Part shown: one piece after another, positions 1 through 24,000 of the stretch
How the letters are laid out: each line of letters starts with the position of its first letter
How positions within the stretch are numbered: the first letter of the stretch is position 1
DNA from: Methanosarcina barkeri MS
Lineage (GTDB): Archaea; Halobacteriota; Methanosarcinia; Methanosarcinales; Methanosarcinaceae
Assembly (NCBI RefSeq): GCF_000970025.1
Contig: NZ_CP009528.1
Location: forward strand, 893,168-917,167
Length of the DNA stretch: 24,000 nt
Reading direction: 5' to 3'
The notes under the pieces: generated by a model
The model's input: the letters and a program-made list of their open reading frames with translations, nothing else
The model's database searches: none
Told to the model about the DNA's origin: nothing
Position numbers and translations under genes: made by a program

Positions 1-793
1 AGAAAGCGGATGTGGAAAGTCTACTCTCTCAAGACTGCTCCTCTTGCTTATTCCTCCAACACGGGGAGAGATATTCTTTGAGGGTCAGGCTCTTACAAGA
101 CTGAAAGGGAAAGAACTCCGCTCTGTCCGGAAAAAACTTCAGATTGTGCCTCAACAGCCTGAAAGCTCCCTGGACCCCAGGTGGACGATAGCTTACTCAA
201 TCTGCGAACCTTTTCGCATACATCCTGATTCGTTACACGGAAGGCAGATGTATGAAGAGCTAAAAAGGCTTCTTAGGCTCGTTGGGCTCGAACCTGAGCA
301 GGCAGCCAGATATCCTCACCAGCTCAGCGGTGGAGAACTGCAACGTGCTGTTATTGCTCGTGCTATTGCACTTGAGCCTTCACTTCTCATATGTGACGAA
401 CCTACTTCAATGCTTGATGTCTCCACTCAGGCATCTATCATACACCTCCTGAAAGCACTCCAGCAAGACCTCGGATGTGCCCTTCTCTTCATTACTCACG
501 ACCAGGGGCTTGCGCACGCTATTGGAGACCGGACAGCTGTAATGTTTGCCGGGCAGATAGTAGAAGAGGGACAGGGTATTCTGGATAGGCCATACCACCC
601 ATTTACTTGCAGAATCACATCTGTCTCTGATTCCGGTTCCTTACCACCATCTGAACTTCAAGGGACAAAGATTCCAGGTTCATGCGTATATTATCAATTC
701 TGCCCGGAAAAGACAGAAAAATGCCTTCACAGCCCTGAAATGGTGGAATATGAAGATAGACGGGTTCGTTGCCATAACTTTTCGCCTACTTGA
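1..793 (+). CDS. ABC transporter ATP-binding protein, oligopeptide/dipeptide/nickel (OppF/DppF/NikE-like) type; 5' end cut by window edge
   Basis: The frame is open from nt 2 and reads ESGCGKSTLSRL (Walker A) upstream of the listed TTG at 44, so the true start lies outside the window. Motifs: LSGGELQR signature, LLICDEPTSMLD Walker B, ITHD H-loop. Opp-type Cys-rich C-terminal extension (CVYYQFCPEKTEKC...RC). Stop TGA at 791-793. Confidence 0.9.
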   Translation, partial: ESGCGKSTLSRLLLLLIPPTRGEIFFEGQALTRLKGKELRSVRKKLQIVPQQPESSLDPRWTIAYSICEPFRIHPDSLHGRQMYEELKRLLRLVGLEPEQAARYPHQLSGGELQRAVIARAIALEPSLLICDEPTSMLDVSTQASIIHLLKALQQDLGCALLFITHDQGLAHAIGDRTAVMFAGQIVEEGQGILDRPYHPFTCRITSVSDSGSLPPSELQGTKIPGSCVYYQFCPEKTEKCLHSPEMVEYEDRRVRCHNFSPT

Positions 794-872
794 TTAATCG
801 TACACTCTCACTTGATTAATCGTACACTCTCACTTGATTAATCGTACACTCTCACTTGATTAATCGTACACT
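789..872. repeat. Tandem repeat, 22-nt unit cttgattaatcgtacactctca, 3 perfect copies plus 18 nt
   Basis: Units at 789-810, 811-832 and 833-854 are identical; 855-872 is partial. The first unit contains the ATPase stop codon. Each unit carries the 8-bp palindrome GATTAATC. Confidence 0.95.
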
Positions 873-1074
873 TTTGATATATCCCTGATAGATTTTAGCG
901 GTACAACTACAATCGGAGTGCTTACTCCAATAAATTATCCCGTATTGTCTCAACGAATTCTCCATCCCAACAGGTTATCCAAAATTAAGATGATTACTCC
1001 AAAACTTCTTGTGTATGTAAGTTTTTGCAGAATTTGATGTTGATACATAACAGTCTCAGGTGTGATTAGTAAAT

Positions 1075-2625
1075 ATGAAACGAAAAGAGGGAATTCTCTT
1101 TATTCTACTGGCTCTAGTTGTCCTGGGAGCCGGCTGTACAGACAAAGAACAAAAAGGAGATAATCAAACATTATTTGTCTCAGGTCAATGGAGTCCCACC
1201 TCTATTGATCCTCACATATCGGGGACTGTTCCTCAAAGGCTCGGGTACGTAGAAACTCTCGTAGGAGTTGATTATGAAGGAAAGATTATCCCAAATCTTG
1301 CAAAATCATGGGAAGTCTCCAGTGATGGAAAAAAATGGACATTCAAATTGAGAGAGGGCGTTTTATTCCATGATGGGACACCTTTCACAGCCGAAATAAT
1401 GAAAAAATCACTCGAAAGGTCCTTTATCCAATCGGCATCAACATTCGGAAAAATTCCTGTAACGTCTATTGAGGTTCCTGATAACCTGACATTGGTAATC
1501 AATCTCAATTCAACTTTCCCTGCACTTCCTGCCTATCTTTCCAAAGGAGAAAGTGCTGCTCTTGCCCCCGGATCTTATGATGCAAGCGGAAATGTCACAA
1601 AGCCTATCGGTACCGGGCCTTTTATCTTTGAATCCTGGAAACCGGACGAAGAAATTGTTCTCGTCAAGAATCCCAATTACTGGGGACATGTTGCTTCAGT
1701 TGATAAAGTGGTATACCGGGTAATTCCTGAAGTACTTACAAGAAAGATGCTCCTTGACAGTAAGGACATTCAGATAGCAATGATTCTTTCGCCCGATGTT
1801 GCTGATAAATATACCGAAAAGGCTGATTATACAGTCCTTGAAGAGCCTATCGCTCGTGTAAGGATGATAACGTTCAATACGGAAAAGGAGCCCTTCAAAG
1901 ATAAAAAGGTACGTCAGGCTGTTAATTACGCTATAGATCGGGAAGCAATAGTGAATTCTGTCCTTTACGGATACGGAACCACAGCATCAGGGCTTTTTCC
2001 TCCTCAGTTTTACTGGGCAAACAAGGATATTGCCCCTTATACTTACGACGTGGAGAAAGCAAAAACACTCCTTGATGAAGCGGGATGGACCGACTCGGAT
2101 GGTGATGGGATCCGTGATAAAAATGGCAAGCCTATGAAGATTACATTAGTTACTTATTCTGAAAGAGCAGAACTGCCGTCGATCGCTGAGGTGATCCAGC
2201 AGCAGCTTAAGAAAGTAGGCATAGAGACAGAACTTAAGGTCCTCAATACCGATGCCGCAAATACCCAGAGGAATAAAGGAGATTTCGATATTTACCTTGT
2301 AGGAAGAGGACTATTTTTCGTACCTGATCCAGATGAGATAATGATGACGGACTATCACTCAAGCGGCACATCAATCGACGGTTGGGGGGCATATCGCTGG
2401 CACAACGACACTGTAGATCAGTTGATTGAGCAGGCCAGAACTACTTCCGATGAAGCTGCCAGAAAAAAACTCTATGATGAAGTTCAGGCAATTGTTGTCG
2501 AAGAAGCGCCGGTTGCGTATCTTAACTACTACGTTAATATCGACGTCACAACTTCGAACATAAAGGGATATCGTCTCCATCCTACAGAGTACTCTTTCGA
2601 CCTTCAGAATGTCTCAATTTCCTGA
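1075..2625 (+). CDS. ABC transporter substrate-binding protein, family 5 (OppA/DppA/NikA-like), probable lipoprotein
   Basis: 516 aa. Signal peptide ends in a lipobox-like LGAGC. Family-5 hallmarks PIGTGPFIFESW and NPNYWG. Followed by two cognate permease genes. Confidence 0.9.
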   Translation: MKRKEGILFILLALVVLGAGCTDKEQKGDNQTLFVSGQWSPTSIDPHISGTVPQRLGYVETLVGVDYEGKIIPNLAKSWEVSSDGKKWTFKLREGVLFHDGTPFTAEIMKKSLERSFIQSASTFGKIPVTSIEVPDNLTLVINLNSTFPALPAYLSKGESAALAPGSYDASGNVTKPIGTGPFIFESWKPDEEIVLVKNPNYWGHVASVDKVVYRVIPEVLTRKMLLDSKDIQIAMILSPDVADKYTEKADYTVLEEPIARVRMITFNTEKEPFKDKKVRQAVNYAIDREAIVNSVLYGYGTTASGLFPPQFYWANKDIAPYTYDVEKAKTLLDEAGWTDSDGDGIRDKNGKPMKITLVTYSERAELPSIAEVIQQQLKKVGIETELKVLNTDAANTQRNKGDFDIYLVGRGLFFVPDPDEIMMTDYHSSGTSIDGWGAYRWHNDTVDQLIEQARTTSDEAARKKLYDEVQAIVVEEAPVAYLNYYVNIDVTTSNIKGYRLHPTEYSFDLQNVSIS

Positions 2626-2626
2626 T

Positions 2627-2651
2627 GTGGGTATTCTACCCACCACTTTTT
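2627..2651 (+). terminator. Hairpin plus T5 just after the binding-protein stop; candidate intra-operon attenuator or terminator
   Basis: gtgggta (2627-2633) / ttc loop / tacccac (2637-2643), then T5 at 2647-2651. It lies 2 nt after the TGA at 2623-2625 and 24 nt before the next start. Confidence 0.45.
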
Positions 2652-2674
2652 CATTTAAAAGAGTTTGAGTAAGA

Positions 2675-3619
2675 ATGATACGTAGAATTATACTGAACCG
2701 TCTGTTTCAAATGATACAGGTCATGGTAGGGATATCTCTCATCACTTTTACAGTAATTTCTCTTTCACCAGGGGACCCAGCTGAAATTACGCTCAGGGCT
2801 ACTCTTGGTACCGAAAGTCCACCTAAAGAGGCGGTAGCCATACTTCATGAAGAGATGGGGCTTGACGATCCCTGGTATGTCAGTTATCTAAAATGGATTT
2901 CAAGGGTTGTGCATGGGGACCTGGGATATTCCTATCAGACAAAAAGGAGCACTATTGAAGAGATCAGAAATGCTCTGCCTACGACCTTCTATCTAGCCTC
3001 TCTCTCAATGTTATTCTCGGCTATTATAGCTATCCCTCTTGGAATTGCAGCAGCTCTGAGACAGAACGGGCCTGTAGATCACCTCTGCAGGCTTACTTCA
3101 ATAGTCTGCCTCTCGATCCCTGAGTATTTTATTGCTATAGTTTTTATGCTCATCGGAGGCATCTATCTAGACATCTTTCCGGTTGCAGGAACAGGAGGAA
3201 TAGAATACTTTATCCTTCCATCCCTGACTCTCTCGATTGGCCTTATTGCAATTACAATGCGTATCATGAGGACAAGCATGATTGAAACGCTTGAGCAGGA
3301 TTATATAAGGACAGCACGTGCAAAGGGGCTCAGCCGCAAAAAAATTATTCAAAAACATGCTCTAAAGAATGCACTTCTCCCTGTGATTATATATATGGGA
3401 ACTCAGTTCGGATGGATTTTCGGAGGGGCAGTTACCATTGAAACTATTTTTGCACTTCCAGGACTTGGATGGCTTCTTGTTAGCTCTGTTTCTTCGATGG
3501 ACATCATGGTGATGCAGGGATGTATGCTTACCTTCGCGGTGATCATAGTGCTTATTAATCTCTTTGTTGACCTAGCCCAGCTTTATCTTGACCCATCAGT
3601 CAGGGCTCAGGGGGAATAA
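2675..3619 (+). CDS. ABC transporter permease (OppB/DppB/NikB-like)
   Basis: 314 aa, multi-TM. Binding-protein-dependent transport motif region YIRTARAKGLSRKKIIQKHALKNALLPVI. Confidence 0.9.
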   Translation: MIRRIILNRLFQMIQVMVGISLITFTVISLSPGDPAEITLRATLGTESPPKEAVAILHEEMGLDDPWYVSYLKWISRVVHGDLGYSYQTKRSTIEEIRNALPTTFYLASLSMLFSAIIAIPLGIAAALRQNGPVDHLCRLTSIVCLSIPEYFIAIVFMLIGGIYLDIFPVAGTGGIEYFILPSLTLSIGLIAITMRIMRTSMIETLEQDYIRTARAKGLSRKKIIQKHALKNALLPVIIYMGTQFGWIFGGAVTIETIFALPGLGWLLVSSVSSMDIMVMQGCMLTFAVIIVLINLFVDLAQLYLDPSVRAQGE

Positions 3620-3633
3620 TAGGGAGAATATAT

Positions 3634-4512
3634 ATGGAACACTCATACTTTGACGAAAAACTGGCAGTTTCCGAAATGAAAAGAGTATGGGGAGTTTTGC
3701 GGAGCAATGTAACGCTTACAATAGGAGTTCTGCTGTTTATTCTTATCTCCATGATGGCTGTAATGGCTCCGGCGATTTCCCCGCATGACCCTGCAGAGAT
3801 GCATCTTGAAGAAAAGTTATCTCCTCCATCAGCATCTTTTCCTCTTGGGACAGACCAGTTTGGAAGGTGTATTTTCAGCCGTATATTATATGGTGCACAG
3901 ACTTCATTCTTCATTGCAGTTATTTCGACTTTAATTATCGTGCCTGCAGGAATTATCATAGGAATGTATGCAGGTTATTTCAGCAGGTATGATGCTTTCT
4001 TGATGCGATTGACAGATATCTTTCTTGCCTTCCCCAGTATAGTTCTTTCAATTGCGATTGTAGGAGTTGTAGGCCCAAGTCCTGCAGGAATTATTCTATC
4101 TCTTTCCATTCCTGGCTGGGCAAAATATGCACGATTAATCCGGGGATCAACTCTTTCACTGAAAAATAGCGGATTCGTCGAGGCAGCCAGGGCAATTGGA
4201 GCATCGGATAAATACATTCTTTTCCACCATATTCTTCCCAACAGTTACGGACCTATTATTGAGATCGCAACTCTTGGATTAGGGTCCAAGATTATTTCAA
4301 TTTCCGGGCTTGGATTTTTAGGGCTTGGAATTCAGCCTCCTACACCAGAACTGGGAACAATCCTGAAAGATGGACTTGTATACCTCCAGACTGCACCTAT
4401 GATGGCTTTATCTTCAGGAGGCATGATCATGCTGTTTGTTCTTGCGGTAAATCTCATCGGTTCCGAACTGAGATCTATTGCAGATCCCCGGTCTGATACT
4501 ATCGAATTTTAA
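3634..4512 (+). CDS. ABC transporter permease (OppC/DppC/NikC-like)
   Basis: 292 aa. N-terminal PLGTDQFGRCIFSRILYGAQTS motif typical of the OppC/DppC family. GFVEAARAIGASDKYILFHHILPN EAA-type loop. SD agggag upstream. Confidence 0.9.
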   Translation: MEHSYFDEKLAVSEMKRVWGVLRSNVTLTIGVLLFILISMMAVMAPAISPHDPAEMHLEEKLSPPSASFPLGTDQFGRCIFSRILYGAQTSFFIAVISTLIIVPAGIIIGMYAGYFSRYDAFLMRLTDIFLAFPSIVLSIAIVGVVGPSPAGIILSLSIPGWAKYARLIRGSTLSLKNSGFVEAARAIGASDKYILFHHILPNSYGPIIEIATLGLGSKIISISGLGFLGLGIQPPTPELGTILKDGLVYLQTAPMMALSSGGMIMLFVLAVNLIGSELRSIADPRSDTIEF

Positions 4513-4542
4513 CTGGCAGGCAAAGGAAATAAAAAAGAAGAG

Positions 4543-4605
4543 TTCAGCCCCTAAAAATTCGTTTCTACCCTATGTATTTCAGCCCCTAAAAATTCGTTTC
4601 TACCC
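4543..4605. repeat. 28-nt direct repeat ttcagcccctaaaaattcgtttctaccc, 2 copies separated by 7 nt
   Basis: Copies at 4543-4570 and 4578-4605 are identical. The repeat begins 31 nt after the permease stop. Confidence 0.9.
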
Positions 4606-4941
4606 AAAATGATGATGTTTTTGACTTTCCTAAATAATGTAAAAATAAAACAGGAAAAAATGTTTGTAGTATCCAGTACTTGGAAAACCTTCCAGAGTAA
4701 TTAGCTACCTCTATTGCTGATACCTTTAGTCACGCCTGTAATTGTTGCAATAAAAATCTCATCGCATCTCATTTGAGCAGTTGCATTATTTAGTCTCGTG
4801 ACTATTATTATACGCTGGTAAAATACACTGGTAAATTTGTTTTTTTGGAGAAAAATGTAATCAGCAGAAGCAAAAAGTCTATTCCTGTAAAATACTGGAT
4901 AGGCATCAAAAAGTAAGAATTATTTACGTTATCCAAAACCA

Positions 4942-4956
4942 GATATATTTAAATAA
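4942..4956 (+). promoter_or_regulatory. Candidate TATA box for the synthetase gene
   Basis: gatatatttaaataa about 60 nt upstream of the ATG at 5016; SD-like ggagtg at about 5005. AT-rich context makes chance matches likely. Confidence 0.25.
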
Positions 4957-5015
4957 TCGCAAGCACTCTAAACCCCAAGAATTCTTACACTATTTCCCAA
5001 TCATGGAGTGTCTTT

Positions 5016-7625
5016 ATGACAGAATCAGAAATTCCAAAAGAATATAATGCAAGCGAGGTTGAGGAAAAGTGGATGGATAAATGGGACCTCTCCATGTACC
5101 ATTTCAACTGGGGAGAAGACCCCCGTCCCCAATACATTATCGACACCCCACCTCCTTATCCTACAGGTAATTTCCATATCGGAAATGCGCTTAACTGGTG
5201 CTATATCGACTTTGTTGCCCGATACAAACGTATGCGCGGGTACAACGTAATGTTCCCCCAGGGCTGGGACTGTCACGGCCTGCCAACCGAAGTCAAGGTT
5301 GAAGAAATTCATGGAATAACGAAAAACCAGGTTCCACGTGCTGAGTTTCGCAAGATGTGCAGGGAACTGACTGCAGGAAATATCGACAAGATGCGCAAAA
5401 CAATGCTGCGCCTGGGCTTTTCCGTAGATTGGAGTAACGAATTTATTACTATGAAGCCCTCGTACTTCGTAAAAACGCAAAAATCCTTTGTCAGGATGTA
5501 TAATCATGATTACATCTACCATGAGGAACATCCTGTCAACTGGTGCCCCCGCTGTGAAACTGCTATTGCTTTTGCAGAAGTCGAGTATGAAACAAGGCAA
5601 ACAAAGCTTAACTTCGTCCATTTCGACAAGGTAGACATTGCAACCACCAGGCCGGAACTTATGGCAGCCTGTGTTGCAGTTGCAGTAAATCCTGAAGACA
5701 AACGTTACAGCCAGTATGTCGGCCAGGAAATTACAGTACCTCTCTTTGGCCAGAAAGTTACTCTGATTGCCGATGAGGATGTTGAGCCTGAATTCGGTAC
5801 AGGCGCTGTAATGATCTGTACTTTCGGGGATAAGCAGGACGTACGCTGGTGGGTGAAATACGAACTTCCTCTTATAAAGGCCATCGATAAACAGGGTAAG
5901 ATGACAAAAGCGGCAGGCAAATATGAAGGCCTGAGCATTGCCGAGTGCAGGGAAGCTGTAGTTGCAGACCTGAAGGCTGCAGGTTTCCTCTATGACCAGA
6001 AACCTCTGGAACAGAATGTCGGGCTCTGCTGGCGCTGTAACACCCCGATTGAAATCCTTTCGGAGCCCCAGTGGTTCGTAAAGATCGACAACGATGCAAT
6101 CCTGAAAGCTGCAGATGAGATCAAATGGTATCCTGACTACATGAAAGTCAGGCTTCAGAACTGGACAGGCACTATGGAATGGGACTGGTGCATCTCCAGA
6201 CAGAGGATCTTTGCAACTCCGATTCCTATCTGGTACTGTAAGAAGTGCGGGAAAGTAATGGTTGCAGAAGAGAGCTGGCTTCCGATTGATCCTAATGAAG
6301 CCGCCCCAAAGAAAGCTTGCTCCTGCGGATCAACCGAGTTTGAACCTGAAACCGATGTGCTGGACACCTGGATGGACTCCTCTATTACGGCATTACATGT
6401 TACTGGCTGGGAAAGTGAGCATGACCTCCGCCTGCCTGCGCAGATCCGTCCACAGGGACATGATATCATCAGAACCTGGGCTTTTTACACAATCCTGCGG
6501 AGCCTGGCTCTTGAAGGCAAGAGACCCTGGGATTCTATAGTGATTAACGGTATGGTGCTTGGGCCTGACGGACATAAGATGAGCAAGTCGCTTGGAAATG
6601 TTATCTCTCCTGAAGAAGTAACCACAAAGTACAGCGCTGATGCTTTCAGGCAGTGGGGTGCAGTTGGTGGCTCCACAGGTTCGGATGTAATGTTCCGCTG
6701 GAAAGATGTGGTTTCAGCTTCCCGTTTCCTCCAGAAGATGTGGAGTATCTACCGTTTCTCAATGTCTCACCTGAAGGGCTTCGGACAGGAAGATGCCGAA
6801 AAATTCCAGACGGACTCTCTCCATATAATTGATAGGTGGTTGCTGAGTAAACTTAACAGGCTTGTAGACACCGCAACAAAGGAGCTTGATGAGTACCAGT
6901 TTGATTCTACTTTCAAGGCCATACGAGGTTTTGCCTGGGAAGTTCTTGCTGACAACTATCTGGAACTCGTAAAAGGCAGGCTTTATGGCGATGATACAGA
7001 CGGCAGAAGAGCTGCCCAGTATGTGCTCTACAGGACAATTAAAACTCTCTCGCTTCTGCTTGCACCTTTCATACCTTTCTTTGCAGAAGAGCTGCACTCC
7101 CGGCTCAGTGACGAAAGCGTTCATACGCAGGCCTGGCCGGCAGTCGATGAAAGCTTCATAAACGAAGAAGCCGAAGCTGCAGGGGAACTAATTAAAGAAA
7201 TTACAGGTGAAGTCCGCAGGTACAAGTCCGAACTGGGAATGGCACTTAATGCCCCCCTGAAAAAGCTTGAGATATACAATGCAGATATTGATACAGGAGA
7301 TATCGCAGGCGCCACAAACTCAAAAGTTGAGTTGATGGAAGGGGCTCCTTCCTTTGAATATGTGCCAGTGGAAGTTAAACCCAATATGGGGATTCTGGGC
7401 CCAAGATTCAGAAAAGATGCAGGTGCTGTAGTTAAAGCTCTCAAAGCCGAGAGTCCTGCTGCAATTGAAGCCCAGGCAGCCTCAGGAAAAATAACCGTTA
7501 GTGTAGACGGCAAACCGATCGAGCTTGAACCCGAAGCCGTAGAGATAATGAAAGAAGTAATTTCCGGCGGTAGGGAAGTCGATGTGCTTGAAGTCAGAGG
7601 CGCGGTTGTTGTAATCGTAAGGTAA
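5016..7625 (+). CDS. valS: Valyl-tRNA synthetase (class Ia aaRS)
   Basis: 869 aa. HIGH-type motif [17 protein letters not shown] motif [18 protein letters not shown]1/editing-size insertion, and Zn-knuckle pairs CPRC/CWRC/CKKC. The length fits archaeal ValRS better than IleRS or LeuRS. Family assignment is by eye only. Confidence 0.8.
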
Positions 7626-7643
7626 GCTTTTGCTTACCTTTTT
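7621..7643 (+). terminator. Hairpin overlapping the valS stop codon followed by T5
   Basis: ggtaagc (7621-7627) / tttt / gcttacc (7632-7638) then ttttt (7639-7643). A further T7 run lies at 7675-7681. Confidence 0.55.
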
Positions 7644-7724
7644 ATGAAAAAGTCCGATATTCGGACAACGCTTATTTTTTTCCAGCTTTTTACTAATAGC
7701 TGAGGTATGGCAAGCTGGCAGATC

Positions 7725-7886
7725 AATCTGAAAGGACAGAGTAATCTGAAAGGACAGAGTAATCTGAAAGGACAGAGTAATCTGAAAGGACAGAGTAATC
7801 TGAAAGGACAGAGTAATCTGAAAGGACAGAGTAATCTGAAAGGACAGAGTAATCTGAAAGGGCAAAGCAAGCTGAAGGCAGAATAT
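7725..7886. repeat. Tandem repeat, 18-nt unit aatctgaaaggacagagt, 7 perfect plus 2 degenerate copies
   Basis: Perfect units run 7725-7850. 7851-7868 (aatctgaaagggcaaagc) and 7869-7886 are degenerate. The array is intergenic, about 100 nt after valS. Confidence 0.95.
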
Positions 7887-8322
7887 CCTTCATGTCCGGT
7901 TCCATAAACTCAAACTCCTTCTTCAATTTAAGTTTCGGCCTTAATTCTGCATCTCGGCTGTTCAATTGATTTTCTCAGATTCTCTTTCTCATATTACTTA
8001 AATATCATTTTCAAAGATGCAAGTAAACTCTTAGTGTATAATATTATGAAGAAAATACATAAACTGTTCAGCTTAAATTGAGAATTTCTATAAAGCCGGA
8101 GTCTCAAATAAGGACATTTAGAATTAGTCATAAACTTTAATACTTTTTTATAACTATAAATGCTCAGGATTGCTTCAAAATGGTGAAGTATCTCTGTGAT
8201 TTTACGTTGCAGTGAAGTTAGTTAATCAGTTGTAAGTATCTGTATTTTTCCTTTCTCTATTAAGAAAAATAATATTATTTTATGAAAGTGAAAAAACAAA
8301 GACTCACTTTTTCAATGTGAAA

Positions 8323-8332
8323 CTTTATATAC
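8323..8332 (+). promoter_or_regulatory. Candidate TATA box for the DsrE-like gene
   Basis: ctttatatac about 50 nt upstream of the ATG at 8381; SD-like ctggag at about 8369. Confidence 0.25.
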
Positions 8333-8380
8333 ATCTAGGTAATCTGTTTCAGAAATGTATTATTCAGACCTGGAGTTTTT

Positions 8381-8749
8381 ATGACAAAAGTCGAAAAAGC
8401 ATTATTGCTGCTAAAAAATATGGTGTACGAAAGCACCAGCCCTAAGGAAACTCTCAAGTTTGCGAAGTACTATAGGAATAAGGGGCTCGATGTGCTGGTT
8501 ATTCTGTGGGGACCTATGGGAGTGCTGCTTGCAAAGAAAGATAAAACAAGAGGATCGCCCAAGTACGATGACACTGTACAGGAATGTATAGATATGGGAG
8601 TGGAGTTTCGGTGTTGTCAGCTTGCATCGGATATGATCGGGCTTAAAAAAGAAGAATTGATCCCTGGAATAGAATTCATCTGTTCGCAAGAGGTAGCCGA
8701 ACTCTTTCTTAAATATACTGAAGAAAACCAGTTAATCATTACTTTCTGA
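8381..8749 (+). CDS. DsrE/DsrF-like (COG2044-type) small protein
   Basis: 122 aa. The pattern GLDVLVILWGPMGVLL ... CIDMGVEFRCCQLASDMIGLKKEEL ... LIITF resembles the DsrE-like fold family with a Cys in the central loop. The gene stands alone between two 750-900 nt AT-rich spacers. Confidence 0.5.
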   Translation: MTKVEKALLLLKNMVYESTSPKETLKFAKYYRNKGLDVLVILWGPMGVLLAKKDKTRGSPKYDDTVQECIDMGVEFRCCQLASDMIGLKKEELIPGIEFICSQEVAELFLKYTEENQLIITF

Positions 8750-8996
8750 GCCTTAGAAATTTCTAAAATTAAATAAGATATTCAAGCAATAACAGCCTTA
8801 AGCAATTAAATGTGTTTTATTGTAGCTTTTTCTAAGTCAGGTTTTCTTTGACTTAATTCTAGCCTGTCCCCAACCGTTTCTTCTACGAAATATAAACCTG
8901 AAACCGGCCTGTAGAATCTGTAATCTACACCTCATTCAATTTTAGCCGTTTTAAATCCCTTTTGTTCTTTAAACCTTACTCACTCCAGTTTCATTT

Positions 8997-9104
8997 CGGG
9001 ATGAAGGTGCTCTTTTCGCTGCCCAAATTCTGTCACCCTATTTCCGTCACCCTATTTCCGTCACCCTAGTCCCGTCTCGGGAGGACGGTGCCCTTTTCGC
9101 TCGG
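8997..9104. repeat. GC-rich composite repeat: a 27-nt imperfect direct repeat flanking a 14-nt triplet
   Basis: cgggatgaaggtgctcttttcgctgcc (8997-9023) vs cgggaggacggtgcccttttcgctcgg (9078-9104), 21/27 identical. Between them, cgtcaccctatttc occurs about 3.3 times (9031-9076). Small hairpin ccgtc/gacgg at 9072-9088. Confidence 0.8.
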
Positions 9105-9644
9105 TTCGTTTGCTCAAGAGGGCTGAGTTAGGGGGTAAAGGGCGGTAATCTTTACACAAGTTTGTTGATTTAAAAATTGCAGATTTCTGCCTTTAGTTGC
9201 TTGGAAGTCATAGAAAATCAAGGATTTCTTAGGAGAGGACTAATCTGCAATGTTTCGTTTTTCCGGTTTAATGGAGCTGTAACCGGGTCTGAGAATCTTT
9301 CTGTAAATGTTATATTCTATAAAATACCATATGTGTTTTTTCGATTAGTTTAAACCGACAGAGCTTTTTATATGTAATTTATTTTTTAAATTGTTCTGGG
9401 CTAATAGAAAATATCACATTGAGGAATGAATTATATGTTAATATGCACATATTAGAATAAAAATATAAAAACACAAATCAAACAAGAGAGCGTTTGTGCA
9501 CATAATTAGGGTAAAAATGGATTTTTATATAAATATACAACTTTAAGTATACGACTTTAAAATGGTTATCTAATATTGAAGATTATAGCCCTTCAGTTCA
9601 TTAATTTTTAGAAATAAAATAAAACAATTTCAGCAGGTGATTTC

Positions 9645-10901
9645 ATGTTTTTACAGGATTATGAATTAAGTGAAGAAGAGAAAGTTCTCTTACAAAAGGT
9701 TCTGGATGGAGATGTGGCTCTTCGTAAGATTGAGGAGTTTGCAGACCCTGTGACTTCAGTAAAAATCAGACGGCTTGCAATACAGGAATTTACAAAACTT
9801 GAGTTTGAGAATATCCAGAATTTTTCCCTTGATGTTGAAGCAGCATCGAAAAAGAACATTGAAAACATGATAGGTGCAGTTCAGATTCCTCTCGGAGTTG
9901 CCGGACTTCTGAAGGTAAATGGCGAATATGCGAATTCCGAATACTACATTCCGCTTGCTACAACTGAAGGGGCTCTTGTTGCCGGTGTAAATCGTGGCTG
10001 CTCGGTTATCACAAAATCAGGAGGAGCAAATGTCAGGGTTTTTGAAGACAAAATGACGAGAGCACCTGTTTTTAAGCTTGAGAGTGTTAGCAGAGCTAAA
10101 GAATTTTATGAGTGGGTAAAATGTCCTGAGATTTTTGAGAAGATGAAAACCGTTGCTGAGAAAACGACACGTTTTGGAAAACTGCTTTCTGTAAAACCCT
10201 TCGTAACTGGCACAGATGTACACCTCAGGTTCTCGTACGATACAAAAGACGCCATGGGTATGAACATGGTGACTATAGCTACCGATGCGGTGATGCATCT
10301 TATAGAAGACGAATTCGGTGCGCATCCCATTACTCTTTCAGGAAATATGTGTACGGACAAAAAACCAGCTTCTATAAGCGCGATTCTCGGAAGAGGAAAA
10401 ACCGTTGTAGCCGAGGTTACGATTCCAAAAGAAATTGTCAAGGAAACCCTCAAATGTACGCCTGAATCCATGTTTGAAGTAAACTACAGCAAAAACCTGC
10501 TGGGTTCAGCAAGAGCAGGAGCACTTGGATTCAATGCTCATGCTGCAAATATTATTGCTGCGATTTATCTGGCCTGCGGACAGGATGCTGCTCATGTTGT
10601 TGAAGGAAGCACCGCAATTACGAGTATGGAGCTTACGAAATATGAAGAAATTCACTGCTCTGTTACTCTACCTGCTCTGCCTGTGGGAACCGTTGGTGGA
10701 GGCACTGGTCTTGGGACCCAGAGGGATTGCCTGAACATTCTTGATGTTGCAGGCGCAGGTGACGTTCCTGGAACAAACTCTAAGAAATTTGCGGAAATCG
10801 TAGCTTCTGCCGTGCTTGCAGGAGAAGTTAACCTTATAGGAGCTCAGGCTGCAGGACATCTTGCCCGTGCCCATGCCCAGCTAGGCCGTGGGAAGTTCTA
10901 A
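9645..10901 (+). CDS. hmgA: 3-hydroxy-3-methylglutaryl-CoA reductase (class I, archaeal mevalonate pathway)
   Basis: 418 aa. Motifs EGALVAGVNRGC, DAMGMNMV, GTVGGGTGL and the C-terminal AAGHLARAH region. SD caggtga upstream. Confidence 0.92.
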   Translation: MFLQDYELSEEEKVLLQKVLDGDVALRKIEEFADPVTSVKIRRLAIQEFTKLEFENIQNFSLDVEAASKKNIENMIGAVQIPLGVAGLLKVNGEYANSEYYIPLATTEGALVAGVNRGCSVITKSGGANVRVFEDKMTRAPVFKLESVSRAKEFYEWVKCPEIFEKMKTVAEKTTRFGKLLSVKPFVTGTDVHLRFSYDTKDAMGMNMVTIATDAVMHLIEDEFGAHPITLSGNMCTDKKPASISAILGRGKTVVAEVTIPKEIVKETLKCTPESMFEVNYSKNLLGSARAGALGFNAHAANIIAAIYLACGQDAAHVVEGSTAITSMELTKYEEIHCSVTLPALPVGTVGGGTGLGTQRDCLNILDVAGAGDVPGTNSKKFAEIVASAVLAGEVNLIGAQAAGHLARAHAQLGRGKF

Positions 10902-11208
10902 TGCAACCGTTGACTCGCAACCGTTGAGCCGGTTGATCACGCCGGATAAGTTTTGGGGATAAGATTCTCAAACTCAAATGTTGCTGAGGTTTTCGGTCAA
11001 GCCTTTTTTCAAAAGGTTTTCGGTCAAGCAGTTTTTTCAAAAGACTTGCGAGGAAGCTTTCCAGGGGAAAGGTTGTGGAAGACACTGAGATTACGAGAAT
11101 CAGATCTTCCGGGTAAAACATGATCCAATAAGAGTTCTTACCATTATTGGCAAACTCCAGCTTCTGATCGATAAGATAATCTTTTATGAGAGAGAGTATA
11201 TTGACCAT
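10834..11208 (-). CDS. Hypothetical ORF, possibly a truncated gene remnant
   Basis: 124-aa ORF. Only the first 55 aa or so (MVNILSLIKDYLIDQKLEFANNGKNSYWIMFYPEDLILVISV...) look protein-like. The rest is read from the duplicated terminator module, the 14-mer repeat and 68 nt antisense to the hmgA 3' end. Confidence 0.25.
   Translation of the reverse strand: MVNILSLIKDYLIDQKLEFANNGKNSYWIMFYPEDLILVISVSSTTFPLESFLASLLKKLLDRKPFEKRLDRKPQQHLSLRILSPKLIRRDQPAQRLRVNGCIRTSHGLAGHGHGQDVLQPELL
10902..10938. repeat. 14-nt tandem repeat (t/c)gcaaccgttga(c/g)(t/c), about 2.6 copies, starting 1 nt after the hmgA stop
   Basis: tgcaaccgttgact (10902-10915), cgcaaccgttgagc (10916-10929), cggttgatc (10930-10938). 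Confidence 0.8.
10987..11041 (+). terminator. Duplicated 27/28-nt module, each copy ending in a T6 run; candidate tandem terminators for hmgA
   Basis: aggttttcggtcaagccttttttcaaa (10987-11013) and aggttttcggtcaagcagttttttcaaa (11014-11041). Oligo-T is the archaeal termination signal. Confidence 0.5.
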
Positions 11209-11650
11209 TGACTCTGCTTCCTATTTTTTGTGGTGAAGAAAAAGGATACAGAGTCAATCATAATTTACAGAACTTTTGGGTATATTGCCACCGATTTACT
11301 AAAATTTTGATTTTTCTCAAAACAGTTCTAAATTTGGGTGTAACTTCAATTTTGAGAATAGTTCCCAAATCTGTAGACAGCTTTTCTATAATTCTTTAAT
11401 TAATATATCTTCATTTGCGCTCTTTATCAATTTTTAAGAAAAGTTAATAAATCAGAAGATGTTAGTATCTATTGAATATTTATGGGGATGTGTATGGGGG
11501 TAATTAATAGGGAACCATGCGGATCAGCTCTTGAATATCTTGTTTCCCATCAAAAACTCTGTCAAACTTGAGATATAGATATGCTGAGAATATGACCCTT
11601 TAATTTCTCTATATACTTTCATTCAAAAATAATCCTTGGAGTGAATCAGA

Positions 11651-12277
11651 ATGAAAGGAATTTTTAGCATTTTTAGAAAAGACGATAAAGCCTTTACAGG
11701 GCTCGAATCAGCAATTGTGCTGACCGCTTTTGTAGTTGTGGCAGCAGTGTTTTCTTATGTAGTGCTTGGGGCAGGGTTTACAACTTCTGATACTGCCAAG
11801 AAGACTATCGAGGAGGGTGTGAAACAGACTACTTCTTCAGTTGAACTTGCAGGTGACGTGATAGCAAAAGGTACTCCGATAGTCACAACAGATGTAAACG
11901 GAACAACAACGACAACCGGCGGAACAGTAGATAAAATTCTTGTCACCCTTCAGCTTACAGCAGGGCAGTCTCCCGTGGATATAGGACCTGGAATGCTGGT
12001 GGTATCTTATGCTGACAGTGCTATCTACAGCCCAGAAGTGACATGGTCTCAGTCATTTGTAGGGGATGACGATGGCGATGCGATTCTAGAACAGCACGAG
12101 AAAGTACAACTGGAAATCACTGTACCCAATACTGAGCCAGACGTCGCATTGCTTGCAACTTCTTGTTCAGCGGAGAACACTGAGTTCAGACTTGAGATAA
12201 AACCAAAGGTTGGCGCAATTGTCCCAATAACAAGAGTGATTCCGGCACAGATCGATCAAGTTATGGTTCTGAAGTAA
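11651..12277 (+). CDS. arlB: Archaellin (archaeal flagellin FlaB/ArlB)
   Basis: 208 aa. Type IV pilin-like class III signal: short basic leader (FRKDDK) then FTGLESAIVLTAFVVVAAVFSYVVLGAGF, similar to the crenarchaeal-type archaellin N-terminus ...G/LDTAIIL. Thr/Gly-rich variable domain. SD ggagtg. First gene of the arl cluster. Confidence 0.85.
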   Translation: MKGIFSIFRKDDKAFTGLESAIVLTAFVVVAAVFSYVVLGAGFTTSDTAKKTIEEGVKQTTSSVELAGDVIAKGTPIVTTDVNGTTTTTGGTVDKILVTLQLTAGQSPVDIGPGMLVVSYADSAIYSPEVTWSQSFVGDDDGDAILEQHEKVQLEITVPNTEPDVALLATSCSAENTEFRLEIKPKVGAIVPITRVIPAQIDQVMVLK

Positions 12278-12312
12278 TCCCTATGGATTTTAGGGATACT
12301 TTCCCTTCTTTT
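12277..12312 (+). terminator. Hairpin plus T-rich tract right after the arlB stop; candidate attenuator
   Basis: atcccta (12277-12283) / tggattt / tagggat (12291-12297), then actttcccttctttt. Confidence 0.4.
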
Positions 12313-12353
12313 ATGGAGGATAAAAAGTTTCATTTTTTGTTCAGGTGGTTAAT

Positions 12354-13043
12354 ATGGAACTGGAGAAAAAAGTTGCAGATATGGAAACTGAACTTAAAGT
12401 CGTAAAAGGGGAGATCAAGGAATTACTTGTAGATATAAGGGACCTTGTAAACAGAAATGAAAATCCCTTCTTCAATGACCAGAAAAATGGAGTTTCAAGG
12501 CTTGAAACAAAAGGAAAAGGGGCAGAAGTGGAGAATCAACTACCTGCTGATGAAGAAAAAAATGATAAAAATAAGGAAAGCGTCCAGGAGCCGGTCAGAA
12601 CCATTTCTCAAGATGGGGTTCCCGAAGAAAATATGCCACGGCAGAAAACTCCTACAAAGGAAATACAGGCGATTGAACCTGAAATTTCAGCCCGAAAAAT
12701 TGATACGTTTACCCTTGTTGAACTCATGCGCTGGGTCGATTATGCTATAAGGACAGTTGGACACGGCAACCTAGAAGTCCTGCTTGACCTGTATTCACTT
12801 ACCGGACCGCTTTCTGAAGAGACCAAGTATATTATCAAAAATATTGCAAACCTTTCCATTGAAGACCCTGCATGTGAAGATAAGGTTAGCATGAAAGATA
12901 ATATTACAGTGCTTTCGCAACTGAGTGCAATTCTCGACCCTAAGAAATTCAAAAATGGAATCCAGCCTATTTACGAAAATTCAGGCTGGAGAGAAGACAA
13001 AAAAGGAAGACAGGATTTTTCTTTAATTAAATGTACGAACTAA
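12354..13043 (+). CDS. arlCDE: Archaellum accessory protein, ArlC/D/E (FlaC/D/E)-like
   Basis: N-terminal coiled coil (ELEKKVADMETELKVVKGEIKELLVDIRD), charged low-complexity linker, and a C-terminal FlaD/E-like block (FTLVELMRWVDYAIRTVGHGNLEVLLDLYSLTG). It occupies the arlC/D/E slot between arlB and arlF. The ATG at 12354 has SD aggtgg 5 nt upstream and is preferred over the listed GTG at 12345. Confidence 0.6.
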   Translation: MELEKKVADMETELKVVKGEIKELLVDIRDLVNRNENPFFNDQKNGVSRLETKGKGAEVENQLPADEEKNDKNKESVQEPVRTISQDGVPEENMPRQKTPTKEIQAIEPEISARKIDTFTLVELMRWVDYAIRTVGHGNLEVLLDLYSLTGPLSEETKYIIKNIANLSIEDPACEDKVSMKDNITVLSQLSAILDPKKFKNGIQPIYENSGWREDKKGRQDFSLIKCTN

Positions 13044-13080
13044 GAAATTGACTAGATGTACGAACCGCTAAATCGACTGA
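13031..13080. repeat. Imperfect 25-nt tandem duplication spanning the arlCDE stop codon
   Basis: atgtacgaactaagaaattgactag (13031-13055) vs atgtacgaaccgctaaatcgactga (13056-13080), 18/25 identical. Confidence 0.45.
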
Positions 13081-13337
13081 AAAGCAGATCAAATGTTCAA
13101 ATTAATACCAGTTAATCATTATTAGTGTCAGTAAACTTAGGTAAATACTGTATAATTAACCGTTATTGTCGAATAGAATCAATGCTACTGGCATAATCGA
13201 TATTTCTGACATAAACAGGTTGAGATATCAATATTATCCAACGGCTATATGCTCATTCAAACTGATTTAAGTTTATTCGGACTTAGGTAGTTTACTCAAA
13301 CTGATATGGGACTCGGAAAGTAAGGCGGGGTCGAAAA

Positions 13338-13832
13338 GTGAGTGGGGAAGCGATAAGCTCTGCGATTCTAACAATAGCATCCATTATCTGTGCATTTTCA
13401 TTTGTTTCAGTTGTATACCCGTCTGTAATTTCCGCAGGAGACCCTATAGTCAGCCGTACTAATGCAATGGGAGACCAGATCCTGACCGATTTTGAAATAT
13501 TACACGAGACAACTGCCGCTGAAGGCTTAGAGGTTCACATATGGGTTAAAAACGTGGGACCTAAAGGGATATCTTCCGGTTTAATCCAGCGATCTGACCT
13601 TTTTTTTGGGGAGGTCGGAAAATTTGAAAGGATACCATATGACGAGAATGGAAGTCTGGCTCCTTGCTGGAACTACTCAATAGAGCAAAGCAATGACGAT
13701 AACTGGGACAAAGGGGAAACACTGCAGATCAGATTAAAGCCTGCTGATGTGCTTGTCAGCGGAGCGAAGTATTTCATTAAATTTAGTGCATACAATGGGG
13801 TTTCGGAAGAGGCCTATTTTACGGTGTCATGA
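13338..13832 (+). CDS. arlF: Archaellum protein ArlF (FlaF)
   Basis: 164 aa, GTG start. N-terminal TM helix (AISSAILTIASIICAFSFVSVVY) plus a beta-rich soluble domain. Position and 4-nt ATGA overlap with the next gene are typical of flaF-flaG. Confidence 0.7.
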   Translation: MSGEAISSAILTIASIICAFSFVSVVYPSVISAGDPIVSRTNAMGDQILTDFEILHETTAAEGLEVHIWVKNVGPKGISSGLIQRSDLFFGEVGKFERIPYDENGSLAPCWNYSIEQSNDDNWDKGETLQIRLKPADVLVSGAKYFIKFSAYNGVSEEAYFTVS

Positions 13833-14341
13833 TGGGATTCGGAACGGTTATTGCATCAATGCTTTCGGTTGCAATCCTCCTCCTGGCATTTTATGTCTGC
13901 TCAAGCGGGGGGTTTTACATGGCAGATGTTCTTGCAAATTCAGTAATGGAGATGCAGGAAAATGAGAATGAGATAATGAAAACCGAAATCGAAATTACAA
14001 ACATTTCTGCAAATGAGGCCGGTATTTTCGTGTCCCTGAATAATACTGGCTCCACAAAGGTAGGAGACTATGATTATATGGACGTGATCGTTAAGTACTC
14101 CAACACATCCGGCATTGCAAAAACCATATGGGTTCCCTTCCAGGGAGATTCAGACGCATTAGAAGACAAATGGACTGTGGGAAATATAAGTCCAGATCTG
14201 GTAAATCCCGGAATTCTTGATCCGGGTGAGGAGATAGAATTGCAGATTTTGCTCGAAGATTCCCTGGAAAACAAGAGTGTAAACTGGCTGTTGGTAACTG
14301 CCCCAAATGGAGTCAAAGCTTCAGGATATTTTAACGCATGA
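13829..14341 (+). CDS. arlG: Archaellum protein ArlG (FlaG)
   Basis: 170 aa. N-terminal TM helix (GTVIASMLSVAILLLAFYV) and a beta-rich domain (IEITNISANEAGIFVSLNNTGSTKV). Translationally coupled to arlF. Confidence 0.7.
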   Translation: MMGFGTVIASMLSVAILLLAFYVCSSGGFYMADVLANSVMEMQENENEIMKTEIEITNISANEAGIFVSLNNTGSTKVGDYDYMDVIVKYSNTSGIAKTIWVPFQGDSDALEDKWTVGNISPDLVNPGILDPGEEIELQILLEDSLENKSVNWLLVTAPNGVKASGYFNA

Positions 14342-14445
14342 ATTAGAAAATCGGTTTGATAGTTCAGAATTAGATAACTGGTTGATAGTCCAGATTTAGA
14401 TTACTGGTTTGATAGCCCAGATGTAGATTACTGATTGATAATCTA
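14340..14445. repeat. Tandem repeat, 26/27-nt unit, 4 diverged copies, starting on the arlG stop codon
   Basis: gaattagaaaatcggtttgatagttca (14340-14366), gaattagataactggttgatagtcca (14367-14392), gatttagattactggtttgatagccca (14393-14419), gatgtagattactgattgataatcta (14420-14445). Confidence 0.9.
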
Positions 14446-14535
14446 TAATTATTCCGGCTAAGTCAATGAGTTGAATTAGATAAACTAAGGAGATACAAAA
14501 CAGTTGATCTTTGAAAAAAGGGAGAGAGGAAGAGT

Positions 14536-15321
14536 ATGGGAGTAAATTCGGAAGAGGCTTTATTTCTTGAAAATGAAACATTTTGTGAAGAGGTATCAGA
14601 TAACTCGGAAACTGAGAGGAAACCCTTAGAATTCATATCCTCAGGAAATCTGGAGATTGATAAAAAACTGGAAGGAGGTGTACCCATAGGTTCCCTTTGC
14701 CTTCTCGAAGGGGCAAAAGACAGTGGAAAATCAGTTTTCATGCAGCAGATTATATGTGGAGCTCTCAACCAGGATAAAAAAGTTTTAGCTTTAACGACGG
14801 AAAAAACCTCTCGTAAATTGTTGAATAATATGGAAAGCCTGAAGCAGGACATCTCAGATTATTTTATAATAGGCAGATTAAGGATCTTTGAAATAAATGC
14901 AAGTTATGTCGAAGAAAGTCCCGAGCTAAGTAATAATCTGCTAGGGAGGATGCTCGAATGTGTAAATGACTGTGAAGAAGAACTTATCCTGATCGATTCT
15001 TTAACGATTTTAGCGGTTAGCGCCTCTGAAAATACCTTATTGAACTTTTTTAGAGAATGTTTAAAACTTTGTGATAAAGAAAAGACTATTTTAATAAGTG
15101 TTCATGGGTATGCTTTTTCCCAGGAAGTGCTTTACAGGCTAAGATCCGTTTGCGATTCATGCCTGGAACTGAGAATTGAACAGGTCGGAGATAAGCTGAT
15201 AAAGACTATGGAAATTCAGAAGTTGAGAGGTGCCAAAAAAACTACTGGAAATATGTTAAGTTTTGATGTGAACAGTGAGTATGGACTTAAAATAATTCCA
15301 GTTTCGAAAGTCAAAGCCTGA
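14536..15321 (+). CDS. arlH: Archaellum RecA/KaiC-like ATP-binding protein ArlH (FlaH)
   Basis: 261 aa. Walker A LEGAKDSGKSVF, Walker B-like ELILIDSLT. Sits in the slot directly before arlI. Confidence 0.8.
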   Translation: MGVNSEEALFLENETFCEEVSDNSETERKPLEFISSGNLEIDKKLEGGVPIGSLCLLEGAKDSGKSVFMQQIICGALNQDKKVLALTTEKTSRKLLNNMESLKQDISDYFIIGRLRIFEINASYVEESPELSNNLLGRMLECVNDCEEELILIDSLTILAVSASENTLLNFFRECLKLCDKEKTILISVHGYAFSQEVLYRLRSVCDSCLELRIEQVGDKLIKTMEIQKLRGAKKTTGNMLSFDVNSEYGLKIIPVSKVKA

Positions 15322-15381
15322 GAGAGGAAAAACATCCGGAAAAAGTGCTCTTAAGAAATAAGGCCCGAATGAGGATTTTAA

Positions 15382-17196
15382 ATGGACGCTCTACCTTTTA
15401 ACCCGCTGCCTGCACCGGTAAATGGAAAGCGCTCCAGAGAAGATGTACGTTCAAGACTTCCTTCTGAATTGCAGGAATTTGTTGGCAGGGAAGAGAATAG
15501 TCACATCCTTGATTATATATGCAGGCTTCCTCTGGAGCAAGTCGAAATCCCGGAGTTCCATTTAAAGATCTCAAGAGCTATGAAAAGTATCAGACATCCA
15601 AACCTCATTTACCCTATTGGAAAAGGACTTGCTGTTCACATTTATCCCGATAAAGAAGACATAAGAAATTACTATATCCCGATAGAACCCTGCCTTTTTC
15701 AGGATATAGACAGCACACTTGAGGCTGTAGAAAAGCTGCTTATCGACGTTATACATGATGGGGATGTCGATACTAAGGACCTGGAAGAAAAGAAAAGACT
15801 TCTGGAAAGGGCCCTTGAAAAGGTTTGTATTATAGAAGAACACGTAAATGAAAGTGTAGAACAAAAAAGTAAAGATCTTGAGAGGAATAAAACAGTCAAG
15901 AGAAAGAAAAATGGTAGATTGAGGCTTGGATTGATTGGAAATTTAAAAGAAGCCGGTAAAGTCTTCAAAATGAATAAATGGGAAAATATCCGGGTAACTC
16001 CTGAAGAATTTCAAGCTATCAAATATCTTATGATAAGGGACAAGATCGGAATGGGAATGCTCGAACCTCTGTTGCTGGACTCAAATATAGAAGATATAAG
16101 TTGCAGTGGGCTTGGGAGGGTTTTCGTCGAGCATAAGGTATTTTCGTCCCTTAAAACAGCAATTGAGTTTCAGGAGACTGAGGAACTTAACTCTTTTATT
16201 ATACAGATGTCCGAGAAGGTCGGAAAGCCAATCACATATCGAGATCCGATAGTCGATACAGCTCTTCCGGATGGGTCAAGGATTAACATTGTGTTCGGAG
16301 AAGATGTATCCAGAAGGGGGAGCAATTTTACAATAAGGAAATTTATGGGAACTCCGATTTCTATTCTTGAGCTTATTGATTTTGGGACAATTGACTACAT
16401 AATAGCTGCATATATGTGGATGATGCTGAGGGCAGGGATGAACTGCTTTATTTCGGGGGAAACGGCTTCCGGAAAGACTACTATGATGAATGCAATAACT
16501 ACTTTTCTTCCCCCGGAGTCAAAAATAGTTTCTATTGAAGATACTCCGGAACTGCAGGTTCCACATAAAAACTGGACCAGAGAGGTTACAAGGACTACAA
16601 GAGAGGATAGTGGGTCTGACGTCTCAATGTTTGACCTGTTAAAGGCTGCTCTTCGCCAGCGTCCTAATGAGATTATAATCGGAGAAATCCGTGGAGTAGA
16701 GGGCAGCATTGCTTTTCAGGCTATGCAGACCGGGCATCCTGTTATGTCTACTTTCCATGCCGCATCCGTCGAAAAACTTATTCAGAGGCTGACAGGAGAC
16801 CCGATTAATGTTCCTAAAAACTATGTGGATAACCTGAATGTGGTTATCATCCAGAGCGCGGTAAATATCCCTGGAAAAGGTATGGGAAGAAGAGTCCTGA
16901 GCATAAACGAAATCGTAGGCTATGATTCCTTTAATCAGGCTTTCAATTTTATGGATATATTTAAGTGGGACCCAGCAACAGATACTTTCAAATTCACGGG
17001 AAGAAATAATTCATATCTGTTAGAGCAAAAGATTGCTCCACGTCTGGGAATTCCGGAAAACCAGGTCCGAAAAATATATTCCGAACTTGAAAGGAAAGCA
17101 AAAATTCTCCAAAAGATCCATCAGGCGAAAATTACCAACTTTTACGATCTGTTCAATACGCTGATCCAGATTGAGGAGGCCGGGTTAATATCATGA
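15382..17196 (+). CDS. arlI: Archaellum motor ATPase ArlI (FlaI), type II/IV secretion ATPase family
   Basis: 604 aa. Walker A SGETASGKTT, Asp/Walker B box RPNEIIIGEIRG, His box STFHA. Confidence 0.92.
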   Translation: MDALPFNPLPAPVNGKRSREDVRSRLPSELQEFVGREENSHILDYICRLPLEQVEIPEFHLKISRAMKSIRHPNLIYPIGKGLAVHIYPDKEDIRNYYIPIEPCLFQDIDSTLEAVEKLLIDVIHDGDVDTKDLEEKKRLLERALEKVCIIEEHVNESVEQKSKDLERNKTVKRKKNGRLRLGLIGNLKEAGKVFKMNKWENIRVTPEEFQAIKYLMIRDKIGMGMLEPLLLDSNIEDISCSGLGRVFVEHKVFSSLKTAIEFQETEELNSFIIQMSEKVGKPITYRDPIVDTALPDGSRINIVFGEDVSRRGSNFTIRKFMGTPISILELIDFGTIDYIIAAYMWMMLRAGMNCFISGETASGKTTMMNAITTFLPPESKIVSIEDTPELQVPHKNWTREVTRTTREDSGSDVSMFDLLKAALRQRPNEIIIGEIRGVEGSIAFQAMQTGHPVMSTFHAASVEKLIQRLTGDPINVPKNYVDNLNVVIIQSAVNIPGKGMGRRVLSINEIVGYDSFNQAFNFMDIFKWDPATDTFKFTGRNNSYLLEQKIAPRLGIPENQVRKIYSELERKAKILQKIHQAKITNFYDLFNTLIQIEEAGLIS

Positions 17197-18758
17197 TAAA
17201 TGTCATGAAACCTGAGGAGAAGCTTGCTTACCTGAAAGCGGAAGCTGAAATGCATGGGTTTGAGGGCTACTTTAATCTTGCGCGGCAACTGAAGGGCACG
17301 AAGGTTGTTGAAAGAGTCAATGATGATATGCTCTTTCTTCTCACTTATATGGCAGCAATTTCAACTGCGGATATTGAAAGAGATAGAATCTTTGATTATG
17401 CGGGCTCTCAGAAAGAGTATGAAGCTTCAAAATATTTCAGGCAGATCCATACCCTTGCCTCAAAGTGGGGCTATGCATATGCAAAAGCCTGCAAATATAT
17501 CTCCCAGCGATTGCAGGATGAGTATATTTCTAAGCTTTTTGGACGAATGTCAAATATTCTTTCTTCTGGAGAACCGGAAAAAAACTTTCTGAAGCAAGAA
17601 AAAATAACAAGGGAAGAAATATTTTCTAATGAATATGAAAGAAGTATCGAATCCCTGAAAAAATGGACCGATGGATATACTGCTCTGATGGTGTCCGTAA
17701 CTCTTGTTGTTACTATAATTCTTGTTTCAGTTATGATCTATAATATAACAAATATAGGAACGATCGCTTTTCTTGTTGTATTACTAACTGTTTTTATCTG
17801 TGGGATTGCGCTTTTTATCATATATAAGGCCGCTCCTGCTGAAAAGAAACTTCATACCCTGAGCAGGCGATCAAAGGAACAGGAAATTATCAGGTTTTTG
17901 AGCCGGATTTTGCTTCCACTGGGAGCAATTTCGGTTGCTGCTCTCATTTTAATTGGTACGAAGCTCCAGTATACTTTGCTTGCAATAACTTTCTTTACGC
18001 TTCCAATAGGCTTCTTTGCAATGATAGATGACCGAAATATCAATGAAAGGGACAGTAGTTTTCCTGCATTTGTCAAGACTCTGGGCACGCTTGCCGGAAC
18101 GACAGGAATTACTATTCGAAGTGCAATGGAGGACCTTGATAAAGAAACTATAGGTGGTCTCAGGCCTGAGGTTGAGGAATTACATGCAGGACTTTCCTTG
18201 GGACTCAAGTCGAAGCTTTGCTGGGAGAAATTCATAGGAGAAACAGGTTCCGAACTGATCAACCGGTGCTCAAGGATCTTTACGGATGCAGTTGAGCTTG
18301 GAGGAGATCCTGCCGAAATAGGAGAGATAGTCTCATCCTCAAGTCTTGCTATCGTACTTCTCAGGATGAAAAGGCAGCTTGTCAGTTCAGGTTTTCGCGG
18401 CCTTGCCATAACTCTCCATGCTGTTATGATCGGGCTTCTAATCTTTATAATAGAAATAATTTCCAAATTTAGCGGGCTCGTTTCTGGAATGAATGAGTCA
18501 TATTCTTCGATTCAGGGAGGTGCTTCCGGAATGGGGATGAGCATGTTTAATGCTACTGAAAGTATACCTTTGCTTTACACATTTACTCTTTCCGTGGTGC
18601 TTATTCTAACAATTTCAAATACTCTTGTAGTAAAAATTGTCGAGGGTGGAGGAAACTGTAAGCTCTTTTTTTACGGAGGTTTGATGTCAGGAATTTCCGG
18701 GCTCTGCATGATTCTTGTACCGCCGGTTGTATCAGGGGTATTTACGTTTCAGATGTGA
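17193..18758 (+). CDS. arlJ: Archaellum membrane platform protein ArlJ (FlaJ)
   Basis: 521 aa, polytopic, with two TM clusters separated by a cytoplasmic domain (GspF/TadB-like architecture). ATGA overlap with arlI. Confidence 0.85.
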   Translation: MINVMKPEEKLAYLKAEAEMHGFEGYFNLARQLKGTKVVERVNDDMLFLLTYMAAISTADIERDRIFDYAGSQKEYEASKYFRQIHTLASKWGYAYAKACKYISQRLQDEYISKLFGRMSNILSSGEPEKNFLKQEKITREEIFSNEYERSIESLKKWTDGYTALMVSVTLVVTIILVSVMIYNITNIGTIAFLVVLLTVFICGIALFIIYKAAPAEKKLHTLSRRSKEQEIIRFLSRILLPLGAISVAALILIGTKLQYTLLAITFFTLPIGFFAMIDDRNINERDSSFPAFVKTLGTLAGTTGITIRSAMEDLDKETIGGLRPEVEELHAGLSLGLKSKLCWEKFIGETGSELINRCSRIFTDAVELGGDPAEIGEIVSSSSLAIVLLRMKRQLVSSGFRGLAITLHAVMIGLLIFIIEIISKFSGLVSGMNESYSSIQGGASGMGMSMFNATESIPLLYTFTLSVVLILTISNTLVVKIVEGGGNCKLFFYGGLMSGISGLCMILVPPVVSGVFTFQM

Positions 18759-18760
18759 TA

Positions 18761-18895
18761 AATTGAAAAATGTATATTAACTAAATGTATATTATAATTA
18801 AATATAAATTTTAATTAAATGTGAATTTTAATTGAATGCAAATTTTAATTGAATGCAAATTTTAACTAAATGTAAATTTTAACTAAATGTAAATT
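18761..18895. repeat. Tandem repeat, 17-nt AT-rich unit (aattgaatgcaaatttt / aactaaatgtaaatttt), about 8 copies
   Basis: Units start at 18761, 18779, 18796, 18813, 18830, 18847, 18864 and 18881. Neighbouring units are pairwise identical (18830 = 18847; 18864 nearly equals 18881). The array starts 3 nt after the arlJ stop. Confidence 0.9.
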
Positions 18896-18944
18896 AACTA
18901 GAAGAGCTATAAAGAAAAATTCAGGGTTGGTGGGAGGTAACAGA

Positions 18945-19919
18945 ATGGATGCATTAAATAACTTGAAAATTAAAGGGCTAAAAAATCTAAAGATCAATGG
19001 ATTCAAATTTCTAAAAGTTAACGAATTAAAGCATTTGATACCTAAGCCTGGGGGCCGAGATGATATGGAACTGGGGGATTTGATAAAAAGTAAAAAGGAG
19101 GTTGAAATCAAAATCCGAACATTGTTTAGGGAAAAGGAAGATCTCGAATCCCGGATCGAAAAGAAAGAACTCGAATCCCGGGTTGAAAAGAAAGAACTCG
19201 AATCCCAAATTGAAAAGAAAGAACTTGAGTCCCGGACTGGTCGGCTTCAAGAAACCAAAGACGAAAAAAGGGACGAAATATCTGAGTTTCCCTGGAGAAA
19301 GGAAATCTTTCCCCCGCTTCGCAGAAATATGCATCACGAAGTATCCAGATCTCTTGAAGTTGAAACTGATACTTTGCAAAAAGAAGATACCGGAATCTCA
19401 GAGAGGATAGATAGCCAAACTGGTAAAAAAGTTGAAGAATCTGATAAATTTTTTAAATCAAAAGAAACCGGCGAAATCGAAGAGGCCAATATAACAGAGA
19501 TAGGGGTTAAAGAAGAAGCAAATTCTGCCGGTGAAAAAAATGATGTGAAAGGTGATGAAAAAGCCGATTTCGATGATATGAGAAAAAAAGCTGGAGAAAT
19601 TGCTTTTCTGGAAAATACAGACAAACCAGAAACTGTCGAGGTGGCTTTAGAAGATAATGAAAAAGGAGAAAATACAAGGCTTGTCTTAGAAAATAATAAA
19701 AAAGAAGAAGATAAAACTCCTGAAATGAGAAAAACTGAAAGTGAAAACCCTGCCCCTAGCATTTTTGGAAATAGCCTGATTCAGGAGTTGCTGGAAAGTG
19801 AGGAACTGTGCTCTGAGGAAGAGCAAAATTTCATGAAGTATATTGGGGAATCAAGTGTTTCTGAACTCATCGTAGATTTAAAAGAAGTAAAGGGCCTCCT
19901 TACCGAAGCAGGGTCCTGA
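18945..19919 (+). CDS. Glu/Lys-rich repeat protein of unknown function (probably coiled coil or disordered)
   Basis: The ATG at 18945 has SD ggaggt 6 nt upstream and is preferred over the listed TTG at 18927. N-terminal LK-periodic segment (LNNLKIKGLKNLKINGFKFLKVNELKHL). Four 9-aa repeats EK(K/E)(E/D)LES(R/Q)x. Long acidic tail. Same strand as arlJ and directly downstream of it. Confidence 0.6.
   Translation: MDALNNLKIKGLKNLKINGFKFLKVNELKHLIPKPGGRDDMELGDLIKSKKEVEIKIRTLFREKEDLESRIEKKELESRVEKKELESQIEKKELESRTGRLQETKDEKRDEISEFPWRKEIFPPLRRNMHHEVSRSLEVETDTLQKEDTGISERIDSQTGKKVEESDKFFKSKETGEIEEANITEIGVKEEANSAGEKNDVKGDEKADFDDMRKKAGEIAFLENTDKPETVEVALEDNEKGENTRLVLENNKKEEDKTPEMRKTESENPAPSIFGNSLIQELLESEELCSEEEQNFMKYIGESSVSELIVDLKEVKGLLTEAGS
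19131..19238 (+). repeat. In-frame 27-nt tandem repeat, 4 copies, inside the Glu/Lys-rich ORF
   Basis: gaaaag(g/a)aaga(t/a)ct(c/t)ga(a/g)tccc... Units at 19131, 19158, 19185 and 19212 encode EKEDLESRI / EKKELESRV / EKKELESQI / EKKELESRT. Confidence 0.9.
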
Positions 19920-20084
19920 AAGTCTGATTATTATATAAAAAACGAGCAGGAAACTCTTCGAATTGGGGGCATAAACAAATAATAGTACCTGAAAGCACTT
20001 GAAAGCATTTTTATGCCAGGAAAAACAAAAATAGTGACGGAAATCCCGCCACACGAAAATCCTGCCACAGAGCTCTTAAAGAAT

Positions 20085-20149
20085 AGTTCTTAAGATACAG
20101 CTTTAGAAGGAAGTTCTTAAGATACAGCTTTAGAAGGAAGTTCTTAAGA
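20085..20149. repeat. Tandem repeat, 27-nt unit agttcttaagatacagctttagaagga, 2 perfect copies plus 11 nt
   Basis: 20085-20111 and 20112-20138 are identical; 20139-20149 is partial. The array lies 18 nt downstream of the stop of the minus-strand small ORF. Confidence 0.95.
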
Positions 20150-20166
20150 GTTTGCTCTTGTTTTTT

Positions 20167-20382
20167 TCACTGATGGAAAAGTCCTTCTTTTGCTTTATTA
20201 AGGTGTTTATTTGCTTCCTCCATTTTACTGGCAGCTTCAAGGATATCCTCGGAAGCTTCAAGAAAACCATCTTTTTTGGCTCTCTGGGCCCATTCTTTGA
20301 AACTCTCAATGTGGCTTTCGTTATGTTCAATCCAGTGCTCAATCAAATGTGAAAGGTTATCGTGACTAAGTTCTTCAGTAAT
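20167..20382 (-). CDS. Small His/Glu-rich helical protein (unlisted frame); start codon uncertain
   Basis: Manual reverse-complement translation gives (I)TEELSHDNLSHLIEHWIEHNESHIESFKEWAQRAKKDGFLEASEDILEAASKMEEANKHLNKAKEGLFHQ*. Stop TGA is at 20169-20167. Strong SD ggaggg (20394-20389) is preceded by an in-frame TGA. The codon 6 nt after the SD is ATT (20382-20380). The first canonical start is TTG at 20346 (59 aa, below the track cutoff). Confidence 0.6.
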   Translation of the reverse strand: MTEELSHDNLSHLIEHWIEHNESHIESFKEWAQRAKKDGFLEASEDILEAASKMEEANKHLNKAKEGLFHQ

Positions 20383-20484
20383 AGTTTTCCCTCCTGTTCA
20401 AAATATATACGATTCATGGTATAAATGCCCGCTGGATATAATTAGATTTTTTTTAACGATTTCTTGAAAAGATAGAAAATAAAG

Positions 20485-20570
20485 GTACTGTCAAGTTGAT
20501 GGGTGTTAGACATTCTATAGGCTCGACTGTAGCTGGGAAAATTCCTTAACATCCGTCAACTTAACAGTAC
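20485..20570. repeat. 86-nt hairpin (terminal-inverted-repeat) element, copy 1
   Basis: gtactgtcaagttgatgggtgttagacattctataggctcgactgtagctgggaaaattccttaacatccgtcaacttaacagtac. Arms of about 25 nt are inverted complements around a loop of about 35 nt. About 6 mismatches relative to copy 2, same orientation. Confidence 0.9.
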
Positions 20571-21074
20571 CCCAAAATTAATTTTTCTCTTAAAAATTTG
20601 TCGACTGAACTAATAAAAATGAACCTTAAAATTATTCCACATCACTAAATTACATCTATCTTGTGTAATAATAATTAAATCTATGAGAAAATGCTATTGC
20701 ATAGCTAAATTGTAGGGTATTATTCCACAAAAATTTATTGATAAATAAATACATTTGGACTTTTTCTTTTTTATAAAAAATCAAGTGTCTTGCGGCGTCT
20801 TTTATCATATATTATGATTTTGGTCGATGTCTCTAAATTATAAAACAGGAATTTTTATAGACTTAACATATAGATGAAAATTATTATTTTTGGCATATAG
20901 CTCGTTAAATTTATTTGCAATTAAACTAAGGTTATTTATGGAGTTTGAAAGTATTTTCCAAGTTCAGGTGAGCTCCATAAAGTACACTTAAAGAGGCATA
21001 ATTAAGTTAGCTGTGCGTTTATTTAAGCTCGCTTTATTTTGTCTCCTATATATAAAATTACTGGGAGTAATGAA

Positions 21075-21176
21075 ATGATTAAAAATAAGGTTAAAACAAG
21101 TGTAATCTTTGCAGCAATCTTGCTAATGAGCATTGCTTTTGTGTCAGCTGTTAAGTGCACAGGAGAATGCACCTAA
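21075..21176 (+). other. Orphan signal-peptide reading frame upstream of, and out of frame with, the protease body
   Basis: The ATG at 21075 (SD gggag 7 nt upstream) encodes MIKNKVKTSVIFAAILLMSIAFVSAVKCTGECT* with stop TAA at 21174-21176. This is a classic n-h-c signal peptide with a VSA cleavage-type end. The frame differs by +1 from the 21133 ORF. Confidence 0.7.
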
Positions 21177-22188
21177 TGAGCTAAACGCGACTACGGAATT
21201 AACTTTTGGGCCGTGGACTCTTGATGAACTGAAAAGTAATCCAGATTTTATTTCTGCTTATGGAAGTATACCCAATTTTACAACTTCTGATGAGAAAAGA
21301 CAGTGGCTTTCTAATCTAGATACAATATATACTAAAGCTGATAAAAATTATGACAAGGAAATATCAAAGTATTTCTATCCAAATGGCTCTGTTATTGCTT
21401 ATGGTTATAACATTGACGGTGTTCTAAAAGTGACAATCAAAAAAGGACAAAAATTAGATAAAGCTAAAGAAAATGAAATTAATAATCTATTTTCTAGTTA
21501 CGGACAAGAAATTGGAATAAAGGATACTCCAGTAGTATTTGTATATGGAGACCTTATAGTACCAACTAGTCGTTCTAGCTCATGGAGACCCTTAATTGGA
21601 GGCATAAAAATAGTTACAGATTATGGAACATCAACCCTTGGTTTCGCTGCAAAGACCAGTAGTGGAACTAAAGGTTTTGTTGTTGCTGAGCATGCTGCAC
21701 CATCTATTGGAAGTAGTATATATCAACCAACGGCATCAAGTGCAAATTTAGTAGGAAGCGTAACTACGTATAGTAACTATGCAGCCGATGCCTCGTGGGT
21801 AACATATTCTAATGTCAATGCAAAAATATATGATCATGATACTGATGTTACAAAAACTGTAAAATCGTATGGGGATCCCAGTGTTGGACAGTATGTTTAT
21901 AAATCAGGCATAGCAACAGGAAGAACAGCGGGTACTATTACTGACAAAACTAGTGTATATAATAATGGCCTTGGAAAAACTTTATCTAATCAATATCTTG
22001 TAGGATACAGATGCGATTATGGGGATAGTGGTGCTCCTGTATATGTTTATGTAACTAATGGTGTTAAGATTGTAGGAATTCACTGGGGAGGTATTGGAAC
22101 ACATACATCAACTGGCTTCTCGTCTTCAGTGTTTTCACCAGTTTCTGGAGTACATAATGATTTACATGTATATCCTCTAACAGCATAA
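21133..22188 (+). CDS. S1-family (streptogrisin/alpha-lytic protease-like) serine protease with N-terminal pro-like domain; as written it lacks its signal peptide (possible frameshifted gene)
   Basis: C-terminal half: LIGGIKI...STLGFAAKTSSGTKGFVVAEH(187)AA, NYAAD(219)ASWV, YKSGIATGRTAGTIT, CDYGDS(299)GAPVY, IVGIHWGG...FSPVSGV. N-terminal region of about 130 aa is paralogous to the next ORF. The frame is closed upstream by TGA at 21127. Confidence 0.75.
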   Translation: MLLCQLLSAQENAPNELNATTELTFGPWTLDELKSNPDFISAYGSIPNFTTSDEKRQWLSNLDTIYTKADKNYDKEISKYFYPNGSVIAYGYNIDGVLKVTIKKGQKLDKAKENEINNLFSSYGQEIGIKDTPVVFVYGDLIVPTSRSSSWRPLIGGIKIVTDYGTSTLGFAAKTSSGTKGFVVAEHAAPSIGSSIYQPTASSANLVGSVTTYSNYAADASWVTYSNVNAKIYDHDTDVTKTVKSYGDPSVGQYVYKSGIATGRTAGTITDKTSVYNNGLGKTLSNQYLVGYRCDYGDSGAPVYVYVTNGVKIVGIHWGGIGTHTSTGFSSSVFSPVSGVHNDLHVYPLTA

Positions 22189-22351
22189 ATGTGTAACCAA
22201 AAAATTTGTTCAGTACAGCTCGCCTTTGAAATGCTACGATAAAATAAACGTGAATATTATATAACTTGCTTATTCAAAGATGAGCTATACTGACTCTTTC
22301 TTTATTTTTAAGTTCAATATCTCTTGTTATAATATGGAATGGGGAAGCTAA

Positions 22352-23050
22352 ATGTGTTTAAAGATATTAAATATTGCACTATGTGTCGTATTGGTAACTA
22401 TTCTGTGGAACTGTGATTTAGGTTCTTGTTCTCAAAATGGAGATGATGTTACGGAAAATATAACACTTAGTTTTGGTCCGGAAACTCTTGATGAACTGAA
22501 AAACAATTCAAATTTTATTGCTGCTTATGGAAAAATACCTTCTTTTGGAAGTTTGGAGGAAAGAAAACAGTGGCTTAACAAACTTGACGAAGTATATACC
22601 GGAACCGATGCGGAAATGTCAAAGTATATGTATCCAAATGGCCCTGTTACAAGATATGGTTACAGCATTAATGGTGTTCTTGAAGTAGCGGTTAATGAAA
22701 CAATTGAAAAGTCTTTGATGGATGAAATATATAAGATCTCGGATTCAAAAGCAAGCAAAATGGGAATTAAGGAAATCCCACTTGTGTTTGTGCATGGAGA
22801 TCTAGCGGTGCCAGTAGTAGGTGAAGCTGTACCAACTATTGAAACAGTAAATTCATCGACATCTGAAGAAAAAAATGCTGTAGAACTCAATAATTCAATT
22901 AATAATAATCCTAAGCTCAATAACGAAAACAGTTCAAACATTGATAAATCAGGTGAAAATAAACCTAATAAAAATAATTCTGTCCCAGGTTTTGGGCTAT
23001 TGGGAAGCTTGATTTGTCTATACGGTGGTTGGAAGTTTAGGATAAAGTAA
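22352..23050 (+). CDS. Secreted, PGF-CTERM-anchored protein consisting of a paralog of the protease pro-like domain
   Basis: 232 aa. Signal peptide MCLKILNIALCVVLVTILWNCDLGSC (lipobox-like LGSC). Domain SFGPETLDELKNNSNFIAAYGKIPSF...YMYPNGPVTRYGYSINGVLEV...LVFVHGDL. Asn/Ser-rich linker. C-terminal PGFGLLGSLICLYGGWKFRIK (PGF begins at 22985). Confidence 0.8.
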   Translation: MCLKILNIALCVVLVTILWNCDLGSCSQNGDDVTENITLSFGPETLDELKNNSNFIAAYGKIPSFGSLEERKQWLNKLDEVYTGTDAEMSKYMYPNGPVTRYGYSINGVLEVAVNETIEKSLMDEIYKISDSKASKMGIKEIPLVFVHGDLAVPVVGEAVPTIETVNSSTSEEKNAVELNNSINNNPKLNNENSSNIDKSGENKPNKNNSVPGFGLLGSLICLYGGWKFRIK

Positions 23051-23068
23051 GTGGTATAGTGCTTTTCT

Positions 23069-23097
23069 GATGTGTACATATTTGTACACCATCTTTT
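23069..23097 (+). terminator. Hairpin plus T4 downstream of the PGF-CTERM gene
   Basis: gatgtgtac (23069-23077) / atattt / gtacaccatc (23084-23093, one bulge), then tttt (23094-23097). It lies 19 nt after the stop. Confidence 0.4.
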
Positions 23098-23216
23098 CGG
23101 GTTCCGTTGCAAAAAATCTCAGAATAAGCACGTAAATGTATGGATAATGAACAAAAGTTAAAATATTCCAGAAAATGTATCAATATTATAGAACTATTCC
23201 AAATATCAAGGCCGGA

Positions 23217-23302
23217 GTACTGTCAAGTTGATGGGTGTTAGACACTCTATAGGCTCGACTGTAGCTGGGAAAATTCCTTAACACCTGCCAACTTGACAGT
23301 AT
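23217..23302. repeat. 86-nt hairpin (terminal-inverted-repeat) element, copy 2
   Basis: gtactgtcaagttgatgggtgttagacactctataggctcgactgtagctgggaaaattccttaacacctgccaacttgacagtat. Same orientation as copy 1. The left arm and most of the loop are identical (one loop mismatch); most differences are in the right arm. Confidence 0.9.
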
Positions 23303-23440
23303 CAAAATATATTAAAAGAGCGAATAGGTAAAAAATTATCAATGATATGTAATTTGATAAGTAACATAGTTTAAAATCCTGAAAGTTAAGGATCAGGTTT
23401 CGAACTATTCTGCCTGAACGCTCACATATAATATTTGTTC

Positions 23441-24000
23441 TCAGATTTGAACTGTCCTTGGATCAGTAATTTCTCCTGCCAGTGCCGAGGCTGCTGCGGT
23501 TGCAGGGGATGCCAGGTAGATAAAACCGCCTTTTCCCATCCTGCCCTTAAAGTTTCGGTTTGCGGTTGAAAGGCAGACTTCTCCTTCCCCGAGCACTCCC
23601 TGATGGGCGCCAAGACAGGGTCCGCAGCCAGGGGTTGCAAGCGTGATGCCTGCTTTGAGTAGAGTTTCCATCGTTCCGTTCTCAATTGCTGCAAGTAGGG
23701 TCGTGCGGGATGCAGGAATTACAATAGTTCTGACTGCAACCTTTTTTCCTTTAAGGATTGCTGCTGCGACCTCGAGGTCTTCAAGTCTGCCATTTGTGCA
23801 CGTCCCTATGAAAACCTGGTCTATGTGGGTACCTTCAACTTCTCCCACAGGTTTCACGTTGTCAACCTGATGCGGGCAGGCTACCTGAGGCTCGATATCT
23901 TCAGCAGAGTAAACGGGTTCTTTTACATAGACTGCGTCCTGATCGGCATAAACCGGCTCATAAGGAGCAGCTGCCCGATTTTTCAGGAAGTTAAAGGTTT
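23441..24000 (-). CDS. Aconitase-family dehydratase large subunit (3-isopropylmalate dehydratase LeuC or homoaconitase HacA), C-terminal part; continues beyond window
   Basis: The frame is open to the window end: ...[37 protein letters not shown]...[35 protein letters not shown]...[19 protein letters not shown]. Cluster-ligand Cys motifs are present. The LeuC and HacA paralogs cannot be separated by eye. Confidence 0.88.

Follow-up and report, generated by a model that had tools for sequence, protein, structure and literature searches.

The DNA analysed here, a 24 000-nt stretch of the Methanosarcina barkeri MS chromosome (contig NZ_CP009528.1; hereafter the window), raises the question of why short tandem repeat arrays, each with a unit of its own, should lie at or just after stop codons, and whether they act there. 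A first-pass annotation had listed nine such arrays (A1–A9, Table 1). The repeats themselves are real: the 5.8 kb of spacer DNA contain 10 arrays that TRF scores at 50 or more, whereas 300 dinucleotide shuffles gave an average of 0.15. Seven of the nine were called by TRF at or near the positions listed for them, whereas A2 and A4 proved marginal or mis-described: A2 is not strictly tandem and received no TRF call in the window, and A4 received none there even at a score of 30. All nine lie 0–100 nt after a stop codon, as had been described, and a repeat search of the window found no sequence common to their units, again in agreement with the earlier description. According to TRF, match purity is 100% in A1 and A9, 97% in A3 and 78–93% in A5–A8; only three of the nine arrays are perfect, and partial units are present at array ends. 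It had also been stated that an in-frame coding repeat was the sole array not tied to a stop codon; this was wrong, as TRF adds the four unlabelled arrays of Table 1.

Table 1. Tandem repeat arrays of the window, with positions counted from its first nucleotide; labelled arrays are those first listed, unlabelled arrays are additions.
Array	Position	Placement	Unit and copies	Caller	Distance to next start (nt)
A1	788-872	ABC ATPase gene end; first unit holds last sense codon and TGA stop (791-793)	22 nt x 3.9, 100% matches	TRF	202
A2	4543-4605	31 nt after permease stop	perfect 28-mer x 2, copies 7 nt apart, period 35		
	4810-4835	mid-spacer, 298 nt after stop	13 nt x 2.0, weak	TRF	
A3	7725-7886 (TRF 7725-7876)	100 nt after valS stop	18 nt x 8.4	TRF	504
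	9028-9076	mid-spacer, inside GC-rich element	14 nt x 3.5	TRF	
	9530-9561	start-proximal, upstream of hmgA start	14 nt x 2.3	TRF	84
A4	10902-10938	1 nt after hmgA stop	weak 14 nt x 2, 11/14 positions alike, plus poor partial copy		
A5	10987-11043	after hmgA	27/28 nt x 2.1, T6 run per unit	TRF	607
A6	13031-13078	spans TAA stop (13041-13043) of gene 12354-13043 (first annotated as arlCDE)	25 nt x 1.9, imperfect, 78% matches	TRF, score 61	
A7	14340-14451	begins on arlG stop	26/27 nt x 4.2, 79% matches	TRF	84
A8	18777-18895	between arlJ stop and next gene	17 nt x 7, AT-rich	TRF	49
	20037-20069	convergent spacer, 118 nt after orf330 stop	16 nt x 2.1	TRF	
A9	20085-20149	convergent spacer, 18 nt after stop of minus-strand 59-aa gene	27 nt x 2.4, perfect	TRF	

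The proposal that nearly every transcription-unit 3′ end carries an array could not be upheld. With a TRF score of at least 50 required, an array lies within 100 nt of seven of the 16 gene 3′ ends in the window (44%); TRF found none at the 3′ ends of arlB, arlH, both S1-peptidase-like genes and the aconitase-family gene, and the 9 kb of the genome that follow on the right-hand side of the window are free of arrays. Moreover, three of the nine arrays sit between cistrons of the arl cluster and, because two of these three array-bearing spacers lack a T4 run, they mark gene ends but probably not transcription-unit ends. In a set of about 40 Methanosarcina loci, arrays were located no more than 100 nt from 19% of gene 3′ ends and from 9% of 5′ ends, and these figures provide a baseline against which later claims of 3′-end function can be tested. 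A genuine, if moderate, bias towards gene 3′ ends exists.

We analysed this bias in the same largely syntenic loci and in 63 kb of M. barkeri, with genes called by a home-made caller. In the co-directional spacers of the Methanosarcina loci, 90 of 128 arrays lie nearer the stop (p = 5e-6), confirming a statistical excess on that side; the figures were 56/85 when arrays with similar units were dropped, 12/14 in the 63 kb of M. barkeri and 48/62 in other genera of the Methanosarcinaceae, and spacers of at least 800 nt showed no stop bias (9/25 nearer the stop). The bias vanishes once the conserved 100–150 nt before starts are excluded and stop-spanning duplications are allowed: with the last 150 nt of each spacer removed and stop-spanning first units permitted, 44 arrays were observed and 44.6 expected. 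Arrays are under-represented within 100 nt upstream of starts. Several features bear the mark of selection. Conservation is higher on the start-proximal than on the stop-proximal side in all eight spacers tested (e.g. 0.85 vs 0.37 and 0.52 vs 0.13). Coding DNA contains 0.06 arrays per kb, compared with about 1 per kb in spacers, and the period is divisible by three in 28 of 29 coding arrays but in only 53 of 166 spacer arrays. Divergent spacers, which contain no gene 3′ end, also carry arrays in an independent region of M. barkeri, and their density in the species is 1.27 per kb; in convergent spacers the density is about twice that in divergent ones. Arrays with a first unit in contact with the stop codon remain in excess: 14 were counted where 8.7 were expected (p = 0.04), and after promoter exclusion 10 where 6.2 were expected (p = 0.07). 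Under our first null model, which did not admit stop-spanning first units, this excess was twofold; it fell to about 1.5-fold once spanning was allowed, and the residue counts against an explanation by selection only. Selection could explain both the residue and the higher density in convergent spacers, with a mutational contribution possible. In a small sample, younger or purer arrays showed no clear trend towards being less 3′-biased than older ones.

Comparison with other strains showed the arrays to behave as young VNTRs, copy number varying at A1, A3 and A9 between genomes at least 99.8% identical. Strain CM1 has one copy more of A1, strain L083 is one copy short at A9 and, judged by the lengths of flanking intervals, A3 has three copies fewer in one strain (5.4 by TRF) and one fewer in CM1 and 227; three arrays could be used as strain-typing markers for M. 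barkeri. In L005, a relative of 93% identity, A1, A3 and A5 are single-copy and A6 was not found; both copies of A2 are there but diverged, A8 has 4.6 copies, and the counterpart of A4 is longer and is called by TRF (14 nt x 2.1). A7 is common to the window and L005 and is missing from L012 and L013. The orthologous spacers of L005 and its relatives contain other, unrelated arrays, and at the ATPase stop two lineages have independently duplicated across the same codon. Alignments show the arrays to have been born in place out of local sequence and, together with the single-copy precursors in relatives, bear out the earlier suggestion of local duplication or slippage as their origin.

Repeats of this kind have been surveyed before. 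Methanosarcina is outstanding among prokaryotes for satellites, with 72–83 per Mb in M. barkeri and 89 per Mb in M. vacuolata (PMC6749651). The 18-mer of A3 is catalogued for M. barkeri MS at NZ_CP009528.1:900890-901016 (Subirana & Messeguer 2019, BMC Evol Biol 19:181, supplement, PMC6749651), as is a 12-mer array in the left flank of the window at 885331-885427 (PMC6749651), and the spacing between these two arrays here is the spacing of their catalogued starts. Most window arrays fall below the catalogue because it requires at least four repeats (PMC6749651). Like the published Methanosarcina satellites, the arrays have unique, unrelated units of about 11–30 nt, occur throughout the genome, for the most part outside coding sequence, and are peculiar to their species. 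They are tandem beyond chance, their units are unique and non-dispersed, they vary between strains and turn over between species, and the catalogue lists them in part; the arrays are already known satellite DNA of the M. barkeri catalogue. Position relative to gene ends, in contrast, was not analysed in that survey, our literature searches found no described 3′-end association of Methanosarcina repeats, and the moderate 3′ bias is an addition to the survey, not a contradiction of it. The number of satellites in M. barkeri, ten times that in M. horonobensis, was counted against the satellite explanation.

It is therefore probable, in our judgement, that the arrays are ordinary members of the highly abundant unique-sequence, short-unit satellite (VNTR) DNA of M. 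barkeri-type genomes, without a common function. Some 11–30 nt of local spacer would be duplicated in place by replication slippage or unequal recombination, and the array would then grow, shrink and homogenise; of this scheme, the single-copy precursors in relatives and the copy-number differences between strains were observed directly. Spacers average about 390 nt, of which only the 100–250 nt before each start, comprising promoter and 5′ UTR, are conserved; the free zone in which duplications survive would thus open at the stop codon, and a first unit spanning the stop leaves the protein sequence intact. The genes of the window are nearly all co-directional, so that every spacer opens with a stop. 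The clustering on the stop side thus mainly reflects unconstrained spacer DNA, not action at gene ends, and whatever consequences an individual array has for its 3′ UTR or for termination would be incidental. This carries a caution, namely that in satellite-rich archaeal genomes stop-adjacent repeats mimic designed 3′-end modules, although tolerance of duplications explains them.

A systematic function at gene 3′ ends had been proposed for the arrays and found no support. In one version, which we regard as very improbable, each repeated unit would serve as an oligo-T terminator or be bound by an RNA-binding protein or sRNA, so that the 3′ UTR would exist in alternative isoforms. Stop-proximal arrays are probably transcribed, and A5, in which the T6-bearing segment after hmgA has been doubled, is likely to be a duplicated oligo-T terminator; such duplication of a T-tract could plausibly explain how the consecutive terminators described for Methanosarcina arose. 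However, A5 is the only array in the window with a run of at least five T residues in each unit, and no sense-strand T enrichment was seen genus-wide, where a T5 run occurs on the sense strand of 5/35 stop-proximal units and a run of five A residues in 3/35; iterated terminators were accordingly rejected. T-runs in the window have no fixed place relative to the arrays: some precede them, some fall inside and some follow, while other arrays have none, and A3 sits downstream of three T5–T7 runs that already precede it. Composition, oriented by the upstream gene, lacks strand bias (A 0.343 and T 0.350 in arrays, compared with 0.341 and 0.338 in the spacer background). A1, A3 and A5 do fold better than shuffled controls, but each does so differently, and a common RNA structure was rejected; the other six arrays show nothing unusual, and the Rfam covariance models gave no match at the gathering threshold. 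Most arrays, furthermore, are not conserved even at 93% identity, and copy number drifts among strains. The least probable reading is that the arrays tune the downstream promoter, serving as spacers of variable length or as reiterated binding sites whose copy number alters expression in the manner of contingency loci. A7, which occupies most of the 194-nt arlG–arlH spacer, and A8 both take up short spacers, reaching to within 84 and 49 nt of the next start, the units of A8 are TATA-like, the array upstream of hmgA lies within the conserved promoter-proximal zone and is kept in L005, and copy number is polymorphic; against this, most arrays are hundreds of nucleotides from the next start (as for A1, A3 and A5), the 100 nt before starts are depleted, convergent spacers bear arrays without having a downstream promoter, and the polymorphic A1, A3 and A9 are those far from any start.

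We also think it unlikely that the arrays mark a mutational hot spot, with repeats forming more readily at the ends of transcription or translation, or at points where replication runs into RNA polymerase that is terminating, for example through slippage or template switching at sites of transcription termination or of collision between transcription and the replication fork. Such a process may be akin to that behind the Borg perfect repeats, in which the first unit is often situated in a gene end, and it is similarly doubtful that part of the 3′ bias is mutational, with Methanosarcinales chromosomes, like Borgs, forming repeats preferentially at gene ends. The residual stop-touching excess, the two independent duplications over the ATPase stop and the stop-side majorities in M. 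barkeri and in the other genera all point in this direction, but the excess is small and non-significant after promoter-zone exclusion, divergent spacers also carry arrays, very long spacers are unbiased, and there is neither Borg-like A-enrichment nor strand asymmetry. Although several units in the window contain palindromes (GATTAATC, TTAATTAA and CTTAAG), hairpins are not enriched, and slippage seeded by them was rejected, the longest stem in 105 units (3.36) being no greater than that in random spacer segments (3.30; p = 0.33). The termination-linked hot spot first suggested is superfluous, since excluding the promoter zone abolishes the excess and divergent spacers bear arrays too. Were it nevertheless true, stop-spanning duplications would be a lineage-specific mutational signature and not a residue of selection, and a mutational origin of the residual stop excess would tie chromosomal satellites to the unexplained repeats of Borgs.

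The Borg perfect tandem repeats of Methanoperedens (Schoelmerich et al. 2023, PLoS Biol, PMC9879509) resemble the window arrays in their units of about 20 nt, in their fast evolution, in their independent origin in related genomes, in intergenic unit lengths that are mostly not divisible by three and in a first unit that for some lies in a gene end, with partial repeats at the flanks, as A1, A6 and A7 here span or start on a stop. Borg units are often perfect, as are three of the nine arrays here. They differ in being A-enriched on the coding strand, whereas the present arrays (A 34.3%, T 35.0%) match the spacer background. The window arrays, moreover, lie on a chromosome, and such repeats are almost lacking in Borg hosts. 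Bacterial VNTR/MLVA loci share the copy-number differences between near-identical strains, the slippage-type dynamics and the greater variability of purer arrays, although most bacteria have them at a far lower density. The REP/BIME repeats of bacterial gene 3′ ends likewise follow stops or lie between convergent genes and possibly form part of the 3′ UTR, but REPs are dispersed families with one palindrome, whereas each array here has its own unit and no palindrome is shared. No unit was found again elsewhere in the window or at the compared loci of other species, and dispersed repeats of the REP/MITE type were therefore rejected. Nor are the arrays CRISPR, as had been recognized at the outset: copies are contiguous, and the proteins of the window contain no cas domains.

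Arrays of this type yield spurious ORFs in public annotations. We considered A4 and A5 as a coding part of an annotated minus-strand ORF of 124 aa (10834-11208), but judged this ORF to be spurious because its codon-usage score is under the threshold of the gene caller and relatives match it in several frames, chiefly in its overlap with hmgA. An ORF built from the repeat also runs across A3, and its length shifts with copy number.

TRF recovered, at the same places, seven of the nine tandem-repeat arrays (A1–A9; see table) that the first-pass annotation had described as following stop codons, and all nine lie 0–100 nt past a stop. The arrays far exceed chance expectation, the 5.8 kb of spacer holding 10 with a TRF score of 50 or more, compared with 0.15 per dinucleotide shuffle; the units in the window are indeed unrelated to one another, and in three arrays (beginning at 788, 13031 and 14340) the first unit sits on the stop codon. 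Two descriptions need amendment: A2, given as 28 nt × 2, does contain two perfect 28-mers, but a 7-nt spacer separates them, and A4, given as 14 nt × 2.6, is a weak two-copy repeat without a TRF call in the window. The view that nearly every 3' end carries an array proved too strong, as a TRF array lies within 100 nt of only seven of 16 gene 3' ends. The window has five gene ends without any array, and TRF found none in the adjoining 9 kb of the same genome. Nor is the coding repeat the only one away from stop codons, because TRF also gives arrays at 4810 and 9028 (mid-spacer) and at 9530 (start-proximal). Finally, the arrays do lie at gene ends, but three of them sit between arl cistrons, two of these spacers lacking any T-run longer than three, and these three probably mark gene ends rather than transcription-unit ends.

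Features of the window and its left flank, with positions in the window unless stated
Feature	Position	Remarks
Opp-type ABC transporter		
valS, DsrE-family gene, hmgA		
Archaellum cluster		arlB to arlJ
S1-peptidase-like gene	21133-22188	named by homologues
S1-peptidase-like gene	22352-23050	named by homologues
Aconitase-family gene		end only
Array A1	788-872	
Array A2	4543-4605	
Array A3	7725-7886	18-mer
Array A4	10902-10938	
Array A5	10987-11043	
Array A6	13031-13078	
Array A7	14340-14451	
Array A8	18777-18895	
Array A9	20085-20149	
In-frame coding repeat	19131-19236	27 nt × 3.9, EKKELESR-type
ORF over array A3	7723-7965 (-)	hypothetical protein in public assemblies
ORF made of or crossing arrays	10834-11208 (-)	hypothetical protein in public assemblies
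GC-rich composite element	8990-9150	dsrE-hmgA spacer; encloses 14-nt × 3.5 array
94-nt dispersed repeat, two copies	20485-20578; 23217-23310	90% identical
Perfect 12-nt × 9.8 array (ATTTAATTCTTT)	L087 (left-flank locus) 1092-1208	left flank of window

The window arrays are instances of an already published phenomenon. Methanosarcina has far more satellites than any other prokaryotes, mostly with short units, and the load in M. barkeri is 72–83 per Mb (Subirana & Messeguer 2019, PMC6749651). Both A3 and the 12-mer array of the left flank, which lies between convergent genes and begins 2 nt past the stop codon of a radical-SAM gene, are listed in the 2019 supplement for M. barkeri MS (NZ_CP009528.1), and the distance between their starts is the same in the catalogue as in the present sequence. 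The window is accordingly that of M. barkeri MS, or of a strain almost identical to it, at roughly 893–917 kb. M. vacuolata is satellite-rich as well, and M. horonobensis and M. thermophila are satellite-poor. Among the other Methanosarcinales loci, those of gut-associated members (Methanimicrococcus, Methanolapillus and relatives; L064, L067, L069, L072, L073, L076 and L080) have array densities at or above that of Methanosarcina, at 0.5–1.3 per kb of locus, and those of Methanolobus, Methanococcoides and Methanomethylovorans are mostly array-poor (about 0.1 per kb or less, maximum 0.24).

Identical copies of the window proteins occur in the M. barkeri chromosomes CP008746 and CP009530, which we take to be strains CM1 and 227, and in two draft assemblies. 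Copy number, which the first-pass annotation had proposed comparing, does differ for A1, A3 and A9 between strains that share at least 99.8% identity: A1 has one copy more in CM1; the A3 interval, 169 nt long in the window, is shorter by one copy in CM1 and 227 (151 nt) and by three in a further strain (115 nt; 5.4 copies by TRF); and A9 has 2.4 or 1.4 copies depending on the strain. The coding repeat, which lies in a protein of 324–330 aa without a Pfam match, appears to vary too, the product being 315 aa in CM1 and 324 aa elsewhere, a difference of 9 aa that fits loss of one unit. In a relative with 93% nucleotide identity (L005), A1, A3 and A5 are single-copy sequence, A6 was not found, A9 is represented by about two diverged copies below a TRF call, and A4, A7 and A8 are present too but differ in copy number. 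The A2 pair, identical in the window, has diverged in L005, a sign of homogenisation. The orthologous spacers of other Methanosarcina species hold unrelated arrays at varied positions, and an M. barkeri-like MAG (L006) has independently duplicated 19 nt across the same ATPase stop codon as A1. Taken together, these sequence comparisons indicate that the arrays are born in place from local sequence, turn over quickly and behave as typical VNTRs. Both minus-strand ORFs in the table are probably spurious; that over A3 is 54, 62 or 80 aa long depending on the strain.

In order to measure the position bias, arrays (TRF score ≥ 50, period ≥ 7) were placed relative to genes called in all loci with our own codon-usage ORF caller, which recovered nearly all public calls in the window. 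The sample comprised about 40 Methanosarcina loci, mostly one syntenic neighbourhood across species, and 63 kb of the species itself. Across the 40 or so loci, array density was 0.06 per kb in coding DNA against about 1 per kb in spacers, and the period was divisible by 3 in 28 of 29 coding arrays compared with 53 of 166 spacer arrays. In co-directional spacers 90 of 128 arrays lay closer to the stop (p = 5e-6), or 56 of 85 with similar-unit arrays removed (p = 0.0045), while convergent and divergent spacers held 1.28 and 0.58 arrays per kb, respectively (0.76 and 0.44 after the same removal). An array lies within 100 nt of 19% of gene 3' ends and 9% of 5' ends; the window, at 44% of its 3' ends, is a rich patch. 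Since the same asymmetry is seen in other Methanosarcinaceae genera, the 3' bias is real and general, but the proposed enrichment after stops over starts is moderate, a 2:1 tendency.

The first-pass annotation had offered two explanations for this placement, a function at 3' ends or duplication linked to termination. Spacer identity profiles against other species show that conservation is confined to the last 100–250 nt before the start codon, and the stretch starting at the stop codon is poorly conserved; each of the eight spacers was less conserved on its stop side than on its start side, with values such as 0.37 against 0.85, 0.13 against 0.52 and 0.34 against 0.72. We compared the arrays with a null model of uniform placement in their own spacer, in which the last 150 nt were forbidden and a first unit spanning the stop was allowed, because the ORF then stays intact. 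The model expects 44.6 arrays closer to the stop, and 44 were observed. In addition, L095, a second and independent region of 21 kb from this species, 1.9 Mb off and reached via a paralogous peptidase, is richer in arrays than the window and has four in divergent spacers, that is, without any gene 3' end; over the 63 kb of the species the densities were 2.47, 1.32 and 1.27 arrays per kb in convergent, co-directional and divergent spacers. These three lines of evidence favour selective filtering over a process at 3' ends as the source of the bias. The spacers are long and the promoter and 5' UTR side would be their sole constrained part, so that duplications would be tolerated elsewhere; those starting at or across a stop would be neutral, and the co-directional gene order of the window (almost all genes are on the + strand) would add to stop-side placement. 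Arrays touching the stop show a weak excess under the null model (10 observed against 6.2 expected, p = 0.07), and spacers of at least 800 nt show no stop-side bias. On the present sample, we regard it as improbable that mutation slightly favours gene ends. Of the earlier interpretation, slippage stands, and the link to termination is unsupported.

A shared 3'-end function is likewise unsupported. T-runs, by which archaea signal termination (see the summary in PMC7237163), stand in no consistent relation to the arrays: they precede the array at valS (A3); the order is reversed for the permease and ATPase genes; and A5 is the sole array with such a run inside the unit, apart from a T4 in A8. 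Genus-wide, five of 35 stop-proximal units contain a sense-strand T5 run and three of 35 an A5 run. Unlike the A-rich Borg repeats (Schoelmerich et al. 2023, PMC9879509), the arrays match the spacer background in base composition when read in the orientation of the gene upstream. Better folding than in shuffled controls is limited to three arrays, each folding in its own way, and we found neither hairpin enrichment in the units nor Rfam matches for the arrays. The median 3' UTR of M. mazei is 85 nt (PMC7237163), so transcription probably extends over many stop-proximal arrays. Incidental effects of single arrays are possible; array A5, judged from its duplicated T6 tract, may add a second terminator.

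The G+C content is about 40% for the whole window and ranges from 32 to 49% in 1-kb windows. The GC-rich element of the dsrE-hmgA spacer has no Rfam match and may represent a structured RNA or the remnant of something mobile; it is 83% conserved in L005, and parts recur in two further loci, L001 and, as an 88-nt × 2 repeat, L078. The adjacent peptidase-like paralogues have a common N-terminal region (75–80% nucleotide identity over 75–129 nt), homologues of the longer gene's product carry names such as S1 family peptidase and streptogrisin-like, and a 69%-identical paralogue pair lies 1.9 Mb distant in the same genomes. The two genes are flanked by the copies of the 94-nt repeat, one in a divergent and one in a convergent spacer. 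This repeat, confined to M. barkeri strains among the fetched loci, looks like a MITE by virtue of its terminal inverted repeats (GTACTGTCAAGTTGA...TCAACTTAACAGTAC). Homology with L007 (M. spelaei) ends at window position 10912, with no match to any later part of the window. The MAG L006 lacks the whole archaellum cluster together with the 330-aa repeat protein (window about 10912-20002), its hmgA being followed within about 300 nt by a region homologous to 20002-20483, and the end points of this indel adjoin A4 and an array at 20037-20069.

Follow-up and report, generated by a model that had tools for sequence, protein, structure and literature searches.

How did two near-identical hairpins come to bracket a small group of protease-related genes in the Methanosarcina barkeri MS chromosome, and are they the ends of a mobile unit, recombination sites or RNA structures? 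The locus lies in a stretch of 24,000 nucleotides (contig NZ_CP009528.1, positions 893,168 to 917,167), hereafter called the window. A preliminary description had placed two same-orientation 86-nt copies at 20485–20570 and 23217–23302, with about six differences between them, and over that extent this holds (6/86 differences; blastn 94% over 85 nt). The length, however, needed correction: the coordinates given were short by one base at each end, and the true element measures 88 bp, occupying 20484–20571 (copy 1) and 23216–23303 (copy 2), both on the plus strand. Over the full 88 bp including the tips the copies differ at seven positions, and all seven differences are transitions.

Each copy has inverted arms of 23–26 nt and a central loop of ~36 nt, in agreement with the earlier account. 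The left arms, said to be identical, are so except at the very tip, where copy 1 has G and copy 2 has A, and most of the differences (5/7) do fall in the right arm. Copy 1, with arms of ~26 bp and an asymmetric 36-nt centre, keeps both GG...CC tips intact, whereas those of copy 2 are mutated to AG...TC. Polarised against a further copy of the element, found in a Methanosarcinaceae MAG (locus L001), five of the seven differences are derived in copy 2. The L001 copy is a nearly perfect 26-bp inverted repeat (25/26), and the ancestral element was therefore a clean terminal repeat pair. A pattern derived from the arms matches four times in the window, against 0.00 matches expected from shuffles. 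Each copy folds into a single long hairpin (RNA MFE -38.4 and -38.2 kcal/mol, z-scores -7.5 and -6.3), and none of 200 shuffles folds equally well.

An empty site and a target duplication define a single insertion

The flanking host genes are hacA, encoding the methanogen homoaconitase large subunit (3' part, 23441–24000, minus strand), and a gene for a 59-aa DUF8180 protein (Pfam PF26551; 20167–20346, minus strand). A close relative (L027, CP009526.1) encodes an identical DUF8180 protein beside hacA, separated from it by a spacer of only 276 nt, which aligns to window positions 23500→23304 and 20481→20300 with nothing between. Window positions 20484–23303 are therefore a single 2,820-bp insertion, located 137 nt downstream of the hacA stop codon and 137 nt upstream of the DUF8180 start codon. 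In a more distant genome taken as outgroup (L025), hacA is directly followed by DUF8180 without the cassette, and neither of the two spacers holds a hairpin copy. The suggestion that the bracketed DNA is an acquired cassette is thus borne out by an orthologous spacer that lacks cassette and repeats in both the close relative and the outgroup.

The boundaries of the insertion are exact. An 8-bp target-site duplication flanks it, with the left copy AAAATAAA (20476–20483) adjoining the GG tip of copy 1 and the right copy AAAATATA at 23304–23311. The two match at 7/8 positions, the chance of a match of at least 7/8 between local 8-mers being 0.0026, and the empty site of L027 has a single AAAATAGA. 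At position 7 of the duplication each of the three sequences has its own base (A, T and G), so that two substitutions must have occurred later. A 6-bp duplication (AAAATA) with asymmetric ends was dropped for the 8-bp reading once the GG tips had been recognised. Copy 1 is not a separate insertion, as its two flanks, AAAATAAA and CCAAAATT, are mismatched; those of copy 2 are AAGGCCGG and AAAATATA. Because the inner flank of each copy mismatches the outer one, we conclude that there was one event and not two. Two independent MITE insertions on either side of a resident protease cassette would fit the existence of homologous cassettes without MITEs (L013, L119 and L121), yet we give this history almost no credence, as cassette and both MITEs are jointly missing at the empty site, neither copy has matching flanks of its own, and the outer flanks match each other.

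The same observations speak against the earlier proposal that the cassette was mobilised by recombination between the repeats, since the empty site is without any repeat copy and the 8-bp duplication flanks the whole unit. Together they point to DDE-type transposition of the unit rather than recombination at a resident repeat. In a site-specific or homologous variant of that proposal, a circular cassette with one hairpin would have recombined with a resident hairpin (attC-like or att-like) to leave two hybrid copies. This would suit an insert flanked by direct repeats whose copies look mosaic, with identical left and divergent right arms, and integron integrases do use folded hairpin sites. 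We nevertheless regard it as improbable: the empty sites lack the hairpin, the 8-bp duplication is not created by recombination at a resident site itself, and neither the window nor the 10 kb beyond it contains an integrase. The attC sites of integrons are imperfect hairpins with R''/R' boxes (RYYYAAC ... GTTRRRY) at the stem base, and occur in cassette arrays with a nearby intI integrase. In our own reading, GTTRRRY- and RYYYAAC-like motifs lie here next to the loop, whereas attC has them at the foot of the stem, and they come in reverse order; with no integrase and no copy at the empty site, an integron attC site was rejected. A two-step history, in which a solo MITE came first and recombination second, is conceivable.

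The element ends resemble those of IS6 elements

Counted in register from the tip, 13/15 positions of the element end, GGTACTGTCAAGTTG, agree with GGCACTGTCTAGTTG, the terminal repeat of ISH17, an IS6-like element of archaea (chance ~1e-6 per comparison, by binomial estimate). The tips of copy 1 and of the L001 copy read GGTACTGTCAAGTTG or GGTTCTGTCAAGTTG and match the ISH17 repeat at 12–13 of 15 positions, while those of copy 2 (AG and GA) are mutated from the IS6-type GG. On pNG500, two independent ISH17-type copies have perfect 8-bp duplications, TCCCCGAG and CATAGAAC, adjoining the GG tip, and proteins homologous to the transposase of ISH17 contain PF13610 and bear the name IS6 family transposase. 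IS6 members are characterised by GG tips, a cTGTt motif and 8-bp repeats (PMC7986276), and in archaeal IS6 elements the terminal repeats reach a greater length (at least 18 bp), often begin with GG, and have G at position 7 but none at position 10 (PMC6807381). All of these end features are present in the M. barkeri element: a GG tip, G at position 7, the cTGTt motif, repeats of at least 18 bp and no G at position 10. The preliminary description had called the hairpins MITE-like, and this was upheld, the element being small (88 bp) and non-coding, with terminal inverted repeats that match an IS6-like repeat.

The unit as a whole has the composition of a composite transposon, with two terminal copies in direct orientation around passenger DNA, one surrounding duplication and an empty site in relatives. 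IS6 pseudo-compound transposons are described as occurring "invariably as flanking direct repeats", owing to the cointegrate mechanism (PMC7986276). The GG tips, the 8-bp duplication and the direct flanking copies are the signature of the pseudo-compound transposons of IS6/IS26. The direct orientation lends weak support, because it is expected half the time in composites with near-palindromic ends. We suggest, with a probability of roughly 0.7, that 20484–23303 is one 2,820-bp mobile unit with IS6-type (ISH17-like) MITE ends that was inserted in the hacA–DUF8180 spacer.

GG tips and 8-bp duplications are also found in other IS families, among them IS1595 and ISL3. A composite bounded by MITEs of another such DDE family (IS1595-like, ISL3-like) could have moved by cut-and-paste or copy-paste via its outer ends, its direct orientation being accidental, and a single insertion with a duplication and inverted outer ends suits any DDE composite. 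Further to that, the element ends were compared with two archaeal IS types only, ISH17 and ISH15, and no IS6 transposase was found in the Methanosarcinaceae loci searched. We consider this reading unlikely, since the 13/15 match to ISH17 in register, combined with GG, the G at position 7 and the CTGT motif, is specific (PMC6807381), and the ends of ISH15, also annotated as IS6-like, have no match to the element, so that the likeness to ISH17 is not generic to any IS.

The window was said to hold no transposase or integrase, and Pfam models agree. No IS6-type transposase was detected in the window by Pfam or in ~390 kb of Methanosarcinaceae loci by tblastn with the ISH17 and ISH15 transposases, and the best 120 homologues of the ISH17 transposase are all haloarchaeal. 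A search of the literature on IS6 or MITEs in Methanosarcina returned nothing specific.

An IS200/IS605-type, PATE-like single-strand element moved by a Y1 HUH transposase would also have similar same-orientation hairpins at its ends, as are seen at both ends of the cargo unit here, and TnpB genes of that family are common in Methanosarcina (one lies beside hacA in L023). IS200/IS605 elements make no target duplication, and they have short sub-terminal hairpins rather than 26-bp terminal inverted repeats. Given the 8-bp duplication and the agreement of the tips with an IS6 terminal repeat, such an origin is scarcely credible.

No support for an RNA-level structure

The preliminary description had noted that several differences between the copies keep G-U pairing and had taken this as compatible with an RNA-level structure. 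The first part stands in so far as one-sided changes yield five wobble pairs, but as many pairs (five) are broken. All differences are transitions, which alone turn G-C into G-T. Support for an RNA-level structure was not obtained, with compensatory changes at 0/35 predicted pairs and an unfavourable covariation term (from three sequences only, and thus of low power). Rfam gave no match at the gathering score and, with a permissive threshold, only weak matches to plant miRNA hairpins far below significance, and a tRNA/tmRNA search was negative.

The hairpins might still function at the RNA level or as single-stranded structures, for example as processing sites, terminators, insulators or small RNAs, and owe their position to regulation and not to mobility. 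The predicted fold is indeed very stable, the plus strand folds better than the minus strand (-38 vs -31 to -33 kcal/mol), and copy 2 sits between two convergent genes. Against this, none of the 35 pairs shows compensation, all differences between the copies are transitions, no Rfam family is matched, just three loci are known across the genome, metagenome, viral, plasmid and phage collections, and the element is missing from the orthologous spacer in relatives. We therefore hold such a role to be very doubtful, and annotation of the hairpins as RNA genes or terminators should be avoided.

The element is of very low copy number in the collections searched

At the M. barkeri loci the element is present only as the two copies at this site, and one further locus was found, in the Methanosarcinaceae MAG (L001; L033 is the same locus). 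The arm pattern, run against 185,579 species genomes, returned this one true extra locus and one chance match (L002), and a metagenome scan with a 20-nt conserved core returned only L033; these scans demand an exact match to a 20–23-nt pattern, and the whole M. barkeri genome is not confirmed among the genomes scanned. Viral sequences gave no matches to the conserved core and 84 matches to a 15-nt tip, none of which resembles the element, and no element copies were found in plasmid and phage collections. A scatter over many unrelated sites, which the preliminary description had set against its own reading, is thus not seen, as only one other locus was found anywhere. The solo copy at L001 has flanks that match at 5/8 positions only, with no clean single-MITE duplication. 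MITEs are expected in multiple dispersed copies in a genome, whereas three loci are known here, and a high-copy MITE was rejected on the genome, metagenome, viral, plasmid and phage scans. We interpret the hairpins as an IS6-type MITE with very few copies.

A model for the insertion

In the model that we favour, the unit would have inserted into the hacA–DUF8180 spacer of the M. barkeri lineage represented by the window. Its ends would be two copies of a non-autonomous 88-bp MITE, each made of two ~26-bp inverted terminal repeats with 36 bp between, on which a hypothetical IS6-family DDE transposase, supplied in trans, may have acted. Transposition in this family being replicative and fusing donor and target, a small donor carrying one MITE with the protease and pro-domain genes could yield a chromosomal insert between two direct MITEs, surrounded by an 8-bp duplication. 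Equally possible is that a pre-formed pseudo-compound transposon moved as a unit. Drift after insertion would then account for the seven transitions between the copies, the mutation of both copy 2 tips and the frameshift in the protease gene, and the unit is probably a fossil by now. The transposase family, its supply in trans and the cointegrate route are inferred, the last of these from the direct orientation of the copies only. The IS26 transposase is reported to work preferentially in cis, so that mobilisation of a MITE in trans is less readily expected. A bolder version, which we put forward tentatively, is an IS26-style translocatable unit in methanogens: a circle of one 88-bp MITE plus the protease cassette, which a putative archaeal IS6-like transposase, supplied in trans, may have carried from one Methanosarcinaceae genus to another.

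Relation to known mobile elements

The arrangement is similar to that of IS6/IS26 pseudo-compound transposons such as Tn610, Tn4003 and Tn2680 (PMC7986276): passenger DNA lies between direct copies of the terminal element, whose tips show GG and a CTGT motif, a target duplication of 8 bp encloses the entire unit, and the structure is as expected from cointegrate formation or the insertion of a translocatable unit. It differs from them in that the flanks are 88-bp non-coding MITEs, not ~800-bp IS copies encoding a transposase, and in that the host is a methanogenic archaeon and the passenger a secreted-protease cassette instead of a resistance gene. With ISH17 (Haloarcula marismortui pNG500, annotated in RefSeq as IS6-like) the element shares the 13/15 tip and an 8-bp duplication adjoining GG, but ISH17 is autonomous, a 745-bp IS that encodes a 226-aa transposase with PF13610, and its repeats are ~15 bp as opposed to ~26 bp; it comes from a different archaeal class and has no similarity to the element outside the tips.

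Bacterial composites bounded by MITEs (integron mobilization units, Acinetobacter class 1 integrons and TIME-COMPs; PMC13367494, PMC6382973, PMC3575428) likewise have two miniature copies that bracket passengers, with one target duplication round the unit, and are mobilised in trans. These belong to Tn3, IS5 or other families, typically with 5-bp duplications and resistance genes, whereas the M. barkeri unit is archaeal, with IS6-type ends and an 8-bp duplication. The IS6-derived ISfinder elements MITEBth2 and MITEHarch3, compared by description, are also non-coding and keep both IS6-type ends, but at 227 and 336 bp they are longer than 88 bp and are not reported as paired cargo carriers (PMC6807381, PMC7986276).

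MITE-bounded insertions are commonplace as mobile DNA, although archaeal examples have seldom been described. The filled and the empty allele, together with the target duplication and the known ends, make the locus a dated record, exact to the base, of how a model methanogen acquired genes. IS6-type machinery is best known for assembling antibiotic-resistance regions in bacteria, and the locus suggests that it also shuttles ordinary cargo genes in Methanosarcinaceae by way of a very small non-autonomous element. If the translocatable-unit version is true, no smaller IS6-type vehicle would be known, and Archaea would have their first described pseudo-compound transposon with MITE boundaries. 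The 26-bp ends can serve as a probe for the partner transposase; should the enzyme prove active, the 88-bp element could be used as a minimal transposon end in Methanosarcina genetics.

The cargo

As had been stated, the DNA between the copies contains only two ORFs, both on the plus strand. The first (21139–22188, 349 aa as called) encodes an S1 (chymotrypsin/streptogrisin-type) serine protease with an N-terminal pro-region; its translation has a GDSGAP motif, and sources name its homologues S1 family peptidase or streptogrisin B. The second (22352–23050, 232 aa) is a pro-domain gene; over the first ~130 aa its product is a paralogue of the protease pro-region, with 75–80% nucleotide identity between the genes in the paralogous part. 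Its C-terminal end, PGFGLLGSLICLYGGWKFRIK, may in our own reading resemble a PGF-CTERM signal; NCBIfam models gave no match to this C-terminus.

The two-gene arrangement also occurs in L013, L119 and L121. That related and paralogous loci might carry the cassette without the repeats had been raised as an objection, and they do: none of L013/L014, L119/L120 and L121 has hairpins. This indicates that the repeats are the vehicle and not part of the gene family, and the hairpins as a component of the cassette family were ruled out. Tandem or segmental duplication was rejected as the source of the repeats, given that the paralogous gene halves are 1,255–1,267 nt apart, as against 2,732 nt for the hairpins, and that the paralogous cassette in L013 has no hairpin.

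The A/T-richness earlier judged by eye was confirmed by measurement (GC 0.334 for the insert vs 0.411 in the rest of the window), as was the A/T-ending codon choice (GC3 0.186 for the protease and 0.249 for the pro-domain gene vs 0.33–0.49 for every other gene of the window). However, the paralogous cassette that resides at another place in this genome is equally A/T-ending (GC3 0.216 and 0.286), so that low GC3 is a trait of the gene family and alone no mark of insertion. The cargo has 79% nucleotide identity to the cassette of L121, from another Methanosarcinaceae genome (in a cluster named uncultured Methanomethylovorans), vs 72% to the resident paralogue. We take this to show an outside origin of the cargo, which counts in favour of an IS6-type mobile unit.

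Upstream of the genes lies an A/T-rich non-coding leader (20572–21074, plus strand; GC 0.26 over 20572–21138). Homology to the paralogous cassette starts at ~20935, and 20572–20934 has no match in any locus retrieved. The leader is followed by a fragment coding for the signal peptide of the protease (21075–21176, plus strand), out of frame with the main ORF. The protease gene of the reference strains is frameshifted; an intact relative of 370 aa (P0361) reads through this region unbroken.

A single insertion into the hacA-DUF8180 spacer

The segment at 20484-23303 (2,820 bp), which consists of two hairpin copies with the protease and pro-domain genes between them, was inserted as one piece and with an 8-bp target duplication. 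A protein identical to the 59-aa DUF8180 of the window is encoded on CP009526.1 (which we take to be M. barkeri Wiesmoor; locus L027) and on three short-read contigs, and the spacing from hacA to DUF8180 is 276 nt in L027 and in all three contigs. By blastn, the L027 spacer matches window positions 23500->23304 at 78% identity and 20481->20300 at 90%, with nothing between. DUF8180 also follows directly after hacA in a more distant genome (L025), while in two other genomes hacA adjoins archaellum genes; a hairpin profile search of L027, L025 and the two hacA-archaellum loci found no copy. Since the relatives' spacers carry neither hairpin nor cassette, we conclude that the ancestral state was an empty spacer and that the cassette and the hairpins arrived together.

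Directly outside the composite lie the 8-mers AAAATAAA on the left (20476-20483) and AAAATATA on the right (23304-23311), where the empty site has one AAAATAGA; the target duplication at the hacA-DUF8180 spacer is AAAATANA. A match of at least 7/8 between random local 8-mers has a probability of 0.0026, and position 7 of the duplication shows three different bases across the left flank, the right flank and the empty site. The inner flanks of the copies, CCAAAATT and AAGGCCGG, match nothing, so the two copies did not go in separately.

Extent and fold of the hairpin element

The two direct hairpin copies of the preliminary description are real, appearing in a repeat search as a two-copy direct family (20485-20578 and 23217-23310) with 94% identity by blastn. 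The junctions give a length of 88 bp where 86 nt had been described, one base more at either end: copy 1 occupies 20484-20571 (GGTACTGTC...GACAGTACC) and copy 2 occupies 23216-23303 (AGTACTGTC...GACAGTATC). The arm pattern has four matches in the window against 0.00 expected. Each copy folds into one long hairpin plus two small internal stem-loops, with RNA minimum free energies of -38.4 and -38.2 kcal/mol (z-scores -7.5 and -6.3; 0/200 shuffles as good). The copies differ at seven positions and, when polarised by a third copy from an uncultured Methanosarcinaceae MAG (L001), two changes are derived in copy 1 and five in copy 2, the latter including both tip dinucleotides.

It had also been proposed that the arms, in which several differences appeared to preserve G-U pairing, might act as an RNA-level structure. 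This found no support: among the three available sequences, L001 being the third, a comparison of little power, none of 35 predicted pairs had changed on both sides, the one-sided changes comprised 5 wobble and 5 broken pairs, the covariation term was unfavourable, and an Rfam search returned no match. All seven differences between the window copies are transitions, and the impression of preserved pairing arises because a transition in one arm turns G-C into G-T on one strand without selection. Nothing in these three sequences speaks in favour of a conserved RNA.

IS6-like ends and a proposed pseudo-compound transposon

The GG tips and the 8-bp duplication raised the suspicion of the IS6 family, and the ends were therefore compared with those of ISH17, an annotated archaeal IS6-like element on Haloarcula marismortui pNG500. 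ISH17 has the inverted repeat GGCACTGTCTAGTTG with the perfect 8-bp duplication TCCCCGAG directly adjoining, and a second copy in pNG500 shares these ends, next to the duplication CATAGAAC. Proteins homologous to the ISH17 transposase contain PF13610 and go by the name IS6 family transposase. At its tip, GGTACTGTCAAGTTG, the hairpin element agrees with the ISH17 repeat at 13/15 positions counted from the outer end, for which a binomial estimate gives a chance of ~1e-6 per comparison. The ends of ISH15, the other IS6-like element of pNG500, do not match the hairpin element, so the likeness to ISH17 is not a generic one. Published rules for the family include a tip GG dinucleotide, a cTGTt motif, G at position 7 and target repeats of 8 bp, with archaeal repeats being longer (at least 18 bp) and having no G at position 10; its compound structures occur "invariably as flanking direct repeats" because of cointegrate transposition (PMC7986276, PMC6807381). 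The 88-bp element agrees with every one of these sequence features and its two copies are direct. As an argument, the orientation carries odds of no more than two to one.

The comparison of ends covered ISH17 and ISH15, and GG tips with 8-bp duplications are found in other IS families as well. The reading with the best support makes the hairpins an IS6-type MITE and the 2.8-kb unit an IS6-style pseudo-compound transposon. A transposase of this family, acting in trans, could have fused a small donor molecule, carrying one MITE and the cargo, with the chromosome by the cointegrate route, a step that would duplicate the MITE in direct orientation together with 8 bp of target. Alternatively, the unit may have moved preformed. 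In agreement with the preliminary description, the window holds no transposase or integrase, and no partner transposase was found in the other loci compared. Judged by the changes in its two hairpin copies, the composite unit has probably lost its mobility.

Composite transposons bounded by MITEs have been described in bacteria as integron mobilization units, MITE-flanked integrons and TIME-COMPs (PMC13367494, PMC6382973, PMC3575428). The present unit would resemble them in being bounded by MITEs, but those are bacterial. IS6 pseudo-compound transposons are already classical, only two IS6-derived MITEs (227 and 336 bp) are listed in ISfinder (PMC7986276, PMC6807381), and a limited literature search found no report of an archaeal IS6-type MITE pair carrying cargo. 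The locus provides a clean, well-bounded example of such a mobile unit.

Rarity of the element

The 88-bp element is very rare. Across 185,579 species genomes, a degenerate 23-nt arm pattern recovered one genuine extra copy (L001) and one chance match, in scans that need exact pattern matches, whose records may or may not include a complete M. barkeri genome, and that did not recover the window's own locus, as would fit the masking of some stretches. A metagenome scan with a 20-nt conserved core returned only L033, a short contig from the locus of L001 that ends inside the element (partial copy, 1604-1667), and no element was found in the viral, plasmid and phage collections scanned. The L001 copy (1988-2075, 92% identical) occupies an unrelated spacer, rich in A/T, with a 154-aa membrane protein adjoining it and a nucleotidyltransferase/HEPN pair nearby. 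Its inverted repeat is 26 bp with 25/26 matched, and its flanks, TAAATATA and TAAAAAAT, match at only 5/8 positions, so there is no clean duplication. A MITE would usually be present in more copies; the low number would be in keeping with the cis preference reported for IS26-type transposases (PMC7986276).

The protease and pro-domain cargo

Only two genes lie between the hairpins, as had been described: a 349-aa ORF, homologues of which bear the names S1 family peptidase or streptogrisin B, and a 232-aa ORF, in which the first ~130 residues and the protease pro-region are paralogous. The suspected A/T-richness was borne out by measurement, with 33.4% GC in the insert versus 41.1% in the rest of the window, and the GC3 of the cargo genes (0.19 and 0.25) is below that of all other window genes (0.33-0.49). 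Low GC3 is also seen in a resident paralogue of the cassette (0.22 and 0.29), and so adds no separate argument for a foreign origin.

The exact 232-aa protein is encoded on CP008746.1 and CP009530.1 (presumably M. barkeri CM1 and 227), BBEF01000086 and many short-read assemblies, and all loci with it carry both hairpin copies in identical sequence; the 349-aa protease is present on a 4,533,209-bp contig as well, and related proteins carry Methanosarcina or M. barkeri names. Across Methanosarcinaceae, the protease and pro-domain genes recur as a conserved pair. The resident paralogue (L013/L014, 10001-12019; CP008746.1 at ~0.53 Mb, and CP009530.1) lies in the same genome with 72% DNA identity, the closest outside relative (L121, 8001-9882) is on a 367-kb contig with 79%, and a third example is found in L119 (6001-8013), all without hairpins. 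The inserted cassette thus has its nearer relative outside the genome, with the resident paralogue more distant, and this fits import. The cluster name of L121 is uncultured Methanomethylovorans, and its cassette adjoins IS4/IS5-type DDE_Tnp_1 transposase fragments.

A 1-nt insertion near 21152 (GTT-A-AGT) splits the protease gene from its signal peptide (21075-21176 versus 21139-22188); the frame upstream of the protease ORF reads MIKNKVKTSVIFAAILLMSIAFVSAV and then a stop. An intact 370-aa version exists in a JGI metagenome (P0361), the protein P0001 is also in frame throughout, and the call is 349 aa at every reference-strain locus. Judged by its reading frame, the cargo protease gene is apparently either a recent pseudogene or a form that is not secreted, and secretion of the protease has probably been lost. 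In the pro-domain protein (22352-23050), an Asn/Ser-rich linker leads into the C-terminal sequence PGFGLLGSLICLYGGWKFRIK, which resembles the archaeal PGF-CTERM sorting signal but was matched by no NCBIfam or Pfam model.

Other features of the window and its neighbourhood

The remaining genes of the window encode an oligopeptide ABC transporter, a class I tRNA synthetase, DsrE, HMG-CoA reductase, the archaellum operon, DUF8180 and hacA. Several intergenic spacers contain short tandem arrays, perfect or near-perfect, at 788-872 (22 nt x 3.9, 100%), 7725-7876 (18 nt x 8.4, 97%), 14340-14451 (26 nt x 4.2), 18777-18895 (17 nt x 7, in a stretch of 15% GC) and 20085-20149 (27 nt x 2.4, 100%). The A/T-rich spacer that separates the ABC permease and tRNA synthetase genes contains an exact 28-nt direct repeat (4543-4570 and 4578-4605, spaced 35 nt). 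After the archaellum operon, the ORF at 18927-19919 contains a coding 27-nt repeat (19131-19236; KKELESR-like), and its called length of 315, 324 or 330 aa, depending on the strain, suggests variation in repeat number.

Gene order near hacA is variable among Methanosarcina. An IS605 OrfB/TnpB gene lies immediately upstream of hacA in CP009516.1 (L023, 6563-7687), and in L025 (9243-10018) hacA-DUF8180 is followed by pyruvate-oxidoreductase genes, in the place that the archaellum operon has in M. barkeri. The hacA region appears prone to rearrangement.

Follow-up and report, generated by a model that had tools for sequence, protein, structure and literature searches.

A serine protease gene and a downstream gene for a predicted surface-anchored paralogue of the protease's N-terminal domain in Methanosarcina barkeri

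Gene order, reading frames and flanking repeats

The window, by which is meant the whole 24-kb stretch of Methanosarcina barkeri MS DNA analysed here, carries two neighbouring genes on the plus strand. ORF A encodes an S1E-like serine protease precursor, and ORF B a protein whose sole folded domain is a paralogue of the N-terminal domain of ORF A; the family of this domain, of about 120 aa, is labelled ND below. The features of the locus are as follows.

20485..20578, + strand: hairpin repeat of about 90 nt, upstream copy, one of two copies bracketing the gene pair
21075..21176, + strand: short frame encoding the signal peptide of ORF A (three-frame translation: MIKNKVKTSVIFAAILLMSIAFVSAV, then KCTGECT and a stop)
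21091..21092, + strand: indel site 1, TT in AAGGTTAAAAC in the window versus one T in L009-L011 (DNA alignment)
21133..22188, + strand: ORF A, S1E-like serine protease precursor, 351 aa from TTG, signal peptide not in frame here
21151..21152, + strand: indel site 2, TT in GCTGTTAAGTG in the window versus a single T in the L009-L011 allele (DNA alignment)
22189..22351, + strand: spacer of 163 nt between ORF A and ORF B, with TTATTCAAAG.TGAGC.ATACT.AC and CTTTATTTTTAA kept among Methanosarcina species
22352..23050, + strand: ORF B, 232 aa, intact, with a signal peptide, one ND, an Asn/Ser-rich linker and a PGF-type C-terminal anchor
23217..23310, + strand: hairpin repeat, downstream copy, 90% identical to the upstream copy and in direct orientation

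The position of ORF B, on the same strand and 163 nt downstream (21133..22188 versus 22352..23050), was correctly given in the earlier note on this DNA, and the residue numbers used there for ORF A agree with the 351-aa frame (AEHAA at 185, AADASWV at 217, GDSGAP at 297). The start that it assigned to ORF A was mistaken: the ATG at 21075 belongs to the signal peptide, which lies in a frame different from that of the 351-aa ORF A and runs into a stop at 21174-21176. ORF A is recorded in RefSeq as an ‘S1 family peptidase’ of 349 aa with an internal start (WP_230629267.1).

As the signal peptide and the enzyme are in different frames, ORF A is frameshifted in the window, and it is the extra T at 21151..21152 that splits the signal peptide from the mature protein. 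The allele of L009-L011 has one T at site 1, which places its own ATG out of frame instead, and the two alleles encode the same mature ORF A protein. An intact allele of 370 aa exists elsewhere; in P0285, MIKTKVRTSVIFAAILLMSIAFMSAVSAQEN... is continuous in one frame. A sequencing error was ruled out as the source of the frameshift, the identical allele being present in independent assemblies (L031, L032, L033 and L034; two NCBI and two Logan assemblies), and programmed frameshifting was ruled out because no slippery sequence can be read at either indel site. The allele is thus real, being common to independent assemblies, and ORF A is not secretable as encoded, since its signal peptide is out of frame. 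Judging from the sequence, the protease of the window is probably no longer exported, and its earlier description as a secreted protease does not hold for this copy. A second protease/anchored-ND pair in the M. barkeri genome is intact.

The pair lies in a low-GC stretch, and folding of the downstream hairpin repeat gave -38.9 kcal/mol (z -4.76). The possibility that the repeats delimit a mobile cassette peculiar to the two genes was rejected, as copies are found on other contigs that lack these genes. A plasmid search with the DNA of the gene pair returned no match, and neither Rfam families nor tRNAs were found when the window was scanned for them. The spacer, compared between the window, L001, L015, L019, L012 and L011, probably holds the terminator of ORF A and/or the promoter of ORF B.

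The protease, its N-terminal domain and the anchored paralogue

Within the two proteins, the following segments can be delimited.

21199..21567, + strand: ND of ORF A (residues 23-145), from the AlphaFold2 secondary structure, paralogy with ORF B and the family alignment
21568..21591, + strand: junction SRSSSWRP, adjoining LIGGIKI, a candidate self-cleavage site after an aromatic residue
21592..22185, + strand: predicted chymotrypsin-fold catalytic domain (residues 154-351), from a profile search of the PDB, alignment of the triad, and an AlphaFold2 model with Foldseek
21691-21693, + strand: His187 (AEHAA at residue 185)
21787-21789, + strand: Asp219 (AADASWV at residue 217)
22027-22029, + strand: Ser299 (GDSGAP at residue 297)
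22466..22816, + strand: ND of ORF B (residues 39-155), from paralogy with ORF A and the family alignment
22817..22984, + strand: Asn/Ser-rich linker with several N-x-S/T sequons, read from the sequence
22985..23047, + strand: PGF-type tail PGFGLLGSLICLYGGWKFRIK, a motif read from the sequence

In a phmmer search of the PDB, residues 154-338 of ORF A align with SGPE, alpha-lytic protease and SGPB (E about 1e-3), and the triad residues coincide. With a family profile of 37 sequences, the top PDB matches are S1E enzymes at E-values of 1.2e-8 to 1e-6, and the 22 best matches all belong to S1E (E 1e-8 to 1e-4), V8 and glutamyl endopeptidase ranking after them in the same search (E > 5e-3). The Pfam Trypsin models give weak matches to a few relatives only, and scans of both ORFs against Pfam and NCBIfam returned a weak Nal1_C match and an Rv1815-type serine protease match, with no other family match. 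The AlphaFold2 model of ORF A has a pLDDT of 89.8 and a pTM of 0.69, a value that by itself does not fix the packing of the ND against the protease. Foldseek places this model on 2sfa, alpha-lytic protease and SGPB at E-values of 1e-13 to 1e-12 and target-normalised TM scores of 0.80-0.87 (2sfa: E 1.6e-13, TM 0.87; alpha-lytic protease: TM 0.80-0.82; SGPB: TM 0.84). In the 37 relatives, the Asp and the GDSG are invariant and the His is present in at least 90%. The catalytic domain contains a single Cys, AEHAA replaces AGHC and the S1E disulfides are missing; many of the relatives have no Cys at all in this domain.

The sequence matches and the structural model thus point to S1E (alpha-lytic protease and the streptogrisins) as the closest group to the catalytic domain of ORF A, with a predicted chymotrypsin fold and an intact triad. 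The assignment to S1E in the earlier note, with His187, Asp219 and Ser299 as the triad, is borne out by the PDB profile (E about 1e-8) and by Foldseek (E 1e-13), and so is its remark that the usual disulfide cysteines are missing. Alpha-lytic protease and the streptogrisins share with ORF A the chymotrypsin fold and the triad, and provide its best matches in both sequence and structure; their precursors, like those of the ORF A family, are secreted with an N-terminal domain directly adjoining the mature N-terminus (IVGGI, as against LIGGI in ORF A). ORF A differs from S1E enzymes in that its N-terminal domain is unlike PF02983, in the lack of disulfides (one Cys) and in its archaeal host.

S1E proteases require a pro region for folding, and the same region inhibits the mature enzyme. 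The ND of ORF A occupies the position of this region: it begins about 15 residues past the signal-peptide cleavage site and continues directly into the catalytic domain and, as it fills the stretch between the two, no other segment can be the pro region. It is predicted by AlphaFold2 to consist of a short helix followed by a beta-alpha-beta-beta-alpha-beta arrangement. The junction is strongly conserved among 50 proteins combining an ND with an S1 domain: 43 of them have an Arg at -7, and 44 an aromatic residue at -3. A cut after this aromatic residue would leave four residues ahead of the GG, as in mature alpha-lytic protease (ANIVGG, alignment). PF02983 matches neither ORF A nor the 37 relatives, and a search of the PDB (including the pro region structures 2pro and 4pro) with the ND profile gave chance matches only. 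When the ND was compared by hhalign with the alpha-lytic pro region alone, or with alignments of three or seven pro regions (from the PDB, database matches and actinobacterial plasmid genes), the probability was 0.04-0.2%. The ND thus has no recognisable sequence relationship with the alpha-lytic pro region, and the term ‘pro-like’, applied to it earlier, fits its position in the precursor but finds no counterpart in PF02983, the PDB or hhalign.

Residues 4-145 of ORF A and 21-155 of ORF B are 46% identical over 142 residues (E 3e-40), far beyond chance, in agreement with the view that ORF B copies only the N-terminal domain of the protease, and NDs of the ORF B type group with the NDs of Methanosarcina proteases. 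The linker of ORF B is probably a glycosylated stalk. After this Asn/Ser-rich linker, the C-terminus of ORF B (...NNSVPGFGLLGSLICLYGGWKFRIK) runs from PGF through a hydrophobic stretch to a basic tail. The PGF-type motif is conserved in 51 relatives, with Pro212 nearly invariant; in the L041 relatives, PGF is replaced by SGF. Substrates of archaeosortase A bearing PGF-CTERM, such as the haloarchaeal S-layer glycoprotein, resemble ORF B in having PGF, a hydrophobic helix and a basic tail, and in the Ser/Asn/Thr-rich and probably glycosylated linker ahead of it. They differ in that TIGR04126, the PGF-CTERM model, gave no reported match to ORF B, which is predicted to be an ArtA substrate from its motif. 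The tail proposed in the earlier note can thus be read from the sequence but is not listed by NCBIfam, whose model is very short, at E-values up to 10, whether the query is the whole of ORF B or just the final 56 residues. TIGR04126 misses Methanosarcinales members, in which PGF-CTERM proteins average about 20 per genome, and archaeosortase A is present in one Methanosarcinales species (PMC9723798). The artA gene is absent from the 24-kb window. The exact ORF B protein occurs in 91 blocks of the public collection.

Distribution of the domain and conservation of the pair

The ND family is absent from Pfam and comprises about 480 cluster representatives at 50% identity, mostly with one to three copies of the domain on anchored surface proteins. 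Among the 140 newly returned of the 150 best-scoring matches, there were about 90 anchored ND proteins, versus 21 proteases. NDs are also fused to NosD/beta-helix, HEAT and cohesin domains. A single genome, that of Methanolobus sp. WCC5, encodes both P0218, an ND+S1 protease that bears a dockerin, and L027, a protein with a cohesin, two NDs and a PGF signal; this points to a physical association between the two types of protein. On the evidence of these sequences, the ND is not private to the protease, and anchored ND proteins outnumber the proteases. The domain being widespread and modular, a generic role in stalks or oligomerisation is possible.

At all 11 protease loci examined, a gene encoding an anchored ND lies directly downstream, on the same strand. 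These loci span at least three genera (Methanosarcina, Methanococcoides and Methanolobus, with further relatives), and the order from protease to anchored ND is kept in different genomic neighbourhoods; the proteases of Methanococcoides, Methanolobus and further lineages are only 36-42% identical to ORF A. Co-occurrence had been put forward in the earlier note as a check on its proposal, and the pair is indeed found together at every one of these loci, in several genera. The converse fails: solitary anchored ND genes are common, and no protease is encoded within 8 kb of 12 anchored ND loci. The ND of the partner is 39-59% identical to that of the protease of its own genus, versus 24-37% for NDs of the same type from other genera. 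Such conserved synteny favours a functional coupling of the protease and the anchored ND.

Copies of the protease decay while the partner remains intact, as in the frameshift alleles of the window and of L009-L011; the protease is degraded in L012, and deletion chimeras are found (P0071, P0044). Loss of the protease with retention of the partner is what would be expected if the enzyme is harmful and the partner protective.

Possible roles of the anchored domain

The reading preferred here, tentatively and on the basis of sequence comparison, is that the pair may form a conserved module of the Methanosarcinaceae in which the anchored ND acts at the cell surface by binding the protease, which it would inhibit and/or tether. 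The first gene would produce a secreted, disulfide-free protease of the S1E type, made as a precursor with, in order, a signal peptide, an alpha/beta ND of about 120 aa, a junction of the form SR-x-S-x-W-R-P and the catalytic domain. The ND of the protease would act as an intramolecular pro-like domain, removed at the aromatic residue of the junction. The product of the second gene, with one or more NDs, an Asn/Ser-rich stalk and a PGF-type signal, would be fixed on the surface of the producer, where its ND would contact the protease through the surface used by the enzyme's own ND. The enzyme would thus be held inhibited and/or tethered at the envelope of the producer, and the exposed protein S-layer would be protected. 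The anchored NDs lack the SR..W junction, which would occupy the active site in substrate-like binding, and this counts against the preferred reading.

Stand-alone paralogues of propeptides act as inhibitors in other protease families, in MEROPS families I9 (yeast PBI2) and I29 (CTLA-2, crammer) and in the case of Spi, the inhibitor of SpeB; in bacteria, SpeB and Spi set a precedent for a propeptide paralogue encoded right after its protease. All these inhibitors are soluble, and Spi is cytoplasmic. Like them, ORF B is a separate gene encoding a paralogue of the N-terminal, pro-type domain of a protease (46% over 142 residues, E 3e-40) and, as for Spi, the gene immediately follows that of the protease and the expected role is self-protection by inhibition, a role that is predicted for ORF B. 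ORF B differs in being exported and PGF-anchored, according to its sequence, and the class of protease is different. A further parallel is PepSY, which Yeats, Rawlings and Bateman reportedly described in 2004 as a propeptide domain of M4 peptidases that also occurs alone or in tandem on membrane-anchored proteins, and for which they are said to have suggested a role in controlling protease activity close to the cell. Like the ND, PepSY is N-terminal in secreted proteases and far commoner, singly or in tandem, in anchored proteins that are not proteases; the two are unrelated in sequence (the ND has no Pfam match) and occur with different classes of protease, and PepSY proteins are anchored by an N-terminal helix, whereas ND proteins have a C-terminal anchor of the PGF type.

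The main competing explanation, which appears doubtful, is that the ND is an envelope-proximal stalk or oligomerisation module, and that the protease, having no anchor, keeps its ND to dock by ND-ND contacts on an anchored scaffold, so that active enzyme is displayed. Such a role would suit the place of the ND next to the linker and anchor of unrelated surface proteins, often in tandem (NosD-ND-ND-PGF, HEAT-ND-PGF, cohesin-ND-ND-PGF), the small number of proteases relative to anchored ND proteins, the scaffold logic of a dockerin on some proteases and a cohesin on some anchored ND proteins, and the absence of a sequence link between the ND and known pro regions. The cohesin-dockerin pair would, however, be redundant if ND-ND docking sufficed. 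No S1E catalytic domain is known to fold unless a pro region is present, and the ND is the sole candidate for one; the conserved aromatic junction resembles a processing site, and decay of the protease with retention of the partner fits protection better than display. It is very unlikely that the anchored ND serves as an in-trans folding catalyst or maturation factor for newly exported protease rather than as an inhibitor. The alpha-lytic pro region does work in trans, the partner gene is always directly downstream, and the ND of the partner is closer to that of the protease of its own genus than to NDs of the same type from other genera; a second foldase nevertheless seems needless for a protease with its own ND in cis, and this explanation accounts neither for solitary anchored NDs nor for fusions to enzymes other than proteases, nor does the ND have homology to known foldase pro regions.

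It is equally improbable that the two genes have no functional coupling and arose by local tandem duplication of a common domain, so that what is left here is a decaying remnant, a pseudogene beside a surface protein unrelated to it. The frameshifts of ORF A and its sister allele, the degradation or deletion of other protease copies, the location in a low-GC stretch between dispersed hairpin repeats and the plausibility of gene conversion between the two NDs all speak for such an origin. Against it stand the gene order, kept at 11 of 11 loci in different neighbourhoods and in genera with such divergent proteases, and the existence of intact copies; moreover, any decay must be very recent, because the mature protein is identical in both frameshift alleles.

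A bolder version of the preferred reading, in which the anchored ND binds and inhibits and/or tethers the protease, is unlikely as it stands: the ND would be a new, archaea-centred family of propeptide-like inhibitors, fixed to the surface by archaeosortase, and the protease and ND would form a protease/immunity pair. In that case, a lytic protease would be secreted against the envelopes of neighbours, the producer's own S-layer being coated with anchored NDs; anchored genes that stand alone would be immunity genes left without their protease, and the protease would have decayed time and again because of its cost. If the ND is only a stalk module, the locus represents an ordinary, lineage-specific family of surface proteins beside an S1 peptidase that is already annotated.

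No archaeal pairing of a protease with a paralogue of its N-terminal domain was described in the literature searched, and archaeal secreted proteases of the S1E type, like the self-survival of cells with an exposed protein S-layer, are essentially unstudied. The catalytic domain is a natural, disulfide-free relative of the classic model of kinetically trapped folding and, with a domain of different sequence in the pro position, it lends itself to comparative studies of folding. Should the anchored ND inhibit or tether the protease, it would constitute a surface-anchored version of the propeptide-paralogue inhibitor, of which the examples have so far been soluble and bacterial or eukaryotic, and it would provide a function for the ND family, which accounts for a considerable part of the PGF-anchored surface proteins in the Methanosarcinaceae.

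Setting of the gene pair and identity of the protease

ORF A, encoding an S1E-like (alpha-lytic/streptogrisin-type) protease, lies between the archaellum operon upstream and an aconitase-family gene on the opposite strand downstream, and is followed by ORF B, a gene for an anchored surface protein.

Features of the window in and around the gene pair
18927-19919: 330-aa ORF, highly enriched in Glu and Lys, with KKELESR/Q-type repeats, directly after the archaellum genes
20085-20138: 27-nt unit, AGTTCTTAAGATACAGCTTTAGAAGGA, present as two exact tandem copies in an AT-rich non-coding stretch upstream of the pair
20485-20578 and 23217-23310: two copies of a hairpin repeat of about 90 nt, in direct orientation, bracketing the pair
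21091-21092: indel site 1, single-T length change (TT in the window, T in contigs L009-L011 of a related strain)
21151-21152: indel site 2, single-T length change (TT in the window, T in L009-L011)
21133..22188, + strand: ORF A, 351 aa counted from the first possible start
22189-22351: intergenic spacer
22352..23050, + strand: ORF B, 232 aa, on the same strand as ORF A and 163 nt away

The GC content of the stretch carrying the pair is 0.32-0.35, versus roughly 0.34-0.49 in the rest of the window. The DNA belongs to Methanosarcina barkeri. The ORF A protein (WP_230629267.1 / AKB53700.1 / AKB58190.1 / AKJ38967.1) is annotated as a 349-aa 'S1 family peptidase' from an internal start, and the exact ORF B protein is present in 91 blocks of a public collection, M. 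barkeri assemblies among them. When compared with the spacers of four other Methanosarcina loci (L001, L015, L019 and L012), the intergenic spacer proved to be conserved in length (155-163 nt) and in two blocks of sequence, TTATTCAAAG.TGAGC.ATACT.AC and CTTTATTTTTAA, which suggests a terminator, a promoter or another regulatory element. The bracketing hairpin copies are 90% identical and 2.73 kb apart (RNA fold -38.9 kcal/mol, z -4.76), and several assemblies break inside the repeat. Related copies occur on other Methanosarcina-like contigs devoid of these genes, and the repeat is thus a dispersed MITE- or REP-like element.

In a single-sequence search, residues 154-338 of ORF A matched SGPE (2sfa), alpha-lytic protease and SGPB with E values of about 1e-3, the GDSG motifs being aligned and AEHAA lying opposite AGHC. 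A family profile was built from 37 of 49 relatives collected; in this alignment Asp and GDSG are invariant, and at least 90% of the sequences have the His. The top PDB matches of the profile were exclusively S1E enzymes: NAPase (1.2e-8), alpha-lytic protease (5.8e-8), SGPE, TFPA, SGPA and SGPB. An AlphaFold2 model of the mature protein (mean pLDDT 89.8, pTM 0.69) was compared with the PDB by Foldseek. Over its C-terminal 200 residues it fits onto 2sfa, alpha-lytic protease, Lysobacter L1/L5, SGPB, NAPase and TFPA (E 1e-13 to 1e-11, target-normalised TM 0.79-0.87, identity 22-26%). The residue numbers assigned to ORF A in the earlier note (His187, Asp219, Ser299) are correct, as is its remark that the usual disulfides are absent, since the domain has one Cys. 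Pfam did not recognise the ORF A protein, and relatives are already called 'S1 family peptidase' or 'streptogrisin B' by automated pipelines. Rice NARROW LEAF 1 chains also align with the ORF A model (ma15982cfaa26), across 345-400 columns and so beyond the protease domain, with an rmsd of about 23 Å, indicating a different domain arrangement; a weak match to Pfam Nal1_C was also obtained.

The shared N-terminal domain and the anchored partner

The N-terminal domain of ORF A (ND) is paralogous to the sole folded domain of ORF B (residues 4-145 versus 21-155, 46% identity, E 3e-40). It is modelled as a short helix followed by beta-alpha-beta-beta-alpha-beta, and sits in the position of a pro region, starting about 15 residues past the signal-peptide cleavage site and leading into the catalytic domain. 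The junction is conserved (S-R-[TS]-S-x-W-R-P, then L-I-G-G-I), and of 50 proteins 43 have Arg at -7 and 44 an aromatic residue at -3; cleavage after this aromatic would give an N-terminus with four residues ahead of GG, matching that of mature alpha-lytic protease. The succession of secondary-structure elements (helix, hairpin, helix, strand, tail) may resemble the one expected in the alpha-lytic pro region, in its C-terminal half. Homology of ND to the known pro region found no support in sequence comparisons: PF02983, the Pfam model of that region, matched neither ORF A nor its 37 relatives, the ND profile had no PDB match in a library including the pro-region entries 2pro/4pro, and hhalign comparisons with the alpha-lytic pro region, alone and in 3- and 7-member alignments, gave probabilities of 0.04-0.2%.

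ND forms a family that is both large and modular. Exhaustive searching with its profile yielded 480 cluster representatives with E values up to 1e-3, or 299 with a limit of 1e-10, and architectures were surveyed in those 140 of the 150 best-scoring matches that were new. An S1 protease follows ND in 21 of the 140, about 90 combine one to three NDs with a PGF-type (archaeosortase-type) or other C-terminal anchor, and the remainder consist of ND alone and could be fragments. ND also follows NosD/beta-helix (P0149, P0189), HEAT-repeat (P0153, P0200, P0255, P0279) and cohesin domains (P0187, L027:7332-8924, L028:6882-8471), always adjoining a linker and an anchor, and some ND proteases bear a C-terminal dockerin (P0218, P0247). 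Named genera in which ND occurs are Methanosarcina, Methanolobus, Methanococcoides and Methanomethylovorans; in addition, single MAGs carry the labels Methanobacterium and bacterium, in both cases on short contigs.

In ORF B, ND is followed by an Asn/Ser-rich linker with several N-x-S/T sequons and by a C-terminus reading PGFGLLGSLICLYGGWKFRIK. An NCBIfam scan of ORF B reported no PGF-CTERM match; the model is short and misses Methanosarcinales members, whose genomes encode about 20 PGF-CTERM proteins on average (PMC9723798). In the start region of ORF B (22352-22435), the signal peptide ends ...NCDLGSCSQNGD, and a G-S-C-S-Q-N-G block is kept, Cys included, in most Methanosarcina partners, with Ser in M. 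hadiensis. This lipobox-like block could possibly provide an N-terminal lipid anchor besides the C-terminal one.

A disrupted protease allele in the window

The earlier note had started the protease at 21075, where an ATG does open a perfect signal peptide, MIKNKVKTSVIFAAILLMSIAFVSAV, but it overlooked a frameshift: this frame differs from that of ORF A and stops at 21174-21176. Contigs L009-L011 represent a strain 99.4-99.7% identical to the window at the nucleotide level, and the sole differences in the signal-peptide region are the two single-T indels, each within the sequence context G-T(T)-A-A. In the window allele (TT, TT), the ATG shares its frame with the hydrophobic core but not with the mature protein; in the L009-L011 allele (T, T), core and mature protein share one frame and the ATG lies in another. 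A mixed allele (TT, T) would be intact, and an intact form of this kind is seen in a close relative, the 370-aa P0285, reading MIKTKVRTSVIFAAILLMSIAFMSAVSAQEN.... Sequencing error is ruled out because two NCBI and two Logan assemblies share exactly the window allele, and neither site resembles one of programmed frameshifting. Since both alleles specify the same mature protein, the disruption is recent. In the form found in the window, the protease has no export signal, ORF B is intact, and ORF A is most likely a young pseudogene. The two indels, within 60 nt of each other, might have arisen as independent inactivations or be part of an on/off switch. A further pair in M. barkeri is intact; in it, 162 nt separate the gene of P0003 (370 aa) from that of its 247-aa partner.

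Conservation and possible role of the pairing

The expectation that the two genes occur together held in one direction. The next same-strand gene downstream encodes an anchored ND protein in all 11 protease loci with downstream sequence, in variable genomic neighbourhoods; some loci are orthologous, leaving roughly eight independent lineages. The converse did not hold: in species-representative genomes, 12 loci with an anchored ND gene were free of any protease over a distance of 8 kb.

Loci in which a protease gene and an anchored ND gene are paired
The window
L001-L004: M. barkeri pair 1
L015: M. spelaei, protease intact
L012: M. spelaei, protease degraded
L019: M. hadiensis
L037/L038: Methanococcoides methylutens, 241-aa ND-PGF gene 130 nt downstream
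L039: Methanolobus bombayensis, two 2xND-PGF genes
L041: three 2xND genes with SGF tail
L055: ND+S1+dockerin, then a 182-aa ND-PGF gene
L063 and L064: paired loci

In M. spelaei (L012 53-863, contig_66), a second protease copy is fragmented by a frameshift and a stop, and the ND-PGF gene downstream (P0055) is intact. P0071 (M. barkeri 3) and P0044/P0045/P0047 are solitary ND-PGF chimeras (locus L005/L013 4001-4648), protease-like over about 35 N-terminal residues (signal peptide and start of ND) and ORF B-type thereafter, as expected from an ND-ND recombination deleting the catalytic domain; some solitary genes are visibly pair-derived. Protease-type and anchored-type NDs of one genus are 39-59% identical, versus 24-37% for same-type NDs of different genera, which points to gene conversion or repeated duplication.

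The presence of an anchored ND gene after every protease gene, together with frequent orphan partners and repeated protease loss with the partner retained (by frameshift, degradation or deletion), argues that the protease is functionally dependent on its partner; an absence of any coupling between the two genes is improbable. Such a pattern is typical of a harmful secreted enzyme with a protective or controlling partner. Methanolobus sp. WCC5, which encodes both the dockerin-bearing ND protease P0218 and the cohesin-bearing 2xND-PGF protein of L027, offers an independent hint of physical association. On these grounds, our tentatively favoured reading, held at somewhat below even odds, is that the anchored ND may bind the protease at the producer's surface. 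The main rival, somewhat less likely, is that ND, found with several unrelated domains beside linkers and anchors, serves as a general module for stalks or oligomerisation, the partner being a scaffold for display. A role of the anchored ND as a foldase acting in trans is improbable too.

The catalytic domain of ORF A agrees with S1E in fold, triad and nearest relatives, and the protein departs from it in lacking a PF02983 pro region and the disulfides. The pair resembles the SpeB/Spi system and the I9 and I29 propeptide-like inhibitors in its logic, and ND resembles the PepSY domain in its distribution; the protease class, the archaeal host and the surface anchor are different. A pairing of this kind was not found described in a literature search. 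The significance of the pair is tempered by the frameshift in the window genome; in the favoured reading, the anchored ND would bind the protease at the producer's own surface, to inhibit and/or tether it.
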